Source of the DNA: an uncultured Methanosarcinaceae archaeon
Lineage (GTDB): Archaea > Halobacteriota > Methanosarcinia > Methanosarcinales > Methanosarcinaceae
Direction of reading: 5' to 3'
Assembly (NCBI GenBank): GCA_963847185.1
Contig: CAWJYV010000004.1
Span: forward strand, 160,001 to 224,000
DNA length: 64,000 bases
A program made the position numbers and the translations under genes. The notes under the pieces are model-generated. The model searched no databases. It saw only the letters and a list, made by a program, of their open reading frames with translations, and was not told the origin of the DNA. The stretch's first letter is position 1. Each line of letters begins with the position of its first letter. This document shows positions 1-64,000 of the stretch, piece by piece.

Positions 1-719
1 AAACTCTTCTGCACTGCTTTTTCCTTTCCAATCAGGACTAGAGTCCCAAGAATTATTGAAGAAAGCAGCATATTGTCAGAGTTAAAAAGTATGAGAGAAA
101 GGATTCCTGCGCCTATTGCCACTATGAAAGGAAAGCGGGCTTCTGAACTGAAGTACTGCTCTATAGTTAGTACAACAAAGAGTGCGGTCAACACAAAACT
201 CATGCCCTCAAGGTTAAAATCCATAAGGGAACCAAGAACAGCTCCGAGGACCGAACCTGTAACCCAGTAGAGATGATCGAGGGCCGCAATATAAAAGTAA
301 AACCTTGACTTTGAGCCCTCTGAGAGTACCTCTGTAGTGGTCAGGAGAGCATAAGTCTCATCTGTCAAAGCAAAGATGAGATAAGGCTTAATCCTTCCAA
401 CATCAGAAAACTTATCCAGCAGAGATAGTCCATAAAAAGCATGTCTGAGATTTAGAAGCAGTGTAGCTATTATAAACTCTGTAAGCCCGGAACCAGCAGC
501 AAGTAGAGCTACTGCCAAAAACTGTCCTGATCCCGCATAAATAAAAAGGCTCATGAGAAAAGCATATCCCCAGTGGTACCCTGCTCCATCAAGTAAAAAG
601 CCGAAAGCCACTCCAAGGGGTATGTATCCGAGAAAAACTGGAATTGTGGTCTTGAAGGCTTCTCTGAAAAGGTTTTTATTATAATCGTCCACTTCCCGTT
701 CAGTCCCAGTTTTGGCCAT
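1..719 (-). CDS. azlC: AzlC family branched-chain amino acid exporter permease (3' end runs off the window)
   Basis: Manual translation from ATG at 719: MAKTGTERE...FREAFKTTIPVFLGYIPLGVAFG...MSLFIYAGSGQF...NLRHAFYG...LTDETYA. These are typical AzlC motifs; the ORF is not in the track because it is open at the edge. Confidence 0.85.
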   Translation of the reverse strand, partial: MAKTGTEREVDDYNKNLFREAFKTTIPVFLGYIPLGVAFGFLLDGAGYHWGYAFLMSLFIYAGSGQFLAVALLAAGSGLTEFIIATLLLNLRHAFYGLSLLDKFSDVGRIKPYLIFALTDETYALLTTTEVLSEGSKSRFYFYIAALDHLYWVTGSVLGAVLGSLMDFNLEGMSFVLTALFVVLTIEQYFSSEARFPFIVAIGAGILSLILFNSDNMLLSSIILGTLVLIGKEKAVQKS

Positions 720-1128
720 GTTATCTTTCTTCTGCTATACTTGTATGATAGTTTCTTTCGAAAAATGAAAAACAAAAATTATATTTATACTATATATTCT
801 TTGTCAGCACAGATTTATTTTCAGAAATAAAATTTTCAGGAATAAAAACCCTTAATTAATTGAAATTAAGTCAGGCAAAACCGGCATCTTTTCTAAGAGA
901 AAAAATTGTAAGGGGATGCATCGACAAAAGAAAGTAAATATGAGATTGTTTCCAATATGGAATAAATTTCTTGCAGCTTAATCAATGAGTGCTTCATTAA
1001 TGTTTTTCTTCGCTCCGGCTCTCACCGGTCGCAAAAGCGACCGGCTTTTTCCTGAAAAAAAACAAGAAAACGCAAGCGTAAAAAATACATTTGTACCAAA
1101 TGGTGACAATTAGAATGAGAGAGTTATC

Positions 1129-1263
1129 GGCAGTGTGTAGATTTTTCTGTAAAATCACAAATTTCGAAAAGTTGTTGAGCAAAGAATTCTATATCTGAAG
1201 ATTAATTAGTCTCATCTTACACAAAAAATTGACTTCAAATTACAGCAAATTCGCTACACTGCC
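1129..1263. mobile_element. 135-bp MITE with GGCAGTGT terminal inverted repeats and 8-bp target duplication
   Basis: GGCAGTGT...ACACTGCC ends, flanked by GAGTTATC at 1121-1128 and 1264-1271; related copy at about 26676-26809. Confidence 0.8.
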
Positions 1264-1495
1264 GAGTTATCTGTTCATGTTTTCACATTTCTCCATATCA
1301 TCTTTCAATTTTTTTCTCTAATTTTCCCCTATATGGACTTTTAATTTATAGAATATTTCGGAAACAGCAGAATAGGCTCTAAGAGCGGGGCCATGTTATG
1401 TTTTTTGTATGTATTTTCTAATGTTGCTCTGTTATGCAATTCCACTTTATCAATCACTTTCAATTTTCAAGGAGTAATCGTACATTTTCATCTTC

Positions 1496-3799
1496 CTAGT
1501 AACCCCAGCTCGACCAGCTATTAGAGGATATCGCCTTGCTCTTGAATTCAGGCTGTGACTCCAGATTTTCGTAATATCTGTTTTTTCTGGCAAGAAGTAT
1601 ATTCTTATCAATTCCTTCTTTCTCAAGTTTTTCCTGTGCAAATTCTCTGACAATTCTATGCTCTTTGTAAACTATCTGATTATATCCCTGGTTTTTTGAG
1701 ATCATATCCCACTGAATAAGTTTTGTAAGCGGATCCCTTATGGAATGGCATTCTTCTTTTTCGGTCCCCATTATCCATGATAATGCTTCAACAGGCACGG
1801 GATCTTCATAAATAGAAGCGCAGAGAAAAAGTCTTTTTGCGGATCTGTCCAGTTTTGAAAAGGATTTTTCCAGCGCAGTAAACTCGATAAAATCCTCTTT
1901 TAACTGTTTCAGGTCAAGCATTAAACTGTCTACTCCCTGAACAGCAGCAGATTTTGCAAACTGGCCTATTGTCGAGGGGTGTCCACCTATTAAATCGTAT
2001 ATCTCTTTTTTTTTCGGAATACCCAGGTCTTCCAGCACTGTATAGTTATTCATCAACCAATTGGTCTGTGGAAAACTAAGTTCAGGAAGGGAAATGTGTT
2101 CTATACCTTCTGGAAGTTTTCCTTCCAGAGGATCGAAATCATAACAAGTGGTAATGATAAATTTTGTATTGCTGACAGTATTATTTAAAAGATGTTGTAG
2201 AAATTCTCTGAGTTCAGGATTTTTAATTTTATCTCGATCTTTATCTAAACAGTCTTTAAAACCGTCTTTAAAACCGTCAAATATTATTAGAAAACGTCGT
2301 TGATTAAATACACTTGCCAGCACGGAAGTTATGTCTTCAAGATTAGTCTGGTGACCCGGTGATATCTGCGGATTTAAGATCTGGTCGAGCTCAGATATTC
2401 CTTTCATAATGAAGAAGTTGTTAATCTTTCCCAGGATGTCTTTAGGCTGTGTAGCTAAGTTACACTCCATTCCAAAAACCCCCTCGAAATACTCATTCAT
2501 TTTTAGTGCGAGCCTGGTTGCAAGAACAGTTTTTCCCATACCAGCTAAACCGTAAATAATAGCTGCACGCTTTATATCGGATTTGAAGCCCTCTTCCAAA
2601 ATTCGAAGCTCTTTTTTCCTGCCAACAAAGCCCTTATTCATCACCTGCAAATCTGGCAACATCATATTGCATTCAATTTTGGCAGGTTCTGGATTTATGT
2701 TTCCTACCCTTACGCAGTTGCAGTCTGATAGATATAGCACCGGTGTTGCGAAATCAAAACCGTTGCTCTTTTCCGAATTCTTCATCGTTATTCTTGCTTC
2801 ATTAAGTGCAATGTCAACAGATTTTCCGCTTGCAATCGTCCTGTAAAAAGTGTCTGCAAACTGAATAGCTACCTCGTCAAGTACAGAATATTGCATAGCC
2901 ACAACAGCAGGAATTCTTCTTCTTGAGAGCATACTGGCAAGGTCACTGAATGCTTCTTTATTTGATCCTTTAGCTGAATTACAGGAACTGAGCACAACAA
3001 GCCTTATGCCGAGGTCTGAAAAAAGATCTGCAAGAACTTTGTTATCTATCAATCTGGCTTTTCTGTCTTTGGATTCAAATACAAGGTGACTTCTCCCGTT
3101 AATACTTATTCCATGTCCTGTGAAATGTACGATGTGATAATTTTGTTCATTAAGATAGTTCTGAACATTTTCAAAAGTAGCATCTTCAGTAAAATAAACT
3201 TTTATTTTTTGCTCTCTATCAAGCTTGTCTACAGCTTCAAGGATAATTTCCTGTTCTTTTTCAGTGTTTAGAGATGGAACTCTGGGGTCATCAGGATTCG
3301 AAATTACTACTAGCATTCGGAGAACCGAATCTATGAGTTGAGCTTTGGTTTTCTTTGCCTCAGGCGGGAGCCTTGAGAGCAAAATGCTTCTTCTAGTGGT
3401 TAAAAAATTTTCTCCGTTGTGCAAATATTCCCATGGCAAAGATGCAATTTCAGGAACATTCTTATTGAACTGCATAGAAATCCGGAGTCCATTATTCTCT
3501 TCCTGGGCTTCGTTAAAACGTTTATTGAAATAGTCTCCCAATTCCCCTGAAAATAGAGTATCGTATAATGTTTTTCCAAATTCTATATGAACTGTTTCTT
3601 CAGGCTGAGGATTGGGGATTACAGCTTTTTCTTCAATTTGATCCAGCATCTCAACAAGTCTAGAGTCACGCTTTAGTTCAAAATCTCGAGTTGCCACAAC
3701 ACTTTCATTTTCCAGAATTGAAGCCGTATATAGATCACAGAAGCCTTCAGGTCCTTTTGATATTTGTAGTTCTAGAGGATAATACTCCATAATAACCAC
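1496..3799 (-). CDS. CHAT (caspase-like) protease domain fused to STAND/NB-ARC-like NTPase, no C-terminal TPRs
   Basis: LPWEYL, HFTGHG and VVLSSCNS (His/Cys dyad), AVVAMQY; Walker A GLAGMGKT, Walker B FLIIFD, GGHP motif. Confidence 0.85.
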   Translation of the reverse strand: MVIMEYYPLELQISKGPEGFCDLYTASILENESVVATRDFELKRDSRLVEMLDQIEEKAVIPNPQPEETVHIEFGKTLYDTLFSGELGDYFNKRFNEAQEENNGLRISMQFNKNVPEIASLPWEYLHNGENFLTTRRSILLSRLPPEAKKTKAQLIDSVLRMLVVISNPDDPRVPSLNTEKEQEIILEAVDKLDREQKIKVYFTEDATFENVQNYLNEQNYHIVHFTGHGISINGRSHLVFESKDRKARLIDNKVLADLFSDLGIRLVVLSSCNSAKGSNKEAFSDLASMLSRRRIPAVVAMQYSVLDEVAIQFADTFYRTIASGKSVDIALNEARITMKNSEKSNGFDFATPVLYLSDCNCVRVGNINPEPAKIECNMMLPDLQVMNKGFVGRKKELRILEEGFKSDIKRAAIIYGLAGMGKTVLATRLALKMNEYFEGVFGMECNLATQPKDILGKINNFFIMKGISELDQILNPQISPGHQTNLEDITSVLASVFNQRRFLIIFDGFKDGFKDCLDKDRDKIKNPELREFLQHLLNNTVSNTKFIITTCYDFDPLEGKLPEGIEHISLPELSFPQTNWLMNNYTVLEDLGIPKKKEIYDLIGGHPSTIGQFAKSAAVQGVDSLMLDLKQLKEDFIEFTALEKSFSKLDRSAKRLFLCASIYEDPVPVEALSWIMGTEKEECHSIRDPLTKLIQWDMISKNQGYNQIVYKEHRIVREFAQEKLEKEGIDKNILLARKNRYYENLESQPEFKSKAISSNSWSSWGY

Positions 3800-4102
3800 C
3801 TTCTCAGTAACAAAAATCAGAACTTATTTAATTTATAGTTATTGTTTTTGTCGTCACCCCTGACTATAAATATAAAAAAGCAGTTGTTTCAAAGAAGGGG
3901 TGATAAACAAAAATATTCAAAAAGGAGTGATAACAAAATTGGAGAAAAGTGAGATGAGGGTATATTTTTATTTCCCGAAGCCAACGGGTTCTACAACTCT
4001 CAAGCATAGGACAAGAACGCCCGATAGATGGTGTTCAGTTTCCCCTTAAATAATTTCAGCCAATTTCCCCACGAAACACTGAAGATCTGGATAGTACTGT
4101 TT

Positions 4103-4294
4103 TTACTCCGTCTTTTCTTCTTCTGGCATATAGCACCCGAAATACGTATTTTGCTCGACTTTTTTCAGGACATTATTAATGCTCTCAAGCGCTGCTTCCA
4201 TTTTTTCCATTCTCTTCTCAATTTCCTCGACTTTGGTAAGAATTTCCTGTTCAATCATAATATCTCGTCCCGTATACCTATTACATTTATTCAC
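4103..4294 (-). CDS. small coiled-coil hypothetical protein (may start at MIEQE)
   Basis: Heptad-rich ORF downstream of the GTPase on the same strand. Confidence 0.55.
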   Translation of the reverse strand: MNKCNRYTGRDIMIEQEILTKVEEIEKRMEKMEAALESINNVLKKVEQNTYFGCYMPEEEKTE

Positions 4295-4372
4295 AATGGT
4301 AGTGAAAGTTTAATTACCCTTTAATAGGTCTTGCAAGGTTCTTATATACGTCGTCAAGGTAACATATTAGAT

Positions 4373-5137
4373 TTAAATAAGAAGCAAACCGCGTTGCCAG
4401 TCATTGATTATTTTGGTGGCTGTCCTTGTTTCATCTACTTCACCTTTTTTTTGCAGGAAATTGCACTGCCTGCCTATAAGTTTAAGGACATCGTAAGTCC
4501 CTTCGGTTTCTATTTTTATCTTATAGAAAGCTTCAAGAGCGGGTTTGTTTTCAGCCAGGAATTTTTCGATTATTTTCAGGGCAACACCAATTTGGTCTTT
4601 TAGATGAGTTGAGTCCTTTATACCCATCAGGCCCTGCAGGTATTCATCGTTTTCGTCAAAGGGAATCACTCCTGGGGTATCAATAAACATAATTCGTGAA
4701 CCTGCATCCACGTGCTGGACTCCTTTTGTGTGACCGGATATGGAAGATGTGCCTGCTCTGTGCCTGCCTGTTACACTATTGATTACCGAGGATTTGCCTA
4801 CATTGGGATAGCCCAGAATACCGACAAAGATATCGTGCCCTTTTATGCAGGCGGATTCAAGAATCTGGTGCCTCAGCATCGTCGTTCCTGACCTGTCTTT
4901 ACTGGACACAAAAATAGTAGGTGCTATTTTCGAGAGACTAATTTTTGTTTTCTCAAGTTTTTCCCTTGATACAAGGTCGCATTTATTAATAACGATTATA
5001 AAAGGTTTTTTTAGGCGGATTATCTCACGCTCTACTTCGCTGTTTCTTGTTTCATCAGGAAACCGAGCATCTATGACTTCAAGAAGGACATCAGCTTTTT
5101 TAATAACTTCTTTTACAAGTGTTTTATAGCCGGCCAT
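4373..5137 (-). CDS. circularly permuted ribosome-biogenesis GTPase (RbgA/YlqF family)
   Basis: DAR, NKCD (G4) precede GYPNVGKSS (G1), T (G2) and DTPG (G3). Confidence 0.92.
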   Translation of the reverse strand: MAGYKTLVKEVIKKADVLLEVIDARFPDETRNSEVEREIIRLKKPFIIVINKCDLVSREKLEKTKISLSKIAPTIFVSSKDRSGTTMLRHQILESACIKGHDIFVGILGYPNVGKSSVINSVTGRHRAGTSSISGHTKGVQHVDAGSRIMFIDTPGVIPFDENDEYLQGLMGIKDSTHLKDQIGVALKIIEKFLAENKPALEAFYKIKIETEGTYDVLKLIGRQCNFLQKKGEVDETRTATKIINDWQRGLLLI

Positions 5138-5189
5138 ATACTGCGGCTATGGTACAGGATAATATATGAATATATAGTGAGCTCACCAG

Positions 5190-5269
5190 TGTCGCGTCGA
5201 TCATCAAGAATTGAAAAATTCTAAATGATTGTAATCGAATTTATACGACATTTTATCGCTGACGCGACA
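5190..5269. mobile_element. 80-bp MITE (TGTCGCGTC termini)
   Basis: TGTCGCGTC...GACGCGACA flanked by CCAG on both sides; degenerate inverted relative at about 12117-12196. Confidence 0.65.
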
Positions 5270-5355
5270 CCAGTGCATCGATTATTAATTAATTCCTGTT
5301 ATCTTAGATTACAATTCCACCAGTAGAAAAAAGAAATCCAAAACCATAATTTTTA

Positions 5356-5744
5356 CGTTGTCTGTCCGAACAAAGACTGTAAGCTCTATGGCCTTATTGA
5401 TCAGGACAATATTACTGGAAATGGTACTTACATAAGTCATGGAAATAAAACAAGAAGATATCTTTTCCATGAATGCGGCAAAGCCTTTTGAGACCACACA
5501 GGCACTTTTTATCATGATCTTCACAAGATGAGATACTATTGAATTAGCTCTGAAGATATCTATGAAAGGGATGAGCATTGAAGACATTGCCGATGTTTCA
5601 AGGGTACAGTCTGCCAGTGTAAAACTATGGTTAGCCCGTCACAGATGGACTGAAATTTGCAGAGAAGCTCTTTTAAAACAATTTGGAGTTATAGAAGCGC
5701 ACCCAGATACTGGGAAAAGCTATCTGGAGAAGTATGAAATTTAA
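5356..5744 (+). pseudogene. degenerate IS1-type InsA-like transposase fragment (Zn ribbon + HTH)
   Basis: VVCPNKDC...GNGTY...RRYLFHECGKAF*DHTGTFYHDL, then a frameshift into TIELALKISMKGMSIEDIADV...VKLWLAR. Confidence 0.65.
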
Positions 5745-5785
5745 CCCAGGCAACGGGGTGTGCCTGGGTTATGGGTTTTTTTTTT

Positions 5786-5827
5786 GGGTTTGGGTTTGGG
5801 TTTGGGTTTGGGTTTGGGTTTGGGTTT
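5786..5827 (+). repeat. (GGGTTT)7 microsatellite following an 11-bp-stem hairpin
   Basis: Seven perfect units; hairpin TAACCCAGGCA-N8-TGCCTGGGTTA at 5742-5771. Confidence 0.95.
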
Positions 5828-6237
5828 ACGGAATATGATTGTAGTACAGCTTGTACGATTAATAGAATGGTTCGTCAATATATATTAGAGCGGTCATCTA
5901 ATCAAAAAAAATTAACTGTAAACATGTTTGAGTGAAAGATCGCAGATATAAATGCAAAATAACTATTTTATTAATTTTCGATGAATATAAAGAATAATTC
6001 TGAAGAGGTATATTACTTTACTAGATCTCTTTTGCAGTTTCATCTACAAGTGTTATGGGTTATACTCAATATACAGTTTTATTGTCCCTTTTTTGAACTT
6101 TCTATAAATTCCACAGTATGTCTTATCTAATTCTTTTGTGCAGGTGTATGAATCAGCTCGATAAGCGGCACATTCTGAGGCATATTCACATTTTGTGCAG
6201 GATATTTTTGTTCTTCTTTTAACGATTTATTCAAAGT

Positions 6238-7533
6238 TTGGTAGCATTAGTATTCATTTGCCTTTACCTTATTTTGCATAATTCAATTTTATATATCAGT
6301 ATTCATTTATTTGCGTTCTGTTGGAAATGCCCGCGAGCAGGAATCAGTAAAACAGGAAACAAGATAGGCTTTGTTAATCACATATTTCTGGACTTTCAGC
6401 CAGCTTCAAAAGCTTTTGACCACCTTGAGGTATTTCACAGGCTTGGCCTTCGAGTTCCCGAACCCGTTGAGTTCTGCCAGAGCCTCGGAATCAAAGCCAG
6501 TCCATTGAGTGTCAGTAGAACTCTTGCCTTACTGAACAGGGAAAAATTTGAAGAAAATAGAAGAATTCCTCAGATCTTTCCGAATGCGGAAGAAAATACC
6601 GGTGCAAAGGAAATTTTCAGGATCAGCTCTGCCTGGAATGATCATTCCATACATGCAGTAAAAACTCCTTCCATACCCGTAATAAAGGCTCCTTCTATAA
6701 ATGCAGTAAACGACCCTTCTATAATTTCTATTCTGGATATGTGGTCTGGTTATGAGAAAAACAGAATGGTACTGAAAGGGATAAATCTGGAAATTAATAA
6801 AGGTGAGAGGGTTGCGGTTATGGGCACAAACGGCTCAGGAAAATCAACCCTGCTTTTACATCTTGCAGCCATTCTCAAACCACATAAAGGAAGTGTAAAG
6901 GTTTTTGGAGAGGATACTAAATCCAAAAATCCGTATTCCTTTGCAGGAAGAGTCGGATTCGTGTTCCAGAACCCTGACCTCATGCTCTTCTGTGATTCGG
7001 CTGAGGAAGAAACAAGATTTGGACCTGTTCAGTTAAAGTACAACAATATTGAGGAACGGATAAGAGACTCTCTTGAAGCAATGTCAATTCTGCATCTCAA
7101 GAGTGAACTTCCTCAGGCTCTGAGCCGGGGGCAGAGACTCAGGACAGCCGTTGCTTCCGTACTGTCCATAAATCCCGAAATTATTCTTCTTGATGAACCC
7201 ACAACAGGGCAGGATAGAGTGAATATAGAACAGATGATGAATTATTTCAAAAATAATAATTCGACACTGGTTTTCTGTACCCATGATATTGAGGTAGCTA
7301 TGTCCTATGCCACAAGAATCCTGGTGATGAACGAGGGGCAGATTATAGCAGACGGGAAGGGAAAAGAAATTATAAAGAACACAGAAATTCTCAGAAAGGC
7401 GTCCCTTACCCAGCCCCCTATTGTTGAGATTGCTAATTATCTTGGTGTAGACGCCTTTTCAGTTAAAGAACTTGTAGAAATGCTGACATGCAGAAGGGCT
7501 GAAGGGATAAGTGTTGAAGCGATAAAATGTTGA
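6238..7533 (+). CDS. ECF transporter ATPase, probably 5'-truncated remnant of a double-ABC-domain protein
   Basis: GTNGSGKST, FQNPD, LSRGQ, LLDEPT. Upstream LGLRVPEPVEF resembles the tail of a first ABC domain, and the first ~50 codons look non-coding. Confidence 0.75.
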   Translation: MVALVFICLYLILHNSILYISIHLFAFCWKCPRAGISKTGNKIGFVNHIFLDFQPASKAFDHLEVFHRLGLRVPEPVEFCQSLGIKASPLSVSRTLALLNREKFEENRRIPQIFPNAEENTGAKEIFRISSAWNDHSIHAVKTPSIPVIKAPSINAVNDPSIISILDMWSGYEKNRMVLKGINLEINKGERVAVMGTNGSGKSTLLLHLAAILKPHKGSVKVFGEDTKSKNPYSFAGRVGFVFQNPDLMLFCDSAEEETRFGPVQLKYNNIEERIRDSLEAMSILHLKSELPQALSRGQRLRTAVASVLSINPEIILLDEPTTGQDRVNIEQMMNYFKNNNSTLVFCTHDIEVAMSYATRILVMNEGQIIADGKGKEIIKNTEILRKASLTQPPIVEIANYLGVDAFSVKELVEMLTCRRAEGISVEAIKC

Positions 7534-7566
7534 AGTGATTAAATACTGAAAGTGATAAAATGATAG

Positions 7567-8454
7567 GTGCCAGATCAATTGCAGAACCGACAATTAAAGA
7601 TACAATCATTCACAGAATGGACCCACAGGGCAAAGATCCTTATCCTGATTTCTACCGCATTTGTCGCAGTTACCCTTGATAATCCAAAAACTATGTTTTT
7701 GTTGTTTCTGATCGTACTTTCCGGATTTGCGCTTGCAAGAATGCCGGCAATAAAGATCAAGACCCTGGCCTTATTACTCGCACTTTTGATCTGGGGAACT
7801 ATTTATTCTCAGGCTCTCTTTTATTCTCAACTTCCAAGAACTGTAATTTTTACCATAATAAGTCCTGATTTTCCGGTTCTGGGCTGGCTGACCAGCGGAG
7901 GGTTGTTCATATACGAGGAAGGGCTCCATCATGGTGCAATTCAGGGCCTAAGATCGGCTTCAATCCTTTCTCTCGGGCTGTTGATGTGCTGGACTACGGA
8001 TTCAAGGGATATGCTAAACGGGCTTGTAGGGCTCAGGGTCCCCTACAGTGTAGCATTCATGGTGGTCACAGCAGTCAGGTTCCTGCCAATAATAATCACT
8101 GAAGTAGCGACTGTAATTACAGTCCAGAGGCTCAGAGGGTTTAATCCGAAGAAGTTTGGATCAGGAATAGTAAAAACATCACTTAATATACTGACTCCAA
8201 CTCTTGCAAACTGTGTAAGAAGGACCGGAACTCTTGCAGTTTCAATTCAGAGCAGGGCATTCAGGGCAAATCTTGAAAGGACATACCTCAAAAAGCTGAA
8301 GTTTTCGGATCTTGATAAAGCAGTGGTTGCAGTCTTTATTTTTGCAGCCATAAGTATTGTTACCATAAAGCTTCTTTACAATATGTACACAAGTGGAATT
8401 TATTATACTTCAGGTTTAAGGCCTGTTTATGCAATTGCAAGGGGATACCTGTGA
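7567..8454 (+). CDS. ECF transporter transmembrane T component (CbiQ/EcfT family)
   Basis: Hydrophobic; RFLP, QRLRG and SRAF Arg motifs. Confidence 0.85.
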   Translation: MPDQLQNRQLKIQSFTEWTHRAKILILISTAFVAVTLDNPKTMFLLFLIVLSGFALARMPAIKIKTLALLLALLIWGTIYSQALFYSQLPRTVIFTIISPDFPVLGWLTSGGLFIYEEGLHHGAIQGLRSASILSLGLLMCWTTDSRDMLNGLVGLRVPYSVAFMVVTAVRFLPIIITEVATVITVQRLRGFNPKKFGSGIVKTSLNILTPTLANCVRRTGTLAVSIQSRAFRANLERTYLKKLKFSDLDKAVVAVFIFAAISIVTIKLLYNMYTSGIYYTSGLRPVYAIARGYL

Positions 8455-9218
8455 TAGAAATAGAAAAATTATCCAGATCCTTTGGAAACCTGATCGCGGT
8501 TAACAATCTCGATCTTAATGTTGGAAACGAGATCTTTGGCCTTCTGGGTCCCAACGGGGCTGGTAAGAGTACCACGGTTATGATGCTTACAACTCTACTA
8601 AAACCAAGCAGCGGCACTGCAAAAGTCTGCGGGTACGATGTAGTAAAAGAGTCAAAAAAAGTAAGGTCAAAGATAAGCTATGTCCCTCAGGACATGGCAG
8701 TTGACCGAAAACTCACAGGCAGGGAAAATGTACTGCTTTATGCAAAACTCTATGGAATCCCGAACAGAAATTCAAAGGTAGAAGAAGTGCTTGAAATGAT
8801 GGGGCTTTCAGACCGTGCCGGTGATCTTGTTGCAACATATTCAGGAGGGATGAGAAGGCGCCTTGAACTTGCCCAGGCGCTCGTGCACGAGCCTGAAGTT
8901 CTGTTCCTGGATGAACCCACCCTTGGACTGGATGTGAGCGGAAGAAGGAAAATATGGGAGCATATCAGGATGCTTAAAGCAGAAGGCATGACTATATTCA
9001 TGACCACACATTACCTTGAAGAGGCAGAAAAGTACTGTAACAGAGTTGCCATTATTGATAAAGGTAGAATTGCAGCTGTTGGTTCTCCTGAAAACCTGAT
9101 AAGTTCCATAGGAGAAGATGCTTCCCTTAATGATGTTTTCCTTGAGAAAGTCAAGACCCCTGAGGAACAGGCAAGTTTCAATTCAACCCAGTTTAGAAAC
9201 CTTCTGAGGCGGAGATAA
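8451..9218 (+). CDS. ABC-2 exporter ATP-binding subunit (DrrA-like)
   Basis: GPNGAGKST, YSGGM, LDEPTLGLD, TTHYLEEA. Confidence 0.92.
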   Translation: MIEIEKLSRSFGNLIAVNNLDLNVGNEIFGLLGPNGAGKSTTVMMLTTLLKPSSGTAKVCGYDVVKESKKVRSKISYVPQDMAVDRKLTGRENVLLYAKLYGIPNRNSKVEEVLEMMGLSDRAGDLVATYSGGMRRRLELAQALVHEPEVLFLDEPTLGLDVSGRRKIWEHIRMLKAEGMTIFMTTHYLEEAEKYCNRVAIIDKGRIAAVGSPENLISSIGEDASLNDVFLEKVKTPEEQASFNSTQFRNLLRRR

Positions 9219-9943
9219 TGAGAGCAGTATTCTACTATTTTGAAAGAGATCTTGTAAAATGGCTGAGAGGGAAAGTGACAGTTATCTCTTCACTTATAAT
9301 GCCAGCAGCCTGGCTGGTATTTGTCGGGATGGCCCTGCCCACGAAGTTTACCGATAATTATATTCAATTTATCACACCTGGCATTCTTGTCATGACCATG
9401 CTTTTTTCTTCCCTGCAGGGCGGATCCCTTATGATTTTTGATAAAATACTGGGTTTTTTGAATAAATTCCTGGCAATGCCTTCTCCACGGGAAAGCATAC
9501 TGTATGGAAAAATCCTTTTCATTGGGGTAAGAGGACTGATGCAGGCAACTGTAATCCTCCTGATAGCCACGCTTCTTGGAGTAAGGATATCGAACCCCGT
9601 AAGTATAGTTCTGATATACCTTACACTTTTCATGTTTTCGGTATTTTTCTCTGCTCTCTCAACCATGATAGGACTATACTTGAGTGACCATGACAGCTAT
9701 TCGGCTGTGAACAGCATGATCAGCATGCCGTTATTCTTCACAAGCAGCGCACTTATGCCTTATGAGGTCATGCCTTCCTGGCTAAGGACACTGGCAAGAC
9801 TTAATCCGGTAAGTTATGCAATAGACAGCACAAGGATACTATTTGAAGGAGGAATACCTGTTAATGGGCTTATAGGCCTTGCCATAGGAGCCGGAATTAT
9901 GGTGCTTCTCGGCACATATCAGTTTCGGAAGGCATTTGTATAA
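9218..9943 (+). CDS. ABC-2 type permease
   Basis: Six TM segments, FITPG and NPVSY motifs; coupled to the ATPase by TAATG overlap. Confidence 0.9.
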   Translation: MRAVFYYFERDLVKWLRGKVTVISSLIMPAAWLVFVGMALPTKFTDNYIQFITPGILVMTMLFSSLQGGSLMIFDKILGFLNKFLAMPSPRESILYGKILFIGVRGLMQATVILLIATLLGVRISNPVSIVLIYLTLFMFSVFFSALSTMIGLYLSDHDSYSAVNSMISMPLFFTSSALMPYEVMPSWLRTLARLNPVSYAIDSTRILFEGGIPVNGLIGLAIGAGIMVLLGTYQFRKAFV

Positions 9944-10247
9944 ATAAGTGCCGATTTTTTTCCAGTCTTGTTTTATCCTGAAATGATTTCGCAGATTCAA
10001 AAAAATTTAAAACTTCAATACACGACACAACAGAGGGCGCCGCAAAATATTAACATAGAGTAAATTCCAATTACATCTTGGTATTTGGAATGACCATGTA
10101 ACATAAAACAAATTCGAAGTTAAAGTAAAAATAATGGGTTGCTTATATACGATAAATAACTGGAATAAAAGAAAATTAAAAAGTGAAATAATTTCAGGAT
10201 AAAACACAGTTGAACCATAGATAATTTCTATAAAATAATAGTGGGCA

Positions 10248-11675
10248 TTAAACCCACACAATAGAAACGCTCTTGTCAGCAACAAGTGAAACATTGGCTA
10301 AAAGAGCAATAGGGCCACTTATTTTGTAAGTACGTCCACTTTTAAGATGAACGCTGTTAAGTTTATTCTCATTTGCATATTCAATGGCTTTATTAATTTC
10401 TACCTGATCGTCTGTGCCGTCACAGTTGAATTTGCCAGTACCATCAGTTGTAACTTCAATTTTGTCTAAAATAATAGTTTCATCAGTGACAACAATGTAG
10501 TCTTTTTTAGTTGTAGTTATACTTCCATTTTTATTCTTAATTGTAAGACTTACAGTGTAGACACCAGGGTTCTTGAATGTATGTACAGCGGTAACAGCAT
10601 GTTTACTGCAGTAGTCACCGGACGTCTCTGGCTCAAAAATCCAAAAATACCCGGTTGGATTGCCAGTTGTAGTGCTTATGAAGTTGACTGAGAGAGGAGC
10701 TTTGCCAGTTACAACACTGGACTTAAAGTCAGCTGTAAGTTCTTCTACTGGTGTGTTAGGGTCAGTCTCTACAGGTCCTTCAGGCTTTGAGTTACCTTCA
10801 GCACCATATCCGTAACCCTGCTTTACCCAATAATGCTCATCCTGTGGGTTAGCATCAAGTATGTTATCAATCATTTTTGGAGTTCCACCACGTACCCATC
10901 CGCCAGGACAGTCCCACATAACACAGTTCTGGACAGTCAGTGAACCTGAGGCATGCACATATTGTATAGCAGCGTTTCCGGTAGATCCATGCATGTTCCT
11001 TATGATACAGCGATCAATTACGTTATTGTTCTGAGAATTTTCAATTTCAATTGCACACCAGCCAGAATGAGTATTGTCGTAGATAGTACAATACTCAATA
11101 AGGCAATTAGATGCATTGTCAAGCCTTATACCTGTATTAGTCTGAACATCAATTTTGCAGTTAGAAACTTTTGAGTTTTTTGTTCCGCTAAGAAATTCTA
11201 CAAAGTCGTGCCCAACAGAGAAACTAAGACAGTCATATACTATAACGTTGTTTCCACGATGACATTTTATACCATCATTATAGAGGTATCTCTGGAAATA
11301 CAGATCATGTATCTGTACATTACTACAGTCTTTAAGCAAGATACAGTTTCTTGTTTCCCCACGTCCGCCATCACCAGTTCCAGTTGCCGTGCTTGTGAAT
11401 TTCAGGCCACAGATTTCAAAATTGCTAATTCCATTGCAATAGATCCATCCATTCGATTCTTTTCCACTTCTAACTCCACCGGTAGTTCCTCCACCTACGA
11501 GTATAGTGTTATTGTAATTTTCTCCCTGTAATAAAATACCACTTTTCATTACCAGTCGGTCAGCAAGTGCATAAGTGCCTGCATGAACATAAACTGTGTC
11601 ACCAGATTTTGCATCGTTTACTGCACTCTGAATTGTACTATATGTCTGATCAGATCCAACGTGTAATATACTCAT
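10248..11675 (-). CDS. right-handed beta-helix + PKD domain cell-surface protein (disaggregatase-related), C-terminally truncated
   Basis: TIQSAVNDA..GDTVYVHAGTY beta-helix cap; PKD motif APLSVNF...HTFKNPGVYTVSLT; ends shortly after a second cap CDGTDDQVEINKAI. Confidence 0.8.
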   Translation of the reverse strand: MSILHVGSDQTYSTIQSAVNDAKSGDTVYVHAGTYALADRLVMKSGILLQGENYNNTILVGGGTTGGVRSGKESNGWIYCNGISNFEICGLKFTSTATGTGDGGRGETRNCILLKDCSNVQIHDLYFQRYLYNDGIKCHRGNNVIVYDCLSFSVGHDFVEFLSGTKNSKVSNCKIDVQTNTGIRLDNASNCLIEYCTIYDNTHSGWCAIEIENSQNNNVIDRCIIRNMHGSTGNAAIQYVHASGSLTVQNCVMWDCPGGWVRGGTPKMIDNILDANPQDEHYWVKQGYGYGAEGNSKPEGPVETDPNTPVEELTADFKSSVVTGKAPLSVNFISTTTGNPTGYFWIFEPETSGDYCSKHAVTAVHTFKNPGVYTVSLTIKNKNGSITTTKKDYIVVTDETIILDKIEVTTDGTGKFNCDGTDDQVEINKAIEYANENKLNSVHLKSGRTYKISGPIALLANVSLVADKSVSIVWV

Positions 11676-11981
11676 ATTTTATCCTCCCCATTTTATGAGT
11701 CATCAGATTTCAAAACTCAAAATTTGCTTCTTTAATAGTATTTTTTGTAGATTAACCAGGTTTTTAATCATGAAGATTTCAAAAATCTTAACGCTAATAG
11801 CAAAATGAGTCTGGACCAAGCTCTTGGTCAAGGCTTTTGACAGGCACTATTAAACTATATGAATAAATGGTATATGTAATTGCCGAATATAAGATATTTA
11901 TTAATATTAATACGTTGAATAAAAATAGTATAAGAATATTTGTCAATTCTTACAGAGATACACCATTGAATAAATTAAATA

Positions 11982-12114
11982 AGAGCTTATCCGAAAAGTG
12001 GTTACCCACTATAACTTTCACAATCTGCGATATGCAAAACAGGGACTGAGACTCTGAGATTATAGACCTATTGTAACTTTTCAACATGCATTAATGACTT
12101 TTCGGATAGGCTCT
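11982..12114. mobile_element. 133-bp MITE-like element
   Basis: AGAGCTTATCCGAAAAGT / ACTTTTCGGATAGGCTCT inverted termini; similar termini at 31586-31717. Confidence 0.6.
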
Positions 12115-12376
12115 AATGTCGCATCAACAGCAAAATGTCGTGTAAAATCGATTGTAACTATTCAAAGCTGTCAGATTCTTGAGGATTGACGCAAGACTAG
12201 TAATGATTTTTATGAAATCCCATTAATATTTTCACCCAACAAACTTTAACTTTATAGAAAAGAGACTTATTGAGTGGGGAATTCCAGGAAGGATGATTTA
12301 AAAATATCGATAAAGTACAAGATACTTACAAATATATAAATAGAGTGTGACCGCTAGTTTTGTATGGAGGCCATAA

Positions 12377-12511
12377 ATGGAAGATAAGCACGAAGAAGTT
12401 GAGAGGGACTACATAGAATTCAGGAAAGAAGTCGAAAAGGAAGAGCATGGAAAGGGTGAAAAACAGCGCAAAAAACCAGATAATGGAAGAGATTCGGAAA
12501 CTAACAAATGA
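12377..12511 (+). CDS. 44-aa charged small protein
   Basis: GGAGG at 12366, ATG at 12377, MEDKHEEVERDYIEFRKEVEKEEHG...; below the ORF-track length cutoff. Confidence 0.5.
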   Translation: MEDKHEEVERDYIEFRKEVEKEEHGKGEKQRKKPDNGRDSETNK

Positions 12512-12909
12512 AGGATAATACCTTTCCACATATTTCACTTTTTACGCTATTATATCAGACTATTTATAAATAAAATCTAGCAAGTTTGTAAATTTTGTTA
12601 ACTCAACAAATAGAAACGATATCATTTGAAGTCTGCTATGTGTTTGAGTTGAATCTTATTCCAAAGACTATGCTACTCTTTTGAAAACAGCTATCGGGGA
12701 ACCGTATAGTTGAAAACAAATCTTTTACTTTCGACAACCTTACATGTGAAAAAATTATCAGACAGACATGCTATATATTGATATTTTTATCCAATACATG
12801 TATATATATAACATGAGCTTCATATATAGGATTATTACAAAATATAATGTTTTAGTATTTTCTGTTTTTTGAGAGATTAAACTACTGAAAAATGACATAA
12901 GGAGTATTT

Positions 12910-13098
12910 ATGGAGTTTATGGATTCTTCGATAACATTTAGGCAAAAAAATTTAGTAATAAAGTCTCTTAATTATATCGAGAGGCATAAAAAAATTAATC
13001 AGTGTTGCAAAGAATATTGCAAAAAGAACTGGACTGACCTGTCCTTTGATGAAGCAAGTAACTTAATCAGGATGCTTGACAAGATGGCTTGGCGGTAA
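12910..13098 (+). CDS. small hypothetical protein
   Basis: AGGAG RBS upstream; 62 aa. Confidence 0.5.
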   Translation: MEFMDSSITFRQKNLVIKSLNYIERHKKINQCCKEYCKKNWTDLSFDEASNLIRMLDKMAWR

Positions 13099-14949
13099 TT
13101 ATTCTTAGCTTCTATGGTTTAACCTTGAGGTTAAAACATCCTACAAATTATTCTAAACGCCTACAATGAATTTTGTTATGGTCTTGGTATAATTTTGTAT
13201 TCCCTTTTCTTGGAATCATTTAGATCCAATTCCAAGGAGACTTTTATTATTTTCTGTTTTTATTGATTGTAGTCAATTGCTAGCGGAATCAATGTCCGGA
13301 TAGGAAAAAACTATACCCACCAAAATGACCTCGAATATTGGCTCTGTATTCCTCTAAGCCAGGATTTTTGTTGAGTCAGGAGTATAATGATTACCTTTGG
13401 ACTTTTTACCCTTAAAAGAAGACCTATTGTCTATGTTTTCATCCATTCTGGGCTTCATCTCAGGTCTAAACTGCCCCAAAAAAAGGCAACTATTTTTAGG
13501 CCAAAGAAAAATCAACATTCTCGAATTTAGTCCTTGCTTATTCCGTGACTTACATGAACGTGCGTAAATTCCCTTATTATTATATAGGAGCGCCGTCCGA
13601 CTCTTCCTCTTTTACTTATTTCAAAATTATATTTTCAATTTCAGTTCCCAACTTTCTCTGTCTTCTTTATGAATTCCTTCAAAAATTCGTATTTTTGTAA
13701 ATAGAAAGTAAAGAAGCTGTTTTAACTATATGCAGAGGCTTTTACTCTTTTCTACTTCGTTCATGCCGAAGTTTACCCCGGGGAAAAGTAAGGCAGTTTA
13801 TCTAATTTCATGGCAATTAACTGGTTGAGCAAGATGTCAATCGATCAAATTTTAATTGGTAAGTTTTCCTTCATGACCCGCCTCTCGCAAAAAGTTTCGA
13901 GCTCTATGACCGGAAAGGGTTGCTTGTTCCGGAAGCAGAAGTAATTAAAGGTATATTTTATCTTTTTATTAGCCTATAAGCTCTTCAAGCACCCAAATTT
14001 GCCTATGTAATCTAGAAAATGGAGTTTATTTCTCTTCCGATAAGTTTTCTAAGGGATCTTACAATATTATCTGTGATAACCTTGTATCTTCAAAGGTTAT
14101 GTAAACCAGATGGCTCTTATGCACTAACCTGATTCGAGTGTTTGACGGAAAAAAGTTGGCTTGAAAGTGATCACTAAAACAAGAAGATGGGGATGTTGTA
14201 GGCCGGCTCCTTGAATTATTTTTTTATTTGGGAGTGTTAAGAGGTTGACGCAGTCGGAGAGTAGTATGGGGAAACTACTATCTTCGGGATAAAATAGACA
14301 AGTAGCTGTTTTTAATTGAGTGTAGAGGCTCTGGGAGAGTTAGAAGAAGCTAGATTTTGGCACTGACTACCCCGTTTCTTACAGCAAGGTGCGTGAGTGC
14401 AACTTTGATTCAGCTCTTTAATATGTATTTTCACCTTTTTACTTCTTTCTCGCATCCTAAGCAAATTACATCTGCCATAGTCCTAGGGTGCTTAATACAA
14501 AGTCCTCCGTATTTGCATTGAACTATTAATTTTATTCCATCATTTACCAAATTGCTTTTATCTCTCTTTCTTTTTATCATAATTTACCCTATTCTACCTC
14601 TCTAACTCGTTCTGCCAGCTTATTAAGCTGCTCCTGTCGTCTAGCAAGGTCATCTTTAAGTTACTTCATTTTCTCTTCCTGCTTTGCGGTTTTCTTATAG
14701 AAGCCATCTACAATGTCCAGGGTTATCGCTCGTAGCCAAATGGACTAATATTAATATATCCCGGACGGCTCCACATTCATCTGTTTAAGTTAGGACAATA
14801 CCTTATTTTTTTGTCTCCTGCTTCTCAAACACTTAAGAATCAACTTCATCATCCCATTTCTGGTATTGCTCAACCCTTAAACAAAAGCTACATGACAAAT
14901 GACACTTCTCCGATGAACATGGGCAGGCCAAGCACAATCCGGAAGTTTG

Positions 14950-15936
14950 TTAGGTTTTGTCATTGTATTCAAAAGTTATAATCACATTTCCCTTCTTGTG
15001 CCCTTTCTCAACATACCTGTGAGCCTCAGCGATCTGTTCCGGCGGATAGCGCCTGTCAATGACCTGTTTTATCTTTCCGGCCTCGGCTAGCTCTTTGAGG
15101 AAGAGCAGATCTTTCACCTTTTCGCTTGCCGGTCTCAGACCCGTGGCCGCAAACATTGCCTTTTTGCTGCTAAACTTCGAGGTCCATATCGCCTGCAGCA
15201 TTATTCCCGGCGAAGGGAAAGTGGTAAGATAGACCCCTTCTGGCTTTAGTGTATTTTTACATCGTGAAAATGAGCTCCTAGCCACGACGTCAAAAATGAT
15301 ATCGTAGGTCTGGCTGCTTCTGGTGAAATCCTCTCTGGTGTAATCTATCACCTTATCAGCACCAAGCGATCTGACCAGCTCCAGATTCGCTGTACTGCAT
15401 ACGCCGGTCACTTCCGCCCCATAGTATCTGGCAAGCTGCACCGCAAGAGTGCCTATGGACCCGGAAGCACCATTGATGAGGACTTTCTGCCTGCTCTTAA
15501 TACTTGCCTTGTCTCGAAGGAAAGGCAGTGCAGTCAGTCCGGCATAGCAGACTGCAACGGCTTCCCCATAGTCCACGTTGGCTGGTTTTATTGCCAGCGC
15601 CGCTTCCTCGGGCAGGCATTTGTACTCCGCATGAGCACCAAAAGCAGTACCGCCTGATCCGAAAACCTTGTCCCCCTTCTTGAATCCCCTTACGTTTTTG
15701 CCTGCAGCCTCAATTTCTCCGGCTATCTCGTCCCCCGGTATGAACTTCGGCTTAAGGAGGCCGGTGAATAATCTTGAAATGAAGGGGTCACCTTTTCGAA
15801 AAGCGACATCTGCCGGAGTTACAGTTGCCGCTTGAACCCTTATCAGCACTTCATTATCCTTGGGAACAGGCTTTTCAATCTCGGCCAGCCGAAGAACTTC
15901 CGGCGGACCGTATTTTGTGCATATAATTGCCTTCAT
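14950..15936 (-). CDS. NAD(P)-dependent MDR oxidoreductase (zinc-type ADH/quinone reductase family)
   Basis: Start MKAII at 15936; [26 protein letters not shown]. Confidence 0.9.
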
Positions 15937-16259
15937 AAATATTCTTCCTGATTTGTCAGGTTTGGTCATTTTATCTAGTAAATAGGAATTTAAGAGTATA
16001 TAACCTACTTTCGGCAGGTCGATATTACAAATCAAAATGTATCTGCCGATGCCGTTTTAGAACATTAGCTAATTATATGTCATGTTTAAAGCTAGTTAAC
16101 GTGTGTCTAAACTCCCTCGAAGCATATAAACACTGAATACTTTATTCCCCAAAGTTTAGTATGAGATTTCATGTTTGGACCATATGTAAACCTAATAACT
16201 AAACACAATTATGGAACATTATCCCAAAATCGCCATCAGTAAAAAGTATTAAAAATTAA

Positions 16260-16514
16260 GGTATTGTTAACTAAATATATCTAACTCTTTATTTCTGTAT
16301 TTCATTAAGAGAAGAACCGAGTACTTTAGCATTTCAAGACTCTTAGTATAACAGTTTGTCTTTCCTGAATAGTTATATCCACAATCATGGCATTTGTAGC
16401 GTTGACGTCCACCAACTATACCGTTCTTTTTGTGATTGGAACTCTTACATCTTGAGCAATTTATGCAGAAATATAGTTTCTCATAATATATAACTATATT
16501 TAATTACCAATACC
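16260..16514 (-). mobile_element. internally deleted IS1-family element (255 bp) retaining both ends
   Basis: TIRs GGTATTGTTAACTAAATA / TATTTAATTACCAATACC; both arms match the IS1 at 40003-40745. Confidence 0.85.
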
Positions 16515-16919
16515 AAATAAAATATTCTTAATAAAATTATATAATAATCAATGTATTCAAAACAGAAACTCTAATATCAAAGGTAATTATCGGACAGCCT
16601 GTAAAGGGCGGGGTATTTATGACCCTCTGCGCTCCCGATGTAATAAATCCTTTTTTCCGAAATAAATGCATCCCAATCAAATTTGTTGACTTATTTATTA
16701 GTATTTATATAATACTCAATATAAATAACTATCAATAACTGATTTTTAAAATTATTTTAAAGATAATATTATCAATAGTTGATAAAGAATTGACTTATGG
16801 GAAGACATTATTGGTGGCATTCTTAGAATTAAATTCATGTTAATTCTGTTGGGCAAGGGGTTATATAAATATATTTAATGCAGGTACTAGTACCTGTTTT
16901 AAAGAAATGCTGAGGAACT

Positions 16920-18605
16920 ATGACTTTTTTTAACTCTCCAGATAAAGATGAACTTGAGCTCCAGCTGCGAAAACGGATAGCTGAACTGGAGAAAGCTAAT
17001 CAAGACTTGCGTGTTGAAAATATTGCACTAAGCCGTGACATAACCAAGATGAAGCAGGTGGAAGAGGGCCTAAAGGAGAGTGAGGAACGTCTGCGCCTTT
17101 TGGGCGACAATCTGCCGGACAATGCCCTTTATCAGTATGTCTATGAGCCCGACGGTAGTGTCCGGTTTCTGTACATCAGCACGGGCATCGAACGGCTTAC
17201 CGGCGTCAGTGTCCAGGAAGTGCTGCGTGATTCCAACGAGCTATACAGGCAAGTTCCCGCTGAGTATTTAGAACGTCTCTTCGAAGCCGAGGCACACAGC
17301 GCTCGTGAGTTATCAGATTTTGAGATGGAATTGCCTATGCAACTGGCCAACGGCCAGATACGCTGGATGCGATTGCACTCCCGCCCGCGCAGAATGCCCG
17401 ACGGTCGAACAATCTGGAACGGAGTGCAAATAGATATCACTGAGCGCAAGAGAACCGAAGAAGCTCTGAAAAAAGCGCATCAAAATTTGGAAGAAAAAGT
17501 TAAAGAACGTACAGCAGAGCTTGAAGAAGCTTACAATTCATTAAAAGAAGCTAAAGAAAGTCTTGCTGAAGCTCAAAAAATGGCTCATATCGGAAATTGG
17601 TATTGGGATCTCGTAACAGATGAAGTATACTGGTCTGACGAACTTTATCATATTTTTGGACGTGATCCTGAAAAATTAGCACCATCTTACAAGGAATATT
17701 TGAATTATATACATCCCGATGATCGAGCTTACTTTGATAGCATCGTTAGGAAACCCAATAATGATAAGCCTCACAGTCTTGATCATAGGATCATTTTAGA
17801 TAATGGGGAAGAACACATAGTCAATATACAAGCTGAAGTTGTTTTTGATGAAAGAGATATACCTATTCGAGTAAAGGGAATAGTTCAGGATATTACTGAG
17901 CGTAAAAAGGCTGAAGAAGCTCTTAGAAACCTTGAAATAATCCGTAAGAAGGAAATCCACCACAGAATTAAAAATAACCTTCAAGTTATTTCCTCTCTCT
18001 TAGATCTTCAGGCTGAAAAATTCCAGAACAGACAATGTGTGGAGGATTTTGAAATTATTGAAGCCTTCAGGGAGAGTCAGGATAGAGTAATATCAATTGC
18101 CTTGATTCACGAGGAATTACATGAAGAGGAAGGAACAAACGATACCCTGAATTTTTCTCTATACTTGCAAAGACTCGTTGAAAGTCTATTTCAGACATAC
18201 AGATTTGGAAATACTGGTATCAGCCTAAATCTGAACCTTGAAGAGAATGTTTTCTTTGATATGGATACTGCAGTTCCACTAGGAATGATTGTTAATGAAC
18301 TTGTTTCTAATTCCTTAAAATATGCATTTCCAGACATGGATAAGGGAGAAATTCAAATTAAACTCTTTGGAAATAGACTAAACAACGATAAAGTGGAGTT
18401 CTCTAAAAAAATTAATAAGTACACTCTTATTGTCTCAGATAATGGGGTTGGCATTCCAGAGAATATCAATTTTGAAAATACAGAAACTCTTGGTCTGCAG
18501 CTTGTAAACATTCTCGTTGATCAATTAGATGGTGAAATCGAGCTAAAAAGGGATAAAGGTACTGAGTTTATAATAAGATTCAGCGTAGAAGAAAAAGAGA
18601 ATTGA
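16920..18605 (+). CDS. PAS-domain sensor histidine kinase (HisKA_2)
   Basis: Two PAS/PAC (QIDITER, QDITER); EIHHRIKNNLQ, NELVSNSLKYAF, DNGVG, LGLQLV. Confidence 0.92.
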   Translation: MTFFNSPDKDELELQLRKRIAELEKANQDLRVENIALSRDITKMKQVEEGLKESEERLRLLGDNLPDNALYQYVYEPDGSVRFLYISTGIERLTGVSVQEVLRDSNELYRQVPAEYLERLFEAEAHSARELSDFEMELPMQLANGQIRWMRLHSRPRRMPDGRTIWNGVQIDITERKRTEEALKKAHQNLEEKVKERTAELEEAYNSLKEAKESLAEAQKMAHIGNWYWDLVTDEVYWSDELYHIFGRDPEKLAPSYKEYLNYIHPDDRAYFDSIVRKPNNDKPHSLDHRIILDNGEEHIVNIQAEVVFDERDIPIRVKGIVQDITERKKAEEALRNLEIIRKKEIHHRIKNNLQVISSLLDLQAEKFQNRQCVEDFEIIEAFRESQDRVISIALIHEELHEEEGTNDTLNFSLYLQRLVESLFQTYRFGNTGISLNLNLEENVFFDMDTAVPLGMIVNELVSNSLKYAFPDMDKGEIQIKLFGNRLNNDKVEFSKKINKYTLIVSDNGVGIPENINFENTETLGLQLVNILVDQLDGEIELKRDKGTEFIIRFSVEEKEN

Positions 18606-18904
18606 TGAAAATCAGCTTAGAAGTAGATGGTAGAGTTTTGAGTCCCTATTCTCAAATCCCTACCTGCGATCCAACCCAAAGATTAAGAGGAAACCCTATT
18701 GCTCTTAATCTGGACATTTATAATGGCAGAATTATATATCATATTCGTCGTGAAAGATTTGATCTAACTTAAAATTTCAATATAATAAAAAAACTATATT
18801 ATTTTAAAAATTTTAATGACATTGAAATAAAATGATTAAAACTATCTTTCAATTAAATACAATTTTTGATATAATTTATTTTAAATAATTTATCTTATTA
18901 GTAT

Positions 18905-19070
18905 ATGCTGGAGTTGGGGAACAGCTGGGGTATCATCTATCCATAAACGAATCGCCTGGAGTCGCTGATCTTCTTCGAACAAATGTGTTTGGGGGAACGC
19001 AAATTCGAAGAGACTGTATTGGGGGATACAGTAAACAGCGCCTCTGGGCTTCTTCTTGTGTAACTCTTTT
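18905..19070 (+). ncRNA. candidate structured small RNA with UGGGG(G) loops
   Basis: GC island in AT-rich DNA, TTAAATA box at about 18881, multibranch fold, T-tract downstream. Confidence 0.6.
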
Positions 19071-19391
19071 TGGTGCCTTTCTACTATATCTTTCTTAATG
19101 TTTTCAATCTTGGTTTGGACAAGTTACCCTATTTCATCAAATTTTTTTCACATCTATCCATGGACGTATGTTCCATATACCTTTTCCACGCACATATGCT
19201 TAGAAGCCACGAACATATCCAGGGCTATCGCTCGTAGCCAAATGGACCAAATATATCCCCGAGGGTCTCATAACGCAATTAGCCAGAGAAGAAATGATCC
19301 ATTCTTTTTACTCTCCCTATCACACTAGAATACAGGACAAAAAAACAAATACAAGCAAAATAATATAACTAATATATTTTAAATCGAGGTT

Positions 19392-19541
19392 ATGAGCATG
19401 GATCAGGAATGCGAAACTGAATTTAAGAAGATTAGGGATGAAATCGAGAGTTTAAAGAAAGAGATTGAAAATTTGAAGAAGGGGAGAATGAATGAAAAAG
19501 AAGATCTTGGGGACCTATTTGATGCATCAGAGGTAGATTAA
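19392..19541 (+). CDS. 49-aa coiled-coil small protein
   Basis: GAGGT RBS; MSMDQECETEFKKIRDEIESLKKEIENLKKG... Confidence 0.5.
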   Translation: MSMDQECETEFKKIRDEIESLKKEIENLKKGRMNEKEDLGDLFDASEVD

Positions 19542-20387
19542 GGAACAGATCATATCCGCCTGGAAGCCGTATAAAATATCCGGATCTATTGCTCGTAGCC
19601 AGATGGACAAATATTTTCCTGACAGCTTCACAGCATAATTAAAACAAGTAAAATGAATACTTCCTGTTTTCTTTGCTACTTTTAGAGCCTTCTGACTATG
19701 TTTCCCAGACATCCAGACATGGAACATCGGCATTAAGATTCAGGCTCTGGGATAATTATCGAAAGCTGGGGAGATGTATCCATCACAAGGGCGTTATTTG
19801 TATTTTTTACTATGTTTCGTATGGAAGGGATAGAAGGGATTTGAATCAAACTTAATGTATAAGGTGAAAAAAAATATTTTTTTTAATTTTTTGTATTATA
19901 CGTATAATTATTGCTTCAAATCTCTTCCATTACCATCATAAAAGTCCCGTAAAGTTTCACAATAATATTAAAAAAGTAACATGATTATTCTATGTAGACA
20001 CTTTTTTGTAAAGCCAGAAGACTATGTTTCCTCGACGTCCCAGATCTGGGACGTCTAAAGATTTCCACGATAATTGTGGAAAGGTGGCACCGTTTAATAG
20101 CCTGTGAAACATTGCACGGTTTTCAGGAGAAGAGAGTAAGGTGGCTGTTTTTAATTGAGTGTAGAGGCTCTGGGTGGGTTGAAAATAGTATCAAGATGGC
20201 TTCTTAGTATGCACCATATTATTATAGAACAATTTTATAAATATTGAGTGAAGAATTAATTTGTAATTCGGCATTATTGGGATCTGTTTAGTATCATATT
20301 AAGGTCAAATCTATTAGACAATAGTATCAGACAAATGAGGATCTAACAAAAGTGTTATGCCCTGTTTTAAAGCAGGGTTGGGGAATT

Positions 20388-20597
20388 ATGACTTTTTTTA
20401 ACTCTTCGGATAAGGATGAAATAGAGATCCAGTTGCGAAAAAGGATCTGTAAACTGGAAAAGGCTAATCAAGACTTGCATACTGAGAATATGGTACTAAA
20501 TCAGGAGATCACCAAGCGCAAACAAGCTGAAGAAGCACTGAGGGGAAGTGAAAAACGTTTTTATTATAATACTCTTTTCTGTAGAAAAACTCTCTAA
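20388..20597 (+). pseudogene. stand-alone N-terminal coiled-coil fragment paralogous to the kinase at 16920
   Basis: MTFFNSSDKDEIEIQLRKRICKLEKANQDL versus MTFFNSPDKDELELQLRKRIAELEKANQDL; ends after ITKRKQAEEALRGSEKRF. Confidence 0.7.
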
Positions 20598-21186
20598 TAA
20601 GCTATAATAGGCTGAAATGAATCCTCAAAAACATATCATTTTCATTCAGTTCAAATTAATGGAGACTTCTCATCTCAGAGGGCTTCTAAAGAGCTGCAGT
20701 GAATCAATATTATAAATCCAATATTGGCAGAGTATAAGCAAGAAAAGAGCCTTGAATTTAAAAAACTTCAACCCCTTCAGCATAGTACAGATTCTCGAAG
20801 GTATTTTATACTGTAAGACTATTATAATATTTGGGGTTTTTACTCACATGCCGATTTGAGTCAGACATATGCGTTGCTCATTTTTCGTAAGCGTCTGGCA
20901 ACATACTCCCGGAGTAAGCCACAACAAATATGATTAGTCCTAATGGACATCTAAAGGAATATAATGTGATAAAATGACTGAAAAGAAAGAACGATCTATC
21001 TACGGTGTGCACTTTGGGGGCGATGTGGAATTTGAAAGAGCTTTAGCAATTATGCTTGAAGACCTTGAAGAAGAAGACTAATGCCCGAGAGGGCACACTC
21101 TTTATTCATTTAAACAAATTTATAATCAGATCTAAAAATAAATTATGTAATAAAGATATAAGTTATAGCAACCAATTTATGGTTTA

Positions 21187-24003
21187 CTACTTTTCCAGTA
21201 AATTAAATATAATTCTAAATTCTGTCCCTTGCACCCGCCTAAGCTCTATTTTTCCATCCAATTGATCAATAAGAGTACTTACTAACTGCAATCCTAGTGA
21301 TTCAAGCATTCCTAACTCTATATTTTCAGGAATTCCTATTCCGTTATCTAAAATTGTCAGACTGAAAAGGGATGTCTGTGTTTCATAATTCTTTTTTTCT
21401 CTGCAAAGTTTTATTTGGATTTCTCCTCTATCTCTTCCTTGGAATGCATGCTTTAGAGAATTCGAAATAAGTTCGTTAACAATTATTCCTAGTGGGACAG
21501 CGATATCCATATTGAAGAATGCGTTTTCTTCGAGGTCAACGTACAAACAGATATTTTTATTACTTAGGCTATAAGTCTGGAGAAGGTTTTCAGCTAGTTT
21601 TCGAAGATATATCGAAAAATCCAATTTATCGTTTTCTTCTCCTCTATAAAGTTCCTCATGAATAAGAGACATTGAGAGTACACGATTCTGACTTTCTCTG
21701 AAAGCTTCAAGTACTTCTTTGTCGCTGAATTTTTCAGCCTGAAGATCTAGCAGGGAAGAAATTACCTGCAAGTTGTTCTTAATTCTATGATGGATTTCTT
21801 TTTTTCTGGCATCTTCAGCTTTTGCAAGTAATTTTTCTGCTTTGATTATCTGAGTGATATCTCTAACAATAGCTGAGATGGCCACAAGCTTTCCAGATAC
21901 GTCAAAAACCTGAGAAAGAGTTATTGAAACATTAATAATGCTACCGTCTTTTTTCAACCTTAGAGTTCTGTAACGCTGGATTTTTTCATTCTGTTTAAGC
22001 TTTTCAATTAACTGTTTTGTTTCTCCTTTAAGACTACCCGGTTCAAGTATTGACAAATCTTTTCCAAGAATTTCTTCAGCTGAGTAACCATAGATCTGCT
22101 CTGCACCCTTATTCCAGCTGGTAATAATACCTTCCAGAGATTCAGTTATGATAGCATCGTCCGATGATTCCACTGCATTTACCAGTGTTTTTATCTTCTC
22201 TTCAGCTTTTTTACGTTCAGTAATATCCTGCACTATTCCTTTTATTCGAACAGGAATATTTTCATCATTAAATACATATTCTGATTTTAGATGGACTGTG
22301 CGTTCTTCTCCATTAGCTAAAATAATCCTATAATCAATACCAAAGGGCTTATCATTTCCAGCTTTTTTAATGGCATTACAATAGTAATCTTTATCGTCGG
22401 GATGTATATAACTTAAATATTCATTGAAAGATGGTGCTAATTCTTGAGTATTAAGTCCAAAAATACGATACATCTCTTTAGACCAGTATGCCTTATCACT
22501 AGCAATATGCCACTCCCAGTTTCCGATATGAGCCATTTTTTGAGCCTCAGCAAGACTTCCTTCGCTCTCTTTCAATGAATTATAAGCTTCTTCAAGCTCA
22601 ATTGTACGTGCTTTAACCAGTTCTTCTAAGTTATCTAGTGTCTCCTTCAACTTAATGTCCACTTTTTTTCTCTCTGTGATGTCAGTTAGCAAGCTTATAG
22701 ATCCTATAAACTTGCCTTCCGTGTTAAAAAATGCTTTAGCACTTACAAATGTCCATAATGATGCTCCATCTTTACATATCAATCTCAATTCATAGTTCTC
22801 ATTGATACCCTGCAACCTCTTCTTTATATTCTTCTTAAGGACAAGTTTTCCTTCTTCATCAGCAAAGTCCCATACAAATCTGCCAATCATCTCTTCTTGA
22901 GCATATCCCAGCATCTCGGCAATTTTCTTATTTACGTAAGTAATCCGCACTTCTGCATCCACTACGCATATACCTTCATTTACTGTCTCTACAATAGTGC
23001 GGTACTTTTCTTCGCTTTCTTGCAATGCTTCTTCAGCTTTTTTGCGTTCATTAATATCACGGGCTACATGAATACACCCAGTGAGTTTTCCTTCTAAATC
23101 ATGAAGTGGCGAGACGCTTACTATGAAATCACCACCCAAACTGTTCTCTTGAACTTCTTTTGTATGCTCAAGTCCATCATTAAGCAATTGCAGGTGCGGG
23201 CAAAAAGAAGGAGGTTCGTCCGTCCCATGTACAACACGATAACAGGTTAACCCCACACACTCTTCCGGCGTTACTCCTAGCTTTGTTGCCATGGCTTTGT
23301 TTGCACGAATAATTCGATATTCAGTATCAATTATAGTGATCAGGTCTGGAACAGAGTCAAACGTATATTTCCAATTTTTTGTAGCTTGAATAGCTTCTTC
23401 TTCCGCCTTCTTGCGTTTGGAGCTTTCTATTCGTTCCCATTCCCCTTCTTTTTTGATCAAAGTAAATTGATGGTTCAAGACAACATCAATTATCTCGGTT
23501 ACTTTACATTTAGTGAGGGGATAGGTGCATAGAGCTATGATTCGGTAGTTCCCGATCAAATTATCTGTTTTTTCTTTATATTCAATGAAACTATTCCAAT
23601 CTTCATTTCCCAGCCAGGAGGTATTTCCGCTAAGCCTCATGCCATCGTGGCCATTTTTGAAAGCATGATTAAGCTTTTCAACCCAACCATTTAAGATTTT
23701 CTCTGAACTGAAAACTCCTTCAGTAACAAACCAGTCAGTGTAAGAGATAACTTCAATTTGTCCTTTCTCCAGATAAGAATCAAGATCAGGTACAGCTATT
23801 TTCAAAGCTTTTTTTGCATCCTCTATTTCAAGGGGACATGACGTGACCCAGAGGCAGAACTCATTGTTTTCCAACCCTGCTTTGAAGTAAGGAACTAGAA
23901 TATCGGTCAAATCTTCTTTTGTTTCATAGAATTGGCAGATGTGCGTTCCCCAGGGTACACCTCCAATAATGTCGATACCAAACTTTCGCAATTTTTCTTC
24001 CAT
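21187..24003 (-). CDS. MEDS + multi-PAS sensor histidine kinase (HisKA_2)
   Basis: PWGTHICQFY...GLENNEFCLW (MEDS), four PAS, EIHHRIKNNLQ, DNGIG. Confidence 0.92.
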   Translation of the reverse strand: MEEKLRKFGIDIIGGVPWGTHICQFYETKEDLTDILVPYFKAGLENNEFCLWVTSCPLEIEDAKKALKIAVPDLDSYLEKGQIEVISYTDWFVTEGVFSSEKILNGWVEKLNHAFKNGHDGMRLSGNTSWLGNEDWNSFIEYKEKTDNLIGNYRIIALCTYPLTKCKVTEIIDVVLNHQFTLIKKEGEWERIESSKRKKAEEEAIQATKNWKYTFDSVPDLITIIDTEYRIIRANKAMATKLGVTPEECVGLTCYRVVHGTDEPPSFCPHLQLLNDGLEHTKEVQENSLGGDFIVSVSPLHDLEGKLTGCIHVARDINERKKAEEALQESEEKYRTIVETVNEGICVVDAEVRITYVNKKIAEMLGYAQEEMIGRFVWDFADEEGKLVLKKNIKKRLQGINENYELRLICKDGASLWTFVSAKAFFNTEGKFIGSISLLTDITERKKVDIKLKETLDNLEELVKARTIELEEAYNSLKESEGSLAEAQKMAHIGNWEWHIASDKAYWSKEMYRIFGLNTQELAPSFNEYLSYIHPDDKDYYCNAIKKAGNDKPFGIDYRIILANGEERTVHLKSEYVFNDENIPVRIKGIVQDITERKKAEEKIKTLVNAVESSDDAIITESLEGIITSWNKGAEQIYGYSAEEILGKDLSILEPGSLKGETKQLIEKLKQNEKIQRYRTLRLKKDGSIINVSITLSQVFDVSGKLVAISAIVRDITQIIKAEKLLAKAEDARKKEIHHRIKNNLQVISSLLDLQAEKFSDKEVLEAFRESQNRVLSMSLIHEELYRGEENDKLDFSIYLRKLAENLLQTYSLSNKNICLYVDLEENAFFNMDIAVPLGIIVNELISNSLKHAFQGRDRGEIQIKLCREKKNYETQTSLFSLTILDNGIGIPENIELGMLESLGLQLVSTLIDQLDGKIELRRVQGTEFRIIFNLLEK

Positions 24004-24116
24004 TCCACATTTACTCCAGGCTTGGATATAAAGGCAAAATTTTTTCCTCTAGGGATTGAGTCCTATGATCATTAAAAATTATTTCCCACTTCGAATATTC
24101 TGACTCAAATATTTTA

Positions 24117-24230
24117 GGACTTACGCGGTTGAACTGAATAATCAACAGCCTCAAACCTTCAACTGTCTAATGCATCGATTTGGTAGTAATGTCTATTGAT
24201 TTTGATTTTGAACCTCAAATGCGTAAGTCC
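24117..24230. mobile_element. 114-bp MITE (GGACTTACGC termini), copy 1
   Basis: GGACTTACGC / GCGTAAGTCC, flanked by TA; inverted copy at 26956-27069. Confidence 0.8.
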
Positions 24231-24939
24231 TATATTTACAAAAAAATTCTCTTAAAAGAACATGCGCCTTAAATAATTATTAACGTTGAAACGCCTACCA
24301 CAATACGGATAACTAAAAATAATATTCTTTATATAAAGAATATATAACTCAATATGTCCATCATCTATGTGCTCTTTACTTATAAGAATTATAGTTACCT
24401 ATAGGAATATAATTGATAGGAAATATATTTCAACAAGCCTATGAAGGAAAAATGCAAAATTGTCTCAAAATTATGGTGCAGATGCTCAAAGCAAAAAATT
24501 CTGGTTACAAGCTAATTTTAAGCTCAAAAACGATTATCCAACCTTCGAATTTTTAATAATCAACCAGGCTTTCTGAAAATTGGTCTGCTTATTTAAACAT
24601 ATATTTCTGAGTATCTCAAATATTTCGATCATGTGCCTTTATCGAAAGTTTTTAACCTCTAACGGAGAATTCAGTTGAGATAATCATTTCAAGTTATTGA
24701 GCAAATATCAAAAGATACTTAGCAAGAAAAATGTTATTTTTGTTATCAAACAACGGGAAAAAAGGAGAAAAATATATCCTTTAAAAGCTTCCTTTTGAAA
24801 AGATTAATTGAATCAGATAAGATTCCCTGTTATTTGAAATGGAAAAAGTCCGTTAGTGCCATTGGGACAATATATGTAAACACTCTGGAAATGGCAGGAA
24901 AAATATGGAAAAGATGGTGTAAACAACTTAAATGGAGTT

Positions 24940-25284
24940 ATGTATAAAATAGGTATTAGTCAATCAACAGAGATTCTGGAGATGCTGGATTTGAAACGAG
25001 ATTCGGAAGGTTGTGCTTATGCACTGCTGGTGATGCACCGAATTTTCGGGATCAAAAGCAAAATAATACAGAATAACAACAATAAAATAATTATTCATGC
25101 CAGGAAGTGCTGTTGGGCAGGACAGATAAAAGGATGGAATGGCAGAACCTGTTTGTCCATGGACAACTACGAAGCCGGGTTGATTGAAAGTATATTGCCA
25201 GCTTCGAGACATGTATACACTAAAAGAAGAAGTTGTGGTGAGAATGTCTGTGAACTTGTTATAAACTTTAGCGAAGGTAATTGA
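24940..25284 (+). CDS. hypothetical V4R/DUF6125-like Cys-containing protein, 5' part probably frameshifted
   Basis: KCCW...TC...RSCGENVCE Cys pattern; broken coding-like sequence upstream from about 24796. Confidence 0.45.
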   Translation: MYKIGISQSTEILEMLDLKRDSEGCAYALLVMHRIFGIKSKIIQNNNNKIIIHARKCCWAGQIKGWNGRTCLSMDNYEAGLIESILPASRHVYTKRRSCGENVCELVINFSEGN

Positions 25285-25599
25285 TTTTTTTCGTTGCCAT
25301 ATTCGTATTCTCTTCAAATTATACTTTTTAAATCATAGCAAAAATATAATAGTTATTTCACTTCACCTTAATCTCTAAACTTTTCTCTGTTTACATGCGG
25401 ATTTAATGCTTGACTTTGATATACACTCATCATCGTTTCAAAAGTCCTTTGGATTCCATATCTGTTCAGATTGATGTCAACAATTCTGATGTATTATCGC
25501 AAACATTGTGCTTCAATGCAAAGTATATTGAGCCATTTTTCAGAATGAGCTATTGAGTTTCTTACAAGAGAATAAATTCTTCTGCCAACTATTCTTGCT

Positions 25600-25996
25600 C
25601 AGTCCGAGTGATATCAACATTGCTTTCCAGAGTATAGCTTCAATCACCTGCATATTCTTCGTTTCAAGAACTTTCAGAGCGTATTTACTTTTCAACTCCT
25701 TAAACAGCAGTTCTATGTCCCACCTTGCTCTATATAATTTTGCAATGTTTTGCATTCAAAACATCTTTCTGAATGTTTGTGATATATTTGTGGTGCTTTT
25801 CGTCTCGTACTATAATACCAGTTTCTTAATACCAGTTTCTTTAGCGTTTTGCCTTTGCCCTTCTTCGGGAAACATTTCCCGAAGATAGTCTTCAAAAGTA
25901 GGTGGGGGACGAGGAGACATAGATACAAAGAGATTTGGTCATTATTATAAAAACATATGCAATAGATGGAATTTAATGATTAACCGATGATGAATG
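25600..25996 (-). mobile_element. IS4-family (ISH8-like) transposase remnant with one terminus
   Basis: LYRARWDIELLFKELKS (YREK motif); terminus CATTCATCATCGGTTAA on the minus strand at 25980-25996. Confidence 0.75.
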
Positions 25997-26393
25997 AAGC
26001 ATCATTAAGCCCAAAAAAGCTGTAAATAAAAAATAGTTTCCAATTTCATACACTATATACCAAAAGGATTTCATCTTATAAACAATTTATACGCCCGGCG
26101 ATATAGACTGATAACTCTTCCTTCCTATGCTCTAATTCATCTATATTATTTTTCATGCTGTCAGCCGTACAATCTAAAAAGAACTGGAAAACCGTGATTT
26201 TTGCAGATTTAAACGGAATATTCAAGTTCAAAATTATAACTTAATATTTTATATAAAGTAGACATTATTATATAGGATGGGAAACTATTAGGATTTAGAA
26301 TCTTTGTTCTCTTTTAAGATTCATGTTTGGGATATTTCTAGAGAAAGGTTCTTGAAATAAATTATTATTGGAGTTATTTGGGGGGGAATCAGT

Positions 26394-26621
26394 ATTAAAA
26401 GAAGGAGTAGGACTGATATAGCCGTAGATATTTTAAGAGTAGCAATGAATGGAGCAAAGAAAACTCATATTGTATATGAGGTAAATCTAAACTTTAATAT
26501 TGCCCAAAAATATCTGGAAATGTTGAACGAAAAAGAACTCATCAGGCAAGAAAAAGGGCTTTTCATTACCACTGAGAAGGGAAAGTTTTTCCAGGAAATG
26601 GCTAAACAAATAAAGCTTTAA
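26394..26621 (+). CDS. winged-helix transcriptional regulator lacking a canonical start (ATT in frame)
   Basis: IKRRSRTDIAVDILRVAMNGAKKTHIVYEVNLNFNIAQKYLEML...TTEKG; G7 tract upstream. Confidence 0.75.
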   Translation: MKRRSRTDIAVDILRVAMNGAKKTHIVYEVNLNFNIAQKYLEMLNEKELIRQEKGLFITTEKGKFFQEMAKQIKL

Positions 26622-26675
26622 CTTACTTTCTTATTTTTAAATTTTTATAATTATACTTTTTGTAATTTTTTGTAT

Positions 26676-26809
26676 GTAATGTATCTAAAGTTCTGTAAAA
26701 TCACAAATCTCAAGAAGTTACTGGGACGAAAATACTGTTTCAGAAAAATCTAATTTCATATTGTGAGAAAAAATTGACTTCAAACTTACAGCAAATTTGC
26801 GACACTGCC
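26676..26809. mobile_element. degenerate copy of the MITE at 1129-1263
   Basis: Shares CTGTAAAATCACAAAT...AAAATTGACTTCAAA..TACAGCAAATT.GC.ACACTGCC. Confidence 0.7.
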
Positions 26810-26955
26810 ATATTCGCAATGATACTTTTTCTCAGAAGGTATATGGCACTATCTACAAATTTTAGACTATTTGATTTAAGATTTTTACCTTTTTAGATCT
26901 TTTTTGTGTTTCAGAGTTTTACTCCATCTATAAAAAAAATCTACTATCAGGTATA

Positions 26956-27069
26956 GGACTTACGCAGTTGAGGTTCAAAATCAAGGCCAATAGACATTAC
27001 TGCCAAATCTATGATTTAGACAGTTGAAGGTTCAACGCCTTTGATTATTCAGTTCAACTGCGTAAGTCC
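26956..27069. mobile_element. 114-bp MITE (GGACTTACGC termini), copy 2, inverted relative to copy 1
   Basis: GGACTTACGCAGTTGA / TCAACTGCGTAAGTCC. Confidence 0.8.
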
Positions 27070-27282
27070 GAAGGTAATCATATCAAGTTCGGAAATGATT
27101 TTTGAATAATATGTATTGAATAATATGTGCTATGCATGTAGTTTAAATTAATCCGATATGAACCTTACTTCCATTAAGCAAACAAAATATATTTTTTCCT
27201 GCCGACAATAATTCCAATAAATAAAAGTATTAGATTAAATAATGAGATATTTATTTATACTTAGATGCTCTAATTATATATT

Positions 27283-27367
27283 TGACGATGTTCGAGCATT
27301 TATCCCCTCGATTCGTCATTACACCATAAAGCTGTCGGGGTATTCATTTCCCCGACACACATTTTTA
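27283..27367 (+). ncRNA. candidate two-hairpin small RNA
   Basis: TATA-like box at about 27250; stems GACGA..TCGAG/CTCGA..TCGTC and TGTCGGGG/CCCCGACA followed by T6. Confidence 0.4.
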
Positions 27368-27636
27368 CAGTTCAGATTTTCTGCTTAAAGAATCTTCCTA
27401 ATATTTAGAAGCCATTTTATATCCGCACTATAAAGCGAGACCGTGCTTCTTGTTTTATCGCTATTTATATCGGCAGAATCCACCAAAACGTATTCACAAT
27501 CTATTTTTTCTGATTAGATCGAATATATAACATATATTAACAATGTCTACTATTAATCGCACAAGAAGTGCAATGTTCACTTCCGTAAACCCATAAAATC
27601 AAAACCCAGGCATACCTCATAGCCTGGGTTTAATTT

Positions 27637-27767
27637 CATTTGGATTCGGTTAAGGAACAAAAAGTCAAAAAATGCTATTTTTTATGCAATATCTAAGAGA
27701 ATTCTCTTTGAAAATCACTATACGTGGTATTCGAAGTTGTATAAAATTCGTTAACCGAATCCAAATG
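27637..27767. mobile_element. 131-bp IS4/ISH8-type MITE with 10-bp target duplication
   Basis: Perfect 17-bp TIR CATTTGGATTCGGTTAA; GGTTTAATTT at 27627-27636 and 27768-27777. Confidence 0.85.
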
Positions 27768-28180
27768 GGTTTAATTTAACTTCATTGATCATCGGTTAAG
27801 GATTTCTTTCCTTCTCCTGTTATTCTTTTTTGAATCCACCCTTGATTTCTTATTCAAACTATTCTTTTGTAGATTTAAAAAGAGTATTTTTCAGCGGTGA
27901 TAAGTTTTGCTTTATCGGATAATTAGCTGGAATTAGAATTTCAGGCATTTTTATCTACTCCAAACCCTGATCACAAAGTATTCTCTCATTTAAGAGAATG
28001 TATGCTTTATTTTCACAGAAAACATTTATATATATTAAATGCTAAGTGTATGCGTATTGAAAATAAAGAGACGTATAATCATCTGTTATTAAAAACCAAG
28101 TTTTGTTTTTAATCAAAGAGTTCTATACAATCTTATTTTTAAACAATTAACTAAAAAATCAAAACCAAGGTGAAACAAAA

Positions 28181-28369
28181 ATGGCTTTTAATGACAGAAA
28201 CTTCAGAGGAAACTCTAATTTCGGCGCTCCCAGAGAAATGCACACTACAACCTGTTCTGACTGTAATGTTGAGACGCAAGTACCTTTCAAACCCGATCCG
28301 GAAAGACCGGTTTACTGCAGAGAGTGTCTTCCTAACCACAGGACACCCAGAGAAAACCGCAGATACTAA
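28181..28369 (+). CDS. CxxC-x17-CxxC zinc-ribbon small protein, copy 1
   Basis: CSDC-x17-CREC with VPFKP...RPVYC; AGGTGA RBS. Confidence 0.9.
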   Translation: MAFNDRNFRGNSNFGAPREMHTTTCSDCNVETQVPFKPDPERPVYCRECLPNHRTPRENRRY

Positions 28370-28607
28370 GTGTTATTTGTGTAATTGAGTTTACATCAAC
28401 ACTTATTTCTTTTTCACTTTTTTAAATACATCTTAGGCTCAGAATATACTTTTTTCTTAATCTAGAGCTCTTGCAGAATTAGAAGGAGCGCTTTGCAGAG
28501 TCTTTTTGATCGAAGTACTTCTTTTTGGTGGAATCTATTTAAATTTATCATACGTTAAACTCTTTTACCTATAGAAATTTAAGCAAAAAATCTTATACTC
28601 GAGATCT

Positions 28608-28824
28608 GTGAAGTTCAAAATTATCCTTGAGGAAGACTGGGAAGCCGGGGGATTTGTTGCCAGTTGTCCAGGCGTACCGGGCGCTTTTCTCAGGGCGACA
28701 CAGTAGAAGAAGCTGTTGAGACTTTAAAGAAATAATTCAGGCTTGCTTAGAATCACTGGCAGAAGATGAACTGCAGGAATGCATTGGGAAATCCTACTGC
28801 AGAGTGGTTGATGTGGTTGCTTGA
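28608..28824 (+). pseudogene. HicB-like antitoxin, frameshifted
   Basis: VKFKIILEEDWEAGGFVASCPGVPGA / SQGDTVEEAV in shifting frames. Confidence 0.75.
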
Positions 28825-29044
28825 ATGTCGGGACTTCCTATTATTTCAGGGATGCAGACAATTAAAGCCTTTTCGAAAGCTGGCTTTCTCACCGGCAGGT
28901 GGACGATCACGTTGTACTTAGAAAGGAAGGTTCGAAAGTTACGTTGACCGTTCCGAAGCACAAAGAACTGAAACCGGGTCTTTTAAGAAATTTAATAAAT
29001 TTTCAGGACTTGCGGTAGAAAAATTCGAAGCTCTTTTGAAATAA
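28825..29044 (+). pseudogene. HicA-like toxin, frameshifted
   Basis: MSGLPIISG..IKAFSKAG / HVVLRKEG..LTVPKHKELKPGLLRNLI. Confidence 0.75.
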
Positions 29045-29261
29045 GTTTTTTGGGTTTGGCCATTCATTTTATCGAGAAAACTTCATTTATTAAGGTATTT
29101 TTCTAAATTCGTTCTAACTAGATTCTAATGTATATTTCCTGTCAACGGACTGGCCTAAATACCGGAAATTTGCGAACTTTCGCAGCTTCAGGAGAGAATT
29201 CGAAGAACCGATTAATTTTCACAATTTGCAGATCTTTCTAGAAAAGACTTTCTTGTTCTAA

Positions 29262-29849
29262 TTAATTTCTTGTAGCCGATAAAAGGTAGGCTTTTCTGCT
29301 ACTCGGACTGAGTAACGAATCGAAAACCGCGTCTTTTATATAGATTATATTGAAAAGAGGCGAAAAAGTACTCTCTATATCAGCTTTTGAGACCCTTCTT
29401 GGCAGCTCGTATTCTCCCGGTTCCTTATCGGAGAAACACAGCATGAAATATTTGCCGCCTTCCTTGAGTACCCTGTGTACCTGTCGAGCAAAGACTGGCC
29501 TCTCCTCGTCCGTCATAACGTGAAACAAGCCGGAATCAATGATAATATCGAATTCTCCCTCCTTGAAAAGCTGATCCATCTGCAGTACATTTCCTACGGC
29601 AAAATTTACCTTAATATGACGCTCTATGGCCTTTGCCTTTGCCTCGGAGACAGCCTCTTTAGCAAGGTCTATACCCGTGACTTCACAGCCACTCATAGCT
29701 AGCATTATAGCATTCTCACCCCGGCCACACCCTATATCCAGAGCTCGGCCAGGCTTGATCTCTCCACTTTGTATAAGAGCCTGAAAAGCGGGCTGGGGGT
29801 AACCAAGATCCCACGGTGGCGTACCCTTATATACTTCATCCCAGAACAA
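29262..29849 (-). CDS. class I SAM-dependent methyltransferase
   Basis: PPWDLG.PQP, ALDIGCGRG, DSGLFH; GGAGG RBS. Confidence 0.9.
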   Translation of the reverse strand: MFWDEVYKGTPPWDLGYPQPAFQALIQSGEIKPGRALDIGCGRGENAIMLAMSGCEVTGIDLAKEAVSEAKAKAIERHIKVNFAVGNVLQMDQLFKEGEFDIIIDSGLFHVMTDEERPVFARQVHRVLKEGGKYFMLCFSDKEPGEYELPRRVSKADIESTFSPLFNIIYIKDAVFDSLLSPSSRKAYLLSATRN

Positions 29850-30574
29850 TTTTCTCCTCCTCGCAGCTAAAAATATTAAGTTACAATTTGATATATGGTT
29901 AACGATAAACTTTATTTTAATAACTTTCTGGGCGACCTTTTTTGGAACTTCTAATTATTTTTGACAAAAACTTTGAAACACCGACCGGTTTTTTTAAATA
30001 AAAACCGGATTAATGCATGTGAAAAAGGTTATTTTTTCCCTAATTTGCGGATCTTTGTAGATTTGGAAGAAGTACTTCACAGGACCTATCTTTTAGACCA
30101 AAGTGATTCTTTTCCGTTGAGGAACGTTTTAGAATTATGGTGAAATGTCAAAACTGGACTGATGAATACTAACGAAAATCTCCCCCTATAAATTTCAGTT
30201 AAAATATATTTTTTCCTACTCTCGGCTCGCCCGAATCTAAAGAGAACTAACAAATCCGTGGTATTTGCAGATTTGGAAAGAGCGCTTTTCAGGGTCGATA
30301 AGTTTTGCTTTATCGGATAATCAGCCAGAATTGGAATTTCAGGCGTCTTTGTCGTTCCATATACCTACCTCATAAAGTTTTTCCTCATTTAGAAGGTGCA
30401 CTTCTATAATTATAGGAAGATTTATATATTTTAATTGCTATGTATGTGTGTTGATAAATAAAGATCCGTATAATCATCTGTTATTAAAAACCAAGTTTTG
30501 TTTTTAATCAAAGGGTTCTATACAATCTTGTTTTTGAACTATCAACTATCCGCTAAAGCGGAGGTGAAACGAAA

Positions 30575-30757
30575 ATGGCTTTTAATGACAGAAATTTCAG
30601 GGGAAATTCCGGAGGCTTCCGCGGTAACAGCGGTCCAAGGGAAATGACAAAAGTGACCTGTTCTGACTGCGGTGTTGAGACCGAAGTACCTTTCAAACCC
30701 ACCGAAGGCAGGCCAGTATACTGCAGAGAATGTCTTCCTAACCACAGGAAATTCTAA
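30575..30757 (+). CDS. CxxC-x17-CxxC zinc-ribbon small protein, copy 2 (most divergent)
   Basis: CSDC...VPFKPTEGRPVYCREC. Confidence 0.9.
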   Translation: MAFNDRNFRGNSGGFRGNSGPREMTKVTCSDCGVETEVPFKPTEGRPVYCRECLPNHRKF

Positions 30758-30973
30758 AGATAATATGCGTCAGACGTTAATTTTGCATTAAACTTACATT
30801 ACGCCTGACTCACTTTTTTGTTTTTTTGCTTATTCTCTTTGTTTCTTTATTTGTTTCCACCTCATGCGGCAGAGAAAGTAAGAACAAACCGGCATTAATA
30901 ATGAGAATCTGTGTGAATTATTCAATACTAAACTTCTAAAAAATAAAACAAAATCTATTAAGGAGGAATTAAC

Positions 30974-31327
30974 CTGGCTAATTACAGAAGCACCATTAGA
31001 AAAAGAAGAGTAGGATCTACAAAACCAGTAAACTCAGGAGATACTTCTGAAGTATCCAGAGTAAGAATTCCCCGCAAGGACAAAAATGAAGTCCTGGCAA
31101 CGGTTGCAAGTTTACTCGGCTCGAAAAGAGTAACACTTCAGTGTATGGACGGGGTTGTCCGAATGGGCCGAATTCCAGGCTCTAAAAAGAAGAGAATGTG
31201 GATCCGTGAAGGCGATGTTGTCATAGCCAATCCATGGGAAATCCAGGACTCTAAAGCCGAAATAAACTGGAAATACACAGGGCCTCAGGTAGAATGGCTT
31301 GAGCGAAAAGGCTACATTAAGTACTGA
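30974..31327 (+). CDS. eif1A: translation initiation factor aIF-1A, apparent CTG start
   Basis: [29 protein letters not shown]-fold motifs; open frame extends 57 codons upstream of ATG 31145 to a CTG 7 nt after AGGAGG. Confidence 0.9.
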
Positions 31328-32099
31328 TTTAAGATATCAGAATAAAGATACCTGATAGAGGTATCTGAAATGAAGGTGTCTGAAAAGATGCCCTGAAATC
31401 TACATTCTACTTTTCTACAGAGCGTGTCTATATTGATGCGGGTAAGATCCTGCAATACAGCAGTTTATAGCAGCTTACTAATATATCCCACAAGAATAGC
31501 GGCTTACTAATATCTTACAGGGATTTATAATTATTAAAGAAAGATACTAAATTTCTTCTATTCTCTCTTATTTCTACTTTAATATAGAGCCTATCCCAAA
31601 ACTACTTTTTATATCCAAATTCATAAGAATTTCAGAATACTTTCCCGATTAGCACTCGGTTAATCATTTAAAAATCGAAATTCTAAGAGATGATTTTTGA
31701 GTTTTAGGACCAACTCTATAATTTCCTGCCGGCGATCTACCCTAATCTTCCTCGAATCCTTTTGTAGAATAGGTAAATCGAAAATCTATGATGTTTTGCT
31801 GCTTGAGAAAAGGGTATTTTGCGGAGCCGATCAGTTTTATTATTTTCCGATAAATTTCCCTTGGGATTATCTTTAAGAACAACAATGGATTTTTTGCATA
31901 CCTTCTATATATTTACCATTAGATTACTATTGGAAAGAACAAAAATGATAAGGAGCATCAATTAACTTCCAGATCATTAAAACGATTGGTCTAAGCTTTC
32001 TAATAACAAAAGTTTCATCATGGCCGACAACATATTTTTTACATAACAAAATACGTTTACAAATTATTCCTGTGATTAAAGTAACCTTATGCAAAAAAT

Positions 32100-32639
32100 G
32101 TGACATCCATGAAGAATAAGAATACCTGCTTTCTTAGGAGATGTACGGCAGTGTCTGATGAAATTAAAAAGCAAATTGAAGACTTGATTTCTGAATCCAA
32201 TAATCTGATGGAGTCTTTAAGTAAGTTTTTTTATTCGGTACCCATTCAATACGCTCCATTCCTTGACATTGGGCCCTTTACGATATCTGATCTGCCTAAA
32301 ATGTGGGATTACGATCTTGACCCCAATATCAATATCTATGAGGGAGAGCCAGTACCGCTCAATTACAAATGGTTTAAACTGACTAAAGACCAGTTTCTTG
32401 AACAGGATGAATTGTTTAGAAGATACATAACATGGGCTTCAAGTGCCAGAAACCTGATTGAAATATTTTCGCCAGAAAAATTAGCTTTTTTTAATGAAAA
32501 GTCCGAAATTGTCAGAAAATGGATTGAAATGAGCGAACGATTACCGTCGGATGACAATGTAGAAATGTTTTTGAGATTTAGAAGACACTTCGCAAGCCAG
32601 CAACATATTGTTTCCGCTTTATTGGAGAAAATTGAGTAA
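32100..32639 (+). CDS. hypothetical protein
   Basis: 179-aa ORF between two repeat copies; AGGAG before GTG at about 32151 suggests a later start. Confidence 0.6.
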   Translation: MTSMKNKNTCFLRRCTAVSDEIKKQIEDLISESNNLMESLSKFFYSVPIQYAPFLDIGPFTISDLPKMWDYDLDPNINIYEGEPVPLNYKWFKLTKDQFLEQDELFRRYITWASSARNLIEIFSPEKLAFFNEKSEIVRKWIEMSERLPSDDNVEMFLRFRRHFASQQHIVSALLEKIE

Positions 32640-33094
32640 CAAATATTTTTTAGCCAAAATATAAATGAATTTTTAGTGTCATTTAATATGGAAGAAAATC
32701 TTTCTCCTCCGTTCAATTCAATTGAAATATATTTTTCCTGCCATCGGCCTGTCCCAATCTAAAGAGAACTAAAGAATCCGTCTGTTTTGCAGATTTATAT
32801 GATCATTTGCAGGGGCGATAAATTTTGCTTTACCGGATAATTAGCCTGAATCAGAATTTCAGGCACTTTTATTGCTCCATAAACCTTCGCTATAAAGTTT
32901 TTTCTCATTTGGAAGGTGCACTGCCATAATTATAGAAAGATTTATATATTTTAATTGCTATGTATGTGTGTTGACAAATAAAGATCCGTATAATCATCTG
33001 TTATTAAAAACCCAGTTTTGTTTTTAATCAAAGAGTTCTATACAATCTTATTTTTAAACTGTAACTAAAAAATCAAAACCAAGGTGAAACAAAT

Positions 33095-33283
33095 ATGGCT
33101 TTTAATGACAGAAACTTCAGAGGAAATTCTAATTTCGGCGCTCCCAGAGAAATGCACAAGACAATATGTTCAGACTGTAAGACTGAGACAGAAGTGCCTT
33201 TCAAGCCCGATCCAGAAAGACCGGTTTACTGCAGAGAGTGTCTTCCTAACCACAGGACGCCCAGAGAAAACCGCAGATACTAA
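33095..33283 (+). CDS. CxxC-x17-CxxC zinc-ribbon small protein, copy 3
   Basis: Same protein sequence as copy 5. Confidence 0.9.
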   Translation: MAFNDRNFRGNSNFGAPREMHKTICSDCKTETEVPFKPDPERPVYCRECLPNHRTPRENRRY

Positions 33284-33415
33284 GTGTTAAGTGTTATTTC
33301 TGTAATTGAGTTTACATAAACATTTATTTCTTTTCCACTTTTTAACTATACAATAAATACGGAATTATTTTTTAACTTGTGATCTTTTACAGCTTGTGAA
33401 GATGGCTTTCCAAGG

Positions 33416-33521
33416 CTAGTGTCTCAAAAATTTAGTTCTGAGTCCTCATAATTAAGAAAGGGACTACTAATAAGGTATTGTTAAGTATTAATGCCCAGTA
33501 ATTAAATTGTCATGACACTAG
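33416..33521. mobile_element. MITE-like element with CTAGTGTC/GACACTAG ends
   Basis: Short inverted termini only. Confidence 0.4.
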
Positions 33522-33665
33522 TCAGTTTTACCCTTTATTGATAAGTCGTATTAAGGGACTGTTTTAGAATAAAAGTGAAAACCTGTTAATTGAATCTTGT
33601 TTTCATTGGAGCTGTCCAAAACTGGACTGCTAAACAAAAAAGTGAAGCTCTTTGACCTATTCTTA

Positions 33666-33705
33666 TTCAATTCAATTCAATTCAATTCAATTCAATTCAA
33701 TTCAA
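33666..33705 (+). repeat. (TTCAA)8 microsatellite
   Basis: Eight perfect units directly before a repeat core. Confidence 0.95.
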
Positions 33706-34369
33706 TTATATTTTTTCTGCCATCGGCCTGCTCAAATCTAAAGAGAACTAAAAAATCCGTGATCTTTGGAGATTTAGAAGGAACACTCTGCAGGTTTTTT
33801 TGAATAAGCGATTCTTTTCCTCTGAGAGGAATTTTTCTGATCCAAGCGACGTTTTTAGGTTAATTCTGGATTAATAATAGCTATCAGAAACCTCCGTTTT
33901 CAGCATGATTCACAATCCTCGAACTTTTCTCAAGGAGTGTGAGGATTGGGGGAATTTTAAACTGCCGAAAATGAGGATTTCTTAACTGCCGTTGACAATT
34001 GCAAAGAGCAAAATATGAAGGATTTCATAAAATGAACACGCATCAGTAATAAGTGCAATCGTGGTAAATGTAAAAAGATTAGTTACAGTGAGTAGCTGAG
34101 AATATCGATAAACTCCTAAACTAGGTATCAATAATGAAAAGTTGAAAGAAAAGGATGAAAGGAATGGTCATTTTAGTGAAAAATCCTCTCAAAATTGAAG
34201 TATATTAATGAAGTTCAAATTTTGGCGCTGAAAATTTACGATGGCTAACCATTAGCTACTTTTACGACTCTATCTTATCTGATTAATCCCTTATCCCATA
34301 AGGCTAAAATGCCCCTTCCTCAAAACTCTAAGCTTTGTGAAGAGTTTAGGGAGGGGAAGTTGACTCGCT

Positions 34370-35431
34370 TTATTCATCCAGAAGAACAACAGGTTTGATC
34401 AGATCTCTTGGTTTTTCTTTCATGAGCATGAGAGCCTTTTCCATGTTGTCGAATCCTTCGAATACGTGGGTGGCCATTTTTTCGGGCTTTATTCTTCCGT
34501 AAGTACATAGGGCTGCCATTCTTTCCATTCTCAGACGACCTCCGGTTGTCAGACCACCACGTATGTCTTTTTGAGACATACCCACCCCCCATTCAATACG
34601 TGGAATAGGAAGTATGTCTCCGGTTCCGTAGTAATTGACGTTTGATACCGTGCCTCCGGGCTTTACAATTTTGATTGCATCTGAAATTGTGTTTTCATTC
34701 CCTCCTGCTATGATTACAGAATCCACACCTTTTCCATTCGTCTTTTCAAGAATCTGTTCAACAAGTCCACCTTTTCGGTAATCAACAATTTCAGACGCTC
34801 CGTATTCCATAGCAAGATCAACACTGACTTCCCGACTTCCTACTGCAATGAGCCTACCTGCGCCAAGAATAGATGCACCTGCCACTGCCATCAGACCAAC
34901 AGGACCAATTCCTATGACTGCAACTGTAGAGCCAGTTTTAATATTTGCCATTTCTGCACCCTGTATTCCAGTAGTTGCCATATCTGATAGCATGACAGCC
35001 TGTTCGAGGGGCATTCCTTTTGGAAGTAGAGCTAAATTCATGTCTGCATCATTTACATGGAAATATTCTGCAAAGACTCCACTTTTGAAGTTTGAAAACT
35101 TCCATCCACCAAGCATTCCATTTGAGTGCATAGGTACTCCATCCTGTGCCTCTATGGATCGCCAGTCAGGGGTAATTGCAGGGACAATTACTTTATCGCC
35201 TGGTTTGAAGTTTTTGACCTCTGATCCGATTTCTTCTATAACACCTACAGCTTCGTGTCCTAAAATCAAGTTTTTGCGATCTCCAAGCGCACCTTCCCAG
35301 ACAGTATGAATATCTGATGTACACGGCGCGACCGCAAGAGGCCTCACGATTGCATCATATGGTCCTGCTGAAGGTCTTTCAGCATCAATCCAGCCTACTT
35401 TCCCAATTTCAAGCATTGCAAATCCTTTCAT
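34370..35431 (-). CDS. adh: NADP-dependent secondary (isopropanol-type) zinc alcohol dehydrogenase
   Basis: MKGFAML, PCTSDIHTV, GHEAVG, GIGPVG, AVGSR, KPRDLIKPVV; closely resembles the Thermoanaerobacter/Clostridium secondary ADH family. Confidence 0.88.
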   Translation of the reverse strand: MKGFAMLEIGKVGWIDAERPSAGPYDAIVRPLAVAPCTSDIHTVWEGALGDRKNLILGHEAVGVIEEIGSEVKNFKPGDKVIVPAITPDWRSIEAQDGVPMHSNGMLGGWKFSNFKSGVFAEYFHVNDADMNLALLPKGMPLEQAVMLSDMATTGIQGAEMANIKTGSTVAVIGIGPVGLMAVAGASILGAGRLIAVGSREVSVDLAMEYGASEIVDYRKGGLVEQILEKTNGKGVDSVIIAGGNENTISDAIKIVKPGGTVSNVNYYGTGDILPIPRIEWGVGMSQKDIRGGLTTGGRLRMERMAALCTYGRIKPEKMATHVFEGFDNMEKALMLMKEKPRDLIKPVVLLDE

Positions 35432-35804
35432 ATTATTCCACCAACCTTTTCAAAATAATTATTTTTCAATGTTTTTTATAGTAACCCGCATATTAATCTG
35501 CTGTAGTGGTATTTATAATTACTAAGGATGGAAACTTGAATTTTATTTCAATTCAATTAATTAAAATATATTTTCCCTGCTATCTGCTTGCCCTAATATA
35601 AAGAGAACTCAAAAAACCCGTGATTATTTGTAGCGTTAGAAAGAGCACTTTGCAGAATTGATAAGTTTAACTTGTCTCTTTCATTGGATAGCACCAAGAA
35701 TCCAAAATTTAATCAATCAATTCGTAGAATCTATATAAGATCTCGATAAGATCTCGATTCAGTATAAAAATAAATATTCAAAGGTTCGGACAGGAGTATT
35801 AATT

Positions 35805-36007
35805 ATGCTTATACAATTATCCGGGAATCTCTTGAGATAGCAAAATATGAAATAATAGATGACAAAGAACCTTATTATATGGAGAAGTTCCCGAACTTGA
35901 AGGTGCATGGATTACAGGCAAGAACCTTGAAAGGTGCCAGAAAATATAGAATAAGTTATTGATGAATGGATTGCTATCAGATTGAGAAATGAGCTCTGTC
36001 TGCCTAG
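35805..36007 (+). pseudogene. HicB-like antitoxin remnant
   Basis: AKYEIIDDKEPY / GEVPELEGAWITGKNLERCQ / VIDEWIAIRLR in shifting frames; AGGAG RBS. Confidence 0.7.
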
Positions 36008-36120
36008 ATTTTGCAATTTTCTAACTATATAAATACCCTGAAGACCTCATGCCGATCTAAGGAAGTTAATGAACGGAATTTTGTAGGCCAGGTCGTGAGC
36101 TCCTTTCAACAGATTTTGAA

Positions 36121-36830
36121 TCATAACTTTGTAGCTATGATTGAAACCAGATTAAAGTAGTTTCCACCTTCAGCTTCCATCATTCCTATATCTCTACGAG
36201 CAAAGTCGTTGTCACACATAAGCCAATCTTTCCATGATTCCTCTAAACAATTTAACTCTTTACACTCCTGAATAGTTACCAGATCGGAAGTTTTCCATAA
36301 ATTATACCACCAGTCAGCAAGAGTAATAGATTTATATCATCACCCCAGTAAGGCTGTAATTCTGCCGGAACTCCATTCGTAAAATTCTTTTTCAATCCAG
36401 GAACTGCAACTGCAATTTGTCCTCCTTTTTTTACAAGCGGTGCAAGATGATTTGTCAGATAATCTTTTTCAGCCCCGAAAAAATTATAGGCATCTATACA
36501 GATAGCAGCATCAAAAAATTCATTTGCAAAAGGCAAATCGTGGGCTTCTGCGTGTATTGGTATTATTTTATCTTCCAGTCCCATTGACTTAATTCTCTCA
36601 TAGTTATCTGTTGCACTTATCCAGAGATCAGTTGCAAAAACTGTAACATCATATTCTTTTGCCAGGAATATTGAGGTCAGCCCTCTCCCACAGCCAAGAT
36701 CGAGTATTCTCATGCCTTTCTCAAGCTTCAAAGATTCGGAAACTTCCTCAAGAATCTTCATTGCATTTGGTCCCATCATGTTTTCTTTAACAAAATCAAA
36801 ATCATACCTGTTACTTTTTGTAAACATCAT
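36121..36830 (-). pseudogene. class I SAM-dependent methyltransferase, frameshifted near 36320
   Basis: MMGPN, ILDLGCGRGLTS; C-terminus continues in another frame (DWWYNLWKTS...IIATKL*). Confidence 0.8.
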
Positions 36831-37065
36831 CTTGACCACTTTTAGTTAATCTATCCCATATTATTTCATGGAGTTTGTTACTTATAATTCTTCTATGACT
36901 TCGAGGCAACCTTTGTCACATATCGTTCTTTTATTTGAACTAATGTATTCAGTCAGTATAGCCTTTAACTTAACAACTTCACTTTCATATGCTTGAGCAG
37001 TAGTCTTAATATCGTTCAGAAAGATAACCGTTTTACTCTACAATAAACTGAAAAGTAGTGAAAAG

Positions 37066-37899
37066 ATGAATGAAAAATTACTTGCAAAAATTGGATTGAA
37101 CAAGTATGAGAGTTCAGTTTACCTGACACTTCTAAAACAAGATTCTATGGAAGCAAGCAAATTATCACATGCATCGAAAGTCCCTATAGGAAAGATCTAC
37201 GAGGTTCTCAAAGCCCTCAAAAACTATGAGCTTGTCGAAATCCAACCGTCACGGCCACAGAGATACCGGGCGTTTGATCCTAAAAGCGCATTTAAACTGA
37301 TGTACAAAAGAAAAGAGGAAGAAACACTCAATGAGCTCAGAATGCTCAAGGAAACATTTGATGAAATCGAAAGGAAACTTTGCAACGACAATTCCCCACA
37401 AAATGTTGAAACTGTCTTCTGGCCTGACAGGTTTCGTAATAATGAACTAAACGAAATGGTGGATTCATCTTTTGAGAAAATCGAGCATGAAATATGTGTT
37501 GTAATCCATATTAAGTACAAGCCCGAAAGATCGGAGCTATATGATGCCTCAGTATCCACCTTTAGCAAAGCTTATTTGAGTTTAGTACAGCGTGGCATAA
37601 AAGTTAAAATTTTAGATCCGGGATCACAATTACTGCCATCATTAAAAGAGCTTATTGATTCAATAGAAGATCTGTCATTTAAACGCTATTTTAAGGATCT
37701 GATGGAAGTAAGAATTTTAGAAACCGAACACAATTTTTCAATCATTGATTCTAAGATAACCCTTCTCGATATTGAAGACCAGTTCAATATGAGTAGAAAC
37801 CTCGGTATGACAAGAATATATGATGAATTATATGCAAAGCGATTCAAGACAAAGTTTGATGAGCTCTGGACAAAGGGTGAATTGTTTTCTCTGACCTGA
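37066..37899 (+). CDS. TrmB family transcriptional regulator
   Basis: GLNKYESSVYLTLL..SKVPIGKIYEVLKAL wHTH; PLD-like C-terminal domain ending FDELW. Confidence 0.88.
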   Translation: MNEKLLAKIGLNKYESSVYLTLLKQDSMEASKLSHASKVPIGKIYEVLKALKNYELVEIQPSRPQRYRAFDPKSAFKLMYKRKEEETLNELRMLKETFDEIERKLCNDNSPQNVETVFWPDRFRNNELNEMVDSSFEKIEHEICVVIHIKYKPERSELYDASVSTFSKAYLSLVQRGIKVKILDPGSQLLPSLKELIDSIEDLSFKRYFKDLMEVRILETEHNFSIIDSKITLLDIEDQFNMSRNLGMTRIYDELYAKRFKTKFDELWTKGELFSLT

Positions 37900-38342
37900 C
37901 TTGCAAAGATATCCGTAAATTTCAATTTTTCTATTAGTTTTTGCCTTCAGCCAAAAACCATATGAAAATACAAACTGTTGAAATTATTGAGTTATGTTTG
38001 TTAAGAAAAGCGAAATTGAAAACCCGTGATTTTTGCAGCTTTGGAGAAAGCGCTTTTCAGGGTCGATAAATTTTGCTTTATCAGTTAATCAACCGGAGTT
38101 AGAATTTCAGGCACTTTTATCGCTCCATAAACCTTCGCTATAAAGTTTTTTCTCATTTGGAAGGTGCACTGCCATAATTATAGAAAGATTTATATATTTT
38201 AATTGCTATGTATGTGTGTTGACAAATAAAGATCAGTATAATCATCTGTTATTAAAAACCAAGTTTTGTTTTTAATCAAAGAGTTCTATACAATCTTATT
38301 TTTAAACCGTAACTAAAAAATCAAAACCAAGGTGAAACAAAT

Positions 38343-38531
38343 ATGGCTTTTAATGACAGAAACTTCAGAGGAAACTCTAACTTCGGCGCTCCCAGAGAAA
38401 TGCACAAGACAATATGTTCAGACTGTAAAACTGAGACAGAAGTGCCTTTCAAACCTGACCCAGAAAGACCGGTCTACTGCAGAGAGTGCCTTCCTAACCA
38501 CAGGACACCCAGAGAAGACCGCAGATATTAA
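38343..38531 (+). CDS. CxxC-x17-CxxC zinc-ribbon small protein, copy 4
   Basis: One residue different from copies 3 and 5. Confidence 0.9.
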   Translation: MAFNDRNFRGNSNFGAPREMHKTICSDCKTETEVPFKPDPERPVYCRECLPNHRTPREDRRY

Positions 38532-39037
38532 GTGTTATTTCTGTAATTGAGTTTACATAAACACTTATTTCTTTTCCACTTTTTTTAAATATATCTTAGG
38601 CTCGGAATATACTTTTTTCTTAATCGAGAGCTTTTGCAGAATTAGAAGGCACACTTTGCATGAGTCTTTTTTGATTGCAGTGATCTTTTCTTTGGGAGGG
38701 CTATTTTCAGATTAAAGTTAACTCTTCTTCCAAGTTCAATTCAACTAAAATATATTTTTCCTGACATCGGCCTTCTCCAATCTAAAGAGAACTAAAAACC
38801 CGTGATTTTCGCAGCTTTATAAGGGGCACTTTGCAGGGCTTCTTTAGATTAAGCGATTCTTTTCCTCTGAGGGGGATTTTTTGATTCAAAGCGACGTTTT
38901 TCAGGTAGTTATGGGTAAGGAAAAATCTTCATGAATTGGACCGCTGAATAAGAGGTGAAAATTCCTCCTTATCCCTTCCAGGCAACTCAAAGTCATCTTC
39001 CCAACAGATATCTTCAGCAGGAATCAAGCTATTTCAA

Positions 39038-39800
39038 TCATCTGGTTTCAAGAACCCATTTCCAGAGAGGAACATAACTGATATCATTTTCCTTTTTTTC
39101 GAAATTCTTCGTAAGCAAGATTAACCTGGAAGCTTTCTCCCCAAAATATTCCTTGAATTCCAGAAGAGCATTGATTTCTCCCTGTCTTATGTGATCTGTA
39201 CAAGTGCAGTTTATACCTGTGAGTGCTCCATCTATGCCTTTGATGACAAAATCTACTTCTCTTTTTTCTTTCCAGTAAAAGAATTCTACTTTTCTCCTCT
39301 TCAACTCTACAAAAGCCAGGTTCTCTGCAAGCCTTCCTTCATCAGCAGAAAAGGTGAATGCCGCTGAATTTCGAAGCCCATTATCAATGCAGTAGACCTT
39401 TTTGGGCATTCTGATTGAGATTGAATCTTTGACTGAGTATGAAAAGAAGTTCAACTGGTATATCAGGTAGGCCTGTTCTAGATAAAGCAGGTATTCTTTC
39501 AAGCTGTTGACTGAGAGCCCGATGGCATTCGAGATTTTTGAATAACTCAGGAGAGTGGAGACATTTGATAGGGAATAATTCGCAAGTTCGATCAGTTTTG
39601 CGCTTTCCCGGATATTGCAACCCACCACTATATCCCGAAGGAGGATGCTGTTGAAGTACTCGGTTAGCCGGAGGTGATTGATATCCATATCATCTTCAAG
39701 GACAACTTCGGGAAAACCTCCTTTGAAGAGATACTTGTTAAAATAGTGCAGAATTTCGTTTCTCTGAATATCAGGATCTTTTAATTCAAAACCCTCAAAT
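39038..39800 (-). pseudogene. AAA+ ATPase/DUF4143 protein, N-terminal ATPase half deleted
   Basis: GGFPEV upstream of the ORF-track start; KKVYCIDNGL, LAENL, EVDFV; no Walker A present. Confidence 0.8.
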
Positions 39801-40002
39801 TTGTGTGTGGAGTATTTATATCTTTCATTATAATGATGATTTTAGCTATAAATACCGTCATTACAATGACGGTTATATAAATGAAATTAGATTTGAATCT
39901 TGTAATATCGGGATGTTGAACAAGAAAGGAGATTTCTTATTTTGTCCTCCAATTCAGTTAAAATATATTTTTCCTGCCGACGGTCTGCTTACATCTTTTC
40001 CG

Positions 40003-40745
40003 GGTATTGTTAACTAAATATAGTTAACTCTTTATTTCTGTATTTCATTAAGAGAAGAACTGAGTACTTTAGCATTTCAAGACTCTTAGTATAACACTTT
40101 GTCTTTCGCCTCAATCTTGCCAGAAAGTGCCTCAATATGCTGTTATATCCTTCAACAGTATACGTTTCTGCTTTGGATTGAGTATGAATAGTTTCTGGAA
40201 CAAACTCTGCATATGCCTTCCAGTGATCAGTCATCACTTTTTCAATCTCTTTTTTCCTTTAATTTTTCCCAGAGTTTTTGTCCAGTTTCTGTTCCTCTAC
40301 TACCAAAAGAGCAGTTGATGAACTTTTTCCCAACTCTATCAACAGCAATCCAGATCCAGCAATATTTTTTTTGTTACCGATGTAAGTGTGCATCTCATCC
40401 ATTTCAACAATAGATATCTCATTTTCGCTTTTTAGGTCCTCTAACTCCTGACCAAATTTCTTTATCCATTTTTGGACAGAAACATGACTTACTCCCAAAA
40501 ATCGCCCTATTGAGCGAAACCCTAATCCTTCAAGATAGAGTTGCAAAGCCTGTCTCTTAACAGAAGCGGAGATAGCAGTTGATTTTAGCTCTACTGAATA
40601 GTTATATCCACAATCACCGCATTTGTAGCGTTGACGGCCATCAACTTTACCATTCTTTTTATGATTGGAGACTCTTACATCTTGGACAGTTCATGCAAGA
40701 AATATAATTTCTCATAATATATATCAGTATTTAGATACCAATGCC
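40003..40745 (-). mobile_element. IS1-family element, full length, InsA frameshifted
   Basis: TIRs GGTATTGTTAACTAAATA / TATTTAGATACCAATGCC; DEMHTY, A8 slippery site, TDHWKAY, EGYNSILRH. Confidence 0.92.
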
Positions 40746-41240
40746 TTTTTTTCCTTTAATTTTTCCCAGAGTTTTTGTCCAGTTTCTGTTCCTCTGCTAC
40801 CAAAAGAGCAGTTGATGAACTTTTTCCCAAATCTATCAACAGCAATCCAGATCCAGCAATATTTTTTTTGTTACCGATGTAAGTGTGCATCTCATCCATT
40901 TCAACAATAGAGATCTCATTTTCGCTTTTTAGTTCCTCTAGCTCCTGACCAAATTTCTTTATCCATTTTTGGACGGAAACATGACTTACTCCCAAAAAAC
41001 GCCCTATTGACCGAAATCCTAATCCTTCAAGATAGAGTTGTAAAGCCTGTCTCTTAACAGATGCGGAACTAGCAGTTGATTTTAGCTCTACTGAATAATT
41101 ATATCCACAATCAGAGCATTTGTAGCGTTGACGGCCATTAACTTTACCATTCTTATTATGATCGAGACTCTTACATCTTGGACAGTTCATCAAGAGATAT
41201 AAGTTCTCATAATATATGTCAGTATTTAGATACCAATGCC
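40746..41240 (-). mobile_element. second, partial IS1 copy in tandem (intact InsA, truncated InsB)
   Basis: MNCPRC...YKCSDC + HTH; similar to 40250-40745; one TIR ending at 41240. Confidence 0.9.
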
Positions 41241-42853
41241 CTTTTTTTTATTATAATCTTGATATTTTCAGTTACCTTAGGTATAAATGCTATCAATTTC
41301 TCCATTTTAAACAAAGTTTCTGCCTCCTCTGATATCTCTTCAACCGGTAGTGGCTATAATGACTCAGTTTGGGAAGAAAACGATATTGGATCCAACTTTG
41401 TAGCACAAGATAAAATAGTAATTGGAGAGGGACGCAACGATGGCATCAAAAGGGTATATTCTGCAGACGGCGTTTCGGGCTCTGGTACTATATATGAATA
41501 TAGTTTTAATAACGGTGAATGGGAAAAGAGGAGTATTATAGAAGATAGCTCAAACGATTCAACAGTTGTTCAAGATGTTAATACGGTTTATGGACTAGAG
41601 ATTGGAGATTTTCGCAATGACACAATAAATAGAATTTATGCTTCTGGTTATAATTTAGCGGAATATAACTTTGATTCCGGCTCATGGCTTGGGTATGTGA
41701 AAGGTCCTGATCAGATTCAGTGGACTAATGATATGGTTTTGGGGGATGTCGCAATGATGGCTACATAAGGATGTATGTAGCTGGATGGGGAGAAATTTAT
41801 GAAGTTTCCTATAATCACGGGAATTGGGATTCAATAAAAATTGATACTGGAGGACAGCGAGTAGAAGAACTGTTCGTTACTGATGGTAGGAACGATGGAG
41901 TTTTCAGACTATATGCTGCAATAAATGAGCATATTTATGAGTATACTTGGTCAGGAAGCGAGTGGGAAACAGTTGATTGCAGTGCGATAGGTAACGAGCC
42001 TTATATTTTGTCCTGCGATATGTATGGAGGCGATGCAAGAAATGATGGTAAAAATAGGATTTATCTGGTTGCTGGAGGCCTTTATGAACTGTCTTATAAT
42101 GCTAAGAACTGGGATAGTATTGTAATCGCAGATTCAAATAAAATTGGCGCAGTTACTATTGGTATTGGAAATGACGGGATAAATCATCTCTATACAGGAA
42201 GCTCAACAGGCATTGGTGAATACACATTTAGTAACGGAGCATGGAAAAAGACAGCAAATTATGATACCAAATATAAAGTCAACGATCTAACAGTTGGACA
42301 AGGCAGAAACGATGAAGTAAATCACATTTATGCAACTAGTGACGACAACCACGTTTATGAATATAGCTATACTGGAGGGAAAATATCGAATGAAGATAAC
42401 GTCGTAAATAATGGAACGAAAACAACACCAAAGGAAAATGTGTATCTGATAACAGCTACATTAATAATAGTATCTATATTAATTTTCATTAGATCAAAGT
42501 TAGAAGATAACCTGCTCAAAAATAGAATATTGTACATTATTGCGGGTATTCTAGTAGTTGTTATCTCGGTTGTTACATTCTTAATGGATATTATATCGAA
42601 TGTTAAACTAGTTTTTATCTTAATTCTTATATTAAATATCATCTTAACAGCAGTCATATCTCATTCAAGAAAACATAAGCAGAAGAAGAAGGATGAAAAA
42701 CAAGGAGAGAATAACGAAAAAGAAGAAAAAGCAATTGAAATCGAAACAAAATCGCAAGAAAATGTTTCCGTGAAAACTGTTACATTGGAATTATTAATGA
42801 ATATTATTGGAAACATTATTGCGGGCTTAATAATTGCTTTGATACTTCACTAA
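41241..42853 (+). pseudogene. membrane-anchored repeat (probable beta-propeller) surface protein, start removed by IS1 and frameshifted at about 41750
   Basis: About 7 G(D/E)GRNDG..R(I/L)Y...YEY repeats; residual hydrophobic signal; C-terminal TM helices. Confidence 0.7.
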
Positions 42854-43088
42854 ATTCTACTAAAACGGTTATTTCAATAAATTATTCATGTCGCACTTAT
42901 GTAATCTTATTTTTCTCCCAAAATTATCGAATTTAATCTATTATATTTTCCCTGCCGGCGGCCTGCTTACATCTTTTCCGAAATCTACCTCGAATACGTT
43001 TGTTAAGAAAAGTGTAAGAAGAGTGAAATTAAAAATCCTTCGATATGTCTATCCAATTTCTTCCTTATACTTTATTAAGACATAGAAA

Positions 43089-44021
43089 TCAAACATCTTT
43101 TTTCCCATGCTCGGAGAGATATTGTTCAACAGCACGTTTTGAACTATGCCACGTTTTTCCGATTTTTACCGCATCTAGGAGCCCCTGCCTGGCTCGCAAG
43201 CTGAGGTATTCCTGAGAATAAGGAGTTTCAATGGCAAGTTCTTTTAGAGGCAGTAGTTCGTCGTTTCCTCCTGAGATGGAGAGGTAGAGAGTTAGGTTTT
43301 CATCCACAGCTTTTGCAATGAAATTAGCAAATGCTCTCAGGTTTCCAGCATCTGCAGCCCTAAGAAATTTATAATATTTTCCCCTGTCCTCTTTTTTGAG
43401 CACGACAGGAGGATAATCCCTTGAGATCAAATACAGGTTTGTGAGAAGCCGGGCTACTCGTCCGTTTCCATCGCTGAAGGGATGAATTTCAACAAATCTG
43501 TGATGCAGGAATGAAGCTATCTCAATGGGATGCGCCTTGCTTTGAGCTATATTTTCAATTAACTCATCCATGAGTTTCACTATCTTCGACCAATCAGGAG
43601 GAGTCTTTACTGCACCTGCTATTCTCACATTTCTTGTGCGGTATCTTCCGGCATCTTCAAGTATGCCGATGGTTACAATTTCGTGGATTTCCTGAATCGT
43701 AACATGGTCTATTGCACATTTTTTCTTTGCCAGCTCTTCCATCCGGTCATAAGCTTTTGCATTATTGTTTGCTTCAAGATGCTCCCTGAGAGATTTCCCC
43801 CCAATGGTCAGACCTTCTTCCAGAACAAGTTTTGTTTCCTGAAGTGTGAGCGTATTGCCCTCTATTGCATTGGAGTGATAGGTATGAACTAACCTCATCT
43901 CTTCATGCAGCCTTGCTAAAGCATCTGCTGGAACTGGCCTAATTGAGTCTAGCTGTTTCATTTTTTCATTTATTCGTGCAAGGAGTTCTTCTCGAATCAG
44001 AGTAGTATCGGTATTGGCCAT
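43089..44021 (-). CDS. Fic family protein with C-terminal HTH
   Basis: HPFSDGNGRVAR, inhibitory SNAIEG motif, C-terminal LKELA..YSQEYLSLRARQG..AVKIG.TW. Confidence 0.92.
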   Translation of the reverse strand: MANTDTTLIREELLARINEKMKQLDSIRPVPADALARLHEEMRLVHTYHSNAIEGNTLTLQETKLVLEEGLTIGGKSLREHLEANNNAKAYDRMEELAKKKCAIDHVTIQEIHEIVTIGILEDAGRYRTRNVRIAGAVKTPPDWSKIVKLMDELIENIAQSKAHPIEIASFLHHRFVEIHPFSDGNGRVARLLTNLYLISRDYPPVVLKKEDRGKYYKFLRAADAGNLRAFANFIAKAVDENLTLYLSISGGNDELLPLKELAIETPYSQEYLSLRARQGLLDAVKIGKTWHSSKRAVEQYLSEHGKKDV

Positions 44022-44518
44022 AATTTAATGTATCCGATATGTGTCATGTAATATATATCGGTATCGGCAAGTTTTTGAGTTATCCGATACAACTTTTTCC
44101 CCTATACTCCATTTCAATTAAAATATATTTTTTCCTGCCGGCGGTCTGCTCAAATCTCCCCTGAATACGTTTGTTAATTTTAGAGAAATTGAAAAACACC
44201 GTGATTTTTGCAGATTTAGAAGGAGCACTTTGCAGGACCGATAATTTTTGTTTTATCTATCATTAACCAAAATTCCAATTTCAGGTACTTTCATCGCTCC
44301 ATTAAACCTTCCCCATAAAGTTTTTTCTCATTTGGAAGGTGCACTGCCATAATTATAGAAAGATTTATATATTTTAATTGCTATGTATGTGTGTTGACAA
44401 ATAAAGATCAGTATAATCATCTGTTATTAAAAACCAAGTTTTGTTTTTAATCAAAGAGTTCTATACAATCTTATTTTTAAACTGTAACTAAAAAAACTAA
44501 AACCAAGGTGAAACAAAT

Positions 44519-44707
44519 ATGGCTTTTAATGACAGAAACTTCAGAGGAAATTCTAATTTCGGTGCTCCCAGAGAAATGCACAAGACAATATGTTCAGACT
44601 GTAAGACTGAGACAGAAGTGCCTTTCAAGCCCGATCCAGAAAGACCGGTTTACTGCAGAGAGTGTCTTCCTAACCACAGGACGCCCAGAGAAAACCGCAG
44701 ATACTAA
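44519..44707 (+). CDS. CxxC-x17-CxxC zinc-ribbon small protein, copy 5
   Basis: Same protein sequence as copy 3. Confidence 0.9.
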   Translation: MAFNDRNFRGNSNFGAPREMHKTICSDCKTETEVPFKPDPERPVYCRECLPNHRTPRENRRY

Positions 44708-45170
44708 GTGTTAAGTGTTATTTCTGTAATTGAGTTTACATAAACATTTATTTCTTTTCCACTTTTTTTAAATATATCTTAGGCTCGGAATATACTTTTT
44801 CTTAATCTAGAGCTTTTGCAGAATTAGAAGGCACACTTTGCATGGTCTTTTTTGATTGCAGTGATCTTTTCTTTGGGAGGGCTGTTTTCAGATTAAAGTT
44901 AACTCTTCTTCCAAGTTCAATTCCACTAAAATATATTTTTCCTGCAAGCGGCCTTCGCCAATTTAATGATTGCAAAAAATCCGTAATTTTTGTAGCTTTA
45001 TAAGGGGCACTTTGCAGGTCTTCTTTAGATTAAGCGATCCTTTTTTGAAGGGGAGTTTTTTTCTGATTAAAATAAAGAATTTTCAACTAGCTCTACGCAT
45101 AAAATTTGTTAGCTAAGTTCAATGAAGATTATTTATAGCATTTTTAAGCAAATAAATAGGGGGTTACTTT

Positions 45171-45830
45171 CTGGAGATACCAAAATTTAAAAGACTACCA
45201 GGACATATTGCTATAATACCGGACGGCAACAGAAGATGGGCTCTATCTAGAGGCTTAGAAAAACATGAGGGATACGACAATGGAATAATTCCAGGCTTGG
45301 AATTATACGATATATGCGTAAAAATTGGAATAGGCGAAGTTACTTTTTTTGGATTTACTCAGGATAACACAAAAAGGCCTCAAGTTCAAAGAAAAGCATT
45401 TGTAGATGCCTGTATAAAATCAGTTAAAGAACTTTCTAAACTTGACGCTGAACTACTTGTAGTAGGGAATACTAATTCGGATTTGTTTCCGAAAGAGCTA
45501 CTTGCATATACAAAGAGAACTAAATTTGGAAAAGGTAAAATAAGGATAAATTTTTTGGTAAACTATGGCTGGTATTGGGATTTAATTCATGCATTTGAGA
45601 ACTCTTCAGATAGTAAAAAAATGGCAGAGAATATCGCATCAGCAGAGATTCCAAGAATAGATTTACTTATTCGCTGGGGAGGAAGACATAGACTCAGTGG
45701 GATGCTTCCAATTCAAACGGTATACTCAGATATATATGTAGTCGATGAAATGTGGCCAGATTTTAAGCCAGAACATCTATATAAAGCATTAGAATTTTAT
45801 CAAGACCAGGATATTACACTGGGTGGATAA
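45171..45830 (+). CDS. uppS: cis-prenyltransferase (UppS family), apparent CTG start
   Basis: In-frame upstream HIAIIPDGNRRW catalytic motif; FTQDNTKRP, DLLIRWGGRHRLSG, WPDF. Confidence 0.85.
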   Translation: MEIPKFKRLPGHIAIIPDGNRRWALSRGLEKHEGYDNGIIPGLELYDICVKIGIGEVTFFGFTQDNTKRPQVQRKAFVDACIKSVKELSKLDAELLVVGNTNSDLFPKELLAYTKRTKFGKGKIRINFLVNYGWYWDLIHAFENSSDSKKMAENIASAEIPRIDLLIRWGGRHRLSGMLPIQTVYSDIYVVDEMWPDFKPEHLYKALEFYQDQDITLGG

Positions 45831-46156
45831 TTGACTTTCTTGCCTTTCACCGATTCTTTAAAATTGATTTTTTTTGGGCTATTTTCGGATTAAGTTGAAA
45901 ATCTGTTAATCGAGTCTTGTTTTCATAGGAGCCATCTAAAACTGGACCTCCAAATAGGAAATGAAATCCTTTCAATCACCCTAACTCATCTGAAATATAT
46001 TTTTCCTGCCGGCGATCTGCTTAAATCTACCCCGAACACATTTGTTAATTTTAGAGAAATTGAAAAACGCCGTGATTTTTGCAGATTTATAAGGGGCACT
46101 TTGCAGAGCTTCTTTAGATTAAGCGACTCTTTCCTTTCAGAGGAATTTTTTCTGAT

Positions 46157-46498
46157 TCACATTTGATCCAGTATGCGTTTGATATCCGGTTTTGCTTCTG
46201 GAATACCTTCTTTAACGGATAACCAAACTACCTTCAGATTTACCCCAAAAATAAGCGTGGATCAATTTGTCCCGGATGCCTGCAAGGTCTTTCCAGGGAA
46301 CTGAAGGATGTTTTTCGCGTACTTCAAAAGGGATATTTTTTGCCGCTTCGCCAATGATTTCCAGAGTTCTGATTACTGCGAATTGGGTTTTTCGGTCGGA
46401 TGCAAACTCTTCGAATGTCAAGTTGTTGACAAATTCTTCTGCAATTTCCATTGCATCATAAATATCCTGGACATAGTCTTTTACTTCGCGAATCTCAA
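46157..46498 (-). pseudogene. HepT/DUF86 HEPN ribonuclease toxin, frameshifted
   Basis: AVIRTLEIIGEA, RDKLIH (RX4H); frameshifts near the start and after HAYF. Confidence 0.8.
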
Positions 46499-46505
46499 TC
46501 CCTCT

Positions 46506-46811
46506 TCATACGGCTTCAACTTCATCCAGAATGTGTTTGCCTATATTTGGTTTTAAGGCATCTTTCATAACCAGATCAACCTTAACGCCAAGAGCTTCCG
46601 AAAGGTAGTTTTCAAGGTTAACAAATTTAAAAATAGTAGGAGTCTTACTGAATTCCACAAGCACATCCAGATCGCTTTCCGGTTTCTGTTCTTCCCTAAT
46701 ATAGGACCCAAAAACCCCCAGGTAACTGACGTGGTATCTCTCTCTAAGCTCCGGGAGCATTTCGTGGAGTTTCTGGATGTAGACTTCAACTTTTTTTCGG
46801 TTTTCAGGCAT
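46506..46811 (-). CDS. MntA-type minimal nucleotidyltransferase antitoxin
   Basis: FGSYIREEQKPESDLDVLV (GSx10DxD), KVDLV. Confidence 0.9.
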   Translation of the reverse strand: MPENRKKVEVYIQKLHEMLPELRERYHVSYLGVFGSYIREEQKPESDLDVLVEFSKTPTIFKFVNLENYLSEALGVKVDLVMKDALKPNIGKHILDEVEAV

Positions 46812-47215
46812 TTATTCAGGCTCGTTGCTTTCCCTTCTGGTATGTCATAGTAATTTGCTGTTGTAGTATTTATAATTACTAAAGAGGAAAATGGAATCTG
46901 TGTCTTGAATCATATTCAATTGAAACACCTTTTCCTGCCGGCGGTCTGCTTAAATCTACCCCGAATACGTTTGTGAATATAAAGCTAAGAAAAGCGAAAT
47001 TGAAAAATCTGTGATTTTTCAGCTTTTAGGGGCACTTTGGGCTGTATTTTATATAGCGATCTTTTTACTGGAAGGTGTTTTCGAATTAAAATGAAAAACT
47101 GTTAACTGACGATTGTTTTCAGGAGATGTTATAAAAATAGATTACTACATGAGAGTTCTTTGTTGGTCATCTTTAAAGGAATTTTGTCTAATAGTCCTAT
47201 TCTCTTAAAATCTTT

Positions 47216-48754
47216 TCACTTGTTGTTAAAACTCAGAACAAGATTTTTTAACTCATAAATTTTGTCATCGACAATCTTTGGAACATCTGTTTCTATTTCA
47301 TAAGAGGCAAGAAATGGAATTATCGGAATAGCAACTTTCAGTTTTTGAGTTGTACTCATAGGAGAATACAATTCATAAAGCACTTCCTCGATCTTTTCTT
47401 TCATTTCAGGCATATCATTCTTGATTTCTTCTAGATTCCTTTGGATAATATCAAGATATTCTTCTGGATTTTGTAGTTCATCTACTGATTCTATAAATCT
47501 ATCAACTGAAGTCTGTAAATAGTTGAATTCTTTTGAAATTGAAGTTGTTTTTTCTTTAATCTCTCTTATTTCTTGCACTACGTGATCTGGCATTGAGCTA
47601 AATGTTGGTATTAATACAACCAGCCTAGAGATAATCTTATACTGATTTACGAGATCTTTTTCATCCCTTATCCCTTCAATTTCTCTAAAAATGTGCTCAT
47701 AACCTGGTATATGTGGCATTTTCAGTCTGAAGGTTTCGATCAAGGCTTCAATCATTTGTGTCATTTCTTCTTTACTGCCAATTTCCCATTTCTGAACTTC
47801 ACGACTGACAGCAAGTGCAATTTCTTCGGTTTCAGTCCCTTTAGATTCATTGAATACAACTTTTGCTTTTTCTTGGATTTCTTCTATAAGAAATTTTAAT
47901 CCTCGATCGAAAATTGGAAATCCTTTTCTTACTACTCCTGCAGCAAATGGTGCAGTCTCTCCTGCGTTTCTTAGCAGTTCTGTTGCACGGTCACAATACC
48001 TTCTGTAGGAACTAAGTTCGTTTCTTCTCGCCTGAAAATCCATATTTTGAAACTTCTGGACTTCTTTTAATACATTTGCAAGAGTATTAACAACTTCAAA
48101 AAGTAACTCTTTGCTCCTTGATCCTTCAATTGCAACCTTAGACTCAATCAAATATTTCTCTACTTCTCCTTTTGTTTCATATTTTTGGAAAATTATTGTA
48201 TAGAAAGAACGATAAAAGGGAAGGCAGAATTTAGCTGGATTAAATGCTTCAGAAGATTCTTTAGATGCTGTTTCAAAAAACATAATTGCTTTTTCCAATT
48301 CATTTTTGTAATCTTCTTCTTTTTCTGCTTGGGAAGCCCTAAATATAGATACCCTTCCTGAAGAGTAATTTGCATAAACTCTTACACCACTATTTTGATC
48401 AGCATTAAGTTTGATTATGTCATCCCATGCCTGTTGTTTATCTGGTATATCGGAAAATGCAGATCCAAGAAACTTAGCGAACATAAACCTCAAACGAAGA
48501 TCTTCATTCTTGATCAATTTATGTAAATCTTCCCATGCCTGTCGCTTATTTGTCATGTAGAAGAAAGCAGATTCAAGACAGTTTTTAACAGCTAGATATC
48601 TCAAAAGATTATCCTTATGACTGGTTAGAGCAAATAACTCATTCCAAGCTTTTTCTTTGTCTTTTACATATTTAAAATTAGTTTCAAGTATCCTTTTGTT
48701 TTTGTCGGAAATTAATAGAAAAGTAGCTTTGTCAATCCTTTCTGAAGTTTGCAA
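47216..48754 (-). CDS. HEAT-repeat/helical C-terminal portion of the broken fusion (open 512-aa frame)
   Basis: DK..AW.DL repeats; C-terminus strongly similar to 50800-53076. Confidence 0.55.
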   Translation of the reverse strand: MQTSERIDKATFLLISDKNKRILETNFKYVKDKEKAWNELFALTSHKDNLLRYLAVKNCLESAFFYMTNKRQAWEDLHKLIKNEDLRLRFMFAKFLGSAFSDIPDKQQAWDDIIKLNADQNSGVRVYANYSSGRVSIFRASQAEKEEDYKNELEKAIMFFETASKESSEAFNPAKFCLPFYRSFYTIIFQKYETKGEVEKYLIESKVAIEGSRSKELLFEVVNTLANVLKEVQKFQNMDFQARRNELSSYRRYCDRATELLRNAGETAPFAAGVVRKGFPIFDRGLKFLIEEIQEKAKVVFNESKGTETEEIALAVSREVQKWEIGSKEEMTQMIEALIETFRLKMPHIPGYEHIFREIEGIRDEKDLVNQYKIISRLVVLIPTFSSMPDHVVQEIREIKEKTTSISKEFNYLQTSVDRFIESVDELQNPEEYLDIIQRNLEEIKNDMPEMKEKIEEVLYELYSPMSTTQKLKVAIPIIPFLASYEIETDVPKIVDDKIYELKNLVLSFNNK

Positions 48755-50590
48755 TAATATATCAATTTCTAGTTTTGAAAGGTTGTAAAGTTTATCAAAT
48801 TCCTTATTTACCGAGCCATCCTCTTCAAAATAACCATAGCGTAAGAGGTTAACAAGTTTCTTTTGGGTTACCCAATATTTAGCTTCATCACTAGCAAAAT
48901 CTACAAGTCTATCTTGAGTTGCCCAAAACTCGACCTCATTGCTAGCGTTCTCAACCTATCCGAAACTGTAAGTGAAATTTCTTGTAATTCATCTAACAGT
49001 TTTCGATTGAAGAGTAAGATCTGATATTATCAAAGGCCATTTTAAAGTTATAGCTACAAATTTGCCCAGCTTTTCTAATGACAATGGTGTTTTAGAAGAA
49101 TCGCTTACATTAGAACAAAATAAACCTGTTTCAATAGCAATAAATGCTTTGAGCCTAAATAAATTTATAAATTGTTTTATCCGACGAGGATTATAATCTA
49201 AAGCTGGTAACACCATGCGCACGATTTCTGCGGACAGTTTGAGAATCAGGCTTTATAATAGTTTTTAGGATCTTCAAATGCTTTTTCTGATTTCATCTTG
49301 CTTATCTACTTCAGATTTATCGAAATCATTAATAGCTTCTCTATTACTTACATCATCCACTTCTTTAAAAACATTGGAGCCATTGTATGTAGTTGAAATA
49401 TCTGTTTTCTTCTTACGGGGTATTTTTTTTCGAAAAAGTTTATTTCTTTTTTATATAATTCTTTAGTTTTCCCAGTTAAACCTTCAAAGGAAAATTTAGT
49501 CTTTGGTTTGATAAATTTCTTTCTTTTAGCACATACGAGTTCTTGTAAATCAGATATTTCTGGTTGAGGTACCGAGAAAGGAAGTTGAATAAATTTTTCA
49601 AGATATTCATAACCGTATTCTAAGCCCTTGTAGTAATCTTTATTTTGTACAACTGGGGTTTCATAATTCTTAGATAATGATTGAAAGTAAGGTAACAACT
49701 TCTCATATTTTACAGCAACACCGCTAGCAACTTTTAAACGATCCATCCCAACTATAAATATAAGGTGTGGATCGTCTGAGATCATAAGATTTAAAGCCTG
49801 CATTAAATCTGCAGCTTTAGGAACTTCGCAACGATCAAGATCATCAATAAAAACAAAGACCTTATTTTTTCCGGCATAGCACTTAACAATGTTTTTAAAA
49901 TCTTCATGAAACTCTTCTATAAAAGTTGTGCGGTTTTCGTAGTCTGGTTTTTTAATACATTTTTTCAAGTTGGCATATACAGAACTACCTAATAGTTTCT
50001 TTAAATTGGGCAAAACTGATAAAATCGATATGTATATTGGGCAACCAACACCTAAAAGAGTTATAAGCATTAGCTGAGTTGAGAGCGAACTAATCCAATC
50101 TGACCACTTAGAATTAACGTATGCGATATATCCAATAATAAATATAAATCACAAATATGATCTTTAGTATATCTCCTCGCCTATTTACCCAGCGAATTCG
50201 TGAGATAAATAATTTGATTTCTGCTTTTATGAATTTGTATGTAGAAAGCTTTCTTGAAATTTGACGTATAAATTCAAGGGCGAAAGCAGCCCACATTACA
50301 TCTTCCTTATCATGTCTCCATGCATTGAATAAAACTGTGTATTCTCCGTTTGCTTCAAGTTCTTTTATAAGTTGTCGTATAAACGATGACTTGCCACTGC
50401 CCCAAGATCCTTCTATGGATAATGTTAACGGTGGTTCCGTATCTGGATTTATAAGGAACTCTTTAATAGCTTCAACATAAGGACTGAAACCTAATAAATC
50501 GTCATAGGATGGTTGATCGCCAGTTGCTGCGTTAGGAATTTCTTCTTCTTCTTTTGCTCCATCGTAATAGTCTCCATATTGATCAACCAA
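47216..50590 (-). pseudogene. KAP-family P-loop NTPase fused to HEAT repeats and C-terminal helical domain, broken by several frameshifts
   Basis: DDLLG, GSWGSGKSS, FNAW, FIDDLDRC, YLEKFIQLPF, NPRRIKQFIN. The frame from about 48955 reads openly into the 47216-48754 ORF. Confidence 0.8.
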
Positions 50591-50799
50591 TTGGCCACAC
50601 CTTCAACCCTGTAGCTTCCATAACAATAAAACAATTTCTATTTGTTCTTCCCATTGATTCATTAACTAGCATTCTATTAAAATGACACATGCAAAATTTC
50701 ATTTATGAGAACATTTCTAACAGACTCATCAAAAAATAGATTAATATTTTGAAATATATAGTTAAAAGATATAAAAGAAGCCAATATTTTTGGAAAAGT

Positions 50800-53076
50800 T
50801 TACTTATTTTTTGAATGTAAAATCAAATTTTTCAACTCATAAATCTTATCAGCTACAAGCTTGGGAACATCTGTTTCGATTTCATAAGAAGCAAGTAATG
50901 GAATTATCGGAATAGCAACTTTTAGTTTTTGTGTTGTACTCATAGGAGAATATAACTCATAGAGCACTTCATCGATCTTTCCTTTCATCTTAGGCATATC
51001 ATTCTTAATCTCTTCCAGATTTCTTTGGATAGTATCAAGATATTCTTGTGGATTTTGCAGTTCATCTAATGATTCCATTAAGCTATCAACTGAAACTCGT
51101 AAATACTTAATTTCGCTTAAAATCGGAATTGTTTTTTCGGATACTTGTATATTTATTATTTGTGGAATCAGGTTGTTGAGTAGAGTATACTGTTTCACTA
51201 TATCTGGTTCTCGAAAAATTCTGTCAACTCTATTAAGGATTAGACTATTCTCCTCAATGGTAGGAATATATGATTTAAGCATAAAAACGAGACTTTCAAT
51301 TTGTGGCGCAAGATATTCCTGGCTACCAATTTCCCATTTCTGAACTTCTCGACTAACAGCACATGCAATTTCTTGTGTTGGAGTACCTTGAGAGACCTGA
51401 CATGCAGTTTTTGCTTTTTCCTGAATTTCTTCGAGAAGGGAGTTTAATCTTCTTTTAAGAATAGGAAGCCCTCTTCTCAGTACTTCTGTCGCGTAAGGAG
51501 ACGTTTGTTCAGTTTCGGACATTAAATCTGCAGCCCGTTCACAATATAGCATGTAATGACTAAGGTCCTCTTTATTATCTTCTAAGCTTCTATTAAGACT
51601 TTGGACTTCCTTTAATGCTTTTGCTAGATTATCTACTGCTTCTAAAAGAATTTGTTTGTTTTTGGATTTTTTAATCGCACTTCTAGCCTCTACAAGATAT
51701 TTGTCAACCTCTTCTTTTACCTGCTTTTTTTCCTCGGAAATTATTGAGAAGAATGAACGGTAAAATGGTAGACAAAACTGTGATGGATTATAGATAGTAG
51801 ACTCCTTTGAAGCTTTTTCAAAAAATGCGATAGCCTGCTCGAAATCTCTCCTGTAGTCACTTTCATTCTCTGCTTGGGAAGTTTTGAGTATGGAAATTTT
51901 TCCTAGAGAGTAGTAAGCGTTTCTCCTAACACCAATATCTTCGTCAACAGTTAGTTCTATCAATTCTTCCCAAAAATGTTGTTGGTCAGGAAGTTGAGAG
52001 TATATAAAACTAAGAGTAGACGAGATTGTTTCTTTTACATTTCTATCTTTATTTTTCATACATTTATGCAAATCTTGACTTAGCTTATGTTTATCTGAAA
52101 CTAAATGAAAAGTGGAAACTAGGGCATCAGCTACGTTTCTTCTCACATCTATATCTTTGTGCGCTGTGAGTCTAAGGAGATCTTCCCAAGCTTTTTCCTT
52201 ATTGTTTACCATTGGAATAGCAGACTTTAAAGCACTTGCTACGATTTTTCTTGCTTGAGAATTTCCAGAGGTAACTTCAATTAAGTCTTCCCATGCTTTT
52301 TGTTTATCGGGGGTAAACGGAAAATTCTGCATTAGTGCATTCGAAGCAATCGTTCTTACTGTACTGTCTTTATCATAGGTGAATTTGATTAGGTATTCCC
52401 ATATCAGTTGTTTGTCTGGAGCCGATGAATAATCAGAGGTAACTGCACTTAACGCAGCTCTTTTATCCTGAATATCTTTATCTTTAATTAATTCGATTAG
52501 ATCTTCCCAAGCTTTACGTTTCCCACAAACATATGGAAAAATGTAATTAACACTATTCGCAGAAATTGTTTTTACCTCTATTTCCTCATATTTTGTGAGT
52601 AGAATAAGAGTTTCCCAAGCTTTTTGTTTATCTTCGCGCCTGACAATGTTTGAACAAAGAATATTGGTTGCAGTACGTAGATTGTTCTTAGTTGTACTAT
52701 CTGTAAGTTGTAGTAAATTTGCCCATGCATTTTCTTTATCTGGTGAATTTGAAAAAATAGAAATCATAGAGGTTCTTACTGTTTTATCTGCTTTAATTTC
52801 ATTAAAATCAACTAGTTTAGTTATATCTAACCACGCTTTTTCCTTGTCAGGAACAAGTGGAAAAGCTGAACTTAAAATTAATGGCATGCAGTGTCTTAGT
52901 CTATAATCTCCATTAATCACCATTTTTGCTGTTAACGACACTAAATCTTCCCATGCTTTTTGTTTGTCAGGAACTTGAGGAAGAAGTTGAATAATATTGC
53001 GTCTTACACTAGAAGCGTATTCAAGGACTGAGATTTCAAATATTTCCAATAACTGTTTCCAGTTTTCATCATTCAT
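50800..53076 (-). CDS. HEAT-repeat protein with conserved C-terminal helical domain
   Basis: About 9 PDKQKAWEDL-type repeats; NPSQFCLPFYRS; QKLKVAIPIIP..SYEIE. Confidence 0.85.
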   Translation of the reverse strand: MNDENWKQLLEIFEISVLEYASSVRRNIIQLLPQVPDKQKAWEDLVSLTAKMVINGDYRLRHCMPLILSSAFPLVPDKEKAWLDITKLVDFNEIKADKTVRTSMISIFSNSPDKENAWANLLQLTDSTTKNNLRTATNILCSNIVRREDKQKAWETLILLTKYEEIEVKTISANSVNYIFPYVCGKRKAWEDLIELIKDKDIQDKRAALSAVTSDYSSAPDKQLIWEYLIKFTYDKDSTVRTIASNALMQNFPFTPDKQKAWEDLIEVTSGNSQARKIVASALKSAIPMVNNKEKAWEDLLRLTAHKDIDVRRNVADALVSTFHLVSDKHKLSQDLHKCMKNKDRNVKETISSTLSFIYSQLPDQQHFWEELIELTVDEDIGVRRNAYYSLGKISILKTSQAENESDYRRDFEQAIAFFEKASKESTIYNPSQFCLPFYRSFFSIISEEKKQVKEEVDKYLVEARSAIKKSKNKQILLEAVDNLAKALKEVQSLNRSLEDNKEDLSHYMLYCERAADLMSETEQTSPYATEVLRRGLPILKRRLNSLLEEIQEKAKTACQVSQGTPTQEIACAVSREVQKWEIGSQEYLAPQIESLVFMLKSYIPTIEENSLILNRVDRIFREPDIVKQYTLLNNLIPQIINIQVSEKTIPILSEIKYLRVSVDSLMESLDELQNPQEYLDTIQRNLEEIKNDMPKMKGKIDEVLYELYSPMSTTQKLKVAIPIIPLLASYEIETDVPKLVADKIYELKNLILHSKNK

Positions 53077-53389
53077 GAATTATAAAAATCTCCATCAGTT
53101 GTCACTAATTCTAAAAAGTTATAGCTTAAAATAGTTTCTAAATTGCTTTTTTAGATACTTACTTTAATCTCATTATTGATATCGAGAAGGCCCGTGCTAT
53201 GCACGGTGACAATAGCCGTTTAAGATAACTATCACTGTAACTCTAGCAAAGATACATCAGTCAACTGTTTTGGTTCTCTGGAAAAGAGAAACAATCAGAG
53301 GTCCAAAACTAGCCAAAATTATGTAGAAGAAGAGAAAAAAGCCACCTGCCCCTTGAAAATCAATAGGCAGGAGAAATTAAGAATCAACT

Positions 53390-54574
53390 TTATTTTCCCA
53401 TTACTTTCCTGTACATCCTTGCCTGGAATCCGTGATACTTCGCAAATCCTTCTGCATCCTTCTGGTCAATGGTCTGGCTGTCAAATGAAACCAGGTCTTC
53501 GGAATACAGGGCATTTGGAGAGCTGCGGGCAAGGATCGTGAGTGCGCCTTTGTAGAGCTTCACTTTCACTGTGCCTGTGACCCTTTCCTGGGACTTGTCG
53601 ATAAAGGCGTTGAGGTCGGCAAAGAGGGGATCGTCTACAAGGCCGGAGTAGGCCATTTCGGACCACTGCTCTTCAACGATTTTCTTGAATTTGAGTTCTC
53701 CGCGGGTCAGGACGAGTTTTTCGAGGTCTGCGTGGGCGGCAAGGAGGACGGTTGCAGCCGGGTGCTCGTAGTTCTCGCGGGCTTTAAGGCCAAGGACGCG
53801 GTCTTCGATCATGTCTGTCCTGCCGACTCCGTTCTCGCCTGCAATTGTATTCATTTTCTTGATCAGGGTGTAGCCGCTGAGTTTCTCGCCGTCAAGGGCA
53901 ACAGGGACTCCTGCTTCAAAGGCGATGTCAATAATCCTGGACTCGTTGGGGGCGTTTTCAGGGGATTTTGTCCACTCGTAGATCTCTTCCGGCGGGACAA
54001 AGGAGGGGTCTTCAAGCCTGCCGCCTTCGATACTGCGGCTCCAGATGTTTTCGTCAACGCTCCAGGGTTTGGATTTTGTGGCTTCGACCGGGATTCCGTG
54101 TTCTTTGGCATAGTTGATTTCCCATTCACGGGTCAGGTTCATATCCCGCATCGGGGCTACGACTTCCATGTCGGTCTGGCGGAAAACGGCTTCAAAACGG
54201 AGCTGGTCGTTGCCTTTTCCAGTGCAGCCGTGCGCAAGGGCAACTGCACCTTCTTTAATAGCGGCTTCAACCACTTTTTTTGCGATCAATGGGCGGGCGA
54301 CGGATGTGCCCATAACATAGCCTTCGTAATTGCCGTTGGCTTTGATCAGGGGGAAGATGTAGTCTCTTACGAATTCTTCCTTTGCATCGATCGTGTAGTG
54401 TTTGTTGCTAATCTTCTGGGCTTTGACATCAGCTTTCCTGATTTCTTCTTCAGGCTGGCCTACATCGACCGAGATTGTGATAACTTCGTCGTATCCGTAC
54501 TTTTCCTTGAGGATGGGAATGCACACTGATGTGTCAAGCCCTCCGGAATATGCAAGTGCAACTTTCTTTGCCAT
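53390..54574 (-). CDS. argG: argininosuccinate synthase
   Basis: [29 protein letters not shown]. Confidence 0.98.
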
Positions 54575-54588
54575 GTTTCTATTACCCC

Positions 54589-54642
54589 TTGTAACTTATG
54601 AATTGTAACTTATGAATTGTAACTTATGAATTGTAACTTATG
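54589..54642. repeat. 14-bp tandem repeat (TTGTAACTTATGAA, about 3.9 copies) upstream of argG
   Basis: Direct reading. Confidence 0.92.
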
Positions 54643-54940
54643 GATTAAAACAAATGAGAGTTATGAATAGAATAATTTCTGAATAAAATAATTTGTGAAT
54701 GGAATAGACTATGAATTAAGTAAGTTTCTGAATTTTAAATAAATCCATGAATTGAATAAATCCATGAGTTGAGTAAATTGAGTAAGTCAATGAATAGAAT
54801 TCATAGATAAAATAAATGACAGTAAAATTTGAAATAAATATCTGAGGATGGCAAAAAAGCCATCCTTTCCGGTTCAGAATTTCTGCATGAACTGCGGTTT
54901 AAGATTCGATTCAGGCCTTACTCGTCAGTGCCTGTTTTCA

Positions 54941-57900
54941 TTACTCACTCTTGTTTTCCTGTTCCATCTCTCTGTGATATTCATTGATGGATTTGATGGT
55001 CAGGTCCTTTCCTTTCTTCATGGTTTCAATCGCGTCGGCTGCTGCAACTGCTGCCTGGATTGTTGTGATATACGGGACTTTGAAGTCCACGGCTGCCCGC
55101 CTGATCTTGGAGCCATCCCTGCGGGATTGTTTGCTTGTTGGGGTGTTGATTATAAGGTCAACTTCGTCCCTGCGCATCATATCTATGACATTCGGGCTTC
55201 CGTCGCGGACTTTCTTAACCGTATCCATGAAAACGCCGTGCTGTGCAAGGTAGTTCACAGTGCCTCTTGTACCCATTAGTTGAAGGCCTGCTGCCTGGAG
55301 TTTCCTGGCTGCTTCCACAAGCTCGGGTTTGTCAGCGTTTCTGATTGAGAGGAAAACCTTTCCTGTAAGGGGCAGGAGATTGTCGGCTGCAAGTTCTGCC
55401 TTATAGTATGCCCTTCCGAAATCATAGTCAATTCCCATAACTTCGCCTGTGCTCTTCATTTCAGGGCCAAGGATGGGGTCTGCACCCGGAAGTTTGTCAA
55501 AGGGCAGGAGAACTTCTTTTATAGAAACGTGTTTGGGCTTTGGTTCTTCAGTATAGCCCAGGCTCTCCAAACTGTGCCCTGCAATGACTTTGGCCGCAAT
55601 CTTTGCAAGAGGGATTCCGACAGCTTTTGAGACAAAGGGAATTGTCCTGCTTGAGCGCGGATTTGCTTCAAGCACAAAGACCTTTCCTTCTTTTTCTGCC
55701 ATCTGTAGGTTAATCAGACCCTTGACTCTGAGGGCAAGAGCAACTTTACGGGTATATTCCCTGACCTGGGCAAGTACTTCAGCTGAGAGGGACTGAGGCG
55801 GGATTACGCAGGCTGAGTCTCCTGAGTGTACGCCTGCTTCTTCTATGTGCTCCATAATTGCCCCGATCAGCACATCTTTCTGGTCGCAGACTGCGTCCAC
55901 ATCAATTTCACAGGCGTCTTCCAGGAAGTCGTCAATAAGAATCGGGTGTTCCGGAGAAACCCTGACAGCTTCCTTCATGTAGCGTTCAAGGTCGATTTCA
56001 TCATAGACGATTTCCATTGCCCTGCCGCCTAACACGTAAGAGGGGCGCACAAGTACAGGGAAACCGATTCTCTTTGCAACTTCGATTGCTTCCTGCTGGG
56101 AAGTTGCATACCCGCCTTCAGGCTGCGGAACACCAATTTTTTGCATCAGGGTATAGAACTTCTCCCTGTCTTCGGCAAGGTCCATGTCCTCAGGGTCAGT
56201 GCCCATGATTACAGTATCAAGGTCTGTCCTGCGCTTTAATTCCCGTTTCAGAGGGAGCGCAAGGTTTACCGAAGTCTGTCCTCCGAACTGCACAAGAACT
56301 CCATCAGGCCTCTCCCTCTCGATAACGTTCATTACATATTCCAGGGTAAGGGGCTCAAAAAAAAGCTTGTCAGAGGTATCGAAGTCAGTTGATACGGTTT
56401 CAGGGTTGTTGTTAATAATATGGGTTTCAATGCCTTCTTCCCTGAGTGCGGTAACTGCGTGCACGGTACAGTAGTCGAATTCGATTCCCTGCCCTATTCT
56501 GATCGGCCCTGCGCCAAGGATGAGGATCTTCTTCTTGTCTGCAGGGTTTGTTTCGCAGGTATCTTCGTAAGTGGAGTAATAATAAGGAGTAGCTGCCTGG
56601 AACTCGGCTGCACAGGTGTCTACCATCTTGAAGGTAGCGAGAATTCCTGCCTCATGCCTGAGGTCGCTTATCTCTTCTCTGGTCTTTCCAGTCAATTCTG
56701 CGAGCCGGCTGTCAGGAATGCCCATTTTCTTTGCTTGGCGCAGAAGCTCTGTGTTTAACTCTTCTGTCCTTATGCGCTTTTCCATGTCCACGATCTTTTT
56801 CATTTTTGAAATGAAGAAAGGATTAATACTTGAAAGTTCGGCAATTTCTTTTACCGACATACCTTTTTCAAGCGCATGGTAAATGACAAAGAGGCGTTCG
56901 CTTGTGGGAGTCTTTAAAAGAGTTTTGATTTCCGGTTCATCCCAGTGTTTTATCCCCAGCTGGGAGTCGATATCAAGGGACTTGAAAGCTTTCAACATGG
57001 ACTCTTCAATTGTCCTGCCTATTGCCATGACTTCTCCCGTACTCTTCATGGCTGTGGTCAGGGTCTTGTCTGCAGTAACGAATTTGTCAAAAGGCCACCT
57101 TGGGATTTTGGTAATCACGTAATCCAGAGCAGGTTCAAAAGAAGCAGGGGTGCTCATGGTAACGTTATTTATGATCTCATCAAGGCTCATTCCGATTGCA
57201 ATCTTTGCGGTCACACGGGCAATAGGGTATCCTGTAGCTTTGGACGCGAGGGCTGATGACCTGGAAACCCTGGGATTTACTTCGACAATGCGGTAATCGC
57301 CTTCCTTTAAAGCGTACTGAATATTGCACCCACCTTCGATCTTGAGGGCACGGATGATTTTAATCGAGGCACTCCTGAGCATCTGGTGCTCTGCATCGGT
57401 CAGAGTCTGGGAAGGGGCAACGACTGCTGATTCACCTGTATGTACGCCCATGGGATCAATATTTTCCATGTTACAGATAACAATACAGGTATCGTTTGCA
57501 TCCCTCATTACCTCGTACTCAACCTCTGCCCATCCAAGTACGCTTTCTTCTATAAGTACCTGGGATATGCGGCTGCGCCTGAGCCCGCGTTCCGTGATTT
57601 CAAGAAGCTCTTCCTTTGTGCGGGCAATTCCGCCGCCAGCCCCACCAAGAGTATAGGCTGGACGGATGATTAAGGGAAGGCCGAGTTCTTCAACAACCTC
57701 TTCGGCTTCTTTTAAGGTATGGACTGCCCTGCTTAGAGGCACTTTTTCCCCTATCCTGAGCATTGTCTCTTTGAAGAGTTCCCGGTCTTCCGTATTTTTA
57801 ATGGCTTCAACAGGAGTTCCAAGGATCTGGACTCCGTATTTTTCAAATACACCCATTTCTGCAAGTTCACTGGTAATATTCAGGCCTGTCTGCCCTCCAA

Positions 57901-58168
57901 TACCTGCAATAATCCCGTCAGGGCGTTCTTTTTCTATGATCCTCTCTATAATTTTGGCATCAAGGGGTTCGATATAGACCGAGTCAGCCATTTCCGGATC
58001 TGTCATAATGGTTGCAGGGTTTGAGTTTACGAGTACAACCTGCAAGCCTTCTTCTTTTAAGGACCTGCACGCCTGGCTGCCTGAGAAGTCGAATTCCGCA
58101 GCCTGTCCGATAGTGATCGGTCCTGAACCTATAAGCAAAACTTTCTTTATGTCCTCGCGTTTGGGCAT
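54941..58168 (-). CDS. carB: carbamoyl-phosphate synthase large subunit
   Basis: GSGPITIGQAAEFDFSG, NPATIMTD, duplicated ATP-grasp domains, MGS domain. Confidence 0.98.
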   Translation of the reverse strand: MPKREDIKKVLLIGSGPITIGQAAEFDFSGSQACRSLKEEGLQVVLVNSNPATIMTDPEMADSVYIEPLDAKIIERIIEKERPDGIIAGIGGQTGLNITSELAEMGVFEKYGVQILGTPVEAIKNTEDRELFKETMLRIGEKVPLSRAVHTLKEAEEVVEELGLPLIIRPAYTLGGAGGGIARTKEELLEITERGLRRSRISQVLIEESVLGWAEVEYEVMRDANDTCIVICNMENIDPMGVHTGESAVVAPSQTLTDAEHQMLRSASIKIIRALKIEGGCNIQYALKEGDYRIVEVNPRVSRSSALASKATGYPIARVTAKIAIGMSLDEIINNVTMSTPASFEPALDYVITKIPRWPFDKFVTADKTLTTAMKSTGEVMAIGRTIEESMLKAFKSLDIDSQLGIKHWDEPEIKTLLKTPTSERLFVIYHALEKGMSVKEIAELSSINPFFISKMKKIVDMEKRIRTEELNTELLRQAKKMGIPDSRLAELTGKTREEISDLRHEAGILATFKMVDTCAAEFQAATPYYYSTYEDTCETNPADKKKILILGAGPIRIGQGIEFDYCTVHAVTALREEGIETHIINNNPETVSTDFDTSDKLFFEPLTLEYVMNVIERERPDGVLVQFGGQTSVNLALPLKRELKRRTDLDTVIMGTDPEDMDLAEDREKFYTLMQKIGVPQPEGGYATSQQEAIEVAKRIGFPVLVRPSYVLGGRAMEIVYDEIDLERYMKEAVRVSPEHPILIDDFLEDACEIDVDAVCDQKDVLIGAIMEHIEEAGVHSGDSACVIPPQSLSAEVLAQVREYTRKVALALRVKGLINLQMAEKEGKVFVLEANPRSSRTIPFVSKAVGIPLAKIAAKVIAGHSLESLGYTEEPKPKHVSIKEVLLPFDKLPGADPILGPEMKSTGEVMGIDYDFGRAYYKAELAADNLLPLTGKVFLSIRNADKPELVEAARKLQAAGLQLMGTRGTVNYLAQHGVFMDTVKKVRDGSPNVIDMMRRDEVDLIINTPTSKQSRRDGSKIRRAAVDFKVPYITTIQAAVAAADAIETMKKGKDLTIKSINEYHREMEQENKSE

Positions 58169-59274
58169 TAAATTCCACCCCCAAGGACCTTTACAACCTT
58201 GCCGAAGAACGTTTCCTCGGTATCCATTGGCCCTGCCTGAGCTTCAGGGTGGAACTGCACACTGAAAACATCAAGGTCTTTGTGGGAAACTCCTTCTACG
58301 GTCTTGTCGTTTGCGTTCATGTATTTCACATAAAGTCCTGTCCCGTCGAGGGAGTCCGCATCAACGGCATACCCATGGTTCTGGGAGGTTATGAAAACCT
58401 TGTTTTCGATAAGGTCCTTTACGGGCTGGTTTCCTCCCCTGTGCCCGAATTTCAGTTTGTAAGTCCTTGCTCCCATAGCAAGGGAGATGATCTGATGCCC
58501 GAAGCAGATTCCGCAGACAGGAATCGTACCTGCAAAGGCCTTTACGGCATTTATTGCATCCCTTGCTTTTTCCGGGTCTCCGGGCCCGTTTGAGATGAAA
58601 AGGAGGTCTGGGTCATAACCTGCAATTTCTGAGGGTTTTGTAGTTGCAGGGACCAGGGTAAGATCAATTCCTCTCTTATGCAGGTTGTTTATAATATTCC
58701 TCTTTATCCCGAGGTCAACCACAACCGCATGTTTTGGTTTCCCGCTGCCTTTCCAGGCACCTTCAACTCCAGGGATAAAACGGGGTTCCTTGCAGGTTAC
58801 ACTGGCAATAAGTTCTTCGTCCGTAATCTGTGGGAAATTCCTTGCCATCTCGACAGCTTCTTCCCCGTCGTCGCTGCCTGTGATCAGAGCTGCACGCATG
58901 GTACCGCGCTCCCTTGTCTTTATAGTGAGCATACGGCTGTCCACGCCTTCTATTCCTGGCTTTCCTTCATCTTCTAAAAATTTGTGAATGGAACGGGTTG
59001 ATTTATAGTGATAGGGATTTTTGCAAGCTTCCCTTACAACAAGTCCCTCTGCATGAATATTATCGGACTGGACGCGCTCCCCGCTGACACCATAATTTCC
59101 GATAAGAGGGTAAGTAAACATCAATATTTGACCCTTGTAGGAGGGGTCTGTCAGAGCCTCCTCATATCCCGTGAATTGAGTGGTAAAAACAAGTTCGCCG
59201 CAAGCTGTGCCTTCGGCACCAAAACCGGTGCCCTTAATAACTGTTCCGTCTTCTAAGCCTATTACTGCTTTCAT
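58168..59274 (-). CDS. carA: carbamoyl-phosphate synthase small subunit
   Basis: LTDPSYKGQI, SNGPGDP, GICFGHQ, QFHPEA; likely start MKAVIG. Confidence 0.97.
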   Translation of the reverse strand: MKAVIGLEDGTVIKGTGFGAEGTACGELVFTTQFTGYEEALTDPSYKGQILMFTYPLIGNYGVSGERVQSDNIHAEGLVVREACKNPYHYKSTRSIHKFLEDEGKPGIEGVDSRMLTIKTRERGTMRAALITGSDDGEEAVEMARNFPQITDEELIASVTCKEPRFIPGVEGAWKGSGKPKHAVVVDLGIKRNIINNLHKRGIDLTLVPATTKPSEIAGYDPDLLFISNGPGDPEKARDAINAVKAFAGTIPVCGICFGHQIISLAMGARTYKLKFGHRGGNQPVKDLIENKVFITSQNHGYAVDADSLDGTGLYVKYMNANDKTVEGVSHKDLDVFSVQFHPEAQAGPMDTEETFFGKVVKVLGGGI

Positions 59275-60130
59275 CATCTGAACCTGCGAGTAAATGTCAT
59301 AAGACATGTATAAGTGTTACGATGACTTTCCTGATTCCCTGAATCGCTGGCATTCATTGAGTTCTTTTATATATAAATCAACCAATTAAATTAACTAGCT
59401 TCTTAATCACCTTTTTTCCCTTTCAAATCCTTTTTTCTTAGATTTAAATTCTTATAAAATTTAGTCTGAAATAAAAACATCTTGTCTTCATGTTAGAAAT
59501 AAAATTTCAGTCTCATTGCCGCAACTGAGAAGATCAACTGCGCGACTACTGCCGGGATAATTGGAAGTATTTGAAAGCCTTACAGTATTGTGCGTAACTG
59601 ACTGTATCAATGCCTCCATTGTTAACACTGGCATATCAATTGGCAATATGGCAGTATTAAATTAGCAGTATTTATACTGGTGCAGATGCTGTCACGGTCA
59701 TCTGGTTGGGCAGGAAAAATTTGGCACGCTAGTTTTCAGGTAAGCATGAAAACCTGCCCTCAATTTAGTAAGATACGTAAGTTCAGAGGGGCAATACCGG
59801 AAAACGTTTACCTTTATGCTTTATTTATATGATTTACGTTCATATTTAATTTATATGAAACTTGGGATATATTAAAGAGAGGTTTTTCCTGGAAATGAGT
59901 GAAATGAGTGAATGTTTGACCTTCTAAAAGATCTACTACTTTATCGATCTCAAAGTATCTCATAGATTAAATTTTAATTAAAATTAAGGAGGGCAAGTTT
60001 TAGATCACTTATTAAAATCACTAAAAACCGAAAAACGTTGAATAACGAATGAATGTCTTATATGTGAAATATGTGAATTAGATGGAATATGAAGAAATAA
60101 TGAGTTTAATTAGAAGATCCAATCTTTTGA

Positions 60131-60457
60131 TCATTCAAATACAGGTATTTTATTTAAGGCTTCATCAATAAAGCATGAAACTTCTATCGGTTTGATTCCA
60201 TTCTTTATTAATTCTTTTTGTGGCCTGCTTCCAATTCTGGCGCAGAGCAAAGCTTTACAGTCAGAAATCAAATAAATTGTTCTGCTCAAGATCTCATCAG
60301 AATTCCCATGTTCAGATGAACCACATAAAGGTGTAGTCTCTCTGACTTCAATGAATTGTACTTTACCGCAATCGACCTCAAATATAAAAAAGCGAGATGC
60401 CTTTCCAAAATGCTGATTGACAACTTTTCCATCACTTGAAATAACAGCAACTTTCAT
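60131..60457 (-). CDS. NifB/NifX family FeMo-cofactor-binding domain protein
   Basis: KVAV.S.DG..VNQHFGKA..F.IFE, DC.ALLCARIG. Confidence 0.88.
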   Translation of the reverse strand: MKVAVISSDGKVVNQHFGKASRFFIFEVDCGKVQFIEVRETTPLCGSSEHGNSDEILSRTIYLISDCKALLCARIGSRPQKELIKNGIKPIEVSCFIDEALNKIPVFE

Positions 60458-60681
60458 TTATTCATCTCATTTTTGTTTTATTGACGTTATTATTCTATTT
60501 GATAATTTATATAACGTTTAAATAAAAATCTACTTTTTATTTATGTTTTACCCGCCAAATTCGAACATAGCTGAGAATATATAAAATCTCTTTATAATTA
60601 TGTATTGTAGTTGATAAAAATCAGACAGAAGATACTGACTGAAGAAAGCAGAAAAAATCCTCGCATAATTGATATACCATC

Positions 60682-61167
60682 GTGACAATCTCTAAGGATA
60701 TGAATAGCAGCAAATCCGAAAACTCAATTTCATCTTCTCATGTTACAGGCAGTGAAGCTATTGAAAATCGCAAAAAAGCACTGGCAGGACAGAGAACTCC
60801 TACTTACGAATCAGCCACCTTTTCAAGACCTGCTGTCGACCAGTTAAACGGTATTCTGCCTGACTTTAACAGGAGGCTCTCTCCGGAAAAGGACCTCGGA
60901 CTTTCTCCTCTGGGACATTCCCGCCTTAGTCCCGAGACCTTTCCGAGACTTTTTTCTAGCTCCTTTATCGGGCTTTCAACTTCTGAGTTTCCGGAAACCC
61001 TGCCCAGAGATTTTGAAGAGCCTGTCGCAAAAGGATTTGATGCAAAGCCCGATCTCGCAGGAAGGACACTCAAAGGAGCAGAAGTCTGCTCTAAACGTTT
61101 AAGTTCAGACCTCCCGATTGCTCCCCTAGGAAGCAGGCTTGCAACTCTCAGGCAGAAAAAGGAATGA
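60682..61167 (+). CDS. low-complexity hypothetical protein
   Basis: 161-aa Ser/Pro-rich ORF with internal ET(F/L)PR repeats. Confidence 0.45.
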   Translation: MTISKDMNSSKSENSISSSHVTGSEAIENRKKALAGQRTPTYESATFSRPAVDQLNGILPDFNRRLSPEKDLGLSPLGHSRLSPETFPRLFSSSFIGLSTSEFPETLPRDFEEPVAKGFDAKPDLAGRTLKGAEVCSKRLSSDLPIAPLGSRLATLRQKKE

Positions 61168-61971
61168 AGGGAACCAGAAACTAAGGAATCCGGAAAACTA
61201 AGGAATCCGGAAATGGCAGAGGATGCCGACAAGGAAGAAAACAAACTCATAAAACTTTACTCCGAAATTATAAAGTTTTGATCCTATCTTATAAAACCTT
61301 AATCAGCTTAGTCTGATTTTCTTTTTTTGAACCAGATTAATTTCTTTAAAAGGGTTCATTTTCGGAAAAACTGCTGCATTTGAGCTGTTTCAATTAAATC
61401 ACTGCAATGAAACTTTTTGCTTGCGTGAAAAAATACTATATAATATATTACCTGAAAGATACCATTATCCCTAAGAGGCTTAAGGCGATTGACAGCGTAG
61501 TTATGAACATAATCAAAGCTGAACTTTCATATTCAGTCTGGCCTGTGTTTTTTTGATCCATAATATCAAATATGCACTAACTGTTTAAAAAACCTTTCTA
61601 TTTTTTGAGTAGTCTGAACATAAATATAAGTTATAGATCAAGATCATAAGGCTGCTTATATTTTAAAAAAATGAAATTATGAGGGCGTTAGTATATACAA
61701 AATATAATTATGTAGGAAAAGTTAGAATTTGCCTTTCAAGTAAACTTGCTGATATTTCACTTTGATCTGGATTTTGACCAAAGATAGCTCTTTTTAACGT
61801 TTTTTCCATATTTTTTCGAAAGATATTCAGCATAGATTTTTAAATCATCTGTTACAAAAAGAGATTTTGAATCTGAAAGATGTTTATCTGTAACTTCTAT
61901 CAATTCATCTGCTATATAATATCTGAACAAAAAGGTGAATGTGCCCATTCTGCCAGATTTATCTTTGTCTT

Positions 61972-62229
61972 TTATGGTCTTTCTTTTTTAGATATCTTAT
62001 TTAAGGCTATCACAAATGTTAAGAAAAATATTAGAGCAACCAATATTATATTTACAGGGCTGCTTAAGTCTGAATAGTTGTTTACAAAAGCACCAGTAAG
62101 AGCATAGGTGGTACCATAAGTGTCATCCGGGTGCAGTCCATAGTAAGCTGCCTCTAGAAGTAATGCCATAAAGGATATTAAACTGGCAATCAGAAAACTG
62201 CGTAGTATAGTGTCAAACCTCATTCTCAA
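61972..62229 (-). CDS. small two-TM membrane protein
   Basis: Two hydrophobic segments. Confidence 0.55.
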   Translation of the reverse strand: MRMRFDTILRSFLIASLISFMALLLEAAYYGLHPDDTYGTTYALTGAFVNNYSDLSSPVNIILVALIFFLTFVIALNKISKKERP

Positions 62230-62360
62230 TCAGCTTTATAACTGCATCCTGAAATATAAATAAGTTTTTTTCAGTAAAAGTTTAAGCTAAGATTTTCAGA
62301 TAAAATCCAGAATAACAGAAAACTCTAAAAGCTGTTTCTATAAAGGTAAATTGATCCTAC

Positions 62361-63068
62361 ATGAAAATTCACGTCCTCCAGCACTCCTCTATAAACACCC
62401 TCGGCACCATTGAAGAATACGCTAAAACTAAAAACCACTCTCTTGAGTCAACCCGCTTTTTCGAAACAAAAAGCATTCCAGCGATTGATTCCTTTGACCT
62501 TCTTGTAATCATGGGTGGCCCTATAGGAGTTTATGACTACAAAGAAAATCCCTGGCTGAGAGGCGAAAAAGAGTTTATCAAAAAGGCGATAGAGGCAGAA
62601 AAACCAGTTTTTGGAATATGCCTTGGTGCTCAATTGCTTGCCGACGCTCTGGGTGCCCGCGTTTATGATAATAAATACATGGAAATGGGCTGGTTCCCTA
62701 TAAGAACAGCAATACAGGAGAGTAAACCGGATTTTCTTAAAGGGCTGCCGGAAGAGATCACGGTTTTTCACTGGCATTCCCGCACTTTTGACCTTCCGGA
62801 AGGCTCTGTTAGCCTTTTTGAGAGCAGCGGGTGCAAAAATCAGGGTTTCATTTATGATGGCAGGATTGTGGCGCTACAGTTTCATCCGGAAGTAAATGAA
62901 GAAAGAATTGAATCCCTGATAAAACGGTTTGGAGACAGAATGGCGGATGGGCCATTTGTCCAGAAGAAAAAGGAGATGCTGGGGCAAAAAGAATATTTGG
63001 CCAAAACAAAGGAATTTATGTTTTCTATTCTGGATAAATTCGAGAAAATCACTACTGATAGCCCATAA
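62361..63068 (+). CDS. type 1 glutamine amidotransferase (GMP synthase-like)
   Basis: MGGP, GICLGAQL, QFHPE catalytic triad. Confidence 0.92.
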   Translation: MKIHVLQHSSINTLGTIEEYAKTKNHSLESTRFFETKSIPAIDSFDLLVIMGGPIGVYDYKENPWLRGEKEFIKKAIEAEKPVFGICLGAQLLADALGARVYDNKYMEMGWFPIRTAIQESKPDFLKGLPEEITVFHWHSRTFDLPEGSVSLFESSGCKNQGFIYDGRIVALQFHPEVNEERIESLIKRFGDRMADGPFVQKKKEMLGQKEYLAKTKEFMFSILDKFEKITTDSP

Positions 63069-63226
63069 ACGAGCATGAAATTAGTCCTCCTGAGTGAAGA
63101 AAACACTATTTCTTTACCTCAGAGTGAAGAAAAACTATTTCTTTACCCTCAATTAGTCCTCTTGAGCGAGCGAAGCGAGGGAAAAGGACCGCGGGCTCCC
63201 GAAGCGCAATTCGGGTGTTAGAGAAA

Positions 63227-64000
63227 CTATTCGGCTTGTCCTGGGACAATATCAACAGGTAAGGTATGACTGTTCTTTTGTTCTTTCAAAAAAATCCCTT
63301 TCATTCCGCCTGAGATCAGGGATGCTATGTCTTTTAAGGCAAAGCTCTGTTTGAGTCCTTTTGGAAGAGCGATATATTTAGGGCTCCACTCGGGATTGAA
63401 TTTCTCTTTAAAGTCCCTGAGACCTTTATAGTTATAAAAATGGTCTCCGTGAGCGTAAATTAAAGATCCGATTTTGTGCCACATAGGGGCAAACTGTCTT
63501 TTTTCAAAACCTGATAGGGGAGCCATTCCAAGGGAAAAACTCCTGTAGCCTTTTTCTTTTCCCCAGAGCATGAGCTTGACAAAAAGGTATTCCATTGTCC
63601 TGTCAGGGGCATCTGGGCTGTGGCGCATCAGGTCAACGCTAAGTTCTTCTTTTTCTGCGCCTGTCCAGATGTTTGCAAAAGCAACGATCTCGGTTTCGTT
63701 CCGGACAATTGCTGCAGGGAAATTCCTCAGATATTTTTCATCAAAAAAACCTATAGAGAATTTCTTTTCTTTTCCGGCTTTAAGTTCCAGCCAGGCATCT
63801 GAGATCTTTTTAAGTTCGGGCAGGAGAGCAGGAACTTCTTCAGGAGGGATGATTTCAAAGTGGTACCCTTTTTTCTCAACATTCTTTATTGTGTAACGGA
63901 AATCTTTGCTGGCGCTTCCTTCAAGGGTGAAGGGCTCAAGAGGTACTTTGGCTTCTTCCCCTATTTTGATCAGGGTAAGGCCAAGGTCAAGGAAGATGGG
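63227..64000 (-). CDS. mprF: MprF-like aminoacyl-phosphatidylglycerol synthase, C-terminal DUF2156 domain (partial)
   Basis: KIGEEA, SDAWL, EKKFSIG, DLMRH, LGMAPLSG, FYNYKGLRDFKEKF.P.W. Confidence 0.88.
   Translation of the reverse strand, partial: PIFLDLGLTLIKIGEEAKVPLEPFTLEGSASKDFRYTIKNVEKKGYHFEIIPPEEVPALLPELKKISDAWLELKAGKEKKFSIGFFDEKYLRNFPAAIVRNETEIVAFANIWTGAEKEELSVDLMRHSPDAPDRTMEYLFVKLMLWGKEKGYRSFSLGMAPLSGFEKRQFAPMWHKIGSLIYAHGDHFYNYKGLRDFKEKFNPEWSPKYIALPKGLKQSFALKDIASLISGGMKGIFLKEQKNSHTLPVDIVPGQAE

Follow-up and report, generated by a model that had tools for sequence, protein, structure and literature searches.

A one-directional array of a conserved non-coding repeat splits accessory genes into cassettes in Methanosarcina

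What kind of genetic system is a chromosomal locus in which copies of one repeat separate unrelated accessory genes, and by what route do its genes change places? The locus lies in a stretch of 64,000 nucleotides from an uncultured Methanosarcinaceae archaeon (the window), where 21 kb of chromosome form a one-directional array of a conserved non-coding repeat, splitting accessory genes into cassettes. An earlier note, made from the sequence of the window alone, had called the array integron-like and taken the repeat as a recombination site, site-specific or homology-driven, for gene capture and shuffling. We found no published description of the array in the literature.

With a 42-nt profile of the core, derived from 10 copies in the window, we obtained 28 matches at E ≤ 10 in the whole genome, 13 of them at E ≤ 0.05, all on the + strand between window positions 27,185 and 46,959, and the remaining 15 at E ≥ 0.98. 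Searching the 4.04-Mb genome with a 275-nt full-unit profile returned 19 matches at E ≤ 1, every one on the + strand in window 26.0-47.2 kb, and 0 copies outside the array, so that the single orientation and confinement to 21 kb first noted in the window hold genome-wide. Sixteen unit matches in the window reach E ≤ 1e-3, nine near-complete (spanning profile positions ≤31 to ≥171) and seven partial; together with weaker remnants at 26134-26215, 27185-27206, and 29127-29157, they fit the earlier count of about 10 near-complete and about 10 partial copies, and flanks A and B are as first described. Units are ≈200 to 275 nt long and spaced 0.2 to 4 kb apart with whole genes between them, which sets the locus apart from a CRISPR array (25-40-nt repeats, regular short spacers). 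Their best-conserved parts are a ≈50-nt core (an AT palindrome, then a GC-rich block), an A5-N7-T5 dyad, and a block with two TTTGCAG-like motifs. Short direct repeats inside the units, seen by eye, resemble multi-site protein-binding regions. Cargo meets the units at several profile positions (≈93, 104-112, 133-135, 142-144, 173-176, and 200-275). From left to right, in window coordinates, the array reads as follows.

26134..26215, + strand: leftmost repeat-unit remnant, a short variant, array left edge (repeat-family copy 26170-26210, by sequence reading)
26445..26621, + strand: cargo, winged-helix protein (HTH_45, Pfam)
27185..27206, + strand: core remnant (core profile, E 0.05)
28181..28369, + strand: micro-gene copy 1, CxxC-x17-CxxC zinc-ribbon, with flank A upstream at 27866-27955
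28575..29018, + strand: degraded hicBA pair (HicA piece 28866-29018 frameshifted; hicB pieces without Pfam match)
29262..29849, - strand: cargo, SAM-dependent methyltransferase (Pfam)
30165..30294, + strand: repeat unit, profile 8-173, then flank A (unit profile)
30359..31416, + strand: two-gene cassette, micro-gene copy 2 (30575-30757) and aIF-1A paralogue (30977-31327)
31722..31827, + strand: repeat unit, profile 57-174, left part replaced by a dispersed 140-nt element
32100..32639, + strand: cargo, 179-aa protein, no family match
32688..32814, + strand: repeat unit, profile 11-173, with flank A and micro-gene copy 3 (33095-33283) downstream
33687..33873, + strand: repeat unit, profile 31-252, flank B (unit profile)
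34370..35431, - strand: cargo, zinc alcohol dehydrogenase (Zn-ADH, Pfam)
35539..35655, + strand: repeat unit, profile 22-171 (unit profile)
36276..37899, strand by gene: two-gene cassette, methyltransferase (36276-36839, -) and TrmB-family regulator (37066-37899, +)
37999..38062, + strand: partial unit, profile 109-173, with flank A and micro-gene copy 4 (38343-38531) downstream
38632..38939, + strand: partial unit (profile 142-234) with a full unit (profile 26-275) immediately downstream (unit profile)
39038..39688, - strand: cargo, DUF4143 ATPase fragment, 216 aa (Pfam)
39918..40006, + strand: unit cut at profile position 93, interrupted by IS-like fragments (40003-41240)
41178..42853, + strand: cargo, two ORFs of 196 and 360 aa, no family match
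42942..43045, + strand: partial unit, profile 51-142 (unit profile)
43089..44021, - strand: cargo, Fic-domain protein (Pfam)
44104..44238, + strand: repeat unit, profile 31-174, with flank A and micro-gene copy 5 (44519-44707) downstream
44814..45090, + strand: partial unit (profile 142-234), then unit (profile 27-242) (unit profile)
45297..45830, + strand: cargo, truncated UppS-like ORF, 177 aa (prenyltransferase by Pfam)
45946..46200, + strand: repeat unit, profile 1-254 (unit profile)
46157..46811, - strand: cargo, MNT and HepT toxin-antitoxin pair (HepT interrupted, ORF 46212-46451; MNT 46506-46811)
46891..47121, + strand: last repeat unit, profile 16-254, array right edge (unit profile)

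The cassettes hold one or two genes each, drawn from candidate defence and toxin-antitoxin genes, methyltransferases, zinc-ribbon micro-genes, and orphans. Pfam supports most of the calls first made from sequence (HTH_45, two methyltransferases, eIF-1A, Zn-ADH, TrmB, DUF4143, Fic, prenyltransferase, MNT plus HepT, and the frameshifted HicA piece); hicB went undetected by Pfam on the fragments, the only trace being a weak UPF0150 match at 35774-35962, and the ORFs read earlier as a surface protein (41178-42853) have no family match. All five micro-genes reported before are present, each on the + strand; the two that were searched match PF23477/TIGR04272, and the other three share 87 to 92% identity with the same set of orthologues. 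Several cargo genes are fragments. The DUF4143 ORF has 216 aa versus 428 to 511 aa in relatives, and the UppS-like ORF scores under the NCBIfam cut-off and keeps the same 177-aa length in G006 and in the sister genus (G067). The HEPN stop codon at 46157, said to abut flank B, does so only if a frameshift is read through, HepT being interrupted. Cargo lies on both strands, a caveat that the earlier note had rightly raised. ADH and MNT each have a TATA-like element of their own between core and start codon, and TATA-like elements lie upstream of the micro-genes as well. The cassette at 30359-31416 shares 82.6% identity with another locus in this genome (C10:657867-658924), and the methyltransferase and TrmB genes are also adjacent in G006 and G014. 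A dispersed element of the same genome (window 31573-31723) behaves quite unlike the repeat unit.

The repeat unit occurs in 21 of 24 and in 18 of 19 sampled other species of the genus (two samples) and in 6 of 6 sampled from the sister genus g23, and in none of 82 genomes of 12 other genera. Each array-bearing genome has the array at one or two loci, each one-directional, and all 102 unit matches across five genomes keep a single orientation per locus. In the window the array adjoins argG-carBA, and it adjoins argG wherever this was checked (G004, G012, G014, and G067). Among 185,579 species genomes, the exact core 24-mer appears in Methanosarcina-type records only. The array and this distribution are direct observations, and the comparison indicates that the array is old and genus-wide. 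Cargo identity between species is at housekeeping level (Fic 87-90% and TrmB 92-93%, versus 91-95% for argG/carB), and Fic and the UppS-like ORF also occur in the sister-genus array, which indicates long vertical inheritance of the cargo; many cassettes are as old as the genus itself.

Cargo order varies all the same. Between species, all 24 ORF families held in common keep their strand but not their order (DUF4143-Fic-MNT in the window versus MNT-Fic-DUF4143 in G014, for instance), and in metagenome contigs with 92 to 99% identity to the window the cassettes are joined differently. Both ends lie inside repeat units in 15 of the 22 contig joints that we mapped, and 12 of these 15 unit-to-unit joints are in register. 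X2 contig 20 (1533 nt, ≈98% identical to the window) joins 38766 to 42958 and 44128 to 46930, and the former, the best-supported joint, falls exactly in the GC-rich centre of the core. In-register switch points map to profile positions ≈21-40, 35, 55, 66, 79-84, 105-154, 136, and 198-210, scattered over ≈190 nt of the unit (profile ≈21-210) with no single crossover point, although they come from metagenome contigs of unassigned strains at ≥92% identity, in which mosaic similarity could blur a fixed one. Permuted cargo that retains its orientation, and breakpoints that fall within units, were seen directly. These data support the view that the repeat delimits the cassettes and is where recombination occurs.

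An ordinary MITE, invariant cargo, and breakpoints off the repeat were the outcomes that the earlier note had named as contrary to its reading, and none of them was found. For a small non-autonomous MITE-like mobile element that inserts beside its own copies, unit size (≈200-275 nt) and copy number would be suitable, and tandem "empty" copies are present. All copies nevertheless sit in one or two loci in one orientation and none is dispersed (0 of 19 matches outside the array, with the same pattern in other genomes), terminal inverted repeats are lacking, 2.9 million viral contigs contain no match to the exact core pattern, and the genuine dispersed element described above behaves quite differently. 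This explanation is close to refuted, and we consider it very improbable.

Identity among arbitrary units of G012, G014, and G006 is 0.78 to 0.83, versus 0.60 to 0.65 at carB third codon positions, indicating that the units are more conserved than neutral DNA. The core is also confined to the array. As a point against the homologous recombination favored below, mere homology does not account for the sequence, and a specific protein, possibly a recombinase, may therefore bind it. RNAalifold on 55 full units gave no consensus pair on either strand, and single-stranded DNA folds of four units on both strands had z-scores of -1.7 to +0.75. A dyad scan of the units returned AT-run dyads only, with no dyad-symmetric core site. 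With no Rfam match in the window and no consensus structure, a structured small-RNA gene family was rejected. The A5-N7-T5 dyad (profile 127-150) places T-runs on both strands where minus-strand cargo ends. Together with the AT palindrome in the core and the constraint on the units, this dyad would suit units that serve chiefly in expression (as promoter, bidirectional terminator, insulator, or small-RNA gene) and are kept by selection for that role, with recombination a by-product and the array an ancestral gene cluster with differential loss, as would housekeeping-level cargo identity and the sister-genus Fic and UppS-like ORF. A generic promoter or terminator module would be expected at other genes, however, and the unit is absent outside the array; ADH and MNT bring their own TATA-like elements, and conserved RNA structure is lacking. 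Moreover, order differs even among contigs 92 to 99% identical to the window, too fast for loss alone, and gene loss cannot permute order. We regard this account as unlikely.

We searched for recombinases of the tyrosine (PF00589) and serine (PF00239) families. In 15 array-bearing genomes, no PF00589 match lies on the array contig or within 90 kb; the nearest in a complete genome is ≈96 kb from the array (G062), the sole match in G000 is a 21-bit sub-threshold fragment 138 kb away, and G096, a complete array-bearing genome, has no match at all. PF00239 is absent from the array-bearing genomes G000, G012, and G014. No ORF of the array encodes a recombinase, IS1-like InsA fragments at 40259-41193 being all that is present, in line with the earlier remark that the window lacks a recombinase.

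A dedicated site-specific system would need a recombinase encoded elsewhere that recognises either the core or, as a complex att-like site, the whole multi-block unit, and that cuts cassettes out and re-inserts them. The strong conservation of an array-specific ≈50-nt core absent elsewhere in the genome would favor it, as would the restriction of the 24-mer to Methanosarcina-type records, unit identity above the neutral level, the joint at the core centre, the preserved orientation in all 24 families, and the internal direct repeats. Against it stand the recombinase searches, with one complete array-bearing genome lacking any tyrosine and three lacking any serine recombinase, the absence of a dyad-symmetric core site or hairpin, the spread of switch points, and cargo junctions at many unit positions. 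On balance we think such a system improbable. If real, it would be an independently evolved archaeal functional analogue of the sedentary chromosomal integron; a ≈140-270-nt complex site (core plus accessory blocks) at which a candidate unlinked enzyme or DNA-binding factor moves, and perhaps captures, cassettes by argG is likewise a doubtful prospect.

Membership in the integron family itself, which "integron-like" might imply, does not hold. Cassettes are gained, lost, and re-ordered, and the breakpoints coincide with the repeat, but the array has no intI (tyrosine recombinase) beside it and no attC-type hairpin fold; both-strand cargo with its own TATA-like elements contradicts co-oriented, mostly promoterless, Pc-expressed cassettes, and the in-register switch points spread along the unit in metagenome contigs contradict a single defined crossover point. 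Sedentary chromosomal integrons and CALINs, such as Vibrio VCR arrays, occupy a single chromosomal locus with same-direction repeats and one- or two-gene cassettes. The Methanosarcina array resembles them in its one chromosomal locus with many same-direction repeats of roughly 100-plus nt, in small cassettes rich in toxin-antitoxin genes, methyltransferases, and orphans, and in order and content that vary between close strains, the breakpoints falling at the repeat. It differs in having no IntI or nearby tyrosine recombinase, no attC-type imperfect palindrome or single-stranded DNA fold, cargo on both strands with some apparent own promoter elements, crossovers across the unit, genus-old cassettes, and tandem empty units. 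Archaeal integrons, as reported by Ghaly et al. 2022 (PMC9668308), have canonical attC sites, with IntI in six cases, and come solely from MAGs of nine phyla, although cultured Methanosarcina genomes were public; the main text of that study gives 0 occurrences for Methanosarcina. They share with our locus a gene-cassette array in Archaea, whereas the Methanosarcina repeat differs from theirs in sequence and lacks an attC fold. Modules bounded by repeat sites also recall pdif/Xer-dependent modules and archaeal XerA/dif. There, short recombination sites delimit modules that a housekeeping recombinase moves in trans. As described for archaeal XerA/dif, dif consists of two 11-nt inverted arms with a 6-nt spacer between them (PMC8371274). 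The conserved core holds no 11-6-11 dyad, and one complete array-bearing genome has no PF00589 match, so Xer/dif-type modules were rejected.

Our preferred reading, in-register homologous recombination between functionally constrained repeat units, has as a whole about an even chance of being correct. Tandem-repeat (minisatellite-like) arrays evolve by unequal crossing-over, and silent-cassette loci swap by homologous recombination. With these the array shares head-to-tail units, in-register exchange, copy-number change, and preserved orientation; unlike them, its repeat is non-coding and conserved across two genera, and its cargo consists of unrelated whole genes, not variants of one gene. 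Accessory genes sit in or between units as one- or two-gene cassettes, and in-register recombination between units would lead to cassette loss, duplication, and re-ordering with orientation kept, whether by unequal crossing-over, by circle pop-out and re-entry at another unit, or by replacement with DNA of a related strain. The enzyme would be the general homologous-recombination machinery, and selection would keep the units for a sequence-specific role, as transcription signals or as sites for a bound protein. The polyploidy of Methanosarcina may help recombination. Tandem empty units of 272 nt (G012) and 205 nt (G004) look like products of unequal crossing-over. The preponderance of in-register joints and the scatter of their switch points point to homology-type exchange, so that, of the two modes left open earlier, the evidence for recombination in the repeat leans toward the homology-driven one. 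Shuffling is borne out as well; gene capture is weaker than in integrons because many cassettes date back as far as the genus.

The main genetic models among methanogens belong to Methanosarcina. A conserved platform prone to recombination, where defence, toxin-antitoxin, and orphan genes are kept and reshuffled, would add a new element to archaeal genome plasticity. It would also show that the layout of an integron (repeat-gene-repeat, with cassettes permuted in constant orientation) can come about with no integron integrase involved. That a non-coding core unique to this locus is so strongly conserved points to a DNA-protein interaction that is now directly testable, and the locus may find use as a natural engineering landing pad or for strain typing of methanogen populations in digesters and sediments. 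Were the site-specific reading true, the array would match the chromosomal integron in function while deriving nothing from IntI or attC.

We built a 42-nt profile of the repeat core from ten copies in the window and ran it over the whole 4.04-Mb, 10-contig genome, where it returned 28 matches at E ≤ 10. The 13 matches with E ≤ 0.05 all lie on the plus strand between window positions 27,185 and 46,959, and the remaining 15 all have E ≥ 0.98. A 275-nt profile of the full repeat unit, for which four tandem "empty" units in a related genome supplied the alignment, gave 19 matches at E ≤ 1 in the whole genome, every one of them on the plus strand within window 26.0–47.2 kb and none outside the array, which bears out the earlier note's description of a one-orientation repeat confined to ≈21 kb. 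At E ≤ 1e-3, the window holds 16 unit matches (nine near-complete and seven partial), besides three weaker remnants at the left edge of the array. The whole-genome scans, together with the presence of the repeat in other species, rule out chance or an assembly artefact as its origin. A reading of the unit as a MITE-like element is close to excluded. Other features of the window, with profile positions counted along the 275-nt unit profile, are:

16260–16514 and 40003–41240, IS-like fragments that encode InsA-type zinc-ribbon/HTH pieces, contain a tandem duplication of 497 nt, and interrupt one repeat unit at profile position 93
31573–31723, a separate MITE-like repeat of ≈140 nt that stands in place of one unit's left part and has at least 16 more copies, on both strands, in eight contigs of the genome
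33656–33719, a pentanucleotide (CAATT-type) microsatellite, an expansion of the left arm of the unit core, masked as repetitive in the metagenome alignment described below
47216–48754 and 50800–53076, a pair of HEAT-repeat paralogues whose repeats recur with a 108-nt period and whose homologues lie at or in the array of four compared genomes (G006, G012, G014, and the sister-genus G067)
49348–50070 and 50114–50590, the two ORFs of a split KAP-family NTPase flanked by the HEAT-repeat genes

The very high depth of the IS-like fragments in metagenome runs indicates that this element is multicopy.

The full unit measures ≈272 nt in genome G012 and ≈205 nt in genome G004, in both of which several units follow one another in the same direction without intervening genes. 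Conservation is uneven along the unit, as judged from 55 full units of five genomes. The best-kept parts are the core at profile 37–88 (TTCA..TT, a ten-base AT palindrome, and then a GC-rich block with CCTGCCGGCGG), ACGTTTGT near profile 95, an A-run/T-run dyad at profile 118–150 (GAAATTGAAAAAC-CCGTGATTTTT), and one block with two TTTGCAG-like motifs that extends up to profile 176. Beyond this point, the unit has two alternative continuations, flank A, which runs into the micro-gene module, and flank B, just as the earlier note had distinguished them. Truncated units recurrently end or start at profile ≈104–112, 133–135, 142–144, 153, 173–176, and 200–275, so cargo sits at several places in and between units and not at one insertion point. 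We read the units as non-coding: although a 31-codon frame crosses the core in G012, it lacks a conserved start, one-base indels occur often, and in the short variant of the window it ends early. No Rfam family occurs in the window that would make the unit a known RNA, and RNAalifold found no consensus pairing on either strand among the 55 units. The core is also unsupported as the sole promoter of minus-strand cargo, as the ADH and MNT genes have their own TATA-like element nearer the start.

Arbitrary pairs of units from G012, G014, and G006 are 78–83% identical over profile 37–176, compared with only 60–65% at third codon positions of carB in the same species comparisons. Concerted evolution within genomes is weak: only 32 of the 55 units are closest to another unit of their own genome, so within-genome homogenisation is not the main cause. 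On the strength of these comparisons, we regard the unit sequence as under selection; it is unique to the array locus. Such constraint on a locus-specific core would also be compatible with units that act primarily as expression signals, with recombination a by-product, a reading that we consider unlikely.

A 141-nt query (window 44100–44240) found the repeat in 21 of the 24 other species sampled within the genus; of 16 genomes representing the order's other families, none matched. In a family-wide draw, the repeat is present in 18 of 19 species sampled within the genus and in all six of the sister genus, two further genera gave one weak match each, and none of 82 genomes of twelve other genera matched. 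Among the complete genomes listed or fetched, the matches form one locus on one strand, except for two loci in G014 and G150 (regions singled out, G014:C1:2419501–2423074 and G150:C1:1928693–1936792). An exact 24-nt core pattern, scanned over one genome per species for 185,579 species, recovered 19 stretches, 15 of them in records titled Methanosarcina or Methanosarcinales; the other four are on 1.5–3.1-kb contigs of three bacterial-labelled MAGs and probably reflect binning error. These short contigs (L014, L016, L022, and L032) come from MAGs labelled Lentisphaerales, Cloacimonadota, and Syntrophomonadaceae. The same exact pattern is absent from 2.9 million viral contigs. The array adjoins argG-carB-carA in G004, G012, and G014, and in the sister-genus genome G067, 19 units on one strand end 3 kb from argG. 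G008 and G018, congeneric species that lack the repeat, possess argG and have no unit within 20–40 kb of it. With no tRNA in the window, a tRNA-linked integration site was rejected.

Pfam searches recovered most of the cargo genes that the earlier note had listed, with DUF4143, the UppS-like ORF, HepT, and hicBA proving truncated or frameshifted; hicB and the surface protein of that list found no confirmation. Its five interspersed zinc-ribbon micro-genes are all present, at 60–62 codons, and both of the two tested match PF23477/TIGR04272, the CxxC-x17-CxxC domain. The micro-genes belong to a family of small proteins, described as zinc-binding, of which M. mazei has eight abundant members (PMC12704099); the main text of that paper contains neither the word "repeat" nor the phrase "genomic context," and its supplements may hold locus tables. 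Cargo genes seen in the window and in four further genomes are methyltransferases, Fic, MNT/HepT, HicA/HicB-like and TumE-like toxin–antitoxin parts, a DUF4143 ATPase, a HerA-like ATPase with a DNA methylase, ADH, FMN reductase, TrmB and wHTH regulators, PKD and HEAT proteins, and many family-less ORFs. Several of these genes match PADLOC candidate defence families. The micro-gene and aIF-1A cassette at 30359–31416 has a paralogue elsewhere in the same genome, with which it shares 82.6% identity; the genome has four aIF-1A copies, which makes this cassette redundant. A second cluster of CxxC-x17-CxxC micro-genes in the source genome (G000 C10:657867–658924 and C10:675443–678071) holds two more micro-gene and aIF-1A pairs, without repeat units. 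The truncated UppS-like ORF (window 45297–45830, 177 aa) falls below the NCBIfam cut-off; a form of exactly 177 aa also occurs in G006 and G067 at 86–92% identity, and the ORF may be a working short version and not a recently formed pseudogene.

Clustering of shared ORFs gave 35 clusters, from which 11 shadow-ORF clusters were removed to leave 24 cargo families. Compared across genomes at the orthologous locus, as the earlier note had envisaged, each of the 24 families points one way with respect to the repeat, yet the families come in different orders (for example, MTase2-TrmB-DUF4143-Fic-MNT in the window versus MTase2-TrmB-MNT-Fic-DUF4143 in G014), and inversions therefore cannot be the cause.

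Rearrangements were also sought in Logan contigs of four metagenome runs, aligned to window 27151–47150 at ≥92% identity with uncovered stretches left out as evidence; the contigs represent strains of uncertain origin, and joints below 95% identity or with a short side may stem from other organisms. No run of the source strain was found, the best containing at most 27% of sampled words (window 37200–47150), and the sole RNA run, X19, consists of metatranscriptome contigs uninformative on transcript starts, ends, or strand. Run X2 has a 1533-nt contig, ≈98% identical, that goes directly from 38766 to 42958, continues through Fic, and then jumps from 44128 to 46930. Other X2 contigs connect the MNT cassette (46973 and 47010) to positions farther left, 38815 and 38802, before DUF4143, and runs X1 and X5 contain further cassette adjacencies. 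We mapped 22 joints to unit coordinates: 13 of 15 in one set, from which two short skips inside genes were left out, and all nine of a second set; seven further joints are not among them. Both ends lie in units in 15 of the 22, in agreement with the proposal that recombination breakpoints fall at the repeat; two joints have one end in a unit and five have neither. Three of these five link paralogous micro-gene or IS copies, and the others are a 132-nt skip just below the ADH gene (34237 to 34370) and a joint from 27805 to 34370. Twelve of the 15 unit–unit joints are in register, with switch points at profile ≈21–40, 35, 55, 66, 79–84, 105–129, 120–141, 125–154, 131–148, 136, and 198–210.

The array is not an integron. 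PF00589 has no match on the array contig in the 15 array-bearing genomes searched, across nine complete genomes its closest match lies ≈96 kb from the array, and one complete genome with the array has no match anywhere; PF00239 is absent from three array-bearing genomes, the source genome included. Without a linked PF00589 or a consensus hairpin in the 55 units, the integron-like reading of the earlier note is not supported in the sense of integron family membership. Folding four units of the window as single-stranded DNA, on each strand, gave z-scores of −1.7 to +0.75. A dyad scan of natural units found 189 dyads versus ≈125 expected from shuffles, most of them AT-rich, the A-run/T-run dyad included; the core has no dif-like site, defined as 11-6-11 (PMC8371274). 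The archaeal integrons of Ghaly et al. 2022 come from MAGs only, and the main text of that article does not mention Methanosarcina (PMC9668308). A dedicated, unlinked factor acting on the units would be consistent with the constraint on the locus-specific core, and we consider it an unlikely alternative.

Scattered in-register switch points, tandem empty units, kept orientation, and the lack of a linked recombinase fit homologous recombination, and we give an even chance to the reading that the cell's general machinery for it recombines the units. Units would then recombine with each other through unequal exchange between chromosome copies, cassette pop-out and re-entry, or replacement from related DNA, all candidate routes. 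This reading does not account for the entry of new genes into the array. A literature search that included the core sequence found no description of the array within its reach, which stopped short of supplements and of subscription-journal descriptions of the M. mazei, M. barkeri, and M. acetivorans genomes. Cargo proteins are 80–96% identical between species, in the same range as argG, carB, and carA (91–95%), and Fic and the 177-aa UppS-like ORF also occur in the sister-genus array at 84–86% identity, which makes many cassettes as old as the genus.
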